Below are positions 1 through 54,138 of a DNA stretch of 54,138 bases, piece after piece. Made by a program: the position numbers and the translations under genes. The DNA lies in contig DASRYE010000041.1 in NCBI GenBank assembly GCA_035653915.1, positions 1-54,138 of the forward strand, read 5' to 3'. Position 1 is the first letter of the stretch. The number at the start of each line of letters is the position of its first letter. Source of the stretch: Novosphingobium sp. GTDB lineage: Bacteria; Pseudomonadota; Alphaproteobacteria; Sphingomonadales; Sphingomonadaceae. The notes beneath the pieces are model-generated. The model worked only from the letters and a program-made list of their open reading frames with translations, had not been told where the DNA came from and ran no database searches.

Positions 1-903
1 CCGGGCGGCCGGGCGGCCTATCCCTCCTCGCTGCTGATGAACGCCATTCCCGCCAAGGTGGCAGGCGTTGGCCGGCTGGTGGTCACCACGCCCACGCCCC
101 GGGGTCAGGTGAACCCGCTGGTGCTGGCCGCCGCCCATATCGCCGGGGTGGACGAGATCTGGCGCGTGGGCGGCGCGCAGGCAGTGGGCGCGCTGGCTTA
201 TGGCACCGCGCGCATCCGCCCGGTGGATGTGATCACCGGCCCGGGCAATGCCTTTGTGGCCGAGGCCAAGCGCCAGCTTTATGGCGTGGTGGGCATCGAC
301 ATGGTGGCCGGCCCCAGCGAGATCCTGGTGATTGCCGATGGCCGGAACGATCCGCGCTGGATCGCGGTGGATCTGCTCAGCCAGGCCGAGCATGATCCGG
401 CCGCGCAATCGATCCTCATCACCGATGATGCCGGTTTTGCCGATGCCGTGGCCGATGCCGTGGAGGCCGAGCTGAAGCTGCTGGCCACAGAAGCGGCCGC
501 CCGCGCCAGCTGGGAAACGCATGGGGTGATCATCACCGTGGCCGATCTTGCCGCCGAAGCCCCCGCGCTTGCCAATGCCCTTGCCGCCGAGCATGTGGAA
601 GTGGCGACCGACACGCCCCAGGCCCTGTTCGACGAAATCCGCCATGCCGGTTCCGTCTTCCTTGGCCGGCACACGCCAGAGGCGGTGGGCGATTATGTCG
701 CCGGGCCCAACCATGTGCTGCCCACCGGGCGCCGCGCGCGCTTTTCCAGCGGGCTGTCGGTGCTCGATTTTCTGAAGCGCACCAGCTTCATCCAGCTAGA
801 CGATGCCGCCCTTGCCGCCATCGGCCCCGCCGCTGTGGCACTGGCCGATGCCGAGGGGCTGCCCGCCCATGGCCGCTCCATCTCGGTGCGGCTCGGACAA
901 TAA
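1..903 (+). CDS. hisD: Histidinol dehydrogenase (5'-truncated by window edge)
   Basis: Frame open from base 1 (PGGRAAYPSSLLMNAIPA); motifs GGAQA, GPGNAFVAEAK, IDMVAGPSE, DLLSQAEHD, GDYVAGPNHVLPT, EGLPAH. Confidence 0.97.
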   Translation, partial: PGGRAAYPSSLLMNAIPAKVAGVGRLVVTTPTPRGQVNPLVLAAAHIAGVDEIWRVGGAQAVGALAYGTARIRPVDVITGPGNAFVAEAKRQLYGVVGIDMVAGPSEILVIADGRNDPRWIAVDLLSQAEHDPAAQSILITDDAGFADAVADAVEAELKLLATEAAARASWETHGVIITVADLAAEAPALANALAAEHVEVATDTPQALFDEIRHAGSVFLGRHTPEAVGDYVAGPNHVLPTGRRARFSSGLSVLDFLKRTSFIQLDDAALAAIGPAAVALADAEGLPAHGRSISVRLGQ

Positions 904-915
904 GGAACCCATGCG

Positions 916-1353
916 ATGAACCCGCGCGCCCGCGCCGCCGCCCGCCTTGCCGCCGTGCAGGCCCTCTATCAGCACGATATGGAGGGCACCCCGCTCGCCA
1001 GCCTGCTGGACGAATTCCACCGCCACCGCCTCGGCGCCGAGATCGAGGATGTGCAGTATAACGAGGCCGAAACCGCCTTCTTCGACGATGTGGTGAAAGG
1101 CTTCCTCGCCCGCCGCGAGGAGATCGACGGCAAGCTGGCCGAAAAGCTGGCCACCGGCTGGAAGCTGGAGCGGCTGGACAAGACCATGCTGCAGGTGCTG
1201 CGCGCCGGCGCCTACGAGCTGATCGCCCGCGCCGATGTGCCCACTGCCTCGGTCATCAGCGAATATGTCGATGTGGCCCATGCCTTCTTCGACGAGCGCG
1301 AGGCCAAATTCGTGAACGGCGTGCTCGACGCGCTGGCCAAGGCGGTGCGCTGA
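916..1353 (+). CDS. nusB: Transcription antitermination factor NusB
   Basis: RAAARLAAVQALYQ, W-x-LERL, ISEYVDVA, FVNGVLD; RBS AAGGA upstream. Confidence 0.96.
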   Translation: MNPRARAAARLAAVQALYQHDMEGTPLASLLDEFHRHRLGAEIEDVQYNEAETAFFDDVVKGFLARREEIDGKLAEKLATGWKLERLDKTMLQVLRAGAYELIARADVPTASVISEYVDVAHAFFDEREAKFVNGVLDALAKAVR

Positions 1354-1360
1354 GGCGGCC

Positions 1361-2248
1361 CTGACCAGCGAAGCCGCCTTTATCGAGGCCCTGCGCGGCC
1401 TTGTCAGCACCCCTTCCGCGCGCGCCCTGCTGGATGATTGCGCGGTGCTGCCGCTGGGCACGGAAACGCTGGTGCTGACGCATGACATGATCGCCGCCGG
1501 CGTGCATTTCCTGCCCGATGCCGATCCGGCCGACATTGCCTGGCGGCTGGTGGCCACCAACATGTCGGATCTGGCGGCCAAGGGGGCAGAGCCGGTGGGC
1601 GTGCTGCTGGGCCACATGCTGGACGAGGACGACACCCGCTTCCTGGCCGGCCTGGGCGAGGCGCTGGCCCATTACCATGCCCCGCTGCTGGGCGGCGACA
1701 CGATCGCCGTGCCCGGCGGCACCAGGGTGCTCGGGCTCACCGCCATTGGCCGCGCCACTTGCCCGCGCGTGCCCTCGCGCACGGGGGCAAGGGCGGGCGA
1801 CGGGCTTTACATCACCGGCCCTGTGGGCGCCGCCATGCTGGGGCTGGAGGCGATCCGCGCCGGCACCCCCGATCCGGCCGCCAGCCTGGCCTATCGCCGG
1901 CCAGAGGCGCTGATGGCCGAGGGCCGCGCGCTGGCGCCGCTCGTCACCGCGATGATGGATGTGTCGGACGGGCTGCTGCTCGATGCCGCGCGCATGGCCC
2001 GGGCCAGCGGCATCACCCTGGCGATCGACAGCGCCGCCGTGCCCATCGCCACGCCCGAAAACCGCCGCGCCGAAGCGCTGCGCTGGGGCGATGATTACCA
2101 GCTGCTGTTCACCGCGCCCGCAGGGGTGGTCCTGCCGGTGCCCGCCTTTGCCATCGGCCGCGCGCTGGATGCCGGCCCTGCCCCGCTGCTGGTCGATGGC
2201 GCGCCAGCCGGCGAGGAAGCCCCGCTGGGCTATCAGCACCGGGGCTGA
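1361..2248 (+). CDS. thiL: Thiamine-monophosphate kinase
   Basis: DDCAV, GVHF, NMSDLAAKGA, GGDT, DVSDGL, GDDYQLLF; family-like sequence extends upstream of the listed ORF to an in-frame CTG at 1361 (TSEAAFIEAL). Confidence 0.93.
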   Translation: MTSEAAFIEALRGLVSTPSARALLDDCAVLPLGTETLVLTHDMIAAGVHFLPDADPADIAWRLVATNMSDLAAKGAEPVGVLLGHMLDEDDTRFLAGLGEALAHYHAPLLGGDTIAVPGGTRVLGLTAIGRATCPRVPSRTGARAGDGLYITGPVGAAMLGLEAIRAGTPDPAASLAYRRPEALMAEGRALAPLVTAMMDVSDGLLLDAARMARASGITLAIDSAAVPIATPENRRAEALRWGDDYQLLFTAPAGVVLPVPAFAIGRALDAGPAPLLVDGAPAGEEAPLGYQHRG

Positions 2249-2441
2249 ACCGGGACAAACTGGGACAAAGCGTCCACCCCCGGCGAACACCCTTGCGCCC
2301 GCCGGCCCCGCCCCCTAGCATCACGCCCGCATGGGTATTGTTCGCCAATAAGAACAGACCCGGGATGCAACGGCGACCATGCCCTGCGGGGGGCCATGTT
2401 TTCGCATTCCCCGCAAGGCCGGCGACAAAAGGGGATTGCCT

Positions 2442-4535
2442 GTGACTCTTGTCATTTTAGCAATAGGGCTGGGATTACTGGCCATAGTCTATGGTTTTAT
2501 TACCAGCCGGCAAGTGCTGGGCGCGCCATCGGGCAATGCCCGCATGCAGGAAATTGCCGCCGCCATCCAGGAAGGCGCGCAGGCCTACCTCAAGCGGCAA
2601 TATACCACCATCGCCATTGCGGGCATCGTGGTGGCAGCGATCGTCGGCGCGGCGCTGGGGCTGATCAGCGCCACGGGCTTTGTGCTGGGGGCGCTGCTGT
2701 CGGGCGCGGCGGGGTTTATCGGCATGAATGTGTCGGTGCGCGCCAACGTGCGCACGGCGGCCGCGGCGCAGAATGGGCTGCAGGCGGGCCTCACCCTGGC
2801 CTTTCGCGCCGGCGCCATCACCGGCCTGCTGGTGGCCGGCCTCGCCCTGCTCGCCATCTCGGGCTATTTCTATTATCTGGTGGCGGTGGCCGGCGCCGCG
2901 CCGGGCAGCCGGGTGGTCATCACCGCGCTCACGGCGCTGGCGCTGGGCGCCTCGCTGGTGTCGATCTTCGCGCGGCTGGGCGGCGGCATCTTCACCAAGG
3001 CGGCCGATGTCGGGGCCGATCTCGTCGGCAAGGTGGAAGCCGGCATCCCCGAGGATGATCCGCGCAACCCGGCCGTCATCGCCGACAATGTGGGCGACAA
3101 TGTGGGCGATTGCGCCGGCATGGCCGCCGACCTGTTCGAGACCTATGTGGTAACGGTGGGCGCCACCATGGTGTTGACCGCCCTGCTGCTGAAGGGCGCC
3201 GATGCCCTGCTGCTGCCGCTGATGAGCCTGCCGCTGCTGATCGGCGGCGTGTGCATCGTCACCTCGATCATCGGCACCTATTTCGTGCGGCTGGGCCGCG
3301 GCCAGAACATCATGGGGGCGATGTACAAGGGCTTCCTCGTCACCGCCGGCCTCTCGGTAGTGGCCATCTGGCTGGCCATTTCGGCAGCGCTGGGCGGCGA
3401 TATGGAAAGCCCCATCGGCGCCAATGCCTTCAACGGGCGGATGCTGTTCTATTGCGCGCTGGTGGGGCTGGTGATCACTGGCCTTATCGTGTGGATCACC
3501 GAATATTACACCGGCACCGGCTTTCGCCCGGTGCGCTCCATCGCCCGGGCCTCGGTCACGGGGCATGGCACCAATGTGATCCAGGGGCTGGCGATCAGCC
3601 TGGAGGCCACGGCCCTGCCCACGCTGGTGATCGTTGCCGGCATCATCATCGCCTACAAGCTGGCTGGCCTTATCGGCATTGCCTATGGGGCAACCGCGAT
3701 GCTGGCGCTGGCCGGCATGGTGGTGGCGCTGGATGCCTATGGCCCGGTGACCGACAACGCCGGCGGCATTGCCGAAATGGCCGGGCTTGACGATGCCGTG
3801 CGCGAGAAGACCGATGCGCTGGATGCCGTGGGCAACACCACCAAGGCGGTGACGAAGGGCTATGCCATCGGCTCGGCGGGGCTGGCCGCGCTGGTGCTGT
3901 TTGCCGCCTACACCACGGACCTGCGCGAATTCTTCCCCGGTCTGTCGGTGAATTTCAGCCTTGAGAACCCCTATGTCATCGTTGGCCTGCTGCTGGGGGC
4001 GTTGCTGCCCTATCTGTTCGGCGCGCTGGGGATGACGGCGGTGGGCCGGGCGGCCGGCGATGTGGTGGTGGATGTGCGCGACCAGTTTGCCGCCAACCCC
4101 GGCATCATGGCCGGCACCAGCCGCCCCGATTATGCCCGCACGGTGGATCTGGTGACGAAAGCGGCGATCAAGGAAATGGTGGCGCCCAGCATGCTGCCGG
4201 TCTTCGCGCCGATCCTCGTCTATTTCCTCATCAGCCAGGTGGCCGGGCGCGACAATGGCTTTGCCGCGCTGGGGGCGCTGCTGCTGGGGGTGATCGTGGG
4301 CGGGCTGTTCGTGGCGCTGTCGATGACCAGCGGCGGCGGCGCCTGGGACAATGCCAAGAAATATATCGAGGATGGCCATTATGGCGGCAAGGGATCAGAC
4401 GCCCACAAGGCAGCCGTGACCGGCGACACCGTGGGCGACCCCTACAAGGACACCGCTGGCCCGGCCGTCAACCCGATGATCAAGATCACCAATATCGTGG
4501 CGCTGCTGCTGCTGGCGGCGCTGGCGGGGGGGTGA
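2442..4535 (+). CDS. hppA: Membrane H+-translocating pyrophosphatase (K+-independent type)
   Basis: [44 protein letters not shown] (Lys marks the K+-independent type), [10 protein letters not shown]; GTG at 2442 after AAGGGGA. Confidence 0.96.
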
Positions 4536-4548
4536 AAGGCCCCCGCCC

Positions 4549-6489
4549 TCACCCGCCGGGGTGATAGAAATCATACACTGTGCGCGCCACCGCCGCTGAC
4601 ACGCCGGGGGCGCGCATCAGATCGTCGAGCGCTGCCGCGCGCACCCGGCTGGCGGTGCCGAAATGCAGCAGCAGCGCGCGCTTGCGGGCCGGGCCAATGC
4701 CGGGGATCTCGTCCAGCGGCGAGGCGGTGATGGCGCGCGACCGCTTCTCGCGGTGGGCGCCGATGACGAAGCGGTGCACCTCGTCGCGCAGGCGTTGCAG
4801 CAGGAACAGCACCGGCGCATTCACTGGCAGCATCTTCTCGCGCCCGTCGGGGAAGTGGAACACCTCGCGCCCCTCGCGGCCATGGTGCGGCCCCTTGGCG
4901 ATGGCGATGAGGTTGACATCCTCCACCCCCAGTTCCTCCAGCGCGGCCTTCACCGCGCTCATCTGCCCCTTGCCGCCATCGATCAGCACCAGATCGGGCC
5001 ACATGCCACGATCGCGGTCCGGGTCCTCCTCCATCGCCCGGCCGAAGCGGCGGGTCATCATCTCGGCCATCATGGCGAAATCATCGTTGCTGTCGGCCTC
5101 TTTCACATTCCACTTGCGATACTGGCCCTTCTGGAAGCCTTCGGGGCCGGCAACGATCATCGCGCCCAGCGCATGGGCGCCCTGGATGTGGCTGTTATCA
5201 TACACTTCCACGCGCTGCGGCGCTTCGGGCAGTTCGAGGAATTCGGCCATCTCGCGCCAGATCTTCGCCTTGCTGCCGCTTTCGGCCATGCGCCGCTCCA
5301 GCGCCTCGGTGGCGTTGCGGGCGGCCTGTTCCACCAGCCGCTTGCGATCGCCGCGCTGGGGCGTGGCGATCTCCACCTTGCCGCCGGCCCCCTCGCGCAG
5401 GGCCTCGGCCAGCAGTTCCGCCTCGGGCAGCGCGCGATCGAGCAGGATGACGCGCGGCGGCGGCACTTCCTCGTAGAATTGCGCCAGGAAGCTTTGCAGC
5501 ACCTCGCCCTCCTCCAGCCCGTCGGTATGGGCGGGGAAGAAGGCGCGGTGGCCCCAGTTCTGCCCGCCGCGAATGAAGAAGGCCTGGATGGCGATCTGCC
5601 CGGCCTTGGCGGCCAGCGCGAAGATATCGGCATTGGGCAGGCCCTCGGCGTTGATCGCCTGGCTGCCCTGGATGAAGGTGGCCGCGCGCAGCCGGTCGCG
5701 CAGCAAGGCGGCGCGCTCGAAATCCAGCGCCTCGGCGGCGGCAGCCATCTGCGCTTCCAGCTCGCGCTGCACGGCCGAGGATTTGCCGCCGAGGAAATCC
5801 TTCGCCTGGCGCACCAGCTCGGCATAATCGGCCGCGCTGATCCGCTCGACGCAAGGCGCCGCGCAGCGCTTGATCTGATAGAGCAGGCACGGCCGGTCGC
5901 GCCGGCTCATGAAACTGTCGGTGCACGAGCGCAGCAGGAACAGCTTCTGCAGCGCGTTGATCGTGGTGTTGACCGAGCCCGCGCTGGCAAAGGGGCCATA
6001 ATAATGGCCGGCCGAACGCCGCGCGCCGCGGTGCTTCTGGATGCGCGGGAAGGCATGATCGGTGCGCAGCAGGATGAAGGGGAAGCTTTTGTCATCGCGC
6101 AGCAGCACATTGTAGGGCGGGCGGAAGCGCTTGATCAGCTGCGCTTCCAGCAGCAGCGCCTCGGCCTCGGAATTGGTCGTGACGATGGTCATCGCCCGGC
6201 ACTGGCTGACCATGCGCTGCAGGCGCAGCGGCAGCCGGTCTACCTGGGTGTAATTGGCCACCCGGTTGCGCAGCGCCCGCGCCTTGCCCACATACAGCAC
6301 ATCGCCCCGCGCATCCTGCATGCGATAAACACCCGGCCGCGCCGGCAGCGTGGCCAGCACTTCGCGGATGGCGGCAACGCCGGCGTCCAGATCGGGCTTT
6401 TCGCGCCCGCGCACCAGGCTGGTGGCGGCATCCTCGTTGAAACGCTCGGCGCTGTCAGGGTCGCGCGGGGGGTCTGTGGGCTTCGACAT
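4549..6489 (-). CDS. uvrC: Excinuclease ABC subunit C
   Basis: GIY-YIG region (PGVYRM..LYVGKA), YNVLLRDDK, Cys cluster, UVR domain, EVYDNSH, IDGGKGQ, RDEVHRF, C-terminal HhH. Confidence 0.97.
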   Translation of the reverse strand: MSKPTDPPRDPDSAERFNEDAATSLVRGREKPDLDAGVAAIREVLATLPARPGVYRMQDARGDVLYVGKARALRNRVANYTQVDRLPLRLQRMVSQCRAMTIVTTNSEAEALLLEAQLIKRFRPPYNVLLRDDKSFPFILLRTDHAFPRIQKHRGARRSAGHYYGPFASAGSVNTTINALQKLFLLRSCTDSFMSRRDRPCLLYQIKRCAAPCVERISAADYAELVRQAKDFLGGKSSAVQRELEAQMAAAAEALDFERAALLRDRLRAATFIQGSQAINAEGLPNADIFALAAKAGQIAIQAFFIRGGQNWGHRAFFPAHTDGLEEGEVLQSFLAQFYEEVPPPRVILLDRALPEAELLAEALREGAGGKVEIATPQRGDRKRLVEQAARNATEALERRMAESGSKAKIWREMAEFLELPEAPQRVEVYDNSHIQGAHALGAMIVAGPEGFQKGQYRKWNVKEADSNDDFAMMAEMMTRRFGRAMEEDPDRDRGMWPDLVLIDGGKGQMSAVKAALEELGVEDVNLIAIAKGPHHGREGREVFHFPDGREKMLPVNAPVLFLLQRLRDEVHRFVIGAHREKRSRAITASPLDEIPGIGPARKRALLLHFGTASRVRAAALDDLMRAPGVSAAVARTVYDFYHPGG

Positions 6490-6511
6490 GCGCCCCGGAT
6501 AGACGCAAGCC

Positions 6512-6568
6512 GCGCCTTTGGGGAGAGGCCCAAAGGCGCCGGCGCCGGCAGACAGGCCCCGGCGCCGG
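6512..6568. repeat. Two adjacent GC-rich inverted repeats downstream of the di-heme gene (possible terminator or RNA structure)
   Basis: GCGCCTTTGGG-gagagg-CCCAAAGGCGC (6512-6539) and CCGGCGCCGG..CCGGCGCCGG; no clear U-tract after them. Confidence 0.4.
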
Positions 6569-6582
6569 AAAAAGCCCCGGGC

Positions 6583-8007
6583 TCAGCGATCGTCCAGCGT
6601 GTGGAGGAAGGCGATGATGTCGTCGATATCGGCATCGCTCAGCGGCGGCGTGTCGCCGCGCTTCTGGGTGAAGGGGGCATCGGCTACATCGATGTTGCCA
6701 TGATATTTGGCCGGCAGATCATTGTAGATCAGCAGGCGCCCCTGCGCATCGCGCGGATAGACCTTCTCCGGATGGGCGGCGCGCTGGTTGTAGAAATTCA
6801 GCACGTCGCGCAGATTATGATAAACGCCATTGTGGAAATAGACCCCGCGCCTGGCGCTGTTGCGCAAGGTGGGGGTGAGGAACATGCCGCAATATTGCGT
6901 CTGCCGGGCCAGATCCTGGCGCGCCGGGCCGCACAGGCCCATATCGAAGAAGGCCGGATCGCGGTTGACCTTGAGGCGCGGATTGCGCGGCACGCCCAGC
7001 GCCTCGAATTCGCTGTCGGTGAACAGCGGCGGCAGGCCATCGGCGGCGGGCTGGCTGAGGTGGCAGGCGGCGCAATTGCCCTTCTCCGGGTCGTTGAACA
7101 GGCGCAGGCCGCGCATTTCGGCATGGGTCAGCCGTTCCTTGCCCTCCAGCCAGGCATCATACTTGCTGTTGAAGCGGTGGAACGCCCCCGATTCGACCTG
7201 ATAGGCCGACAGCGCCGACATCGCCTCGATGAATAGCATCTCGGGCCGATCCAGCGTGTGCTGGCCAAACAGCCGGCCCAGCTGGGCAAGATAGGGCAGG
7301 CGGCGCAGCTTATCCACCACGGCGAAACGGTCCTTGTTGGCCATTTCGGCGGGGTTCATCATCGGCCCCATCGCCTGGTCCATCAGCATGTCGATCCGCC
7401 CGTCCCAGAACAGGCCGCCGGCGGGCACCAGGGCGGAAGCCTCGGCAGGGGTGCCGGCGCTTTTCACTTGCCTGGCCTGCGTCTGCGCCTTGTCGGCCAG
7501 CTGGTCGAGCGGGATCGGCACATCGAGATCGGCCGTGGAGGGGCCGATGGTGAAGCCCTTCTGGCGATAGAGATAGGTGAGCCCCGGCGGCGGGCGCAGC
7601 CCTTCCTGATCCATGGCAATGCCGCCCAGCTCCACATCGCGGGCAGTGGGCGGACCAAAGGCGCGGGCCGGATCATGGCAGCTGGCGCAGGATTGCTTGC
7701 CCGAGGCCGACAGCGACGGATCGAAAAACAGTTTCTGCCCCACCTGGGCCAGCACGCTCAGCGGCTTTTCGGCCGGGCGCAGCAGCTTTACGGGGTGGGG
7801 GTTGGCGCCGGTCGTATCCTCGATCCAGCGGCCCATCGCGGCGGGCGCCTGGGCGGGAAAGGCGAGGAACCAGCCCAGCGTGGCGCCGCCCGCCACCGCC
7901 AGCGCGGCAGCCCCCAGCGCCACCTTGCGCCAGACGCGCCTCCCTCCCGATGCGCGGGGGGCGTTGTGGCTGGCGGCAGGTTGGGTGTCAGGCTCGGTCG
8001 CGGTCAT
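6583..8007 (-). CDS. Di-heme cytochrome c peroxidase/MauG superfamily protein (BthA-like)
   Basis: Two CxxCH motifs (CASCH, CAACH), GQKLFFDPSLS, FWDGR, TPTLRN, YFHNG; N-terminal hydrophobic segment; ATG at 8007 preferred over TTG at 8022. Confidence 0.88.
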   Translation of the reverse strand: MTATEPDTQPAASHNAPRASGGRRVWRKVALGAAALAVAGGATLGWFLAFPAQAPAAMGRWIEDTTGANPHPVKLLRPAEKPLSVLAQVGQKLFFDPSLSASGKQSCASCHDPARAFGPPTARDVELGGIAMDQEGLRPPPGLTYLYRQKGFTIGPSTADLDVPIPLDQLADKAQTQARQVKSAGTPAEASALVPAGGLFWDGRIDMLMDQAMGPMMNPAEMANKDRFAVVDKLRRLPYLAQLGRLFGQHTLDRPEMLFIEAMSALSAYQVESGAFHRFNSKYDAWLEGKERLTHAEMRGLRLFNDPEKGNCAACHLSQPAADGLPPLFTDSEFEALGVPRNPRLKVNRDPAFFDMGLCGPARQDLARQTQYCGMFLTPTLRNSARRGVYFHNGVYHNLRDVLNFYNQRAAHPEKVYPRDAQGRLLIYNDLPAKYHGNIDVADAPFTQKRGDTPPLSDADIDDIIAFLHTLDDR

Positions 8008-8020
8008 GGCAGGGCTTTGC

Positions 8021-8060
8021 AAAAAAGAGATCTCCCGCCGGCGCGCTGGCCGGCGGGAGA
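8021..8060 (-). terminator. Intrinsic terminator between the phosphoesterase and di-heme genes
   Basis: 12-bp perfect stem TCTCCCGCCGGC/GCCGGCGGGAGA followed on the minus strand by TCTCTTTTTT. Confidence 0.75.
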
Positions 8061-8085
8061 AGAGTAGGGTGGAAACCGGCAGGCC

Positions 8086-9792
8086 TCAGCTCGTGGTGCG
8101 CACGCCGGTGGTGGTGTTCAGCAGATAGGTGCCGGTGCGCGGCGAGGAGGTGAAGTCGAACAGGCTGCGGATATCGCCGGCGGCGGCATCGTTCGAACCA
8201 TTGCCCAGGCGCTTGCCGCCCAGCCAGTTGTCCTCGATGAAGCGGACGATCGACGACTGCGAGATCTGCGTGCTGTCGACATAATTCTGCCGCGCATAGG
8301 GCGAGATCACCAGGAAGGGCGTGCGCGTGCCCGGGCCGCAGCGGCCGTTCACGGTCTTGCCCGAAAGGCCGACACCGGCGGTGGCGCTGCTGCTGGTGCA
8401 GCTGCCGGCGGCGGTGAAGGCATCGTAGGTGGCATCCGAGGAGGAAGTGGTGATCGTCGGCGACTGGTGGTCGTACCAGCCGTCGGAATCGTCATAGGCG
8501 ATGATGATCGCCGTGTTCTTCCAGTCCGACTGCTGCATGATGAAGTTGATGGCGGTGGTGATGAAGGTCTGCTCGTCCAGCGGGTTCGAATTGCCCGGGT
8601 GGCCATCCTGGAAGGCGGGCGCCTTGATGAAGCTGACCGAGGGGAAGTTGCCCGCGCTGACCGCCGTCACGAAGTCGTTGTAGTCATACTGGTGGTTGAT
8701 CGCGGTGGCGCCATACGAGCTGTCGGTGGTCTCGGTATAGCCGATCATCGCGGTCGAGCTGGGGCGGGTGTGGTTGATGTTGGCGGTGGTGCCGTAATAC
8801 TGGAACCAGGCGTGGTGGGGGATGTAGTCCGTCACCGTCGAGCTGGTGTTGGGCGACACGGTCGAGCGCGCGCAGCCGGTGGTGTTGTTGCTGTTGGTGG
8901 TGGCCAGGTTGAAGCCGCCCATGAAGCCGCCCCAGGTGATGCCGGCCGCATTCAGCAGGTCGCCGATGTTCTGGCCGCTCATCTTGACGGTGGCGCTGGT
9001 CGTGCTCGAGCACTTGTCGCCGGTGGGATCAGGGTCGCCGATGACCGAGAAACTGCCGTTGCCATCGGCAATGGCGCTGCTGGCAATGGCCGAGCCGGTG
9101 GAAGTGACCGCGCCATTGTTCTGGCCCGAGATCACGTTGATGGCGCCCGGCGTCGAGGGACCGAAAGTGTCGGTCCAGGCGTTGTCGCTCATCGCGTAGT
9201 TCTGGGCATAGTTCCACAGGGCGGTAACGGTGTTGCCGTCGAAATAGCCGAGCACCTGCGCCTTGGTGCCGAACTGGGCCGAACCGCTGGTGGCCGCCTT
9301 GCCGGTGTAATAGACAAAGGCATCCATCAGGCCGTTGTCGCTGGCTTCCTGCTCGGGCAGGTAGGCATGGTTCATGCTCGTCACGTTATATTGCGCGCGA
9401 TCGATGCGGAACGGGTTCAGATAGCTCGCCTGATAGCCAAGGCTGGTGTTCAGGCTGTTCGTCATGTTGGGGTTGGCGTTCAGCAGCGAGGGGTGCTTGA
9501 GGTAGTTGTTGACATAGGCAACGTTGGAGGGCGCGGTCCAGCTCTGGGTCGGCTCGCCGGTGGGGTCGGCCGACTGCGGATAGGTGCCGAAATAGTGGTC
9601 GAACGACTGGTTCTCGGGGAAGATCACCACCAGATGCTTGATCGGCGTGGTGGTGGTCAGCTTGTCCTGCGCGGTGGTGTTGCTGTCGGTGCTGGTGTTC
9701 TTGTTATCGTCGTGGCAGCCGGCCAGCAGCAGGGCGGCGCCTGCGGTTGCGGTCAAGGCGAGTGTCGTCAAAAGCCCTGTTTTGCGTTTCAT
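8086..9792 (-). CDS. Phosphoesterase family lipoprotein (AcpA/phospholipase C-like acid phosphatase)
   Basis: IKHLVVIFPENQSFDHYFG, FGPSTPG, DGHPG, YDDSDGWYDH, ISPYA; lipobox LLAGC; RBS GGAG. Confidence 0.9.
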   Translation of the reverse strand: MKRKTGLLTTLALTATAGAALLLAGCHDDNKNTSTDSNTTAQDKLTTTTPIKHLVVIFPENQSFDHYFGTYPQSADPTGEPTQSWTAPSNVAYVNNYLKHPSLLNANPNMTNSLNTSLGYQASYLNPFRIDRAQYNVTSMNHAYLPEQEASDNGLMDAFVYYTGKAATSGSAQFGTKAQVLGYFDGNTVTALWNYAQNYAMSDNAWTDTFGPSTPGAINVISGQNNGAVTSTGSAIASSAIADGNGSFSVIGDPDPTGDKCSSTTSATVKMSGQNIGDLLNAAGITWGGFMGGFNLATTNSNNTTGCARSTVSPNTSSTVTDYIPHHAWFQYYGTTANINHTRPSSTAMIGYTETTDSSYGATAINHQYDYNDFVTAVSAGNFPSVSFIKAPAFQDGHPGNSNPLDEQTFITTAINFIMQQSDWKNTAIIIAYDDSDGWYDHQSPTITTSSSDATYDAFTAAGSCTSSSATAGVGLSGKTVNGRCGPGTRTPFLVISPYARQNYVDSTQISQSSIVRFIEDNWLGGKRLGNGSNDAAAGDIRSLFDFTSSPRTGTYLLNTTTGVRTTS

Positions 9793-9900
9793 GTGAATAG
9801 ACTCCAGATGCGCTAGCGCGGCGCGCCGGTGATCTGAAAGCCCCGCCGGTCAGCCGCTGGAAAATCGGGCCACGCCCGCGCGCCGATCCAGCAGCCCAAG

Positions 9901-9918
9901 ATGACAGGGCAATGACGA
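9901..9918 (-). promoter_or_regulatory. Pho box (PhoB site) facing the phosphoesterase gene
   Basis: Minus strand TCGTCAT-TGCC-CTGTCAT, an 11-bp-period match to CTGTCAT-N4-CTGTCAT. Confidence 0.7.
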
Positions 9919-10022
9919 TTTCCCAAGTTTTCCATTGTCTTAATAGTGACCCATTCGGCCATTACAAATCTTGCAACGCAAATGGCCGCGCAGGTGAAAG
10001 ACCTTAATCCGGCATGCGGCGG

Positions 10023-10056
10023 CCGACATAAAACCGTCACCAAACCGTCGCATAGC
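10023..10056 (+). promoter_or_regulatory. Pho box plus -10-like element facing the virB operon
   Basis: CCGACAT-AAAA-CCGTCAC-CAAA-CCGTCGC (three 11-bp-period repeats); CATAGC starts 10 bp after the second repeat. Confidence 0.6.
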
Positions 10057-10124
10057 CCGCTCGCCCAGGTTCTTCGCAACCTGCTCACCGCTTTTGCCCC
10101 ACACCCTTTCGCCAAGGACATCTC

Positions 10125-10802
10125 GTGCGCACAGGATCGACAGCGTTGGGAGGCATGCTGGCCTTGTGCTGCAGCATCATGCCCATCGCTGCCCCCCGCG
10201 CGCATGGCCAGGTGATCGAGATCGGCGATGATGGCGTGGTGCGCCAGCGCAGCAACACCGCCGCCGTGGGCTGGACCACCCTGCCCGCCCCCGGCGCACG
10301 CCCCGCCCCCCGCGCGGGCCATGGCGCCAGCGCCCTGCCCGCTGCCAGTGTTCTTCCCGCTGCCACCTCCCTACCCGCCGGCTCCGTCGAGGCTGCCGGC
10401 GTGCCGGAGATCTGGCGCGCGCCCTTCGCGGCGGCGGCCAGCCGCTACAATGTCAGCCCGCATCTGCTTTCCGCGCTGATCTGGCAGGAAAGCCGCTGGC
10501 ACCCGCAGGCGATCAGCCCCAAGGGCGCGGTGGGCCTGGGCCAGCTGATGCCCGCCACCGCCCGCGCCCTGGCTGTCGACCCGCGTGATCCTGAGGCCAA
10601 TATCGATGGCGCGGCGCGCTATCTGCGGCTGATGCTCGACACGTTCGACGGCGATGTCGTGCGCGCCCTTGCCGCCTACAATGCCGGCGCGGCCCGTGTG
10701 GCGCGCGCTGGCGGCGTGCCCGCCATTGCCGAAACCCGTTCGTATGTCGCCAATATCCTCAACCGGGTAACGGCCACCACCACCACAGGATTGCTCAAAT
10801 GA
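10125..10802 (+). CDS. virB1: Lytic transglycosylase (VirB1-like, SLT domain)
   Basis: QES catalytic Glu, GAVGLGQLMP, AYNAG, ETRSYV; signal peptide; first gene of the virB operon; AAGGA RBS. Confidence 0.85.
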   Translation: MRTGSTALGGMLALCCSIMPIAAPRAHGQVIEIGDDGVVRQRSNTAAVGWTTLPAPGARPAPRAGHGASALPAASVLPAATSLPAGSVEAAGVPEIWRAPFAAAASRYNVSPHLLSALIWQESRWHPQAISPKGAVGLGQLMPATARALAVDPRDPEANIDGAARYLRLMLDTFDGDVVRALAAYNAGAARVARAGGVPAIAETRSYVANILNRVTATTTTGLLK

Positions 10803-11134
10803 TCAAGCGCTTTGCCCTTCGCGCCCGGCTGGCGGCCCTGTCTGCCGCCAGCAGCCTTCTGGCCTCTTCGCCGGCCCTTGCCCAGGCGGCCGGCGGCACC
10901 GATCCGGCCGGTTCCGGCCCCATCGTTGCCGCCATGGGCTGGCTGCAGGGCACGCTGCTGGGCAATGTCGCCACGGCCGTGGCGGTGATCGCGGTGGCGA
11001 TGGTGGGCTTCATGATGCTGACCGGGCGGATGAACTGGCGCTTTGGCGCCACGGTGATCATCGGCTGCTTCATCCTGTTCGGGGCCAGTGCCATTGTCTC
11101 GGGCATTCAGGCCACCGCCCAGGCCACCCATTGA
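10799..11134 (+). CDS. virB2: TrbC/VirB2 pilin
   Basis: Long signal ending PALA-Q, two hydrophobic helices, GRMNW, ILFGA. Confidence 0.9.
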   Translation: MIKRFALRARLAALSAASSLLASSPALAQAAGGTDPAGSGPIVAAMGWLQGTLLGNVATAVAVIAVAMVGFMMLTGRMNWRFGATVIIGCFILFGASAIVSGIQATAQATH

Positions 11135-11150
11135 GCCGGGCTGACAGCTG

Positions 11151-11426
11151 ATGAACCGCGCTCCGGTTTTCCGCGCCCTCACCCGGCCACAGATGTTCGG
11201 CGGGGTCACCTACAGCTTCTTCGTCATCAACATGGCGGTGACGACCGAGGCCTTCCTCATCTCGCACAGCTTCTGGGCGCTGCCGCTGGCGCTGGTGGTG
11301 CATGGGGTGGGCTATGTGGCGTGCCTGCGCGAACCGCGCGTGTTCGATCTGTGGCTGACGCGGGTCAGCCGTTGCCCGCGGGTGCGCAACTGGGCCCGCT
11401 GGGGCTGCAACAGCTACGCGCCATGA
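11151..11426 (+). CDS. virB3: Type IV secretion protein VirB3
   Basis: ALTRPQMFGGV, two TM segments, C-terminal WGCNSYAP. Confidence 0.92.
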   Translation: MNRAPVFRALTRPQMFGGVTYSFFVINMAVTTEAFLISHSFWALPLALVVHGVGYVACLREPRVFDLWLTRVSRCPRVRNWARWGCNSYAP

Positions 11427-13876
11427 GCGGGGGCAAAACCGCCAGCCGGGCCAAGGCGCCGGCCTGGAAGGGCCCGGCCGCATGGGGGCCCAGGGAAGCG
11501 CGCGCAGGGGATCGGCTGCCCTATGCGGAGCTGGCCGATGGCACCACGCTGCGCCTGCGCGATGGCTCGCTGATGGCGATGATCCAGGTGCCGGGCCTGC
11601 CGTTCGAGACAGAAGACGACGAGGCGCTCGACCATCATCTGGGCGTGCGCGAGACGATGCTGCGCTCTGCGCTGGATGCCCGCTTCGTGGTCTATCACCA
11701 TGTGCTGCGGCGGCGGGTGGAGGTCTCGCTCGACACCCCCGGCCATGGCGCGCCGGCAGATCCCTTTGCCGCCCTGCTGCATAGCCGCTGGCAGGATCGC
11801 CTCTCCACCCGCCGGCTGTTCGTCAACGAGCAGGTGCTGACCGTGCTGCGCCGCCCGGCCCGCGGCAAAACCGGCTGGCCCGAAAAGATCAGGCGCCGCC
11901 TGGCCGGCACCAGCGCCGGCCCCGATCCGGCCGACCGGCGCGCGCTGGATGCCGCCGTTACCGCGCTGGTGGCAGCGCTGGAACCCTATGGCGCGCGCGT
12001 GCTGGGCAGCTATGCCGGCCCGCGCGGCGCCCTGTTTTCCGAACCGCTGGAAATCCTCTCGGCGCTGTATAATGGCGAGATGCGCCCGGTGGCCGTGCCG
12101 CCCCAGGGCACCGATATCGGCCATCACCTGCCCTATGCGCGGGTTTCCTTCGGGCTGGATGCGATCGAGGTGGCGCAGCCATCGGGCCGCAGCTTTGCCG
12201 CGATGCTGGCGGTGAAGGATTATCCCGACAGCACCCGCGCCGGGCTGATCGACAATATCCTGCGCCTGCCGCACGAGCTGGTGCTGACCGAAAGCTTTGC
12301 CCCCGCCGACCGCCAGATCGCCCGCGAGCGGATAGATCTGGCCATCCGCCGCCTGCGCTCGGCCGACGAGGAAGCGGGCGCGGAACGGCGCGAGATGCTG
12401 GCCGCGCGCGATGCGCTGGGCGCAGGGCAAGTGGGCTTTGGCGATCATCACCTCTCGCTGATGGTGCGCGCCGGCGATCTGCCCGCGCTCGACCGGGCAG
12501 CGGCGGCAGCGGGCGCCGCGCTGGCGGATCTGGGCGCTGTGGCCGTGCGCGAGGATGTGAACACAGAGCCCGCCTTCTGGGGCCAGTTTCCCGGCAACGA
12601 AAGCTATGTGGTGCGCCGCGCGCTGATCTCCACGGCCAATGCCGCCGGCTTCCTCTCGCTGCATGGCATGCCCTTCGGCCGGCCAGAGGGCAACCACTGG
12701 GGCCCGGCCGCCACCGTGTTCGAAACCACCAGCGCCACCCCCTATTTCTTCAACTTCCACGAGGGCGATCTCGGCAATTTCACCGTCATCGGCCCCTCGG
12801 GTTCGGGCAAGACGGTGGTGTTGAACTTCCTTGCCGCCCAGGCGCAGAAATTCGCCCCCCGCACCGTCTTCTTCGACAAGGACCGCGGCGCCGAGATCTT
12901 CCTGCGCGCCATTGGCGGCCATTATGCCCGCATCCAGCCCGGCGAGCCGACCGGCTTCAACCCGCTGGCCATGCCCGACACCGCGCTGAACCGCGCCTTC
13001 CTGCGCGACTGGCTGGGGGTGATGCTGGCGGCGGAAGGGCCCGAGGAACTGGCCAGCATTGCCCAGGCGGTGGATGCCTGCATGGAGGCAGAGCCCGCCT
13101 TTCGCCGCCTGCGCCACTTCCGCGAATTGCTGGGCGGCGCGCGCCGGCCGGAACCGGGCGATCTGCCCTCCCGGCTGGATCCCTGGATCAACACCGGCGA
13201 ACACGCCTGGCTGTTCGACAACGCCCATGACGCGCTCGACCTTGATGCCCGCACGCTGGGCTTCGACATGACCGCGCTGCTCGACACGCCGGCGCTGCGC
13301 ACGCCCGCCATGCTCTACCTCTTCCACCGCATCGACGAGCGGCTGGATGGCACCCCCACCATGGTGCTGATCGACGAGGGCTGGAAGGCGCTGGACGACC
13401 CTGTCTTTGCCGCGCGCATCCGCGACTGGCTGAAAACCCTGCGCAAGCGCAACGCGCTGGTGGGCTTTGCCACCCAAAGCGCGCGCGATGCGCTCGACAG
13501 CCGCATCGCCAGCGCCATCGTCGAGCAGACCGCGACGATGATCTTCACCCCCAACCCGCGCGCGCGGCCCGAGGATTATTGCGAAGGCTTCGGCCTTTCC
13601 GCGCATGAGCTGGAACTGGTGCGCCAGTTGCCCGCCCACAGCCGCTGCTTCCTCATCCGCCATGCCAATCATTCGGTGGTGACGCGGCTGGATCTGGGCG
13701 GCGAGGCGGATATCCTCACCGTGCTGTCGGGCCGCGAGGCGAGCGTGCGCCGGCTGGATGGCCTGCGCGCCCGGCTGGGCGATGCACCCGCCGCCTGGTT
13801 CGAGGCGCTGACCGGCACCCCCTGGCCCGGCCGCGCAGACGTGCAGGCCCCCCCCCTGCCGAGCGCTGCCGAATGA
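11423..13876 (+). CDS. virB4: Type IV secretion ATPase VirB4
   Basis: FWGQFPGN, YFFNFH, Walker A GPSGSGKT, FDKDRG, FNPL, Walker B LIDEGW, RKRN..ATQS; ATG overlaps the virB3 stop. Confidence 0.95.
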   Translation: MSGGKTASRAKAPAWKGPAAWGPREARAGDRLPYAELADGTTLRLRDGSLMAMIQVPGLPFETEDDEALDHHLGVRETMLRSALDARFVVYHHVLRRRVEVSLDTPGHGAPADPFAALLHSRWQDRLSTRRLFVNEQVLTVLRRPARGKTGWPEKIRRRLAGTSAGPDPADRRALDAAVTALVAALEPYGARVLGSYAGPRGALFSEPLEILSALYNGEMRPVAVPPQGTDIGHHLPYARVSFGLDAIEVAQPSGRSFAAMLAVKDYPDSTRAGLIDNILRLPHELVLTESFAPADRQIARERIDLAIRRLRSADEEAGAERREMLAARDALGAGQVGFGDHHLSLMVRAGDLPALDRAAAAAGAALADLGAVAVREDVNTEPAFWGQFPGNESYVVRRALISTANAAGFLSLHGMPFGRPEGNHWGPAATVFETTSATPYFFNFHEGDLGNFTVIGPSGSGKTVVLNFLAAQAQKFAPRTVFFDKDRGAEIFLRAIGGHYARIQPGEPTGFNPLAMPDTALNRAFLRDWLGVMLAAEGPEELASIAQAVDACMEAEPAFRRLRHFRELLGGARRPEPGDLPSRLDPWINTGEHAWLFDNAHDALDLDARTLGFDMTALLDTPALRTPAMLYLFHRIDERLDGTPTMVLIDEGWKALDDPVFAARIRDWLKTLRKRNALVGFATQSARDALDSRIASAIVEQTATMIFTPNPRARPEDYCEGFGLSAHELELVRQLPAHSRCFLIRHANHSVVTRLDLGGEADILTVLSGREASVRRLDGLRARLGDAPAAWFEALTGTPWPGRADVQAPPLPSAAE

Positions 13877-15090
13877 ACGCCTGCCCCGCCATGCAGCTGG
13901 ATGGCGCCAGCCTTGCGCAAACCCTGCGCGGGCTGGATTGCGCCATGGGGGCGGGCACGGCCACGGCCTTTTCCCGCCTGTTTGGCAGCCATGGCGCGCT
14001 GATGCCGGCGTTGACCGGGCTGCTCACGCTTTATGTCGGCTTCTTCGGCTGGGGGCTGCTTACCGGGCGCACCCGGCTGGGCCTGTCTGCCCTCACCCCG
14101 CGCATGCTCACCATCGGCCTGGTGATGACCTTTGCCACCTCGTGGATGGCCTATCAGAACGTGGTGTGGCAACTGGCGGTGGGCGGGCCCGATCAGATCG
14201 CCAATGTGATCGCCGGCGGCCACGGATCGGCGATGAACGCCTTTGCCGACAAGATCGAGATCATCTTTTCCGCCATTGCCGATGCCACGCATCAAAGCGC
14301 GGCCGGCGCCGTGGCGGCCAGCCAGGCCACCGCCGATGGCGCCTCGCGCACGGTCTCCTTCCTCTCGCCCCAGGGCATGCTGTGGATTTCCGGGCTGATG
14401 CTGCTGGTGGGCACGGTGGGGGTGATGGTTACCGCCAAGATCGTGCTGGCCGCCTTGCTGACGCTGGGCCCGGTGTTCATCGTGATGGCGCTATTTCCGG
14501 CCACGCGCGGGTTGTTCGAGGGCTGGCTGAAGGCCTCTGTCGCCAGCGCGCTGGTGCCCTTGCTGACGGTGCTGGTGGGCGGGGCGATGCTCTCGATGAT
14601 CGCGCCGCTGATCCGCGATGCGCTCAATGATTCCACCGAGCAGGCGACGCGCGGCGCGATGATGCTGTTCCTGTCGGCCTGCGTCTATGTGGCGCTGATG
14701 GTGCTGCTGGGGCGCACCGCGGCGATGATCGTCTCGGGCTGGCGGCTGCCTTTGGGCCAGCCCCCGGCGCCGGCCACAGTGGTGGCGGCAGCGGCAGCGG
14801 CCACCGCCGCGCCCGCCATCACCGCCGGCATCGCCCCCTCTTTTGCGCAGGCCGCCAACCCGCGTGTGCGCGCCATGATGGCCGGCCTCCAGGCCTCTGC
14901 CCGCGAGGCGGCCGACAGCGCCGGCACCAGCGCCGAACGCACCGAAAGGGCGCGCACGCTGGTCATGGGGCTGGCGCCTGTGGCAGCCAGTGCCGCGGCC
15001 AGCCCCGGCGATCGCCGCCTGCAGGGCGTGGGCAGCCGCTTTCGCCCCCGCCCCGATGCCTCCACCCCTTCCGCCAAGGCCCACCCGTGA
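13873..15090 (+). CDS. virB6: Type IV secretion inner-membrane protein VirB6/TrbL
   Basis: Polytopic; LLTLGPVFI..LFPATRGLFEGW motif; Ala-rich C-terminal extension. Confidence 0.88.
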   Translation: MNACPAMQLDGASLAQTLRGLDCAMGAGTATAFSRLFGSHGALMPALTGLLTLYVGFFGWGLLTGRTRLGLSALTPRMLTIGLVMTFATSWMAYQNVVWQLAVGGPDQIANVIAGGHGSAMNAFADKIEIIFSAIADATHQSAAGAVAASQATADGASRTVSFLSPQGMLWISGLMLLVGTVGVMVTAKIVLAALLTLGPVFIVMALFPATRGLFEGWLKASVASALVPLLTVLVGGAMLSMIAPLIRDALNDSTEQATRGAMMLFLSACVYVALMVLLGRTAAMIVSGWRLPLGQPPAPATVVAAAAAATAAPAITAGIAPSFAQAANPRVRAMMAGLQASAREAADSAGTSAERTERARTLVMGLAPVAASAAASPGDRRLQGVGSRFRPRPDASTPSAKAHP

Positions 15091-16007
15091 AGCTTGATCC
15101 GCTCTCTTCCTCCGCGCTTGCCCTGCTGGCAGCTGCCTTGCCCGTTCTGGCGCCCGCTGCCAGCGCCCGCCATGCACGCCACGATGCGCGCCTGGTGCCG
15201 GCTGCCGGTGCCCATGATGCACGGATCGTGGGCCGCCTCTATGATCCGGGCGTGATCGTCACCGTGCGCGGCCATACCGGCATCCAGACGACGATCGAGT
15301 TCCGCGCCGACGAGCGGATCGACAATATCGCCGTGGGCGATTCCACCGAATGGCAGGTGACGCCCAACAAGCGGGCCTCGCTGGTCTTCGTCAAGCCGAT
15401 GAAGGCCAGCAGCCACACCAACATGACCGTCATCACCGACCGGCGCACCTATCTGTTCGATCTGGTGGCGCGGCCCGGGCTGGCGCCGGCCTATATCCTG
15501 CGCTTTTCCTATGCGCCCGATCCGGTGCCGCCGCCGCCGCCCACGCTGCTGCCGGTGGAGGCCGAGATTGCCCGGGCCGGCAGCCCGCCGCCCGAAAGCA
15601 GCCCGGCCGACCTCCATTTCAACTGGGTGATGAGCGGCATGCGCAGCCTGTGGCCGGCCCGCCTGTTCGATGATGGCCAGTCCGTCTGGCTGAGCTGGCC
15701 CCGCGATGCCGAGCCGCCCGCCATCCTGCGCCACGATCCGGCCGGCGGCGACGGGCCGCTGAACTATCGCATCGCGGGCGATTACATCGTGGTGGACGGG
15801 GTGCCCGCGCAAATCACCCTGAAGCGCGGCAAGCAGACCGCCACGCTGATGGCCCCCGCCCGCCTGGTGCCCGGCAGCGATGCCCCCGCCGGCAAAACGC
15901 CGCGCCATCACAAGCCGCAAGGCACCGTGGCCGCCCCTCCGCCAGCAGCAGAGGCCGGCAAGGACAGCGCTGCCCCCGCCGCCGCCAGCACAGGCCCCCA
16001 CCCATGA
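15087..16007 (+). CDS. virB9: Type IV secretion core protein VirB9/TrbG
   Basis: Signal peptide, D-x-RI..Y, ERI..AVGD..W, FVKP, TNMTVITDRRTY, FDDG. Confidence 0.9.
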   Translation: MKLDPLSSSALALLAAALPVLAPAASARHARHDARLVPAAGAHDARIVGRLYDPGVIVTVRGHTGIQTTIEFRADERIDNIAVGDSTEWQVTPNKRASLVFVKPMKASSHTNMTVITDRRTYLFDLVARPGLAPAYILRFSYAPDPVPPPPPTLLPVEAEIARAGSPPPESSPADLHFNWVMSGMRSLWPARLFDDGQSVWLSWPRDAEPPAILRHDPAGGDGPLNYRIAGDYIVVDGVPAQITLKRGKQTATLMAPARLVPGSDAPAGKTPRHHKPQGTVAAPPPAAEAGKDSAAPAAASTGPHP

Positions 16008-17116
16008 GCCCCGCCCCCACACCGCCGAACCGCCCGCTGCCCAACCGCCCGCTACCCAGCCCTGCCGGCGAGGGCGATCCGCGCCTGAAGATGGATGACG
16101 AGGCACTGGCCATGGCCAGCCGCAACGCTTTCCCGGTGGTGGCGCAGGCCCGGCGCCGTTCCGACACGATGGGGCTGGCGCTGGGCGCGCTGGTGGCCGT
16201 GCTGTTGGGCGCGGTCACGCTGGTCTCACTCAGCCGCCACCGCACCGCGCCTGCGGCCGACCGCCTGGCCACCGCCCTGCCCACCCCCGCGCCCAGCGCC
16301 ACGCCGCACCCCGGCTTCACGCCCATTGCCCTGCCGCTGCCGGTCACGCCGGCCAAGGCGATGGCGGGCATTTCGGCCGTGGCGATTGCCGGGGCCGCCT
16401 CGCCGGCGATGGTGTACGACGGGCCGAGCGGGCCTGCGGTGGCCGCCCCTGCCGCAGCCCCTGCCGCCGCCCACGGCGGCGAGGGCGAAGGCAAGGACAA
16501 GAGCGAGGACACCGACCAGTTCCTCACCAAGGCCAACAGCGCGGTGGATACCGCCACCGCCGAGAAGATGGGCGATCCGGCCAACACCATCACGCAGGGC
16601 ACGCTGATCTCGGCCGTGCTGGAAACCGCGCTGGATTCCGACCTGCCCGGCTATGTGCGCGCGCTCGTCACCGAGAATGTGCGCAGCTTCGATGGCTCCA
16701 GGGTGCTGATCCCGCGCTATTCGCGGCTGATCGGCCAATACAAGTCGGGCCTCGCCACCGGCCAGCAGCGCGCCTATGTGGTGTGGACAAGGCTCCTGCG
16801 GCCCGATGGCGTGTCGGTGGCGCTGGGCTCGCCGGGCATTGATTTTGGCGGCCAGTCGGGCCTCACCGGCAAGGTCTACAGCCATTACCTGCAGCGCTAT
16901 GGTCCCTCTGTCGTGCTCTCGGTGCTAACGGGGCTCGCCACCCAGTCGGGCAATTCGGTGGTGGTTTCCACCGGCAACACCGCCTCTTCCGTGGCCGCCC
17001 AGCACGACACCCAGATCCCGCCGACGATCAAGGTGGCCGCCGGCTCGCCGATCCGGGTGTTCATGGCGCGCGATCTCGATTTTTCCAGCGTGACCGGCGC
17101 GGGCCGCAAGCCGTGA
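16004..17116 (+). CDS. virB10: Type IV secretion core protein VirB10/TrbI
   Basis: N-terminal TM, Pro/Ala-rich linker, QGTLISAVLETALDSDLPG, VVWTRL, G-G-V..H, IPPTI, RDLDF. Confidence 0.93.
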   Translation: MSPAPTPPNRPLPNRPLPSPAGEGDPRLKMDDEALAMASRNAFPVVAQARRRSDTMGLALGALVAVLLGAVTLVSLSRHRTAPAADRLATALPTPAPSATPHPGFTPIALPLPVTPAKAMAGISAVAIAGAASPAMVYDGPSGPAVAAPAAAPAAAHGGEGEGKDKSEDTDQFLTKANSAVDTATAEKMGDPANTITQGTLISAVLETALDSDLPGYVRALVTENVRSFDGSRVLIPRYSRLIGQYKSGLATGQQRAYVVWTRLLRPDGVSVALGSPGIDFGGQSGLTGKVYSHYLQRYGPSVVLSVLTGLATQSGNSVVVSTGNTASSVAAQHDTQIPPTIKVAAGSPIRVFMARDLDFSSVTGAGRKP

Positions 17117-18093
17117 ACCTGCCCGCGAGCGACACCGCCAGCCCGCCGGGCGGGGTCTATCTCAACGCCTATCTGGCGCCGCTGGAACAATGGCTGGCAC
17201 GCGAGGATGTGACCGAGATCCTCGTCAACCGCCCGGGCGAGGTGTGGATCGAGGCGGCCGGGCAAGGCATGCTGCGCCATGCCGCCCCCGCTATCGACGA
17301 CCGCCACCTGCAGCGCCTGGCCGAGCAGGTTGCCCGCGTCAGCCACCAGGGCATCAACCGCGAGCGGCCGCTGCTGGGCGCGGTGCTGCCCGATGGCGCG
17401 CGCGTGCAGTTCGTGGCGCCCTCTGCCACGCGGGCCCATTGGGCCATGGCCATCCGCCGCCACCGCATGGTCGAACTGCCGCTTTCGGCCTATGATCACG
17501 GCCCCCTGCCGCCGCCGCCCACGCTGGCCGGCGTGCCCGATCCCGCGGCCGATCCGGTGGGTTTTCTCCACCATGCGGTGCAGGCGAAGTGGACGGTGCT
17601 GGTTTCGGGCGGCACCTCCAGCGGCAAGACGACCTTCCTCAACGCGCTGCTGGGCGCGGTGCCGGCCGAAGAGCGCGTGGTGGTGATCGAGGATACGCCC
17701 GAAATCCGCCTGCGCCATGCCAACAGCCTGGGCCTGGTGGCGGTGAAGGGCGAGATGGGCGAGGCGAAGGTCTCTACCGACGATCTGCTGCAGGCCTCGC
17801 TGCGGCTGCGGCCAGACCGGATCGTGGTGGGCGAATTGCGCGGGCGCGAGACGGTGAGCTTCCTCAGGGCCATCAACACCGGCCATCCGGGCTCGTTCTC
17901 CACCATCCATGCCAGTTCGCCCGCCGGCGCGCTGGAGCAGCTGGCTCTGATGACGATGCAGGCCGGCCTTGGCCTCAGCCGGCACGACACGCTGGAATAT
18001 GCCCGCACGATGATCGATGTGATCGTGCAGCTGGACCGCGCGCAGGGACAAAGGGGCATCCGCGCGATCGAATGGCTGCGCCGGCCTGATTGA
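17113..18093 (+). CDS. virB11: Type IV secretion traffic ATPase VirB11
   Basis: VTEILVN, LPDGARVQ, Walker A GGTSSGKTT, IEDTPE, LRLRPDRIVVGELR, NTGHPGS..TIHA. Confidence 0.95.
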   Translation: MNLPASDTASPPGGVYLNAYLAPLEQWLAREDVTEILVNRPGEVWIEAAGQGMLRHAAPAIDDRHLQRLAEQVARVSHQGINRERPLLGAVLPDGARVQFVAPSATRAHWAMAIRRHRMVELPLSAYDHGPLPPPPTLAGVPDPAADPVGFLHHAVQAKWTVLVSGGTSSGKTTFLNALLGAVPAEERVVVIEDTPEIRLRHANSLGLVAVKGEMGEAKVSTDDLLQASLRLRPDRIVVGELRGRETVSFLRAINTGHPGSFSTIHASSPAGALEQLALMTMQAGLGLSRHDTLEYARTMIDVIVQLDRAQGQRGIRAIEWLRRPD

Positions 18094-18138
18094 TAGCTGC
18101 GCCGGCCGGGCTGATGCCCCGCCGGCGCCGCCGGGCCC

Positions 18139-20775
18139 TCAGAACATCTTGCGCAGCTCGAAGCCGATGATCCGGCCATAGGCATCCATATAGGGCGCCT
18201 GATAGCTGAGCGGCACTTCGCCCGCCGCATTCGTCACCTTCTGGATCGAGCCCAGCAGGTTGTTCGCCATGATCGACATGCGGCTGTTCTTGAGGAAGGG
18301 CACTGCCTTGATCACCCGCTGCTGCTGGTTGAAATCCAGGAACAGCCGCGCGTTGATCTTGAGCAGCGCGCCATAGCGCAGATCGGCGCTGGTGCCGGTG
18401 CCATCGACATGGGTCGGCGCGGTCCAGGTGGTGTTGGTGCGCAGGCCAAAGCCCTTGTAGAAGAAGCCGCCGTCGATCTCCAGCGAGTGGCGCGCCACGC
18501 CGCCGGTGCTGGCAATCGCATCGCCATGCAGCAGATCGAGCACCGCCCCGCCATCAACCAGCTGCACCCGGTCGATCAGCTGCACCGTGTGATAGAGCGA
18601 GAGGTTCCAGCGCCCTTCATGCCGCGGCCCGCTGGGCCCGCCGCCCGGGCCACCAGGACCACCCGGGCCGCCGGGGCCACCCGGCCCACCGCCCCCCGGC
18701 CCGCCGGATCCGCCGGCACCATGCCCCCCGCCGCTGCCCCCCTTGCTGCCGCCATCGCCGCCGCCATGGCCCTCGCCCGGCGGCGGGCCGCCCGGGGGCG
18801 GGCCATCCATGCCGAAGCGGCTGCGGCTTTGCACCACCTTGCCCATGTTGCCGAACAGGTTGATGCCCCAGCGAATGCGCGACTGGTGCTCGCTGGCGAT
18901 CGTCACCGGGCGCTCGTCGATCTGGGTGATGGTGCCGTTCACCCGCGTCACGCGGTCGGTATAGGCGTCTTCCACGGCGGCTGTCAGCAGCGGGAAGGAA
19001 GCGGACACATTGCTGGAATGATTGTCGAAATATTCGACGACGAAATTGGAGTTCTTCGACAGGAAGGGCGGCGTCCAGTTCATCGACAGCTTGATGTCGT
19101 GGCGGCTTTCCTTCTTCAGCGCCGCATTGCCGCCGGTCAGCACGGTGGCCAGCACCGTCTGCCCGGTAGTGAAATCATAGGTCGAGACGTTGTAGGTGGT
19201 GACCGCCGCCGCGCCCAGATTGGCCAGCGAGGGCGCCGCCTCATTGTTGATATAGCTGGCCTGCAGGCTGAAGCGCTTGGTGATCGCCCAGTTGCCGCCG
19301 GTGGACCAGTTGGTCAGCCAGCCGAAATCGGAGAGTTTGTCGACCCCTGCCGAGACATTGAGCGTGAGATCGCCCAGCGCCTCGCCGAAATGTTCGCGCG
19401 TGCTGGTGAGAGGGATCGCCAGGTTGAAGCCGGTGGAGGCATCGCCGCGGCGGAAACGGGTGGAGGTGTTGTTGGCGGCATTGGTGTTGCCGGTGCTGGT
19501 GGCTTCCTGCCAGGTATAGGCAAAGCCGGCCTTCACCGTCAGCGCGATATCGCCGGCCGGCCCATGCACCGGGCGGCCCATCAGCGTCACCAGGCTGGTC
19601 AGCGTGTCGGTGCGGGTGCTGGCCACCGCAAGGCCCGCATAGGGCAGCGCGGGCAGCGTGCCATAGGGATCGGCCAGGGTGATGCCGCTGGTGTCGGCGC
19701 GGTCGTCGGTGCGGGTCACGGCATCGGTGTGGCTGCCATCGACCGTGGCCGAAAGCTGCCACTTGCCGCCAACATTCTTGTTGAAGCTGGTGCCGGCCTG
19801 GATCTCGTCGGTGCGAGTGAAAGTGCCCAGCGCGCCGGGGAAGGTGCGCACCACATCGGCGCCGCCGGCCCCTGCGCCGGTGATCGTCAGCGTGTTGAGG
19901 CCGTTCTTCGCATCCGTCTCGGTGCGGGTGAGCGCGCCGTTCATCGCCAGCGAGCCGCCGGTGGGGCCAGAGCCGATGGGGATCGTGTAGGTGGCGTTCA
20001 GCTTGTAGTCGCGCGTGTCGGAGACCAGCGTGCGGTTATCGGCCTGGCTGGGGTCTGTCGCCACGCTCGACTGGCTGCTGGCGGCCTCTGCCACATGGCG
20101 GGTGGCCTCGGTCATCGGCGTGGTGTGATCGACCGAGGCGGCGATGTTCAGCCGGCGGTTCTTGTCGATCTTGGCATAGCGGGCCGAGCCCTTGACGGTG
20201 GAAGTGCCGCCGGCATCGGGCTGGGTATATTCCGCCTCCACAGAGCTGGCGCGGTAATGCTCTTTCAGGATGATGTTCACCACCCGCTGATCGGGCGCAT
20301 AGCCATAGCGCAGCGCCACTTCCTCGGGCAGCACCTCGATCTTGCGGATGGCCTCTGGCGGATAGTCGCGCAATTCGCGGAAGGAGGCGATGCGCTGGCC
20401 GTTGACGAGGATGATCGGCCCATCCGACGAGCGGCCGCGCCCGGAATTGGTCTCGGCCGAAATCGCATCGATCAGATCCGAGATCGAGCTGACGCCATAG
20501 GAAGCGATATCCTCCTCGTCGAAAGTGACGATGGGCGCCTGGGGGGCATCCACCTGGCCGGCGATCTTGCCTGCCACCACCACGATCGGCCGCTTGCCGC
20601 CGCCTTGCGCGCTGCTGTCAGCGGAAGAGGTGGTGTCAGCGGAAGAGGTGGTGTCGGCAGAAGAGGCAGTGTCGGCCGCAGAAGCGCTGCTGCCCTGCGT
20701 TTGCGCCAAGGCGGCCCCGGGCAGCAGCAGCACCGACAGAACCGAAGAAACCGACAGATGATATGGCCTGCGCAA
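18139..20775 (-). CDS. TonB-dependent receptor-like outer-membrane beta-barrel protein
   Basis: Signal peptide (ALAQ), TonB-box-like IVVVA, plug-like ILVNGQR..IRKIEVL, GNAALKKE, C-terminal GFELRKMF; TTG start after AGGGAG. Confidence 0.75.
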   Translation of the reverse strand: MRRPYHLSVSSVLSVLLLPGAALAQTQGSSASAADTASSADTTSSADTTSSADSSAQGGGKRPIVVVAGKIAGQVDAPQAPIVTFDEEDIASYGVSSISDLIDAISAETNSGRGRSSDGPIILVNGQRIASFRELRDYPPEAIRKIEVLPEEVALRYGYAPDQRVVNIILKEHYRASSVEAEYTQPDAGGTSTVKGSARYAKIDKNRRLNIAASVDHTTPMTEATRHVAEAASSQSSVATDPSQADNRTLVSDTRDYKLNATYTIPIGSGPTGGSLAMNGALTRTETDAKNGLNTLTITGAGAGGADVVRTFPGALGTFTRTDEIQAGTSFNKNVGGKWQLSATVDGSHTDAVTRTDDRADTSGITLADPYGTLPALPYAGLAVASTRTDTLTSLVTLMGRPVHGPAGDIALTVKAGFAYTWQEATSTGNTNAANNTSTRFRRGDASTGFNLAIPLTSTREHFGEALGDLTLNVSAGVDKLSDFGWLTNWSTGGNWAITKRFSLQASYINNEAAPSLANLGAAAVTTYNVSTYDFTTGQTVLATVLTGGNAALKKESRHDIKLSMNWTPPFLSKNSNFVVEYFDNHSSNVSASFPLLTAAVEDAYTDRVTRVNGTITQIDERPVTIASEHQSRIRWGINLFGNMGKVVQSRSRFGMDGPPPGGPPPGEGHGGGDGGSKGGSGGGHGAGGSGGPGGGGPGGPGGPGGPGGPGGGPSGPRHEGRWNLSLYHTVQLIDRVQLVDGGAVLDLLHGDAIASTGGVARHSLEIDGGFFYKGFGLRTNTTWTAPTHVDGTGTSADLRYGALLKINARLFLDFNQQQRVIKAVPFLKNSRMSIMANNLLGSIQKVTNAAGEVPLSYQAPYMDAYGRIIGFELRKMF
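20616..20676. repeat. 18-bp tandem repeat (about 3.4 copies) encoding ADT(T/A)SS
   Basis: TGTCAGCGGAAGAGGTGG x2, then TGTCGGCAGAAGAGGCAG and TGTCGGC. Confidence 0.85.
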
Positions 20776-21015
20776 GGCGCGACACTCCCTTGAATATTGA
20801 TTTGTTCAGGCCCCGATCCCGCCCTGCCGGATGGGCCATGCGCATGACCGCGGCAAGACAGGGGCGCGTATCATTTTGTCGCATCGCTGATACGGTTTTG
20901 CCGGGGCGATTCATCGCCGGGTCATTAAGGCCAAGCCAAGGCTTTCCTTTTGCACCGCTTGCGTCTATGGGCAGCCCCGAACCTCCCTGACAGACCCTGG
21001 AAACCGACAGACCGG

Positions 21016-21261
21016 ATGGCAAAAGAAGAACTTCTCGAAATGCGCGGTACGGTAGTGGAACTGCTGCCCAACGCCATGTTCCGCGTGCGCCTCGAAAACG
21101 ATCACGAGATCCTCGGCCACACCGCCGGCAAGATGCGCAAGAACCGCATCCGCGTGCTGGTGGGCGATGAAGTGCTGGTGGAACTCACCCCTTACGACCT
21201 GACCAAGGGCCGTATCACCTATCGCTTCATGCCCGGCCGCGGCGGCCCCGGCTCCTACTGA
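21016..21261 (+). CDS. infA: Translation initiation factor IF-1
   Basis: [47 protein letters not shown]. Confidence 0.98.
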
Positions 21262-21269
21262 GCGGGCCG

Positions 21270-21860
21270 ATGACCACGCCAGCGGCGCCCCTGCAGCTGG
21301 TTCTGGCCTCTTCCAGCCCGCGCCGGCGCGAGCTTGTCGGCCGGCTGGGTGTTGAGCCCGCCCGCATCGCCAGCCCCGATATCGACGAAACCCCCGCCAG
21401 GGGCGAGCGCCCGCGCGCCTATGCGCTGCGCCTGGCCGAGGAAAAGGCCCGGGCGGTGGCGCGCGCGGCCGGCGAAGTGGTGCTGGCCGGCGATACCACC
21501 GTGGCACTGGGCCGGCGCATCCTGCCCAAGGCGGAAAGCGCCGATGATGTGCGCGCCATGCTGCAGCTGATGCAGGGCCGCCGGCACAGCTGCATCTCGG
21601 CGATCAGCGTGATCGATGCCGAAGGGCGCCAGCGCAGCCGCCTCAACGAAACCGTCGTCGCCTTCAAGCCGCTCTCGGCCGAGGAGATCGAGGCCTATGT
21701 CGCCAGTGGCGAAGGGCTGGGCAAGGCCGGCGGCTATGCCATCCAGGGCCGCGCCGAGGCGCTGGTGCGCTTTATCGCCGGCAGCCATTCGGGCGTGATG
21801 GGCCTGCCTCTGTTCGAGGCGCGCGCGCTGCTGCGCGCTGCCGGCCTGCCGCTGGGCTGA
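21270..21860 (+). CDS. maf: Maf family nucleotide pyrophosphatase
   Basis: [35 protein letters not shown]. Confidence 0.95.
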
Positions 21861-22870
21861 TGCCGGTGGAATGGCAGGTGGAGGAAGGGCTGGGCGAGAC
21901 CCGCGCCCTGCTGATCGCCCATGGCGAGGCGGTGGCCGCAAGGCTGGCCTGGCCGGGCGCTCTGGCCGCCGGCGCGGTGATCGAGGCGCCGCTGTTCCAT
22001 CGCCCCAAGGGCGCCCGCTGGGGCCTGGCCCGCGCCGCCAACGGCGAGGAAGTGCTGGTGGACCGCCTGCCGCCCGATGCCAGCGAGGGCGCCACCATGC
22101 GCCTTGCCATCACCCGCGCCGCCATGGCCGAACAGGGCCGGCTGAAACGCGCCCTCGCCCGGCCGACAGACGCCCCCTTGCGCCCCGCCCCCCCGCTGGC
22201 CGAAACACTGGCCGAAACATTGGCCGGCCAGGGCCTGCCGGTGCGCGTGGTGCGGCGCTTTCCGGCGGGGCTGTGGGAAGAGGTCTTTGCACAAGGGTGG
22301 AGCGGCGAGGTGCCCTTCACCGGCGGCGGCCTGCTCATCTCGCCCACCCCGGCGATGACGCTGATCGATATCGACGGCACCCTGCCGCCGCCTGCCCTGG
22401 CGCTGGCAGCGGCAGGCGCTGTGGCCGAAGCGATCCGCCGGCTGGATATCGCCGGCTCGATCGGCATCGACTTTCCGACGCTGGCCGAAAAGGCCCAGCG
22501 CCGCGCGGTGGACGAAGCGCTGGCCGCAGCCCTGGCCGATTGGCCGCATGAGCGCACGGCGATGAACGGCTTTGGCTTTGTGCAGATCATCGCCCGGCTG
22601 GAGGGCCCCTCGCTGGTGGCGCGGCTGGCGCGGGGGCGGGCGCGGGCCGCTGCCCTGCTGCTGCTGCGCCGCGCCGAACAGGCCGAAGGGCCCGGCGCCC
22701 TGCTGCTGGTGGCGCCGCCTGCCCTGCGCGCGGCGCTGGCGCTGCTGCCGGGCGATATGGAAGCGCAACTGGCCCGCCGCACCGGCCGCCGCCTGATCTG
22801 GCGCGAAGACCCGTCGCTGGCGCTCGACGCCGCCTATGCCCAGCCCCTTACCGAGGATCTGCTGCCATGA
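21860..22870 (+). CDS. Short, divergent ribonuclease E/G family protein
   Basis: [15 protein letters not shown] and G-IGIDF, GFVQI; position between maf and yacG matches the rng locus. Confidence 0.7.
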
Positions 22871-23064
22871 TCGCCCCTGCCCGCAAATGCCCCATCTGCG
22901 GCCAGCCCCGCAGCGCCGCCCACGCCCCCTTCTGTTCCACCCGCTGCCGCGACCGCGATCTGCTGCACTGGCTGCAGGATGGCTATGCCCTGCCCGGCCC
23001 TGCCGCCGAGGATGATTCCGAGGGCCTGCCCCAGCCTGCCCCCAAGGATTTTTCCACAGAGTGA
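22867..23064 (+). CDS. yacG: DNA gyrase inhibitor YacG
   Basis: [22 protein letters not shown]. Confidence 0.93.
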
Positions 23065-23073
23065 TTTTCCTGC

Positions 23074-23102
23074 TTGCCAACAGCGCCGCGCTTGGCCATA
23101 GG
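23074..23102 (+). promoter_or_regulatory. Sigma70-like promoter of tRNA-Phe
   Basis: TTGCCA-17bp-CATAGG followed by a GC-rich stretch. Confidence 0.45.
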
Positions 23103-23149
23103 CGCCCGACCAAACGCTGACAGGCGGCTCCAAACGCCCTCAGCCAGAT

Positions 23150-23225
23150 GCCCGGGTAGCTCAGTTGGTAGAGCACGTGACTGAAAATCACGGTGTCGGC
23201 GGTTCGATTCCGTCCCCGGGCACCA
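23150..23225 (+). tRNA. tRNA-Phe(GAA)
   Basis: 76 nt; acceptor stem GCCCGGG/CCCGGGC, D-arm, anticodon arm CGTGA-CTGAAAA-TCACG, GGTTCGATTCC T-arm, encoded CCA. Confidence 0.98.
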
Positions 23226-23433
23226 CCACCAATCATCAGACCTCTGCACGAAATGCCTTCGGGCATGTGCCACGTTCCGAACGGTGTTCGCGCAGACGAT
23301 CTGAAGTCTCGTCAGGCCGGACTGCCTGATGGCCGCCATCCACAATGGCAGCGCCCGGCAGCCACATGCATCGCTGACTGCGCCCTACACGCCGCCTGGC
23401 GCAGCAGGATCAAGACCGGGGCTAAAACCGTGA

Positions 23434-23955
23434 TCACGCCCCCTGTTCTGGCAGGGAAACCTTCTCACGAGACAATCCGAAATAGTGTCTTCCAAAATAA
23501 AACAATCCGTCATCCTCGTCGGATATATGCACCCTGTTGACCACACAATACATGACACAGTGGCTACCAACATCCACGGTGCTGGCTATATGGCATAGAA
23601 AGCTGACCAATGCGTCGCCCAGAAAGGGCGGCTCCGATTCGCCGAAACACCAGTCACCACCTGCGAATTTTTCATCGACGGCAAGCGAGCGGTTTCCAAA
23701 GCGGGCTGCCATGCCGGCATGATGCGCACGCAACACATTGATAGCCAATGCCCCATTGGCCATTATCGTCGCCAATGAGCCGGAACGCCTGTTGATGCAA
23801 ACCAGCAGCGTCGGCGGTGCATCGGTAACACTGCACACCGCTGTCGCCGTCAATCCGGCCCGGCCTGCCGGGCCATCCGTGGTAATCAAATTGACCGCCG
23901 CCCCCAGCCGGGACATTGCCTCGCGAAAGAGGGGGGAATCCATTGGCGCGTTCAT
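23434..23955 (-). CDS. Flavin reductase (HpaC/RutF/IacG-like)
   Basis: FREAMSRLGAAVNLITTDG..GLTATAVCSVTDAPPTLLVCIN, GSH. Confidence 0.93.
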   Translation of the reverse strand: MNAPMDSPLFREAMSRLGAAVNLITTDGPAGRAGLTATAVCSVTDAPPTLLVCINRRSGSLATIMANGALAINVLRAHHAGMAARFGNRSLAVDEKFAGGDWCFGESEPPFLGDALVSFLCHIASTVDVGSHCVMYCVVNRVHISDEDDGLFYFGRHYFGLSREKVSLPEQGA

Positions 23956-24411
23956 AAAAATCCGCTCCCAATATATTTTATATATCTGAGGTGTAATTCA
24001 AAAAACACTTTCAATGTATTATGCACCCATCATTCGGGTGCCTTGTGCCAAATACCGAAAAATTCGATATCGCCAGCCATTTCGAAGCCGTATAATCCGG
24101 CACATGGGCATATAATTCAAATTTATATTAATTATTTTAAAAATTATCCGAACTAATGGAGCGATGCATTGGCATGAAGGCACCCATTGATTATCGAAAT
24201 AACCAAATCAACACATCGGAAATGACCGATTATTGTTCATATATACATTACCTGTTGACGAGCCCCCGCATCCAAGGTGAATGCAGGCGCGGGTTCATGA
24301 GAGTCGGCCAGGCCACACACCGCCCGCACGCTGGCTTTCAAGCGGCCCCCCGCACTCCCACCAACCCGTTGCAGATATAACGCCGCAAAAACGAACAGGA
24401 CGAGGCCCGCA

Positions 24412-24762
24412 ATGCCCCATATCGTCATCGAATACGCGCATACTCCATCCGCCCAGCAAGCCATCGATGGCTTGCTCGATGCGGTTATCGCGCGCGTCAG
24501 GGAATCGCCCATAATCGACATCGACAGCCTGAAACTGCGCGCAACGCCCATCCATCACTACCGTGTCGGCGGCGGGCATGCCCCGTTCATTCACACAACG
24601 GTTGCCCTGATGCGTGGCAAGGATGCGCGATCGATCAACGAGCTGTCCACGGACCTGTTCCGCACCATCGCATCGCACTTTCCAGACATTCAGCAGATTA
24701 CCGTCGATGTGCGCGAAATGGATCCCGCGCCTTACCGCAAGCGGGGAAAAGAGCATGGCTGA
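24412..24762 (+). CDS. 5-carboxymethyl-2-hydroxymuconate isomerase-like tautomerase
   Basis: N-terminal Pro (MPHIVIEY), LKLRA, FIH..LMRG, ITVDVREMD. Confidence 0.82.
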   Translation: MPHIVIEYAHTPSAQQAIDGLLDAVIARVRESPIIDIDSLKLRATPIHHYRVGGGHAPFIHTTVALMRGKDARSINELSTDLFRTIASHFPDIQQITVDVREMDPAPYRKRGKEHG

Positions 24763-24813
24763 GCTGATGATCGGCGCCCCCGTCGATCACGGCGCTGGCC
24801 GAGGCGCGCATCG

Positions 24814-24840
24814 TTGACAAACCTCGCCCGGTGATAGAAT
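24814..24840 (+). promoter_or_regulatory. Promoter of the TetR gene
   Basis: TTGACA-15bp-TAGAAT with extended -10 TG; the spacer is short. Confidence 0.5.
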
Positions 24841-24902
24841 GAGGCAATTGAGTTTCATTTGAACCAATATGCCCCAAACAGAACAAACAATGTTCCACAG
24901 GA

Positions 24903-25550
24903 GTGGATTGCAGCAAAATGCCCAATGCAAGTAGCGGGAACGGCCAGCGCGCCCGGCGCACATCAACCGCCAACCCCTCGAATAAAAAGAACAAGATGCT
25001 CCTGCGATTGGCCGGCGCGCTGGTCGATTCTCCGGGGGCGAGCCTGGAATGGCTGGCGGAAATGGCCGAAACCAGCCGAGGCACGCTTTACCGGATCGCC
25101 AGCTCACGAGAAGAACTGGTTGTGCACCTGCGCAACTTCGTGAAGGAAACGCTCAACCTGGTGATGGACAGTGCCGCTCTGGAGACCGGAGAACCGCTGG
25201 CTGTCCTGTCGTCGTTGACGCGCGGTTTTCTGCAATATCCAACGCTGTGCACGTTCTCCGCAATGTCTGCACATATGAACACGCCCAACGGGGAACCCGC
25301 CGTCGACATCGAGGACTCATACAAGTCCCGCATGCGGGAATTCTTCGGCACATGGCAGAAGCAGGGCTATTTTCGCGAGGATGTCCCGACGGAATGGCTG
25401 GTTCTCTTTTACGATCACGTCACCCAGGCCGCCTCGGAAGGCATCCGGACAGGCAGGCTGGCCAGCGCCCAGGCCGAACCGCTCGTGATCGAATCCTTCC
25501 TGGGCGGGGCCAGGGCCAGACAGGATCCGGCGGCCGCCACCCAGGATTAA
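24903..25550 (+). CDS. TetR/AcrR family regulator (NfxB-like)
   Basis: HTH ASLEWLAEMAETSRGTLYR..SREEL; C-terminal QKQGYFRED; start codon uncertain. Confidence 0.85.
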   Translation: MDCSKMPNASSGNGQRARRTSTANPSNKKNKMLLRLAGALVDSPGASLEWLAEMAETSRGTLYRIASSREELVVHLRNFVKETLNLVMDSAALETGEPLAVLSSLTRGFLQYPTLCTFSAMSAHMNTPNGEPAVDIEDSYKSRMREFFGTWQKQGYFREDVPTEWLVLFYDHVTQAASEGIRTGRLASAQAEPLVIESFLGGARARQDPAAATQD

Positions 25551-25575
25551 CCCGCGGCAAGGCCCCAACCGCCCG

Positions 25576-26406
25576 TCAGGCGCCTTGTGCCAGGCGGAAA
25601 TCATAGTGGATCACGGCCCCTTCGGCGGTCTTTTCCGGGGCCACGATCAAGCCGGGCTTCACGCCGAACACCGCATCGCCCTCGAGATAGGCATCCCCGG
25701 CGATGAAGATATGCGTCACCAGCCGGCGATGCCCCGGCGCCGAGATCATGAAATGGATATGCGCCGGGCGGTTGGGGTGGCGCCCCAAGGCCCCCAGCAT
25801 CTTGCCCACCGGGCCGTCATCCGGGATCGGATAGGAAACCGGCAGCACGGTCTGGAAGCTGTAGGCCCCATCCACGCCGGTGCGGAAGGTGCCGCGCAGA
25901 TGGCCCTCGGGCTGATCGGGGTCCTGCACATCGTACAGCTGGTTGGGGGCCGTCTGCCATACTTCGATCAGGGCGCCGGCGATGGGCATGCCATCATGGC
26001 CGGCGATGATGCCTGAAACCAGCGTCGGCGTGCCCGCTTCCGGGCGCATGAGGATCGAAGCGCCCATCGCCAGCCCCGGCTGCAGGCCCGAATAGAACGG
26101 CCCGAACACCGTCGAGGGCGTCACCTCCGGCCCATCATCATGGTTGATCGCATCGACCAGCATCGACACGCCCAGCGTGTCCGAAAGCAGGATGAACTCC
26201 TGCCGCCTGTCGTTGCTGATCTGGCCTGCGGCGGTGAGAAAGGCGATCGCCTGGCCCCATTCGGCTTCAGTCAGCCTGGTTTCGCGCACCACCGCATGCA
26301 CATGGCGGATCAGCGATGTCATGATCTGCCGGAGGCGCGGATCGGGCGCATCGGCCATCGCGGCAATCACGGCTTCGGTCAGTTCGGGAAAAATCGGTGT
26401 CGTCAT
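25576..26406 (-). CDS. Intradiol dioxygenase, hydroxyquinol 1,2-dioxygenase type
   Basis: RQEFILLSDTLGVS, TVFGPF, YDVQ, YPIP, RPAHIH; adjacent to maleylacetate reductase. Confidence 0.9.
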   Translation of the reverse strand: MTTPIFPELTEAVIAAMADAPDPRLRQIMTSLIRHVHAVVRETRLTEAEWGQAIAFLTAAGQISNDRRQEFILLSDTLGVSMLVDAINHDDGPEVTPSTVFGPFYSGLQPGLAMGASILMRPEAGTPTLVSGIIAGHDGMPIAGALIEVWQTAPNQLYDVQDPDQPEGHLRGTFRTGVDGAYSFQTVLPVSYPIPDDGPVGKMLGALGRHPNRPAHIHFMISAPGHRRLVTHIFIAGDAYLEGDAVFGVKPGLIVAPEKTAEGAVIHYDFRLAQGA

Positions 26407-26417
26407 TGCAGCGCTCC

Positions 26418-27485
26418 TCAGGCCCCTGCCGTCTCTGGCGGCAAGCCGGACCAGGCCCGCGCGATCAGCTCGCGGATCGCGCCGCGCTCGATCGCGCGCG
26501 GGTTCCAGTAAGGGTTTGCCACGGCAATATCCGCGGCCTTGTCGATCCCTGCCTCGGGCATCCCCAGCGCCTTGAGCCCGCTGGGGGCACCAACCGCGCG
26601 GCCAAGCTCGAACAAGGCGCGCGCCGGATCCTCTGTGCCGAGCGCCGTTTTCAGCGCTGCCGCCGCCTGCGGCACGGCGGGCGCGTTGTAGGCCCAGGCA
26701 TGTGGCAGGACGATGGCATGCGTCTCGGCGTGGGGCAGATTGAAACTGCCGCCCAGCGCGTGGCACAGCTTGTGATGCAAGGCCATTCCGACCGCCCCCA
26801 GCACCGCCCCGCACAGCCAGGCGCCATAGAGGGCATCGCTGCGCGCCTCGCCATCGCCAGGATTGGCCGCGATCTTCGGCAGCGCGCCGGCCAGCGCCTT
26901 GATCCCGGCCCCCGCCATCATCTGCATGATCGGATTGGTGTCGCGGGCATAAAGCCCCTCCACCGCATGGGCGATCGCGTTGATCCCGCTGGTGCCCGAC
27001 ATCGCCGCCGGCAGGCCAAGCGTGAGATCGACATCGTAGAGCACCAGTTCAGGCAGCACCTTGCTGCTGGAAAGCGTGGTCTTCACGCCATTTTCGGTCT
27101 GCCCCAGCACCGGGGTCATTTCGGAACCGGCATAGGTTGTGGGAATGGCAACCTGCGGCAAATCGGTCCGCAGCGCCAGCGCCTTGGCCAGACCGATGGT
27201 CGACCCGCCACCAAAGGCGACGAGACAATCGGCCCCATTGGCCTGCACGACCTCCAGCGCCAGGGCCGTGACATCCGTCGGCGTATGCATGGTGGCGCCG
27301 TCATAGTGCGCAACGATGGCCGAGGCGCCCGCGCAGGCTTTGGCGGCTTGCCGCGCCTGCTGCGGTGTGGACAGCAGCAGCGCCCTGGTGCCGCCCACCA
27401 TGGCAATCGCCTCGCCCAGGCGAGACAGGCTCCCCTGCCCGAAGATCACATGGGCAGGGTTTCCGCGATAGGTAAAGGCTCGCAT
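26418..27485 (-). CDS. Maleylacetate reductase
   Basis: GATMHTP, GGGSTIGLAKALALRT, PTTYAGSE, NAIAHAVE, LHHKLCH-LGG-FNLPHAETH, NPYWNPR; alternative starts at 27494 and 27503. Confidence 0.93.
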   Translation of the reverse strand: MRAFTYRGNPAHVIFGQGSLSRLGEAIAMVGGTRALLLSTPQQARQAAKACAGASAIVAHYDGATMHTPTDVTALALEVVQANGADCLVAFGGGSTIGLAKALALRTDLPQVAIPTTYAGSEMTPVLGQTENGVKTTLSSSKVLPELVLYDVDLTLGLPAAMSGTSGINAIAHAVEGLYARDTNPIMQMMAGAGIKALAGALPKIAANPGDGEARSDALYGAWLCGAVLGAVGMALHHKLCHALGGSFNLPHAETHAIVLPHAWAYNAPAVPQAAAALKTALGTEDPARALFELGRAVGAPSGLKALGMPEAGIDKAADIAVANPYWNPRAIERGAIRELIARAWSGLPPETAGA

Positions 27486-27499
27486 ATCAGGCATCGCTT

Positions 27500-28750
27500 T
27501 CAAGACAGCTCCTTGAGGCAAGACAGGTCCTTGAGGGCAGTATGCGTATCGCCAAGCCTGCCGGGATCGGGCGAAAGTCCGGCCTCGATCAGTTTCCGGC
27601 CCTGGACATAGTCCCTGGTGGCGTTGACGGCATCGATGGCAATGATCCTGCCGCCCTTCAGATAGATCACCGAGAAGCTGCGGTTCATGGGGTCGCCACG
27701 CAGCACGGTCTGGTCATAACCAACGGAGAGCCCGGCTGTTTGCAGGCGCAAATCATATTGGTTGGACCAGAACCAGGGGAAGGCACGGTAGGGCTGCGGG
27801 TCGCCGAGGATGGATCTGGCAACGGCAAGGGCCTGGTCGTTGGCATTCTGGACCGATTCGACCCGCATCGAGATCCCGGCCCAAGGGTTGGCAAAGGCCG
27901 CGCAATCGCCGATGGCATAGACCCCGGGCAACGAGGTGCGGCAATATTCATCCACCGCAACGCCGTTGCCCCCTTGCGCGCCGGCGGCGATCAGCGGGGC
28001 CACGGCCGGCACAATGCCAATGCCAACGATCACCGCGTCGGCGGGAATTTCGCTGCCATCTGCCAGCCTGACCGCAGAGACGCGCCCTTCGCCCAGCAAC
28101 GCCTCGACACCAGCGCCGGTGCGCAAGTCCACCCCGTGCGCGCGATGCTCCCTTTCATAGAAATCGGACAGTTCCGGCCCGGCGACGCGCGCAAGCACGC
28201 GCGGCAGCGCTTCGAGCAGAGTGACCCGGCAGCCGAGCTTGGTGAGGACCGCCGCCGCTTCCAGCCCGATATAACCACCGCCGATAACGACGATATCCCT
28301 CACCCCACCATCGATTTCGCCCATCAACCGATCGCAATCGGCGCGAGTGCGCACCGCATGGATGCCGTCCAGCCCCGCACCGGGGCAGGACAGCCGGCGC
28401 GGATCGCCGCCGGCTGCCCAGACAAGCTTGCCAAAACCAAAGGTCGCGCCATCTGCGAGGGTCAGCAACCGGGCCACGGGATCGACCGCGACCACTTCCT
28501 GGCCGAGATGCAGCTCCACGCCCTTTTCGGCCCAGAAATGCGGCGGGCGGATGTAGAGCCGCTCGAAGGTCTTTTCCCGGGCGAAATACTCCTTGGAAAG
28601 CGGCGGCCGCTCATAGGGGGGCTCGGGCTCGCGGCCGATCATGGCCACCGAACCGGCAAAGCCCCCCTGACGCAGCGCAATCGCACATTGCGCCCCGCCA
28701 TGCCCGGCGCCAACGATCACCACGTCGGCGCAAGTCTCTCCCATCTGCAT
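27500..28750 (-). CDS. GR-type NAD(P)H:ferredoxin reductase
   Basis: [44 protein letters not shown]. Confidence 0.93.
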
Positions 28751-28768
28751 CCCCTGCCCCTTTATGGC

Positions 28769-29323
28769 TTATTGTGTCAGCAGAACCTTCTCGATCTGCG
28801 ATTTGGTCCAATTGTCCGGCAGATCTGCGATGAACAGGTTTTCGGTGCGGTAATGGCTGATCTTCCACTCGCCCCCAACCTCGCGGAAACGCACGCGAAC
28901 GCGGCTGGAGCGCAGGAGCGAAGTGCCGTTCTCATAAATCCACGGCTGGAACTGCGGCCAGATCCCTTCGGCGCCCTCCGCCGTCGCCCAGACCTGACCC
29001 AGGCAGACGTAATGGGTGTTGAAGTTCTGGGTAGCATTCACCTCCGCGTAGAAACGCCGCATGTGCGCCCTGATCGCCTCGCGCCCTTCCATGCGGCCAA
29101 AGCTTGCAGCATGCGCTCCACCGACACCTTCCCACACCGCATCTTCGGTGAAGCAATCGCCAATGGCCGCGATCCGCTCGTCCAGTGTGCCCTCATAGAC
29201 CGGATAGGGCACGTCGCAGAGGAACATGTAGCGGGCGATCACGCGCCGGGCACCGGCTTCTGCCACAAGTTCAGAGATTACCTTCCAGAGTTCCTCGTTG
29301 GTTTTTTCGGCAGGCATGGACAT
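28769..29323 (-). CDS. iacI: SnoaL/NTF2-like protein, IacI-like
   Basis: RYM-LCD, FTEDAVWEGVG..FGR, H, WKISHYRTENLF resemble the recalled IacI family; directly after iacCD-like genes. Confidence 0.65.
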   Translation of the reverse strand: MSMPAEKTNEELWKVISELVAEAGARRVIARYMFLCDVPYPVYEGTLDERIAAIGDCFTEDAVWEGVGGAHAASFGRMEGREAIRAHMRRFYAEVNATQNFNTHYVCLGQVWATAEGAEGIWPQFQPWIYENGTSLLRSSRVRVRFREVGGEWKISHYRTENLFIADLPDNWTKSQIEKVLLTQ

Positions 29324-29334
29324 TACTCCAGAAA

Positions 29335-29835
29335 TTACAGCAAATATCCAATGCCATGCAGAAAATCATCGGCATTGATAAAGGTTACCACTTTGCGATC
29401 GATCCTCAGCTCGCCGGCTTCGCGCACAATGCGATAATCGACATCGGCGGCGAGCACGCGGGTCCGATCGTATTTGTATTCGACGATGATCATCGCCGCG
29501 CGCAATGCGATGGCTTGCGCGCCGGCAGCCTCGCCTTCGACAAAGCGGGACAGCGTGCGCACGGTGCGCGCGGGCGGCGCTGAGGACATCGAGAAGCCGG
29601 AGAGCAGGCGCTTCACCCGCATCTCGCGCATCGGCCCATCATCATAGGCGATATTGAGTACCTCGGCGTAGTCGACAGCGGCGACATCGGCCGGAATGAT
29701 GTAGAGCCCCCCTGCGGTCCAGAGCTTGAGCCAGGGCTTGTACTGGTGGCGATCGAGCAGTTCCGCCTCCCGCCAGATCAGCCGGGCTGCCTCCTCAAGG
29801 GTAATCACCGGCGCTTTTTCGATCACCGCACTCAT
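29335..29835 (-). CDS. iacD: Ring-hydroxylating dioxygenase beta subunit, IacD-like
   Basis: EAELLD..W-LW..YIIP, AYDD..R-RV-RL, RTVR, RKVV, C-terminal GIGYLL; overlaps the alpha-subunit stop. Confidence 0.8.
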   Translation of the reverse strand: MSAVIEKAPVITLEEAARLIWREAELLDRHQYKPWLKLWTAGGLYIIPADVAAVDYAEVLNIAYDDGPMREMRVKRLLSGFSMSSAPPARTVRTLSRFVEGEAAGAQAIALRAAMIIVEYKYDRTRVLAADVDYRIVREAGELRIDRKVVTFINADDFLHGIGYLL

Positions 29836-31109
29836 GCCGTCATCATCCTTTTCCACATCTGGTAGGCGGCGCGCATCCCCACCTCGGACGAGGCATCGCC
29901 GGCATTGTGCCCGGGCTCTGGCCCCCCTTCCGGCGCCGCAACCCCGCGATTGAGCATGATGTAGACATCATCGCCCGCCTGCGCGCCGCGCTGGACGCGT
30001 TCCCAGCCTTCGGCATCATCGGGCGTGCCAAAGCCCATCGGCCCCTGAAAATGCTCGTGCAGTCGCATGCGCATCCGGTTGGCCGCGGCCGGCCCCCCTT
30101 TCATGCCGATGGCCACATGGCGGATTTCCGTTTCATTGACCGCAATCGGGCGCAACACGCGGAAAAAAGCCATTGAGCAGGCAATGTTGGGGAACATGTT
30201 GAGGTTGAAGCCCCCACCCCCGACCGCGCGCACGATCCTGCGCACGTCCAGATCATCGCGCCCTTCGGCGGCCAGTTCGGCAGCAAGATCCGCGAAACGT
30301 TCCGGGATCGGCGCGTCGAGGTTTTCCTCCAGATCGATCAGGTCGGGCATCATCACCGCGACCGAATGGCCGTTGCCCAGATCCTCGACCCAGCCACCCG
30401 AACCGATCAGGTCCATCAGGTTTTCCGTCTCTGTGTCGAGTGAATCGAGGAACGTCTTGTGGACGATCGGGAAATGATAGGAGTCGGTGGTGTTTTCCAA
30501 CTGGATCTTCCAGTTGCCCGGAAAACGGAACTTGTGCTCGCCCAGCGTTGTCACGCCAAAGCCGGCCCCCTGCTTCATGAACAGGTCGATCCATTTGCGC
30601 GCCGGCCCGAGGTAATCCGCCAGCGGCATGATATCATCGTTAAAGGTAGCGAAAATCATGCCATTATAGGATTCGGTCCGCAGCGACACGAGGCCGAACC
30701 GGGACTTGTCGAAATCCTCGGCATAGCCATCCGCATAGGGCACCTTGCGCAGGGCCCCGTTCATATCATAACTCCACCCGTGATAGGGGCAGACAAAGAC
30801 GCTGGTTTTGCCCTGCTTCTTTTCGCAAACACTCGACGCACGATGCCGGCAACGGTTGAGGAGAACATGGATCTTGTCCGCCTTGTCCCGCGTCACGATC
30901 ACCGGCTGGGTGCCGACCCATGAACTCCTGAACGTATTGGGCCCCGGCACTTCGCTTTCGTGCGCAACCCAGACCCAGGTGGATTTGAAAATTCTGTCCA
31001 CCTCCACCTCAAAGATCTGCGGATCGGTATAAAGCGAAGTATGAACGCGGTCCTCGAGAACCAGCGATCCGAAATCACGCGCGCCGGCGTTTTCGCTGAC
31101 CACACCCAT
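29832..31109 (-). CDS. iacC: Rieske ring-hydroxylating dioxygenase alpha subunit, IacC-like
   Basis: CRHR..CPYHGW, ENTTDSYHFPIVH, WIDLFMKQG, HEHFQGPMGFGTPDD, YQMWKRMMTA closely match recalled IacC; ATG at 31109 fits AAGGAG (31115 is the alternative). Confidence 0.85.
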   Translation of the reverse strand: MGVVSENAGARDFGSLVLEDRVHTSLYTDPQIFEVEVDRIFKSTWVWVAHESEVPGPNTFRSSWVGTQPVIVTRDKADKIHVLLNRCRHRASSVCEKKQGKTSVFVCPYHGWSYDMNGALRKVPYADGYAEDFDKSRFGLVSLRTESYNGMIFATFNDDIMPLADYLGPARKWIDLFMKQGAGFGVTTLGEHKFRFPGNWKIQLENTTDSYHFPIVHKTFLDSLDTETENLMDLIGSGGWVEDLGNGHSVAVMMPDLIDLEENLDAPIPERFADLAAELAAEGRDDLDVRRIVRAVGGGGFNLNMFPNIACSMAFFRVLRPIAVNETEIRHVAIGMKGGPAAANRMRMRLHEHFQGPMGFGTPDDAEGWERVQRGAQAGDDVYIMLNRGVAAPEGGPEPGHNAGDASSEVGMRAAYQMWKRMMTA

Positions 31110-31135
31110 TCTCATTCTCCTTCAATCAAACCGGG

Positions 31136-31762
31136 TCAGAAGCTTGCGACATCCTTCGGTTTATATTCAGGGTGCAATTCCATGTCGTAAGCCCCGTGGG
31201 CATTTTCCTTCTCGGCAAAATAGCTGACACCGACAATCGGGCTGCCGGACTGGAAAATCGGCCAATTGAGGACGCTGGGGCGCAGGCGCATCCATTCGCC
31301 GGTAAAAATATAGATGACCGCTTCCTGCCCATTTTCGAGCTTCAGCCCCTTTGCCATGGTGCCGCCAAAGCAGAAGTGGAAGTCGAGCACGGGAAAGCGG
31401 TGCGGCACCAGATAGGCCTTGAAATCCTCGTCGCGCAGCGGGGCCGGTTCTGCTTCACCATCCCCGTTGAACAAGGCAATGAACTGGTGCGCGTCACCGG
31501 GCTGGGCCGGCGGAACATAGACGCCGATGCGCCGTGCCTGAAAGCCGAAGCCATGCTCGTCGAGCAAGGCCTCCAGCGCGGGCGCCACATCGGTATAAAG
31601 CCGATTGGCGAACGCCCGATCGTACCGGGTGGACGGATCGTTGGCATAAGCGACAAAATCGGCAGGTGCAGAAAAGATGCCGATCTCCATCGGCCCTATC
31701 AAAGCGTTGATCCTGGCGATGTCGGTAAAGATCTCACCGTTTTCCAGCCTGAGGAGTGCCAC
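31136..31762 (-). CDS. Hypothetical cupin, distant acireductone dioxygenase (ARD/MtnD)-like
   Basis: N-terminal ALLRLENG and C-terminal beta pattern H..D.H..G..G..NG..GEW....NW..V.YF parallel ARD; RBS AGGAAG; lies inside the operon. Confidence 0.55.
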   Translation of the reverse strand: MALLRLENGEIFTDIARINALIGPMEIGIFSAPADFVAYANDPSTRYDRAFANRLYTDVAPALEALLDEHGFGFQARRIGVYVPPAQPGDAHQFIALFNGDGEAEPAPLRDEDFKAYLVPHRFPVLDFHFCFGGTMAKGLKLENGQEAVIYIFTGEWMRLRPSVLNWPIFQSGSPIVGVSYFAEKENAHGAYDMELHPEYKPKDVASF

Positions 31763-31874
31763 GTTAAACTTCCTTCCAATGTTCAGTGCAAAGCTCCGCC
31801 ATCACCGGACTTGCAGAGCGCAAGTCCGGTTCATCGCATCGTGGAGCTGGAGAATAAGCGGCCGAAGCCTAGCC

Positions 31875-33053
31875 TTACACCGCCAGTTTAAGCGGCGCGC
31901 CACCTTCCGCCTCGAGCACCTTATCGAGATACCAGTTGTAGAACTTGCTCATCTGGACTTCGAGGCGCGGGTGCAGAACCGCCCGACCATTGGTCTTCGA
32001 AGTGATGCCCTTCTGCACCATCTTGCAGGCGTATTCGTCTTCGAGCTGCACCTGGTAGGCAAAATCGGTCTGAAACTTGACAGCTTCTTCCGCCCCGGGC
32101 GTTTCCAGCGCCCATTTGGGAAACGCCTGGCAAATCTTGCCGCGATTGGCCGTGACGCGATTGCCGAATTCGAAGATGAGATAGGTGCTCTGGTAATTGT
32201 TCAGCCACGTTCCCATCGTCGGAAAACCGAACAGCACCCGCGGATCATTGTCCCAATCGACACCTTCCACGCCCGGCGGAGTGCCAAAGGGCTGGAGATA
32301 CTCCTGCGGCACGCCATCCTTCCACCACATGTGATAGGAACAGCAGGCCTTGCCCCCCCAGGCCTCTTCGGTGTTCTTGGCGGGAATCTCACCCTCGATC
32401 CGGTCATGATGGACACCTACGTGGTGATAGCCTTCCATGCCGGCCTCAACCGTAAGCTTCCAGTTCCACGGCGCCTCGAACTCATACGTATAGCTGTGCT
32501 GAAAATCGGCCACTTTCCAGGCATCGAAAATCGGATCGATCGGGGCGTATTGCGGTGCCAGCGGTTCGGCATCCGGGTCGAAATTGATGAAGACAAACCC
32601 CTGCCAGATCTCGAGACGAAGCTCGGGCATCCGGCAGTTCTTCTTGTCAAACCCGGGGATCTGCTCAACCGAGACGCCCTGTAACGTGCCATCGAGATTG
32701 TAGGTCCAGCGGTGGAACGGGCATACCATCAGCTTGGTATTGCCCCGACCTTCCTCGACAATCTGCGCAAAGCGATGCTGGCACACGTTGATCAGCGCAC
32801 GCAGCACCCCATCACGCCCGCGGATGATCACGATCGGCTCGTCGAACATCCGAATGGTGAAATAATCGCCAGGGTTCAGCGCCTCTTCCTGGCGGCCGAC
32901 GATCAGCCACTGCTTCTTCAGGATGTTCTCGACTTCCCACTGGTAAAAATCTTCATCATAATAAAACCTTGGCGGAAGAGAGCTGCGAACTCCATCAAAC
33001 CCGTCACGAATGCCTTTGATTTCGTCTTGTGTGAACAAATTTGACTGAACCAT
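31875..33053 (-). CDS. Rieske oxygenase alpha subunit, choline/carnitine/stachydrine monooxygenase-like group
   Basis: LPPRFY, CQHR..CPFHRW, WNWK..EGYHHVGVH, EDEYAC..VQKG; no dedicated beta subunit. Confidence 0.85.
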   Translation of the reverse strand: MVQSNLFTQDEIKGIRDGFDGVRSSLPPRFYYDEDFYQWEVENILKKQWLIVGRQEEALNPGDYFTIRMFDEPIVIIRGRDGVLRALINVCQHRFAQIVEEGRGNTKLMVCPFHRWTYNLDGTLQGVSVEQIPGFDKKNCRMPELRLEIWQGFVFINFDPDAEPLAPQYAPIDPIFDAWKVADFQHSYTYEFEAPWNWKLTVEAGMEGYHHVGVHHDRIEGEIPAKNTEEAWGGKACCSYHMWWKDGVPQEYLQPFGTPPGVEGVDWDNDPRVLFGFPTMGTWLNNYQSTYLIFEFGNRVTANRGKICQAFPKWALETPGAEEAVKFQTDFAYQVQLEDEYACKMVQKGITSKTNGRAVLHPRLEVQMSKFYNWYLDKVLEAEGGAPLKLAV

Positions 33054-33125
33054 AAAACGCTCCGCCCTTGTATTTATCGTTCCAAAATATACATTCCGGA
33101 CGATATATTGCTAAACATGCCCGAC

Positions 33126-33162
33126 GGCATAATATGCCATCACCCCCATGCGTCAAATGCAT
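33126..33162. promoter_or_regulatory. LysR-type box and palindrome upstream of the Rieske operon
   Basis: ATGC-GTCAAAT-GCAT (T-N11-A, 33148-33162) and GGCATA-A-TATGCC (33126-33138). Confidence 0.5.
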
Positions 33163-33188
33163 ATAGGTAATTACATGGATTACCCACT

Positions 33189-34142
33189 TTAATTCCGTTC
33201 GGATGGGCAGCGTTCTCCGCCGGCCGCATTACTTCCACCGAATGCAATAGAGATCGCATTGCGCAGCCAGGCGATCGCCGGGTCTGCCGCAAAACGCTTG
33301 TGGGTGTGCACGCTGATCGGAATCTGCGGCAGATCGAAAGGCAAACCCAGCACCCGAAAATCGCCCGCGCTGACGAAGCGCGAAACGACACTGGCCGGAA
33401 ACAAGGCAGCCAGATCTGTGTTCCGCACCATTTCCGGAAGCACGGAAAGATGGCTGAGCCGCGCCGCAACGTTCCGCTCCAAGTGGAGATCGGACAAATG
33501 CTGCTCGATCACACCATAGCCAGGAACCCGCCTGGACACATCCACGAAAGTCAGCCCGGCAAAATCTTCAACCGTCAGTTCATCGCCAGGGAAAGGATGA
33601 TCCTTCCTGACAATGCAGACATGCCGGTCGTATATCAACGGCACCATCGTATAGTCTTCGGTTTCGGGGATATAACCGATGGCGATATCGGTCTTGCCGG
33701 ATTTAAGAAGCGCATGAATACTGGTGACATCGAGATTGATCGTCTCGATTTTCACATTGGGCGCCTGGCTGCGAACAATCCTCAGAATTTCCGAAAGAAA
33801 ATAATATTCCGAAACATCCGTCATCGCCAGATGGAAGGTGCGGTTGGCTTCCGCAGGCCGAAATGATCGCTGCCCAAGCAACGCCTGCTCAACGATCTGG
33901 AGCGATGCGGTCAACGGGGCATAGAGCTGGACCGCGACTTCTGTCGGCACCATCTCGTTGCCCACACGCACAAACAGCGGGTCGTCGAACTGTTCGCGCA
34001 AGCGCTTCAGCGTATGGCTGATCGCCGGCTGGGTAAGGCCAAGCTGCTCGCCCGCGACAGTCAGGCTGCGCGCATCCCAGATCGCGATAAAGGTCTTGAG
34101 CAGATTTAGGTCGAATGTCCGAAGGCCCTTGTGTTGCGGCAT
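33189..34142 (-). CDS. LysR family regulator (NodD/NahR-like)
   Basis: DLNLL..SLTVAGEQLGLTQPAISHTLKRLR..DDPLFVR, DPAIAWLR; RBS AGGAG. Confidence 0.95.
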   Translation of the reverse strand: MPQHKGLRTFDLNLLKTFIAIWDARSLTVAGEQLGLTQPAISHTLKRLREQFDDPLFVRVGNEMVPTEVAVQLYAPLTASLQIVEQALLGQRSFRPAEANRTFHLAMTDVSEYYFLSEILRIVRSQAPNVKIETINLDVTSIHALLKSGKTDIAIGYIPETEDYTMVPLIYDRHVCIVRKDHPFPGDELTVEDFAGLTFVDVSRRVPGYGVIEQHLSDLHLERNVAARLSHLSVLPEMVRNTDLAALFPASVVSRFVSAGDFRVLGLPFDLPQIPISVHTHKRFAADPAIAWLRNAISIAFGGSNAAGGERCPSERN

Positions 34143-34222
34143 GTCATTTCTCCTGGACGGAGAGGGCATGTCCACAACCCATTCGTCAACCACCATATTT
34201 CCCGCTGTGGATCGCGCAACCA

Positions 34223-35320
34223 TCAGGCAAGGGCCCGGGCAATCGCGCAAAGCTGCGCCTCTTCGCCTTTCCGGCCGACAAGCTGGAGCGAAACCGGCCA
34301 TCCCGCAGGCCCCGCCACGGGCAGGCTCAGCGCAGGATGGCCCGACAGGTTGAAGGGGCGAACAAAGCGCGAGAAGGCAAGGTCCATGCCCGAGGAGCGA
34401 ACGGCAGCCACGGTGGGCGGCGGCCCGGCCAGCGTTGGCAGCGCCAGTGCGTCATGGTCGTAGAGCAGCCGATCCACCGCCGCGGTGAAGGCGGCGCGAA
34501 CGCTCTCGGCCTCGGCAACCTGTTCATGCGTCACCGCAGCTGCCGCGCGCAGCCGCGCTTCCACATCAGCCCCCAGCAAGCCGGTCTCGACCAGCCCGCC
34601 AAAAGCCGCCCAGGTCTCGGCGTTGATGATGACCAATCCGGCGGCAAACGCTTCCTCCAGCAACGCCAGATGGGCTGGCGCCATCGCCAGGCCCGCGCTG
34701 ACGAGGGCGCCGCGACAGGCGGCCGTAACGGCAGGATCGGCATCAACCTCCACCAGGCCCACGCGCGGCGCGACAACGCTGGCCGGCGCGAAGCCCGGGT
34801 CGATGATGGCCATCGCCTGCTCGATCATGCCAATCGTCCGGGCGAAAGGCCCAACGCAGTCCAGAGAGGTTTCCGCCGGGGCAACGCCCTTGCGGCTGAC
34901 GCGACCAAAAGTGGGCTTCAACCCCCAGATGCCGCAGCAGGCGGCGGGAACGCGGATCGAGCCGCCCGTATCCGAGCCGATCGCAAAATCGGCAAGGCCG
35001 GCGGCAACGGCCGCCGCACTGCCGCTTGAGGAGCCTCCGGGGATCAGGTCCGCATAGCCGGGATTGACCGGCGTTCCCGCCCAATCGTTGATCCCGGAAA
35101 GCCCAAAGGCCAACTCATGCATCACCGTCTTGCCGATAATCCGGCAACCAGCCCCAAGAACATGGGCGACGACTTCGGCATTGGTCGTGGCCGGCGCCAC
35201 ATTCGCCATTGCCCTGCTGCCATCGCGCGTGCGGCAGCCGGCCACATCGATCGAATCCTTGACCGCCACACGCAAGCCACCCGCAGAGCCCAGTTCGAGC
35301 GTTTCGACAAAGATGGTCAT
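34223..35320 (-). CDS. iacH: Amidase signature enzyme, IacH-like
   Basis: AVKD, HELAFG, GGSSSGS, GSDTGGSIR, PFNLSGHP; short form lacking the N-terminal helices. Confidence 0.8.
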   Translation of the reverse strand: MTIFVETLELGSAGGLRVAVKDSIDVAGCRTRDGSRAMANVAPATTNAEVVAHVLGAGCRIIGKTVMHELAFGLSGINDWAGTPVNPGYADLIPGGSSSGSAAAVAAGLADFAIGSDTGGSIRVPAACCGIWGLKPTFGRVSRKGVAPAETSLDCVGPFARTIGMIEQAMAIIDPGFAPASVVAPRVGLVEVDADPAVTAACRGALVSAGLAMAPAHLALLEEAFAAGLVIINAETWAAFGGLVETGLLGADVEARLRAAAAVTHEQVAEAESVRAAFTAAVDRLLYDHDALALPTLAGPPPTVAAVRSSGMDLAFSRFVRPFNLSGHPALSLPVAGPAGWPVSLQLVGRKGEEAQLCAIARALA

Positions 35321-35327
35321 GGCCGCC

Positions 35328-36827
35328 TCAGTGCGCGATGCAGACCGATTTCAGCTCGGTATAAGCGTTCACCCAATCGGTGCCGAACTCCCGCCCGAGG
35401 CCGGACTGCTTGGTGCCGCCGAACGGCAGCGCCGGGTCGATGAAGCTGTGGGTGTTGACCCAGACAGTGCCTGCATCGAGCTGGCGGGTCAGATCCATCG
35501 CCGCCTTCAGGTTCTGGGTCCAGATGCTGGCGGCAAGGCCCATCTCGGTATCATTGGCAAGCGCCACGGCCTCTTCCCGGCTTGCCACCCTGGTGATCGC
35601 GATCACCGGGCCGAACACTTCCTCGCGCTTCAGGGCAACGGTCTCGGCAGGATCGAGGACGATATGCGGGCTGACGAAATAGCCCTCTCCTTCGGGCACC
35701 GGCGCCCCCGCGATCACCTGCGCCTTGGCCCTGGCATCGTCGAGATAGCGAGTGACTTTGGCCTTGTGCTCCCTGGACACCAGCGGCGTCACTTGCGCGG
35801 CCGGATCGAGCCCTGCCCCCACCGGCAGCGACCTGATGGCACCTGCCAGCGCCTCGACCAGCTCGTCATGGATCGCCTCCTCGACGTAGATCCGCGAGGA
35901 GGCCGAACAGACCTGCCCCTGGTTGAAGAAGCCGCCGCCCATCAGCCCGGGCACGGCCACCGCCAGATCGGCATCCGCCAGCACCACCGCCGGGTTCTTG
36001 CCCCCCAGCTCCAGCCCGGTCGGCACCATGTTTTCCAGCGCGGCACGGGCAATGGCCTTGCCCGTCGCCGTGGAGCCGGTGAAGGTGATCTTGCGGATCA
36101 GCTTGTGCGAAACCAGCGCCGCGCCCGCGCCCTGCCCGGTGCCGGTCACAACGTTGAACACATCCTCCGGCACCCCTGCCTCCAGCGCCAGCTCCGCCAG
36201 CCACAGCGCCGAGAGCGGGGTCACTTCCGACGGTTTCAGCACCACCGAGCACCCGGCCGCAAGCGCGGGGGCGAATTTCCAGGTCGCGATCGCCATGGGA
36301 AAGTTCCACGGCGCGATGCCCGCCACCACGCCAACCGGCTCGCGGCGGGTATAGGCCGTCCAATGGTCGGGGCCGGGGGGCATCGACAGCTCCATCGTCC
36401 GCCCCTCGATCTTGGTGGTGAGCCCGGCGGCATACCGCAGCCATTGGGCCGAGCCAGCACTGGCAAACAGGCGGGAGAGATGGATCGACTTGCCCTGTTC
36501 CAGCGTTTCCAGCTGGGCCAGCGCCTCGCCGTTATCCTCGATCAGTTGCGCAAAGCGGAACAGGATGCGCTCGCGCTCGGCGGGCGTCCTGTGGCGCCAG
36601 CGGCCATCCTGGAAAGCAGCATGGGCACGCTCGATGGCCTCGTTCACATCCTCGGGCGCGGCATCGACGATTTCGGCAATGGGCAAGCCACTGGCGGGAT
36701 CGAACACGGGAATGCGCGCGGCCGACCGGCCCGCGATGCGCTTGCCCCCCACCACAATGCCCGGCGCGCGTTCCAGAAACGCACGCGTCGCGGCATCGAT
36801 TTCAAAGCTGCCCTGATACCCCACCAT
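35328..36827 (-). CDS. Aryl-acetaldehyde dehydrogenase (phenylacetaldehyde dehydrogenase-like)
   Basis: PWNFP, LKPSE, FTGSTATG, LELGGKNP, NQGQVC, EEVFGP, ELKSVCIAH; RBS GGAGG. Confidence 0.92.
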   Translation of the reverse strand: MVGYQGSFEIDAATRAFLERAPGIVVGGKRIAGRSAARIPVFDPASGLPIAEIVDAAPEDVNEAIERAHAAFQDGRWRHRTPAERERILFRFAQLIEDNGEALAQLETLEQGKSIHLSRLFASAGSAQWLRYAAGLTTKIEGRTMELSMPPGPDHWTAYTRREPVGVVAGIAPWNFPMAIATWKFAPALAAGCSVVLKPSEVTPLSALWLAELALEAGVPEDVFNVVTGTGQGAGAALVSHKLIRKITFTGSTATGKAIARAALENMVPTGLELGGKNPAVVLADADLAVAVPGLMGGGFFNQGQVCSASSRIYVEEAIHDELVEALAGAIRSLPVGAGLDPAAQVTPLVSREHKAKVTRYLDDARAKAQVIAGAPVPEGEGYFVSPHIVLDPAETVALKREEVFGPVIAITRVASREEAVALANDTEMGLAASIWTQNLKAAMDLTRQLDAGTVWVNTHSFIDPALPFGGTKQSGLGREFGTDWVNAYTELKSVCIAH

Positions 36828-36843
36828 TCGCCTCCAAATTCGT

Positions 36844-38010
36844 TCAAAGGAAACCGGGCGAAAGCTCGACGCCAGCCAGTGCCCCACCAGACAGTTCCAA
36901 CGTCGCCTCGCTCAGCGACGCATGTTGCGTAACCACCAGGGAATCGCGCAGCAACTGCTGCAGGCGGTTCGACCGGGCCGCCGCCGCCATGCCCGCGATG
37001 CGATAAAGCAGCTGGATCACTTCGGCCGCAGTATGCGCTGCATGGGTGGCGCTGAGGCGCAGCGCGTTGCGCTGAGGGGTGGACAACTCATCCCCCCGCA
37101 AGATCACGTCCCACGCCTGCTCGGCGGCATCGTAGTAATAGAGGCGGCAGCTTTGCAGCATGGCCTCGGCCCTGGCGAGGCCCGTGCGGAAATAGGCCCT
37201 GTCGGCAAGCTTGGCCGCCCCCGGCATCAGCTTCTTGCCGCCCGACATCTCGGCCGCAACCTCGATTGCCGCGCGCGCCAGCCCCAGGTTGGACGCGGCA
37301 TGAACCTGCGCCTGATAGGCAAGCAGCGGATAACGATACAGCGGATCGTCGAAGATTGGCTGCGTGCCGCGCAGGCAGGTCCAGTCTTCGGCAATAAAAT
37401 GATCGGTCAGCTCGGTGTCGTAGCTGCCCGTGCCCTGCATCCCGACCATATCCCAATTGGGAATGATCTTCACTTCCGCAGCAGGGCTCACCGCCATGCG
37501 GACAAGGCCCGTTCCCTCATCCGCCAGACCGATCGCAACCCAGTCTGCCCCCATGCAACCACTGGCAAAGCGCCAGCGACCAGAGACCCTCCAGCCGCCA
37601 TCGACCCGCTTGGCTGGCACCGCGGGATAGAGCCCGCCGGCAAAAACCTGATCCGGGCTGCTCGCATAGATATGCCGCTGCGTTTCATATGGCAGCGCCG
37701 CATAATACGTGTTGGCCGAACCAAAACCCGCCACCCAGGAGGCCGAGCCATCGACCCGGGCGATCCGCTCGATCCGCTCCAGAAACACATGCGGCGGCAC
37801 CCCGGCACCACCAAAACAGGCAGGCGTGGCAGCGCGATAGAGGCCCGCAGCCTTCATCAGCTGCACCACGTCGCGAGGAACATGCGACTTCGCATCGAAC
37901 TCGTCGCGCCGCGCCTCAATCACCCGCAGCAGATGATCAAATGCAACTTCGTTGAATGCCGAGGCATTTATTTTGCCATCCGTCGAAGTTTCCAGAATTT
38001 TGGTCGCCAT
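36844..38010 (-). CDS. iacA: Two-component flavin-dependent monooxygenase (acyl-CoA dehydrogenase fold), IacA-like
   Basis: DGSASWVAGFG, VFAGG..P, GRWRFASGCMGA, WDMVGMQGTGS, YRYP, TQHA, C-terminal PGFL resemble recalled IacA. Confidence 0.78.
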   Translation of the reverse strand: MATKILETSTDGKINASAFNEVAFDHLLRVIEARRDEFDAKSHVPRDVVQLMKAAGLYRAATPACFGGAGVPPHVFLERIERIARVDGSASWVAGFGSANTYYAALPYETQRHIYASSPDQVFAGGLYPAVPAKRVDGGWRVSGRWRFASGCMGADWVAIGLADEGTGLVRMAVSPAAEVKIIPNWDMVGMQGTGSYDTELTDHFIAEDWTCLRGTQPIFDDPLYRYPLLAYQAQVHAASNLGLARAAIEVAAEMSGGKKLMPGAAKLADRAYFRTGLARAEAMLQSCRLYYYDAAEQAWDVILRGDELSTPQRNALRLSATHAAHTAAEVIQLLYRIAGMAAAARSNRLQQLLRDSLVVTQHASLSEATLELSGGALAGVELSPGFL

Positions 38011-38076
38011 TACAAATCCGCTCCACGGAAATACACTGCTCACATCTTTATTGATCCACTACGGGTGATTAAACCA

Positions 38077-38113
38077 ATGAAATTGCATAATTCCACGCAT
38101 AACGCCGGATAAT
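38077..38113. promoter_or_regulatory. Possible paired LysR boxes upstream of the iacA-like gene
   Basis: ATAACGCCGGATAAT (38099-38113) and ATGAAATTGCATAAT (38077-38091); both T-N11-A, 22 bp apart. Confidence 0.35.
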
Positions 38114-38152
38114 TCTCTTTTTTAACCAGACTTATCGGGACACTGCGCCCCG

Positions 38153-39511
38153 TCACGCCTGCGCGAACCTGGAAAGCTGGAATGGAGAGAGATCGATCCC
38201 GGGATCTTCACCCGCCGCCAGCTGCGCCAGAACAGCGCCAGCGCCCGGCCCCATGGTAAAGCCATACGTAAAGCCGGTGCCGACGAAGAGACCCGGCACC
38301 TCGCTGACGCCGGACAGGACAGGCAGATCGTCGATCGTGCTGACGAGCGCGCCCGACCAGGCCTCGCGCACCTGGGCTTGCATAAATTCTGGCCGCTGGC
38401 GGCGCAGTTCGGCCAGCAACCGGTCGAGGAGCGGCTGCTGAGTCTCGGGCTGCAGGATCCGCACTTTCTCGAAGGGGCTCGGCCGGTCGAGCCGCCAGGT
38501 TGCAGGCGTGGTCAGATCGCGCCAGAAATTGCTCCACGACAGCCGCGGCGCAATCGGCGGGCCCGCCGCCAGCAGCGGCAGCAATTGACGGATATATTTG
38601 AATTGGCTGGGCAGGATCGGGGCCACCCCCTGTATTGCCCCCACCGCATAGCCCCCGTCCAGTTCCCGGCGCACCACAACCGGTGGCAGCACGCCGACGA
38701 GGTCGGGCCCACCCGCGAAGGGCGCCAGGCTCATGATCGAGGCATAGCCCCCGAACATCGGCAGTTCGATACCCAGGCTGCGCAGGAAGGTGGGGGTCCA
38801 GACACCGCCCGCCAGGATCACCTTGCCGGTCCGAACCGTGCCGCGTTCGGTGACGATCGCGCAAATCCCGCGGCCCAGCCGCTCAAACCCGCGCACCGCG
38901 CATTGCTGGAAAATCAGGGCGCCATGTTTGCGCGCGCCCATCGCGATCGCCGGCGCGGCCAGCTTGGGTTCCGCAATCCCTTCGCCAGCTGCATGGAATG
39001 CGTATTTGTAAGCCGATGAGGCGCCGCAAAGCAGGTCGTCGACCTGGCTTGCGCTTGCAACCCGGGCGCTCAAACCGATGGTTGCCGCCTGGTCTATCCA
39101 ATGCTGCGCGCCCGCAAGCTCTTCCTCACCGTTGAAGAATTCAACGATGTCATGCTCGCGAAAGCCGGTTTCCTCCCCCGTCAACGTGTCGAGGTTGCGC
39201 CAGCACTGCTTGGACAACTCGATCAAGGGCTGCAGCCGCAAATCCTGGTGCTTGCCCTCGATCAGCCCATGGTTGCGACCGGAGGCTTCGCCGGCAATCG
39301 CGCCCTTTTCGAACACTGCGACCGAGAACCCGCGTTTGGCCAGATACAGCGCCGCCGAAACCCCGATGATGCCGCCGCCAATCACCGCGACATCAACGGA
39401 CGACGGCAACGCCTTGTCGCTCTCGACAGGATGCGCCCGGGACACCCCGGGCACGAGCGAGGCCTCCCCCCCGGCCAGGATATCCCACAGCTTTCGCGCA
39501 AAAGCAGCCAT
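38153..39511 (-). CDS. FAD-dependent DAO-family oxidoreductase, L-amino acid deaminase-like
   Basis: LP..DV-VIGGGIIG, EKG-IAGE-S-R, AEP, SPFEKVRILQP, W-G..T-D-LPV, GFTMGPG. Confidence 0.8.
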   Translation of the reverse strand: MAAFARKLWDILAGGEASLVPGVSRAHPVESDKALPSSVDVAVIGGGIIGVSAALYLAKRGFSVAVFEKGAIAGEASGRNHGLIEGKHQDLRLQPLIELSKQCWRNLDTLTGEETGFREHDIVEFFNGEEELAGAQHWIDQAATIGLSARVASASQVDDLLCGASSAYKYAFHAAGEGIAEPKLAAPAIAMGARKHGALIFQQCAVRGFERLGRGICAIVTERGTVRTGKVILAGGVWTPTFLRSLGIELPMFGGYASIMSLAPFAGGPDLVGVLPPVVVRRELDGGYAVGAIQGVAPILPSQFKYIRQLLPLLAAGPPIAPRLSWSNFWRDLTTPATWRLDRPSPFEKVRILQPETQQPLLDRLLAELRRQRPEFMQAQVREAWSGALVSTIDDLPVLSGVSEVPGLFVGTGFTYGFTMGPGAGAVLAQLAAGEDPGIDLSPFQLSRFAQA

Positions 39512-39513
39512 CG

Positions 39514-40515
39514 TCAGCCCTTGATGACCGAATTGGCAAGATCGCTCGGCGAAAGATATCCGGCCGGGGCCGCGATGATATCCGGAAGCCGGTTCACCAG
39601 CGTGGCGCAGGTCACTTCCACGCCGGGGAAATTGTCCGTCACGAAAGTCAGCTCCGGCTCTCCCCTGAAAGTCCAGGTGATCTTTTCAGTCTCTCCCGGC
39701 GCATTGACCTTCTCGACGAACTCCATCTCGAGTTTGATCCCCTCGCGGGTTTCGATCTGATAGATTTCCGTCACACCGGCAGTGCGGCCGGGCAGGATGG
39801 TCCTCCCCAGGCTTTCGGATACGATCTCGCGCTCGGCATAGATCGGTTCGTGGCGCACGCTCCGCTCGGTTGGCGTCCACCCCAGCTTTGCCACCATCGC
39901 CTCCAGAGCGATGCCCGAAAAGGGGATCAGGGCCTTGGCTTCGCCCTCGGCGGCCTGTTTTGCATAGCCCTCGGGCGTGAGGTCGATCGGATATTGGCCG
40001 ATCAGGGCCGGGCCGTAGACATCGAGATTGACGTTCGAGCGGCAATGGACTTCGCCGATCCGATGCACCGCGCCTGTGAGCAGGGCCGGCAGATTGAGCC
40101 AGAAGATATCCTGCACCCCGGTTGCCGCCAGGGTGGCGCCATTGGCCCGCGCGACAGCGTTGAGCGCCTGGCCGATCACTCCTGCGGTCCCGGGGAAGAA
40201 GGCTTCTTCCGAGATGGTCGCCACATTCACCCCATGCGACAAGCTGAGTTCGGCAATCGGCGACAGCGATTCCAGATCGGAACTGGTCGTCACCACCACG
40301 ATATCCACCCCGCCCCTGGCCAGGATTGCGGCCAGATCGTTGGTCACCGCCACCCCTGCCGGCACCGGCAATCCGGCCAGCGTTCCGATATCCTCGCCCT
40401 GCGACGAGGTCCGGCTCACCACGCCGACAATATGGATGCCGTTTTCAATCATATACCGCGCGGTCAGACGGCCCATGAAGCCAACCCCGACCAGAACCGC
40501 ATTAATAGCGTTCAT
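39514..40515 (-). CDS. NAD(P)-dependent native amine dehydrogenase / 2,4-diaminopentanoate dehydrogenase family
   Basis: GVGFMG, GVNVATISEE, TGVQDIFW, DVYGP, GEP, TCATLVNRLPDII-AP-G. Confidence 0.82.
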   Translation of the reverse strand: MNAINAVLVGVGFMGRLTARYMIENGIHIVGVVSRTSSQGEDIGTLAGLPVPAGVAVTNDLAAILARGGVDIVVVTTSSDLESLSPIAELSLSHGVNVATISEEAFFPGTAGVIGQALNAVARANGATLAATGVQDIFWLNLPALLTGAVHRIGEVHCRSNVNLDVYGPALIGQYPIDLTPEGYAKQAAEGEAKALIPFSGIALEAMVAKLGWTPTERSVRHEPIYAEREIVSESLGRTILPGRTAGVTEIYQIETREGIKLEMEFVEKVNAPGETEKITWTFRGEPELTFVTDNFPGVEVTCATLVNRLPDIIAAPAGYLSPSDLANSVIKG

Positions 40516-40566
40516 CGTTCCATTCCCTTGACAACAGGTGCAATCATCCGGGCCAGCCCACACGGC

Positions 40567-41838
40567 CTAGCCCAAGGTTCGCTCATACAATTTATAGGCA
40601 TCGACCAGCGCCTCACGCCCGCGAACGCCAATGGGAACGGCAGGGGTCTCGATCCCCGCCACCAGCTCGAAGCGCGACCGGTCACCATGCAGCGCCTCGG
40701 CGATAAGCTGCCCGTTCAGCACCGCCCAGGCGACGTTGGAGGCCAGCGTGTAATAAACCTTGGGGCTGGCCTCGCCGATATGCGGCAGGAATTTGAGGTC
40801 GGCCGCCCCCTTGCCCTCCCAGGCATAATCGATCTGCACATCCGCAAGTTCGGGATAGATCGCCAGCATCCGCTTGCGCAGCACATGCTTGCGCTTTTCC
40901 TCAGTATCCAGGCTGATCGGGGAAACGCTGCCGAAAACCAGCCGATTGTCCCCGCTCAGGCGGTAGAAATCGATGAACATGCGGGTGTCGTTGACCGCCA
41001 GCCGTTCCTTCATCAACGCAGCGGCGCGCGCGCTTCCCAGCGGCTCTGTCGCGATCACCCAGGCATAGGCGTTGAAGATCTTCTGCGCGATGTGCCGATC
41101 GATGCGATGTATATTGGCATTGGTCGCGATGATCAGCTTCTCGGCCATCACCGTGCCGGTAGCGGTCCTGACTTTGACGCCAGCGCCAGAGGCATCGTAG
41201 GACAGCGCATCGCTATCCTCGAATATCTGAACGCCGGCCTGAGCGACCACCTTGGCAAAGCCCACCGCGAATTGCAGCGGATTGAGATGGACCATGTCCA
41301 TATCGAAAAAACCGCCGTAATAGGCTTCGGTGCCGATAAGATCGGCCAGTTCCGCACGATCGTAATATTTGACGTTCTTACGATATCCGCGCGCCAGGAA
41401 CTTTTCCGCCCCCAGCCGCAAATGTTCGGCATGTTTCGGCTTGTGGGCAACATGGCCAACGCCCTTGCGCATATCGCACTCGATGGCGTTGCGCGCGATG
41501 ATCTCGCCGACCAGCCGGCAGGCCTCGCTGCTCAATTCCCACATGCCGCTGGCCCGGTCCGCGCCGATCGGCTTCTCGAAATCGTCCGGATCGTGGCCGA
41601 ACAGGCTTTCCATGTGCCCCCCGTTGCGCCCCGAGGCGCCCCAGCCCACGCGGTTGCGTTCCAACAGCACCACCCTGGTGCCCTTCTGCGCCAGATGCAG
41701 GGCCGTTGACAGGCCGGCAAAGCCACCGCCGAGCACGCAGACATCGGCGCGGATATCCCCGGCCAGGCGCGGATAATCGACCAGCCGCGATGCGACACTC
41801 GCTGCGTAGAAGGAGTTTACATGCTGTGTTTTCGTCAT
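40567..41838 (-). CDS. PuuB/OrdL-like FAD-dependent amine oxidase
   Basis: SFYAAS..L-G...DVCVLGGGFAGLSTA, GWGASGRNGG, HLNPL, YRLS-DNRL-FG, YAW-G, LPHIG. Confidence 0.85.
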   Translation of the reverse strand: MTKTQHVNSFYAASVASRLVDYPRLAGDIRADVCVLGGGFAGLSTALHLAQKGTRVVLLERNRVGWGASGRNGGHMESLFGHDPDDFEKPIGADRASGMWELSSEACRLVGEIIARNAIECDMRKGVGHVAHKPKHAEHLRLGAEKFLARGYRKNVKYYDRAELADLIGTEAYYGGFFDMDMVHLNPLQFAVGFAKVVAQAGVQIFEDSDALSYDASGAGVKVRTATGTVMAEKLIIATNANIHRIDRHIAQKIFNAYAWVIATEPLGSARAAALMKERLAVNDTRMFIDFYRLSGDNRLVFGSVSPISLDTEEKRKHVLRKRMLAIYPELADVQIDYAWEGKGAADLKFLPHIGEASPKVYYTLASNVAWAVLNGQLIAEALHGDRSRFELVAGIETPAVPIGVRGREALVDAYKLYERTLG

Positions 41839-41900
41839 GGCTCTATCCGTCTTTCCGCGGTTGGGGGCGTCAAAATTGCCAATCCGCCCATTATTATTAT

Positions 41901-43082
41901 TTAATTACAATGTATTGATCGCAATTCCGCCAAAGCTGCGCGCATAAAGGCATCCGCATTCGCCGAGTCCGAAATGTCGTTGATCATCCGCTGGGACAGC
42001 ATCACCAGCACGCTGTCTGTGGCAGGGTCCATGAACAGCGAGGTGCCGGTTCCGCCCCACCAGCCAAAGCGGCCGGGATGCGGCGAGACATGGTTTGCGG
42101 CCTGCACCACGCACAGGCCCAGCCCCCAGCCCAGCGCATCCCAGAAGCCGGGAAACTGCGGCGACCGCTGCTTGGCCTGCGGGCCAACATGGTCGCGCCG
42201 CATTTCCGCAACAAGGCCTTGCGCAAGCAGGCGCCGCCCCTGGAAGGTTCCGCCATCCAGCAGCATCCGCCCGAATTTGGCGAGGTCTGGCGCGGTGGAA
42301 ATCAGCTCGGATCCGCCCTGGTCCATCGGCCGTGCCTGCGTGCGGCGCGGCGCATCGGCGATCTGGTAATAGCGCCCGCCCTGCGCGGCATAGAGGCTCG
42401 CCAGCCGCCGTTCACGCGCCGGGTCGAGCCGGAAGCCGCTGTCGTGCATGCCCAGGGGTTCAAAAATGCGCCGCGCCATGAACGATCCCAGGCGCTCCCC
42501 CGCAACCCGCTCGATCAGGATACCGGCGACATCGATGCCGATATGATAGAGCCAGCGCTCGCCCGGCTGGCTGAGGAGAGGCAGCGAGCCGATGCGGCGC
42601 ATATATTCATCACCGTCTCCTGCGAAATTGAACGCCGAAATGTGCAGCGCCTGCAAGCGGGACGACACGCTGGACCACCCGGCATAATCGAACCCCAGGC
42701 CGAAGGTCTGGCTCAGCAGCCCGCGCAAGGTGACTGGCCCTTTCGCGGGCACCGTATCGGCAAGCGGGGCAGCGGCCGTTCGCAGCACCCTGCGATCGGC
42801 CAGTTCGGGCAGCCACCGCCCCAGGTCCTCGTCAAGCGCCAGCAGGCCATCGTCCACCAGCATCAGCGCCGCAACCGCCGTCACAGGCTTGCTGACCGAG
42901 GCGATGCGAAACAGCGTATCAGGCTGCATCGGCGCGCCGCTTGCCAGATCCTTGCAGCCGGCGGCATGGATCCGCACTTGCCCGGAACGCTCGACAAGCG
43001 CGACCATCCCGGGTGCATGGCCATCACGGACCCGGCTTTCAACGGCCTGGATCCAGTCGGCGCCATCGGTCAGCGAAGGCAT
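41901..43082 (-). CDS. Serine hydrolase, beta-lactamase fold (family VIII esterase/amidase)
   Basis: FRIASVSK (SxxK), PGERWLY, IFEPLGM, FGWWGGTGT. Confidence 0.9.
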   Translation of the reverse strand: MPSLTDGADWIQAVESRVRDGHAPGMVALVERSGQVRIHAAGCKDLASGAPMQPDTLFRIASVSKPVTAVAALMLVDDGLLALDEDLGRWLPELADRRVLRTAAAPLADTVPAKGPVTLRGLLSQTFGLGFDYAGWSSVSSRLQALHISAFNFAGDGDEYMRRIGSLPLLSQPGERWLYHIGIDVAGILIERVAGERLGSFMARRIFEPLGMHDSGFRLDPARERRLASLYAAQGGRYYQIADAPRRTQARPMDQGGSELISTAPDLAKFGRMLLDGGTFQGRRLLAQGLVAEMRRDHVGPQAKQRSPQFPGFWDALGWGLGLCVVQAANHVSPHPGRFGWWGGTGTSLFMDPATDSVLVMLSQRMINDISDSANADAFMRAALAELRSIHCN

Positions 43083-43086
43083 CGGC

Positions 43087-44247
43087 TCAATCCAGGCTGG
43101 AGCGCAATACAAGCGCGCAGATCGCGGCGCCGAAGCAGGCGGCTGCGCTTACCCAGCCCACGGCCGCCAGGGAGATCCGGTCCGCGATCACCCCGCCCAG
43201 CAGCGGGCTGAGCGCACCGGCGAAATAAACCGCAAAGCCCGACAGCGTTACCGCGCGCCCCTGATTGTCGAGCGCGGCCCCGGCGCTGAACAGATAGGGC
43301 ATCACGAAGAAGGCCGACATGCCGTAAAGGAAGATGCCCGTCGCGAACCAGACCATCGCGCCGCTCGCGCCGATCGACAGCCCCGCCAGGCAGCCCAGCA
43401 AAATGCCAAGCGCGAGCGGCAACGCCACTCCGAACCTGCGATCGAGAAAACCGGCCAACAGCGAACCGATGATGTTGAAGACACCGGACAGGCCAAGCAC
43501 GATCCCGACGGTATCGACATCGAACTTCCTGATCGCCGCGACACTGAGCGAGAAACTCCACAACATCTGCAGGCCGCCGTTGGCCAGCGCACACATCAGC
43601 AACAGCACCCACAGCGCGTAAGCCGGTTTGGGCTCCAGCTCATGCTGCTCGAACTCGGCCGTGAGCGAAGGCCTGGGACAGCCAAAGACCGCAAGCGCCG
43701 CCGCCGCCGCCAGGCACAGCGCAACCAGCAGCCCATAGATCGGCACAAAGCCGTATTTGAGCACAGCCGATGGCCAGACCACAAAGCCAAGGCCATAAAC
43801 AACGCTGGCAACGATAAAGGACGCGCTCATCACCCGCACACCGGCATGATGCTGCGCAGCCCAATAAGCCGCCGAAGCATAGAGAACGCCGCTGCTGAGG
43901 CCCGCCACGATCCGGCAGACAACGAACCAGGCCACACCATAAGAAAGGCAAGACAGGATATTGCCGGCAACGGTGATCACCAGAGCCCAGAAGCACAGGC
44001 GCGCCACGTCGATGCGGCTGAAAACATTGGCCAGCCCCAGAGCGGTGAAGGCCGAGAAAATCACCTCGGCCGTGACGATGCCACCAGCGGCAGCTTCCGA
44101 CAGCCGATAGATGCGCGACGCCACCTCGATCACGAACGGCGCCACGAACAATCCGCAGGCCCCGATCGTCAACAACAGCGGACAAAGGATATAGGCGGCC
44201 CAACTCGACCCAAAGGTCCGGGGAGATTCCATCGCTATACTTGCCAT
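43087..44247 (-). CDS. MFS transporter
   Basis: About 12 hydrophobic segments, RIVAG, GFLDRRFG, GGVIADR; RBS GAGGTG. Confidence 0.85.
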   Translation of the reverse strand: MASIAMESPRTFGSSWAAYILCPLLLTIGACGLFVAPFVIEVASRIYRLSEAAAGGIVTAEVIFSAFTALGLANVFSRIDVARLCFWALVITVAGNILSCLSYGVAWFVVCRIVAGLSSGVLYASAAYWAAQHHAGVRVMSASFIVASVVYGLGFVVWPSAVLKYGFVPIYGLLVALCLAAAAALAVFGCPRPSLTAEFEQHELEPKPAYALWVLLLMCALANGGLQMLWSFSLSVAAIRKFDVDTVGIVLGLSGVFNIIGSLLAGFLDRRFGVALPLALGILLGCLAGLSIGASGAMVWFATGIFLYGMSAFFVMPYLFSAGAALDNQGRAVTLSGFAVYFAGALSPLLGGVIADRISLAAVGWVSAAACFGAAICALVLRSSLD

Positions 44248-44266
44248 CGATATCACCTCGCCTCTG

Positions 44267-44650
44267 TCAGCTGCCGCCACCCGGGCTCCAGGTGCCCTTC
44301 TGAACGATCAGCCATGCACCATCGATCTTGTGGAGGATGAAGACGCTGCGCATGTCATGCCCCTCCAGCCCGTTTTCCTCGATCGCGACATTGGCAAGCG
44401 TGCCATACTGATCGACCCGGACGATCCTGCCCTCGAAATCGGGGCTGCTCTCATGCGTCGGCGGAGCCTTGCGCATGTAATCGGCCACAAAGGCGCCCGC
44501 ATTGGGGATCACCATGAACTGGCCGCCGAAATGCCCCGTCATCACCGCTTGCGCGTGAAAGGCGCTGGCGACCAGATCGGGATCGGAGTCGCGAATGCCA
44601 TTGATGTATTTGAATACGACCGTCTCGATCGCGCCACGTTCGTCACTCAT
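44267..44650 (-). CDS. NTF2-like (putative lumazine-binding 2) protein
   Basis: AI..V..YING....D......AFH-QA, L-KIDG-W-IVQK. Confidence 0.75.
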   Translation of the reverse strand: MSDERGAIETVVFKYINGIRDSDPDLVASAFHAQAVMTGHFGGQFMVIPNAGAFVADYMRKAPPTHESSPDFEGRIVRVDQYGTLANVAIEENGLEGHDMRSVFILHKIDGAWLIVQKGTWSPGGGS

Positions 44651-45233
44651 TGCCTATTCCTTCCACTCGCAACCTGGCTTCATCCTCATGGACAAGATCG
44701 TCGATCGTTTCGTCGTAAACGAACTTGTTGCCGCCGATTTTCAAATACCCCTGAAAAGAAGGCAGCTCTGCGGCGCCATACTGGTTGGCAATCAAGTGAA
44801 TGTGCTCCTCCCCAACCTTGTCCAGCGCCAGAAATCCGTCGATATCCATCAGGAAATCGCGGTGCGGTATTTCATGGTCGTTGAAGAAGCGGGATTTGGC
44901 GATGGCCTTGGCTTCCACTTCGCTCTTCGCCGCGATCACTTCAAACGCATGGCGCTCGAAGCTTTCCTCCCGGAAATACCCACCCATATTGACGAAAAAC
45001 AGCCTGGCCTCGCCTTGCGAAGGCCCCGAACCGATGGTCACATCATAGCCATCCACCCAGTTGACGCGACGGATGACATCGATGTGCAAAAGCTCCTGGT
45101 CCGCAAACCAACGATTTGCTATTCCCGCAAAGGCTTCTTCCGGTTTTTCGACGACAGCGAACTGAACATCGTGAATTTCGATATTCGCGCCGGGCGCCGT
45201 ACCTCCCACGAAGAACATGTAAAGATTTTTCAT
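44643..45233 (-). CDS. DUF1543 domain protein
   Basis: LYMFFVGG..ANIEIHDVQF..WF..LHID; second repeat LFFVNMGGY..E-H..AKAIAK..HRD. Confidence 0.82.
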   Translation of the reverse strand: MKNLYMFFVGGTAPGANIEIHDVQFAVVEKPEEAFAGIANRWFADQELLHIDVIRRVNWVDGYDVTIGSGPSQGEARLFFVNMGGYFREESFERHAFEVIAAKSEVEAKAIAKSRFFNDHEIPHRDFLMDIDGFLALDKVGEEHIHLIANQYGAAELPSFQGYLKIGGNKFVYDETIDDLVHEDEARLRVEGIGNE

Positions 45234-45286
45234 CTTACATCCTTCTCTCAAGAATTATGCCAACGGTTCGGGAAGCCAGAGCTCTC

Positions 45287-47518
45287 CTAGAACTTCACCT
45301 TGCCAGTCGCGCCGAAGGTGCGTGGCGGCGCCCACTGGATGACATCGCCCTGATACTGCGAGAACAGCGCAACCGCATAATCGGTGTTCAGCAGGTTCTT
45401 GCCCCAGAGAGTGATGCCGAATTTTCCGCCCTTCGACGTCCAGCCCACTTGCGCCCCCAGCAAGCTATAGGCAGCCTGCTTCAGGCGGCCATCAGGCTCG
45501 GCATTCCAACCGCTGTTGTAATTGTAGGTGGTGTTGATCTGGAAATCGCCCACTTGGCTTGGAATGGTATACGTCGCCGAAGCCGTAATGGTAAGTTTCG
45601 GTGCAAACGGAACCCGGTTTCCTGTCGCATCGCCGGTCGAATATGCCGTACCCCCTCCTTCTGACAGGGGGATCGATGTGGTGTAATCGGCATTCGGGTA
45701 ATAGGTGAAGGTCGCATGCAGCAGGCTTGCCCCCGCATGCAGGCTGAAGCGGGGCGTCAAAACCGCATCGGCGGCGATGTCGGCACCATAGAAGCGGGCC
45801 CTTGCCCCATTGCTGATATCCAGGATTCCGGTCTGGAAGCTTTGCACCTGGATATTGCTGTAATTGTAGAGAAACCCCGCGACATTCAACCGAAACCGCT
45901 TATCCCTTGTCTGAGCCTTCACGCCGATTTCATAGGCGTCGAGCTTTTCCGGTTCATATGGCACCACCTCATATTTGCCCGTTACGGCATTATAATTCGT
46001 GATGCCGGGGTTAAACCCGCCACTTTTATAGCCACGGTTATAGGAAGCATATGCCAGAATCTGCGGGCTAAAGCTGTGATCGAGCGACACCCGCCAGGTT
46101 GGCGCATGAAACCACTTGTGCCCGCTGGCCGTCACGTCAGGAACGGTGGAGCCGACCTCAAGCGTCTGGGAGTCGAGAAAAGCCGACCGCCGCTCCGTCG
46201 TAAAGCGGATACCGCCGGTCAGGTGGGTTTCGGGCGTGATCGCCCAAGTGGCCTGCCCATAGGCAGCAAAGGAATCCGTCTTGATCGTCGCATAGTCGAT
46301 CAGATCCGTGACCGGATAGTAAAGCCCCCCGTAGAGATGGACCGGATCGTATTTTGCGGTTTCGTGGAAATAATACAGGCCGGCAGTCCATGTCACAGCT
46401 CCACCGGATGGCGACGAGAACTGCAACTCCTGGCTGAATTGCTCATGCGGCTCGTTCAGAGAAATATTCTCCGCATAAGACGGATTGGGCGTGAGCGCTC
46501 CATCTTCCACCGTAAGGGATTCGGTTCTCTGGAAGGCGGTGATGCTCTCGATATGAACCTTTTCGAGATCCCATTCGCTCGTCAACGACACGCCATAGCT
46601 GCGAATGTAGCCATAGGGATCGTAATAGCCATTGAGATCATGCGGCCGAAGATTCGTGCCCGTGCCGCCAAGCGAAACGGTGCCCGGCGCCGAGGCCAGA
46701 ACCGGGTCATACCGGACATAGCCGTAGTTGCCGGCAAGCGTGAACTTCAGATTGCTGCCCGGTTCCCAGAGCAGTTTCGAACGGATGAAGATCTTGCGCG
46801 TCTTGTCGATGTCTTTGCCGGTCGCCTCGTTGCGGCCGTAGCCGGAGGCCTGATCGCTGAAATCCACCGCGACATTCGCCGCGAGGTTTTTCGTCACTTC
46901 CCCGGTCAGGTAGGCACTGGCGGTCAGCGTTTCATAGGAGCCATACCCCAGGGTGGCATTGCCGCTGGCCGTGTGCGAGGGATCGAGGGTGCGGATCTGG
47001 ATCAGGCCGCCTGTGGCATTGCGCCCGAACAACGTGCCTTGCGGCCCGTTGATGACCTCGACCGCCTTCACATTGCCGAAATCGGCAGCACCGCCCACCA
47101 TCGAGGCCTGGTAAACGCCATCGATATAAACCGCGACCGCGCTTTCGATGCCAGGCCCGGTCGCCGTTGTGCCGATCCCGCGCAGATGCGGCTGAGACCA
47201 GCCGCCTTCCTCGGCAAACGTGAGGCTGGGCGCCAGCATATTCAGATCCGCAACGCTGGAAACATTCGATTTCTCGAGCGTTTCGGCCGTGGCCGCGGTC
47301 ACCGAAATCGGCACTTTCTGGAGATTTTCGCTGCGGCGCTGGGCCGTCACGGTAATCTCGCCCACGGCAGGCGCCGCCTCGGCGGTCGACGTCGCGGCAG
47401 TCTCGGCAACCGCAGTCTCGGCAATGGCAGATGAGGACCAGGAAACGAGCATGGTAGCTACAAGCACCGCCGCGACAGAGACTCCATCCGACAGCGAAGA
47501 TCGCGTAATGTTTTTCAT
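45287..47518 (-). CDS. TonB-dependent receptor
   Basis: EITVTAQRRSENLQKVPISVTA, YIDGVY, GPQGTLFGRNATGG, YKSGGFN, C-terminal PPRTFGATGKVKF; RBS GAGGG. Confidence 0.95.
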   Translation of the reverse strand: MKNITRSSLSDGVSVAAVLVATMLVSWSSSAIAETAVAETAATSTAEAAPAVGEITVTAQRRSENLQKVPISVTAATAETLEKSNVSSVADLNMLAPSLTFAEEGGWSQPHLRGIGTTATGPGIESAVAVYIDGVYQASMVGGAADFGNVKAVEVINGPQGTLFGRNATGGLIQIRTLDPSHTASGNATLGYGSYETLTASAYLTGEVTKNLAANVAVDFSDQASGYGRNEATGKDIDKTRKIFIRSKLLWEPGSNLKFTLAGNYGYVRYDPVLASAPGTVSLGGTGTNLRPHDLNGYYDPYGYIRSYGVSLTSEWDLEKVHIESITAFQRTESLTVEDGALTPNPSYAENISLNEPHEQFSQELQFSSPSGGAVTWTAGLYYFHETAKYDPVHLYGGLYYPVTDLIDYATIKTDSFAAYGQATWAITPETHLTGGIRFTTERRSAFLDSQTLEVGSTVPDVTASGHKWFHAPTWRVSLDHSFSPQILAYASYNRGYKSGGFNPGITNYNAVTGKYEVVPYEPEKLDAYEIGVKAQTRDKRFRLNVAGFLYNYSNIQVQSFQTGILDISNGARARFYGADIAADAVLTPRFSLHAGASLLHATFTYYPNADYTTSIPLSEGGGTAYSTGDATGNRVPFAPKLTITASATYTIPSQVGDFQINTTYNYNSGWNAEPDGRLKQAAYSLLGAQVGWTSKGGKFGITLWGKNLLNTDYAVALFSQYQGDVIQWAPPRTFGATGKVKF

Positions 47519-48087
47519 TCTTCCCTCATATTTTGTTTTATTGAAGATGCAGTGTGTTCGGCGACTCCAACCCTCGAGCACATAAGTCTCTTCGGACGCA
47601 ATACGGACCCTTATTTACAAGGGTATTTGCCCGAAATTCACGTCCGATCCTCCACAAACATCATTACATCAGGGAGATGGGCGTGAGAACATCGCTTTTT
47701 ATTATTCTGCCCATTCGCACGATCGATACAGCATCCAGCGCGTTTACAGATCACTTTCGCAGCGACACGGTTTACGCATCCAAATAAATGCCATTAATTC
47801 TCTGCATTACATATATTTTGAGAACGCTGGGACGCGACATGCCAAATCGCCGGACGGCTACAGCTCCGACAAAATGCGCATCGCAGATAAGTTTTTCGGC
47901 TTCCTCCAAATATTCCACCGAAACCAGTGCGGATAATTTACAGAAATTCACTCCCGCACGGCAACGCATCGTCACAATACGTCACAATACAAGGAAAACA
48001 GGAGAAGCATCGGAATGCATCCATCTGAAAACACACGCTGACAGATACATTCCGAGAGAAATATATTTTCAAAGCAATATATTGCTA

Positions 48088-48753
48088 TCAAGCGAAGGAT
48101 TTTTGGATATCCGCCACCAGCGCGCTGATCTGCGCCCGCGCTGCAGCGAGGGATTCCTCGAAATAGTCCTTCTTCGAGAGGGCCCCATAGAGCGATACAG
48201 CATCGATATGCGCCACACCAAGGTGAGATAAGGGCTCGCGCAAAGCGGCGATGGCAGCACCGGCGCCGCTCTCCACATCCCCGCTTTCCCGGGATCCTGC
48301 CGAAGTGGCGATCACCAGGCGCTTGCCCGGCGCCAGCAGGCCCTTTTCCCCGCCGGTGACGGAAAAGGTGAGGCCCACGCGCACGACATTGTCGATCCAC
48401 GCCTTGAGCTGGGCCGGCACGCCGAAATTGTAGACCGCGACCCCGATCACGATCACATCGGCGTTCAGCAGTTCCTGCGCCAGCACATCGCTTTCCGCCA
48501 ATGCGGCGCGAATGGCATCATCATGCGCGGCCGGATCGGAAAACGACCCCCTCAACCAGTCGACAGTGATCGCGGCCGGCGGATTCACGCCAACATCGCG
48601 CTCGACAATCACGTCGTTCGGCCGGGTTTCGCGCCAGCGATCAAGAAAATATCCGGTAAGTTCACGCGAATGGGAACCGGCAAACTGTTGATCGGATCGA
48701 TTCGGCTGCGGACTGGAACTCACGTGAAGGATATTCAGCGGCGCATTCGACAC
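48088..48753 (-). CDS. azoR: FMN-dependent NADH-azoreductase / quinone reductase
   Basis: ILHVSSSP..SRELT, RDVG-NPP, SD-L--EL--AD, YNFGVPAQLKAWID..RVGLTF. Confidence 0.85.
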   Translation of the reverse strand: MSNAPLNILHVSSSPQPNRSDQQFAGSHSRELTGYFLDRWRETRPNDVIVERDVGVNPPAAITVDWLRGSFSDPAAHDDAIRAALAESDVLAQELLNADVIVIGVAVYNFGVPAQLKAWIDNVVRVGLTFSVTGGEKGLLAPGKRLVIATSAGSRESGDVESGAGAAIAALREPLSHLGVAHIDAVSLYGALSKKDYFEESLAAARAQISALVADIQKSFA

Positions 48754-49220
48754 GGGTCTTTCCTTTCCAAGTCATCCCGGGAACAATAAAAAATCTGCCT
48801 GCCCGGATCGGATGGCGATCGGGAAAAGACCTTCCCCCGCCCGCCTCCGCCGTCGCTTTTGCGGCCCTGGCCCCGAAGGGTTCGAGTCCGTCCAACCGCC
48901 AAAATGGCCTGCTCCACATAAAACAGAATCGAATCATTAGTGTCAAGATTGTTTCATTTTTTTCGAAGTTGCCCCGCTTTCGCATAAGCAGATACCCTCA
49001 GCACCAACCGCAAAACCCGGCCACATCAGCAGAAAGCACGCCGCCCGCTCGCGTGATCGATCGGCGTTGAGGGCGGGCAATGTCGATGCAAACGCCGCAC
49101 GCCCATCCTGGCCAGGATCAATTGAGGCCTGGGCCTAGGCACGGCATCTTTGCCGCCCTATTCAGGTGGTTATCGGCCCGCCCTTCCCCCATCCGGGCCG
49201 GCCCGAAGAAGGAGATTGCG

Positions 49221-50033
49221 ATGAAGCCGCTGATCGGACGCGACACCCGCCTGTGCATGTCGCTGGCGGCAAGGCCGGGCAATTTCGGCTCGCGCTTCCA
49301 TAACCGGCTCTACGAGCTGTGCGGGCTCGATTATGTCTACAAATCCTTCACCACCACGGATCTGGCCGGCGCGATCGGCGGCATCCGCGCGCTGGATATC
49401 CGCGGCTGCGCCATCTCGATGCCGTTCAAGGAGGACGTGATCGCCCTGCTCGACGCGCTTGCCCCCTCGGCCAGCGCGATCGACAGCGTCAACACCATCG
49501 TCAACGATGCCGGCGTGCTCACCGGGCACAACACCGATTATGGCGCTGTCGTCGATCTGGTGGCCGGGCTCGACAGGGCGCTGCCCTTCGTGCTGCGGGG
49601 CGCGGGCGGCATGGGCAAGGCGGTGGCTGCCGCCCTCAGCGACAGCGGCTTTCGCGATGGCACGATCGTGGCGCGCAATGCCGCGGCCGGGCAGGCGCTG
49701 GCGGATCTTTATGGCTATCGCTGGCAGGCCGCGCCCGCAGGCACGGCAGCGCTGCTGATCAACGTTACGCCGCTGGGCATGGTGGGCGCCGATGCCGATG
49801 CGCTGGCTTTCCCCGAGGCGATGATCGCGGCCTGCGAGGTGGCGTTCGATGTGGTGCAATATCCGCCGCAAACGCCTTTCCTGCAGGCAGCGGCGCAGAT
49901 GGGCAAGCGCTGCATCACCGGCACCGAAGTGGCCACCTTGCAAGCCCTCCAGCAATTCGCGCTCTACACCGGCGTGACGCCATCGCCCGCGCAAGTGGCC
50001 GAGGCCGCGCAATGGGCCCGCGCCCATCCCTGA
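49221..50033 (+). CDS. Shikimate 5-dehydrogenase-like protein (SdhL/HI0607 subgroup)
   Basis: LCMSLAARPGNFGSRFHN, SMPFKE, SVNTI, NTD, GAGGMGKA, LQA-QF-LYTG; RBS AAGGAG. Confidence 0.88.
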   Translation: MKPLIGRDTRLCMSLAARPGNFGSRFHNRLYELCGLDYVYKSFTTTDLAGAIGGIRALDIRGCAISMPFKEDVIALLDALAPSASAIDSVNTIVNDAGVLTGHNTDYGAVVDLVAGLDRALPFVLRGAGGMGKAVAAALSDSGFRDGTIVARNAAAGQALADLYGYRWQAAPAGTAALLINVTPLGMVGADADALAFPEAMIAACEVAFDVVQYPPQTPFLQAAAQMGKRCITGTEVATLQALQQFALYTGVTPSPAQVAEAAQWARAHP

Positions 50034-50034
50034 T

Positions 50035-52059
50035 CTAAAGCTGGCTGTCGGGCAGCAGGGCGCGGGTCATGCCGACAAGGATGTTGAGCAGCTCGCGCTC
50101 CACCGCATTGGCGGTGGGCAGGCGGCACAGGGCCACCAGATCCTGCAGCGCGCGCAGTGCATCGGCGCGGCACTGGTGCAGGTTTGCCGGCCGGGCGCGC
50201 CCTTGCGCGGCGCATAGCGCGCCCGCCCGCAGCTGCACCTGGGCCAGGGCGGCGCGGCCGGCGGAACCCAGCTCATGCGACATCGTCCCGATCTGGATGA
50301 GGTTGAGGCCAATGCGCACCTCACGCAGGCCATTGCTGAGCGCCAGCGCATGGCCCGGCACCGCTTCCAGCTGGGCCAGGCGCGGCGCCAGCAGCGCGGC
50401 GCGGTCCACCATCAGGCTGTTCCATTCCTCACGCGTTACGCTGGAACGCGGGCTGGCCAGCCGCGCCAGATCGCGCCAGTTGCGCCGCAGGATGCGCCCC
50501 ACCGCCCGCTCCACGCCGATTACCCGCAGCATGGCGGTGGTGAGGATGGCCGCCGCCGCCCCTGCCAGCTGGGCGATGTTGTTGTTGAGGAAAGCGGCGA
50601 AATCGGCGTTCAGCGTGTCTGTCAGGGCAATCGCGCCGCAAAAGCCCACCACCAGCGTCATCATCCGCGCATAGAGCGCAGGCACGCCCAGAAACACCCC
50701 CAGCCCCACCAGCGTGGGCGCCAGCGCCGCCATCAGCATCTCGAACGTATCCAGCCGGGGCAGGATGGCAAAGAGATAGAGCGCGGCGATCGGCAGGCTG
50801 AGCGCGGTCCACACCAGCCAGCTGGTCTGCGCCGGGCGGGGATTGTCGAGCGTGGCGAAGAAGCTGCACACCACAGCGCAGATCATCGCCATCACCCCGC
50901 CTTCGGGCCAGGCGGTGTAGATCCAGAACAGGCAGGAGCCAAAGACGCCAATCCCCGCCGCCACCGCCGAGCGCAGCGCCAGCCCGCCATCGCGGTGCCA
51001 GCGCCGGCGCGTGCGCTGGGCCAGCAGCGGGCGCAGCGCGGCGGGCAGCGGGGTGGCCGGGTGCAGCGTGTGCTCCACCAGCCATTTCGCCGCCTCGATC
51101 CGCTGCACCAGCTCGGCCAGGCGCGCGTGGAGGTTCAGCTCCAGCAGGCCTTCCCAGCCCTGCGGGTGCAGACCGGCGTGCCAGGTGGCCAGCGCCGCTT
51201 CGATATCCGCCCGCGAGGCGGAAAGGTCTGCCGGGGCCTGGCTGGCCCAATCGCCCAGCGCCCTCAGCAGCTCCGCCAGCGCCGGTGACAGGCCGCCCAG
51301 CCGGTGGATCTGGGCAATGCGGTCCTCGATGGCGTCAACCAGCGGCAGCAGCAGCACCAGATGATCCCACATCGCCATGATCGCATCGCGGCCCAGCACG
51401 CCATTGTCCGGATGGAAGCGCAAGTGCGTGGCCAGCAGGCGCAGCTCGGTCATCGCTGCGGCCATGGTGCCGGGCGGATCGGGCGGGGCGCTTTCCTCCG
51501 GCCGGCGCAGCACATCGGCAATCCAGCGGTTCATCCCGCCACGCACACCGCGGATGCTGGCGGCAATCGCCTGCTCGAAATCATGCGCGGGGATCAGCGT
51601 GTGCAGCAGGCTGGAACAGGCCACGCCAATCGAGATCTCCTGCCCGCGCAGCACCGCCAGGTCGAAGATCCGCTCGGGCGTGTCCACCGCCGGGAAGGTG
51701 ATGAGCGCAGCGGTGTAGCCGGCCAGCATGAACAGATAGGCGCGCGGCGTGCGATCAAGCAGCGAGGCGAACAGGCAGCAGCCCACCCACAGCGCCATCA
51801 CCAGCGACAGCAGGATCGGCTCCTGCACGAACAGGGGCACGAACAGCACCGATGCCGCCGCCCCGATCAGCGTGCCGCCAATGCGGAACACCCCCTTGGA
51901 CAGCGCCGCCGCCGCCAGCGGCTGGCTGCTGATATAAACGGTGAGCATCGCCCAATAGGGCCGGTCCAGCCCGATCAGGAAGGAAATGCCCAGCGCCAGC
52001 ATGGCCGCCGCAAAGGTGGTGAGCGAGAAGGTGATTTCCGGGCGGCCGATGCGCGGCAT
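50035..52059 (-). CDS. FUSC/AaeB family efflux membrane protein
   Basis: PYWAMLTVYI-SQP, FRIGGTLIG, RTPRAY-F-LAGYT, FWIYTAWPEG, FFA-LDNP; true start probably ATG 52059. Confidence 0.9.
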   Translation of the reverse strand: MPRIGRPEITFSLTTFAAAMLALGISFLIGLDRPYWAMLTVYISSQPLAAAALSKGVFRIGGTLIGAAASVLFVPLFVQEPILLSLVMALWVGCCLFASLLDRTPRAYLFMLAGYTAALITFPAVDTPERIFDLAVLRGQEISIGVACSSLLHTLIPAHDFEQAIAASIRGVRGGMNRWIADVLRRPEESAPPDPPGTMAAAMTELRLLATHLRFHPDNGVLGRDAIMAMWDHLVLLLPLVDAIEDRIAQIHRLGGLSPALAELLRALGDWASQAPADLSASRADIEAALATWHAGLHPQGWEGLLELNLHARLAELVQRIEAAKWLVEHTLHPATPLPAALRPLLAQRTRRRWHRDGGLALRSAVAAGIGVFGSCLFWIYTAWPEGGVMAMICAVVCSFFATLDNPRPAQTSWLVWTALSLPIAALYLFAILPRLDTFEMLMAALAPTLVGLGVFLGVPALYARMMTLVVGFCGAIALTDTLNADFAAFLNNNIAQLAGAAAAILTTAMLRVIGVERAVGRILRRNWRDLARLASPRSSVTREEWNSLMVDRAALLAPRLAQLEAVPGHALALSNGLREVRIGLNLIQIGTMSHELGSAGRAALAQVQLRAGALCAAQGRARPANLHQCRADALRALQDLVALCRLPTANAVERELLNILVGMTRALLPDSQL

Positions 52060-52061
52060 GC

Positions 52062-52532
52062 TCAACGCCCCTTGCCTGCGCGCACCCGCTCTTCCAGCAG
52101 GCGCAGCACGCGCAGCGTGGTGGCGATATCCTCTGCCGGCAGATCGCCCAGCATGGCGCGGCGGCGCTCGGTCAGCCGGGCTTCCATATGGGCGGCCAGC
52201 TTGCGCCCGCGCGGGGTGAGGCACACGCCGCGCGCGCGCCGGTCGGCCGGCACGGCGCGCCGCTCGATCAGCCCGCCCTGTTCGGCGCTGGCCAGGGCGC
52301 GGGCCAGGGCGGCCGGATGCACGCCGATCTCTTCTGCCAGGCGCGCCTGCAACACGCCATCGCCCAGCCGCGAGACGAACAGCACCGGCGTTGCCACCGC
52401 CACCGAAACGCCCGATTGTGCCAGCGCGGCCGCGGCCACCTGCTGCCAGGCCCGCCGCGCCGGCTGGATGGCGTTGGTCAGGGCATACAGCCGGGCATCG
52501 CCGGGCGCGCCCCTCTCCGACATTGTTGACAT
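52062..52532 (-). CDS. MarR family regulator (SlyA-like)
   Basis: Q--LA..G..L-R....E--GLIER..DRRAR-V-LT-RG. Confidence 0.9.
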   Translation of the reverse strand: MSTMSERGAPGDARLYALTNAIQPARRAWQQVAAAALAQSGVSVAVATPVLFVSRLGDGVLQARLAEEIGVHPAALARALASAEQGGLIERRAVPADRRARGVCLTPRGRKLAAHMEARLTERRRAMLGDLPAEDIATTLRVLRLLEERVRAGKGR

Positions 52533-52538
52533 GGCAAC

Positions 52539-52567
52539 GATCTAGCCCGCCGCCCGGCAACTGGCAA
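52539..52567 (-). promoter_or_regulatory. Sigma70-like promoter, leaderless MarR transcript
   Basis: TTGCCA-17bp-TAGATC-6bp-ATG. Confidence 0.5.
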
Positions 52568-52588
52568 GGTCCGCCTTAATGGCCCTGC

Positions 52589-53302
52589 TCAGGGGCAGGC
52601 CGCCGCCTTCTGCCCGCAGCCCAGCGCGCCTGTCACCACGCCGATCGTATCGGCCACCATCGCTTCCACGCCGGGGGCGGTGGGGTGGATGTGATCGGGC
52701 AGCTGCAGGCCCGGCCGCTGATACACCGCCTTCAGGAAAAAGGGCACCAGCGCGGCGTGATGCTTGCGCGCCAGCTGGGCGAACATGGCGTTGAAGGGGC
52801 CGGCATAATCGGGCCCCATGTTGGGCGCGGCCAGCATGCCCAGCACCACCACGCGGATGTGCCTGTCCTCCAGCCTGGTCAGGATCGCATCGAGATTGGC
52901 CTTTGCCTGCGCCACCGGCAGGCCGCGCAACATGTCGTTGCCGCCCAGCGAGAGCAGCACCAGATCAGGCGGCGGGTTCTGGCTGGCAAGGGTGAAATCG
53001 AGGCGGGCAAGGCCATCGGCGGTGGTATCGCCCGAGACACCGGCGTTGACCACCTGCGCGTTGATGCCGCGCGCGCGCAAGGCGGCCTCCAGGCGCGGCG
53101 GATAGGCCTCCTCGGTGCGCAGGCCATAGCCGGCCAGCAAACTGTCGCCCAGCGCAACGATATGCACCGCAGGGCCCTGTGGCGCGGCCGCCTGCGCAGC
53201 GCTGCTGGCGCGGCTTTCGGGCATCGCCGCTTCCTGCCGCTGGCACCCGGCCAGCGCCAGCAGCAGCATGCCCGCCATAATGCCCTTGCCCAAGCTTCGC
53301 AT
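52589..53302 (-). CDS. tesA: SGNH/GDSL arylesterase (TesA-like), lipoprotein
   Basis: LGDSL, NAGVSGDTT, LGGND, DHIHP; lipobox LAGC. Confidence 0.88.
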   Translation of the reverse strand: MRSLGKGIMAGMLLLALAGCQRQEAAMPESRASSAAQAAAPQGPAVHIVALGDSLLAGYGLRTEEAYPPRLEAALRARGINAQVVNAGVSGDTTADGLARLDFTLASQNPPPDLVLLSLGGNDMLRGLPVAQAKANLDAILTRLEDRHIRVVVLGMLAAPNMGPDYAGPFNAMFAQLARKHHAALVPFFLKAVYQRPGLQLPDHIHPTAPGVEAMVADTIGVVTGALGCGQKAAACP

Positions 53303-53367
53303 CGCACACCCTTTTTCTCTGGCGGCCCATCTTGCCACCGCATTGCAGCATACCCATAACCGATATC

Positions 53368-54066
53368 GTGACCCACCCCCCTTCTGGCAAGAGCGCCATC
53401 CTCGCCCGCAACCTCACCCTCACGCTGGGCAGCGGGGGGGAGGCCACCGAGATCCTGCGGGGCCTCGACCTTGAAGTGCCCCAGGGGCAGACGGTGGCGC
53501 TGCTGGGCCCGTCGGGCAGCGGCAAATCCTCGCTGATGGCCGTGCTCACCGGGCTGGAGCGGGCGAGCGGCGGCAGCCTTGCCGTCGCCGGCGCGGATTT
53601 TGCGGCGCTGGATGAGGATGGGCTGGCGCGGGCCCGGCGCGGGCGCATCGGCGTGGTGCTGCAGGCCTTCCACCTGCTGCCGACGATGACCGCGCTGGAA
53701 AATGTGATGACCGCGCTGGAACTGGCCGGCACCCCCGATGCCGAAGCGCGCGCCGCCGTGGAATTGCAGGCGGTGGGCCTTGGCCACCGGCTGCACCACT
53801 ATCCCGCCCAGCTTTCCGGCGGCGAGCAGCAACGCGTGGCGATTGCCCGCGCGCTGGCCCCGCGCCCGGCGCTGCTGTTCGCCGACGAGCCCACCGGCAA
53901 CCTGGATGCCGCCACGGGCGCTGCGATCATCGAGCTGATCCTGGCCCGGCGGGCGCAAACCGGCGCCACCCTGCTCATCATCACCCATGACGAGGCGCTG
54001 GCCGCGCGCGCGCAGCGGATCATCCGCATTGCCGATGGCCGCATCGCCGCGGACGAGCTGGCGTGA
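53368..54066 (+). CDS. ybbA: ABC transporter ATPase (YbbA-like)
   Basis: GPSGSGKS, LSGGEQQR, FADEPTGNLD, ITHD; divergent from tesA; TTGCCA-17bp-CATAAC lies just upstream of GTG 53368. Confidence 0.88.
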   Translation: MTHPPSGKSAILARNLTLTLGSGGEATEILRGLDLEVPQGQTVALLGPSGSGKSSLMAVLTGLERASGGSLAVAGADFAALDEDGLARARRGRIGVVLQAFHLLPTMTALENVMTALELAGTPDAEARAAVELQAVGLGHRLHHYPAQLSGGEQQRVAIARALAPRPALLFADEPTGNLDAATGAAIIELILARRAQTGATLLIITHDEALAARAQRIIRIADGRIAADELA

Positions 54067-54138
54067 GCCTCTCCTGGGCGGCGGCCTGGCGCATTGCCCG
54101 GCGTGAACTGTCTGCCCGGTTCCGGGGCTCGCGGCTGC
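54063..54138 (+). CDS. ybbP: ABC permease (YbbP-like), 5' fragment cut by window edge
   Basis: GTG overlaps the ybbA stop; MSLSWAAAWRIARRELSARFRG; typical tesA-ybbA-ybbP context. Confidence 0.6.
   Translation, partial: MSLSWAAAWRIARRELSARFRGSRL

What the first reader, a model, noticed from the sequence alone, without database searches (positions are those of the whole stretch)
23434..48753. Non-canonical iac-like island wired to hydroxyquinol: candidate pathway for hydroxylated/N-methylated indoleamines (serotonin/5-HIAA-like)
Seen: IacA-, IacC-, IacD-, IacH- and IacI-like genes and a flavin reductase. The iacCDI-like genes share an operon with maleylacetate reductase and hydroxyquinol 1,2-dioxygenase, and no catABC genes are in the window. 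Upstream lie an aryl-acetaldehyde dehydrogenase, three amine/amino-acid oxidoreductases, a serine hydrolase, an MFS and a TonB receptor. Known: the canonical iac route converts indole-3-acetate to catechol. Inference: the same chemistry on a 5- or 6-hydroxyindole would give 1,2,4-benzenetriol, which is exactly the substrate of the lower pathway present. Amine oxidation plus ALDH would funnel serotonin, 5-hydroxytryptophan or methylated relatives (bufotenine, melatonin) into it. I know of no described cluster with this layout; the substrate is a hypothesis.
Basis: partly seen in the sequence, partly recalled or inferred. Interest (0 to 1): 0.88.

Follow-up and report, generated by a model that had tools for sequence, protein, structure and literature searches.

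The report
Auxin-breakdown island rewired for hydroxyindoles
A soil bacterium carries a 25-kb gene island that joins most of the known auxin-breakdown genes to amine-removing enzymes and to enzymes that open a three-hydroxyl benzene ring, a pairing seen in other bacteria too, which likely lets it consume hydroxylated indoles such as serotonin, though no substrate has been tested.

Summary
The genes are there and intact, in a low-GC block beside tRNA-Phe of a Novosphingobium-genus genome. IacC is a true ortholog nested among Novosphingobium iac clusters. IacD/I/H/G are orthologs, and the IacA belongs to a separate LysR-linked subclade. The dioxygenase is hydroxyquinol-type and follows iacCDI, a reductase and maleylacetate reductase with gaps of 18 bp or less.

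An uncharacterised Rieske oxygenase plus ARD-fold cupin sits in the operon instead; the pair recurs with the same IacA in Acetobacter aceti.

The iac–hydroxyquinol pairing recurs in 3 of 33 IacC-bearing relatives and six other Alphaproteobacteria, from at least three dioxygenase lineages. It often comes with an amine-to-acid funnel built from unrelated enzyme classes. That convergence fits a 5- or 6-hydroxytryptamine substrate, serotonin being the obvious one.

No substrate is shown, and the methylated-indole idea is weaker. The scan noted the iac–hydroxyquinol pairing before on other DNA (e1-7237342). Ten paper searches found no description of it. Verdict: new variant of iac, interest 0.66.

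The parts
23150..23225 (+). tRNA-Phe(GAA) at the left edge of the low-GC block; no repeat of its 3' end at the right edge
23434..23955 (-). Flavin reductase (IacG/HpaC-like), predicted partner of the IacA-type monooxygenase
   Evidence: PF01613; 46% to Klebsiella IacG
24412..24762 (+). CHMI-like tautomerase-superfamily protein; possible analogue of the tautomerase gene in Burkholderia-type iac loci
   Evidence: PF02962 E 4.5e-11; tautomerase genes inside L010 and L083 iac loci
24903..25550 (+). Probable TetR-like regulator; label from sequence inspection only, start uncertain
   Evidence: ORF and GC3 0.74; no Pfam or NCBIfam match
25576..26406 (-). Hydroxyquinol 1,2-dioxygenase (HQDO), lineage of the Sphingobium hydroquinone operon
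26418..27494 (-). Maleylacetate reductase (MAR)
   Evidence: Fe-ADH fold; 72% to Sphingobium cloacae maleylacetate reductase
27500..28750 (-). GR-type ferredoxin reductase, in place of IacF as in several Novosphingobium iac loci
   Evidence: 71-74% to reductases beside other iacCD genes
28769..29323 (-). IacI (SnoaL-like)
   Evidence: 65% to G154 IacI
29335..29835 (-). IacD, dioxygenase beta subunit
29832..31115 (-). IacC, Rieske dioxygenase alpha subunit; Rieske and Fe motifs intact
31136..31762 (-). Rare ARD-fold cupin with no Pfam match; paired with Rieske2
31875..33053 (-). Rieske2: uncharacterised Rieske oxygenase, fold nearest CntA/Stc2
33189..34142 (-). LysR regulator, 40-48% to the LysR genes beside the same IacA subclade
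34223..35320 (-). IacH amidase; amidase-signature motifs intact
35328..36827 (-). Aryl-acetaldehyde dehydrogenase (StyD-like); 45-50% to ALDHs of other iac loci
36844..38010 (-). IacA-family group D flavin monooxygenase, LysR-linked subclade
38153..39511 (-). L-amino acid deaminase-like flavoprotein; 33% to the oxidoreductase beside 'tyramine oxidase subunit B' in the Martelella iac-HQDO locus
   Evidence: 266 bits to 5fjm
39514..40515 (-). NAD(P)-dependent amine dehydrogenase family protein
   Evidence: 197 bits to 6iaq, 182 to amine dehydrogenase 6iau
40567..41838 (-). DAO-family flavoprotein amine oxidoreductase; best model L-pipecolate oxidase, below its cut-off; 'PuuB-like' is a recalled label
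41901..43082 (-). Serine hydrolase of the beta-lactamase-fold esterase family; SxxK motif intact
43087..44247 (-). MFS transporter
44267..44650 (-). Second SnoaL/NTF2-like protein (PF12893)
44643..45233 (-). DUF1543 protein
45287..47518 (-). TonB-dependent receptor
48088..48753 (-). FMN-dependent NADH azoreductase/quinone reductase-like protein; could protect hydroxyquinol from oxidation (inference)

Best explanation
The island joins iac auxin-catabolism genes to an amine-removing module and to hydroxyquinol dioxygenase plus maleylacetate reductase, and it likely degrades a 5- or 6-hydroxylated tryptamine or tryptophan derivative, most simply serotonin via 5-hydroxyindole-3-acetate (5-HIAA). 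Inferred route: (1) The TonB receptor and MFS import the compound, and the serine hydrolase would strip an N-acyl or ester group if there is one. (2) The amine dehydrogenase or one of the two flavoproteins deaminates the side chain, and the ALDH gives 5-HIAA. (3) IacA with the flavin reductase oxidises C2 to the oxindole. (4) C3 hydroxylation, done by IacE in the known route, would be done by Rieske2, possibly with the cupin; this is the weakest step. (5) IacH, IacCD and IacI with the reductase replace the ring nitrogen and side chain by hydroxyls, which on a 5- or 6-hydroxy ring gives 1,2,4-trihydroxybenzene. (6) HQDO and MAR give 3-oxoadipate, which enters the pcaIJF genes elsewhere in the genome. 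Shown: gene identities, clade membership, gene order, recurrence. Inferred: every substrate assignment.
For: IacC nests in a 28-row Novosphingobium IacC clade (SH-aLRT 99). HQDO is hydroxyquinol-type and is the genome's only match at E<=1e-60. An HQDO lies beside iac in 3 of 33 IacC-bearing genomes of the genus: G154, G111, and G099 across a contig break. It also does so in 6 of the 31 plasmid records with IacC at 53% or more, a lower bound from crossing. Those HQDOs come from three separately supported clades (window 97; G154/G099 99; G111 plus Martelella, Gemmobacter, Sagittula, Azospirillum, Shinella 99). Their loci carry unrelated amine-removing enzymes: a TTQ amine dehydrogenase (G111), TynAB-type genes (Martelella, Gemmobacter, Shinella) and a class III transaminase (Sagittula). 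In Novosphingobium EMRT-2, MAR-HQDO sits beside the amine dehydrogenase operon, about 330 kb from iac on the same plasmid. An aryl-ALDH is in 7 of 8 HQDO-linked loci against 8 of 40 others; an amine-removing enzyme in 5 of 8 against 8 of 40. Amine dehydrogenase + ALDH + iac + catABC in N. aromaticivorans is the matching layout for an unsubstituted tryptamine. Bacterial serotonin to 5-HIAA conversion is documented (PMC12577022, passages). IacA and IacE of C. glathei accept many C3 side chains (PMC7225977). The closest relatives of this IacA lie in A. aceti and on contigs of the same lengths as Rieske2 and cupin relatives.
Against: No substrate or expression data. IacE and IacB were not found: best IacE profile score 164 bits against 355-418 for true members, and no IacB hit, while all 8 other HQDO-linked loci keep both. 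The genome has catABC, so plain IAA could be finished without HQDO. The window's MAR-HQDO are 72-76% like those of a Sphingobium hydroquinone operon and could have arrived as passengers. The counts are biased: five loci were fetched because HQDO was near, those five are one clade, and locus lengths differ (4-60 kb). Ring-hydroxylated substrates were not among those listed as tested for IacA/IacE in the parts of PMC7225977 read. The DOAA-to-catechol intermediates are undetermined (PMC9613470 section 9), so the positions of the two new hydroxyls are inferred. R. rhizoryzae has the same IacA subclade with catABC and no HQDO nearby.
Confidence: 0.5

Rival explanations
1. The substrate is a methylated indoleamine (melatonin, 5-methoxytryptamine, bufotenine or a betaine). 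Rieske2 would remove the O- or N-methyl group, the serine hydrolase the acetyl group, and the IacE step would be done by an unlinked or unassembled short-chain dehydrogenase.
For: The Rieske2 model is nearest to the quaternary-ammonium oxygenases CntA and stachydrine demethylase (TM 0.74-0.79). Best NCBIfam match is glycine betaine monooxygenase, far below its cut-off. The Martelella and Shinella HQDO-iac loci carry a deacetylase-family gene. iacE lies away from iacC in 3 of 5 genomes checked.
Against: Identity to CntA/Stc2 is only 20-24%, and ring-hydroxylating dioxygenases score nearly as well. No formaldehyde-handling gene in the island. No IacE ortholog in the assembled genome.
Confidence: 0.17
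2. The island handles plain tryptophan, tryptamine or IAA and ends at catechol, which the genome's catABC cleave. MAR-HQDO are passengers from a hydroquinone operon.
For: catA, catB, catC and pcaIJF are in the genome. MAR-HQDO are closest to hydroquinone operons. The same IacA subclade sits with catABC in R. rhizoryzae, and some relatives carry the source label 'indole-3-acetate monooxygenase'.
Against: MAR-HQDO follow the reductase gene with a 5-bp gap and without the hydroquinone dioxygenase genes. HQDOs of three lineages were joined to iac. G099 keeps both cat and HQDO-MAR genes beside iac, which suggests two ring products.
Confidence: 0.15
3. The island is two loosely related halves. The lower half (iacH, iacCDI, MAR, HQDO) scavenges already oxidised hydroxy-oxindoles released by plants or other microbes, while IacA, Rieske2, the cupin and the amine enzymes act on some other nitrogen compound.
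For: Two complete Novosphingobium genomes (G095, G241) have iacCDHI but no IacE match, so a stand-alone lower module exists. GC differs between blocks, 0.56-0.60 against 0.63-0.68. IacC is native to the genus while IacA is not. Hydroxy-oxindole acetates in cereals are recalled, not checked.
Against: IacA, ALDH and iacH are contiguous (gaps 16 and 7 bp), and Rieske2 and the cupin lead into iacC. The IacA is in the indole-oxidising family, and in strain La 6 its subclade sits beside indolepyruvate oxidoreductase and cyclase genes.
Confidence: 0.12
4. The monooxygenase is a phenol or resorcinol hydroxylase that makes hydroxyquinol directly, as in the gra or sad systems (recalled: ACAD-fold oxygenase, flavin reductase, HQDO, MAR).
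For: The same four gene types are present.
Against: The enzyme groups with IacA proteins at 54-59% and inside a 37-row IacA clade apart from HsaA-like outgroups. It scores 137 and 99 bits on the HsaA and C2 models against cut-offs of 450 and 650. GraA and SadB themselves were not compared.
Confidence: 0.04

Closest known systems
iac cluster (IAA to catechol): P. putida 1290, A. baumannii, P. phytofirmans PsJN, C. glathei DSM50014
   Same: IacA-family monooxygenase, IacG, IacC, IacD, IacH and IacI orthologs
   Different: No iacB, iacE, iacF or MarR-type iacR in the island; MAR-HQDO rather than catABC next to iacCD; amine funnel, Rieske2 and cupin added
Amine-dehydrogenase-linked iac locus of N. 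aromaticivorans pNL2 (sequence comparison only; no paper on it read)
   Same: Amine-removing enzyme + aryl-ALDH (45%) + iac genes + TonB receptor
   Different: TTQ amine dehydrogenase and catABC there, with iacB and iacE; different deaminating enzymes and a hydroxyquinol exit here
Hydroxyquinol branch of p-nitrophenol and hydroquinone operons (PnpC; Sphingobium cloacae pSCLO_6 operon)
   Same: HQDO 76% and MAR 72%, same order
   Different: The hydroquinone dioxygenase subunits and that operon's ferredoxin are not found in the genome; the pair is placed behind iacCDI
Serotonin conversion by Pseudomonas fluorescens MFY63 (PMC12577022)
   Same: Side-chain oxidation of serotonin to 5-HIAA
   Different: 5-HIAA is the main product there; the words iac and hydroxyquinol do not occur in the main text
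CntA / Stc2 / GbcA Rieske monooxygenases
   Same: Fold (TM 0.74-0.79) and a Glu before the first iron-binding His
   Different: 20-24% identity; paired with an ARD-fold cupin; embedded in an iac operon

Membership tests
iac (IAA catabolism) cluster | IacCD Rieske dioxygenase of the IacC clade | tested here: met
   65-80% identity, nested in the Novosphingobium IacC clade, 64% to A. baumannii IacC. References are orthologs from sequenced loci, not the proteins of the characterised strains.
iac (IAA catabolism) cluster | IacA group D monooxygenase with IacG reductase | tested here: met
   Inside the IacA family, in a LysR-linked subclade (97/95), only 38-46% to Gammaproteobacteria and Novosphingobium IacA
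iac (IAA catabolism) cluster | IacE short-chain dehydrogenase that makes dioxindole-3-acetate | tested here: not met
   Profile of 28 IacE: best genome hit 164 bits against 355-418; genome 91% complete in 349 contigs
iac (IAA catabolism) cluster | IacB | tested here: not met
   Profile of 27 IacB: no hit in the genome
iac (IAA catabolism) cluster | IacH amidase and IacI SnoaL protein | tested here: met
   47-57% and 31-49%
iac (IAA catabolism) cluster | Catechol as ring product, cat genes nearby | tested here: not met
   The neighbouring dioxygenase is hydroxyquinol-type; catABC are on other contigs. The product itself cannot be tested here.
iac (IAA catabolism) cluster | Growth on or induction by IAA | not testable with these tools
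   Needs culture and RNA data
Hydroxyquinol 1,2-dioxygenase | Intradiol dioxygenase of the HQDO clade, paired with maleylacetate reductase | tested here: met
   216-283 bits to the five top PDB entries (PnpC, hydroxyquinol/chlorohydroxyquinol dioxygenases and one unnamed intradiol enzyme) against 127 or less to CatA/ClcA; apart from CatA in the tree; MAR adjacent
Hydroxyquinol 1,2-dioxygenase | Kinetic preference for hydroxyquinol over catechol | not testable with these tools
   Needs assay
Acireductone dioxygenase (ARD) | ARD cupin fold | tested here: met
   Predicted-structure TM 0.74 by query to ARD clusters
Acireductone dioxygenase (ARD) | His-His-Glu-His metal ligands (motif recalled) | tested here: not met
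   By eye on the alignment: first His kept; Phe, Asp and Asn at the other three apparent positions; no PF03079 match
Quaternary-ammonium Rieske monooxygenases (CntA/Stc2/GbcA) | Family-level sequence similarity and N-dealkylation | tested here: inconclusive
   Nearest fold, but 20-24% identity; GbcA model 132 bits against cut-off 670; activity untested

The most novel reading that the evidence does not exclude
This is a complete bacterial pathway for mineralising serotonin or melatonin-type indoleamines, assembled independently several times by joining an amine funnel and a hydroxyquinol exit to iac; in this island a new Rieske oxygenase-cupin pair replaces IacE/IacB.
Probability: 0.25. Interest if true: 0.86.

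Novelty: new variant of a known kind. Interest (0 to 1): 0.66.

Why it matters
Serotonin and its relatives occur in plants, animals and soils (recalled background). The bacterial metabolism found in the papers searched here stops mainly at 5-HIAA. If iac plus hydroxyquinol cleavage is the missing ring-opening route, it gives a gene signature for microbes that remove these signals. It is testable at once in named strains (Sagittula stellata E-37, Azospirillum lipoferum 4B, Martelella AD-3, Novosphingobium EMRT-2). A hydroxy-labelled substrate would also show which ring carbons IacCD oxygenates, an open gap in the iac pathway. The island further points to an iacE-free way of reaching the dioxindole, and to an uncharacterised Rieske-cupin family.

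Tried and rejected
Scans for close copies of the island gave nothing. IacA in genome contigs and the cupin alignment in genome contigs and metagenome contigs found no relative. The cupin was in 0 of 400 class-level genomes and no plasmid. Rieske2 was in 0 of 375 genomes of the genus and 0 of 400 phylum-level genomes. The metagenome scan with the Rieske2 alignment returned 80 loci, only one a full-length family member (46%, 1.8-kb contig), and none had the cupin. The A. aceti neighbourhood could not be read, so it is unknown whether it has iacCD or HQDO.

Complex prediction of Rieske2 with the cupin gave no answer (score 0.00); it is not evidence either way. No RNA holder was listed.

A search for residues shared by HQDO-linked IacC, IacA or IacH gave 4-6 weak columns per protein out of several hundred, not distinguishable from kinship or chance. 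No integrase or transposase was seen in the island, and no repeat of the tRNA 3' end at the right edge (the earlier test used an inexact motif and is disregarded). The promoter scan found 8 sites against 4.1 expected and was not used.

Skatole (ska) clusters were rejected as the match: SkaA is a group E enzyme (PMC13101512, passages). The Marinomonas paper and the root-isolate survey do not mention hydroxyquinol in the parts read. The first 50 kb of E. soli pENTAS01 had no iac genes. The P. phytofirmans iac paper was not held, so what is said of iacA2 and iacY beyond searches is recalled. Supplements were not read; those of PMC9613470, PMC11630574 and PMC7225977 may show iac loci with HQDO or further substrates.
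Full report
Setting. The window is contig C41 of a 3.78-Mb draft genome in 349 contigs, 91% complete. Genomes labelled 'same genus' match named Novosphingobium plasmid records by coordinates, so I treat the host as Novosphingobium. The finding covers a block of 24 genes from tRNA-Phe (23150-23225) to about 48.9 kb, with GC 0.61 against 0.69 in the flanks. No integrase and no tRNA-end repeat was found. Four further soil metagenomes cover 23000-42999 evenly with no joints, so the gene order is not a chimera.

Anatomy. In the direction of transcription: azoreductase-like gene; TonB receptor, DUF1543, SnoaL protein, MFS, serine hydrolase, DAO-family oxidoreductase, amine dehydrogenase, L-amino acid deaminase-like flavoprotein; IacA-type monooxygenase, aryl-ALDH, IacH amidase, LysR; Rieske2, cupin, iacC, iacD, iacI, ferredoxin reductase, MAR, HQDO. 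Then come a TetR-like and a CHMI-like gene on the other strand, and a flavin reductase. All frames are open, and the motifs checked in IacC, Rieske2, the amidase, the hydrolase and the ALDH are intact. From cupin to HQDO the gaps are 20 bp or less. No ferredoxin gene lies in the island; the genome has 8 Fer2-domain matches elsewhere.

Are these Iac proteins? Yes for most. IacC matches 31 plasmid records at 53-80%, then drops to 36%. The loci read around eleven or more of these are recognisable iac clusters, one with RefSeq's 'IacB protein' label. In a 49-row tree the window's IacC sits in a 28-row Novosphingobium clade (SH-aLRT 99). The monooxygenase belongs to the IacA family but not to the Novosphingobium branch. 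It groups with Rhizobium, Paracoccaceae and Burkholderia/Caballeronia copies that have a related LysR beside them (97/95). I could not obtain the proteins of the characterised strains; A. baumannii X4-300 is the nearest stand-in.

What is missing. In the known route IacA makes 2-oxindole-3-acetate and IacE makes dioxindole-3-acetate, which IacCD turns into catechol by undetermined steps (PMC7225977, parts 1-4 of 6; PMC9613470 section 9). Profiles of 28 IacE and 27 IacB sequences found no ortholog in this genome: best IacE score 164 bits against 355-418, and no IacB hit. The draft is incomplete, and iacE lay away from iacC in 3 of 5 relatives checked, so absence is not proven.

The exit. The dioxygenase is hydroxyquinol-type. 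It and MAR are closest, at 76% and 72%, to a Sphingobium hydroquinone operon, whose hydroquinone dioxygenase genes are not in this genome.

Recurrence. IacC was found in 33 and HQDO in 23 of 375 genomes of the genus; 8 have both against 2 expected (kin are not independent). I read the surroundings of IacC in all 33: 31 by genome stretch, G019 and G048 through its plasmid record. HQDO lies beside iac in G154 and G111, and in G099 if two contig ends join as their sequences suggest. Crossing the 31 IacC records with the top 30 of 765 HQDO records gives six more within 14 kb: Sagittula, Martelella, Gemmobacter, Shinella and two Azospirillum. Five of the six were fetched. The HQDO tree places the window's enzyme, the G154/G099 enzymes and the G111-plus-Alphaproteobacteria enzymes in three separately supported clades (quick method), so the link was probably made at least three times.

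The funnel. HQDO-linked loci carry amine-removing genes of unrelated classes: TTQ amine dehydrogenase (G111), TynAB-type genes with an amino-acid permease (Martelella, Gemmobacter, Shinella) and a class III transaminase (Sagittula). The window has an amine dehydrogenase family member and a deaminase-like flavoprotein 33% identical to the Martelella oxidoreductase. In EMRT-2, MAR-HQDO sit beside the amine dehydrogenase operon although iac is far away. Over 48 iac loci, an aryl-ALDH was in 7 of 8 with HQDO and 8 of 40 without; an amine-removing enzyme in 5 of 8 and 8 of 40. Left out were three duplicates of plasmid records, a second G157 locus and Azospirillum B510. These counts overstate the case, because five HQDO loci were chosen for having HQDO, form one clade, and locus lengths differ. 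G154, G099 and A. lipoferum showed no amine enzyme at my thresholds, and eight loci have one without HQDO.

Mechanism. If IacCD puts hydroxyls on the two ring carbons that carried the nitrogen and the side chain (inferred from catechol being the product), a 5- or 6-hydroxy indole yields 1,2,4-trihydroxybenzene and a 4- or 7-hydroxy indole would not. An amine funnel feeding iac with a hydroxyquinol exit therefore points to 5- or 6-hydroxytryptamine; serotonin is the common natural one (recalled). P. fluorescens converts serotonin mainly to 5-HIAA (PMC12577022, passages), so the first half has precedent. I put this reading at 0.5 for the window, lower than I would for the relatives that keep iacE and iacB.

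The distinctive part. Rieske2 and the cupin have no close characterised relative. Rieske2 folds like CntA and stachydrine demethylase at 20-24% identity. The cupin has an ARD fold but seems to lack three of four recalled metal ligands. The two are neighbours in A. aceti. The best relatives of the window's IacA are the A. aceti protein (81%) and proteins on contigs of the same lengths as Rieske2 or cupin relatives (60067 and 59328 bp). So IacA, Rieske2 and cupin probably travel together. The simplest role for Rieske2 is the missing C3 hydroxylation; demethylation of a methoxy or N-methyl substrate is the main alternative.

Literature. Ten full-text searches returned no listing describing iac genes linked to hydroxyquinol or bacterial ring cleavage of 5-HIAA. 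Read: PMC7225977 (parts 1-4 of 6), PMC11373566 (parts 1-2 of 3), PMC9613470 (passages and section 9), and passages of PMC11630574, PMC13101512, PMC11957808, PMC11676955 and PMC12577022. The library lacks most subscription journals, the P. phytofirmans paper was not held, and no supplements were read.

Verdict. The island works like iac but is not a canonical member, since iacE, iacB and the catechol exit fail the test. It is a new variant within a recurring, apparently undescribed iac-hydroxyquinol family, with a specific and cheap test. Interest 0.66.

Noticed in passing
window 31136-33053: Rieske2 and the ARD-fold cupin look like a conserved pair. They have consecutive locus tags in A. aceti (A0U92_02685/02690; Rieske2 in the same 90% cluster, cupin 76%), and relatives of both share longest-contig lengths of 60067, 12843, 6846, 3512735 and 6297755 (Pseudomonas sp. 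Z1-14). Shared length is indirect evidence of co-location.
   Followed up: partly
L059:459-12376 (G236:C129): An iac cluster followed by a cycloisomerase (44% to CatB), MAR (51%) and a divergent intradiol dioxygenase, which resembles a chlorocatechol route and hints at a halo-indole variant; its IacA has a long branch.
   Followed up: no
L014:3275-19120 (Rhizobium rhizoryzae plasmid NZ_CP049249): iac locus with the same IacA subclade, iacCDFGIH and catBA but no iacB in the locus and no IacE match on the replicon; the rest of that genome was not searched.
   Followed up: partly
L072 (G095), L048 (G241): iacCDHI with a reductase and TonB receptor but no iacA or iacB in the locus and no IacE match in two complete genomes: a possible lower-pathway-only module.
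   Followed up: partly
L203:10884-22318 (Novosphingobium EMRT-2 plasmid): MAR-HQDO-MFS beside a TTQ amine dehydrogenase operon, TonB receptor and PQQ dehydrogenase, far from the strain's iac operon.
   Followed up: partly
L071:12313-13821 (G152): The iacA-like gene appears in several pieces, probably frameshifted.
   Followed up: no
L011:14923-31074 (Paracoccaceae La 6 plasmid): The window's IacA subclade with its LysR lies near indolepyruvate oxidoreductase and cyclase genes, an iad-like context by my reading.
   Followed up: no
window 44267-45233: A second SnoaL-like protein and a DUF1543 protein overlap by 8 bp right behind the TonB receptor; no counterpart was seen in the other iac loci compared.
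   Followed up: no
genome C11:32397-34385: A further intradiol dioxygenase (35-42% to CatA) beside a CatB-like gene (41%), not examined.
   Followed up: no
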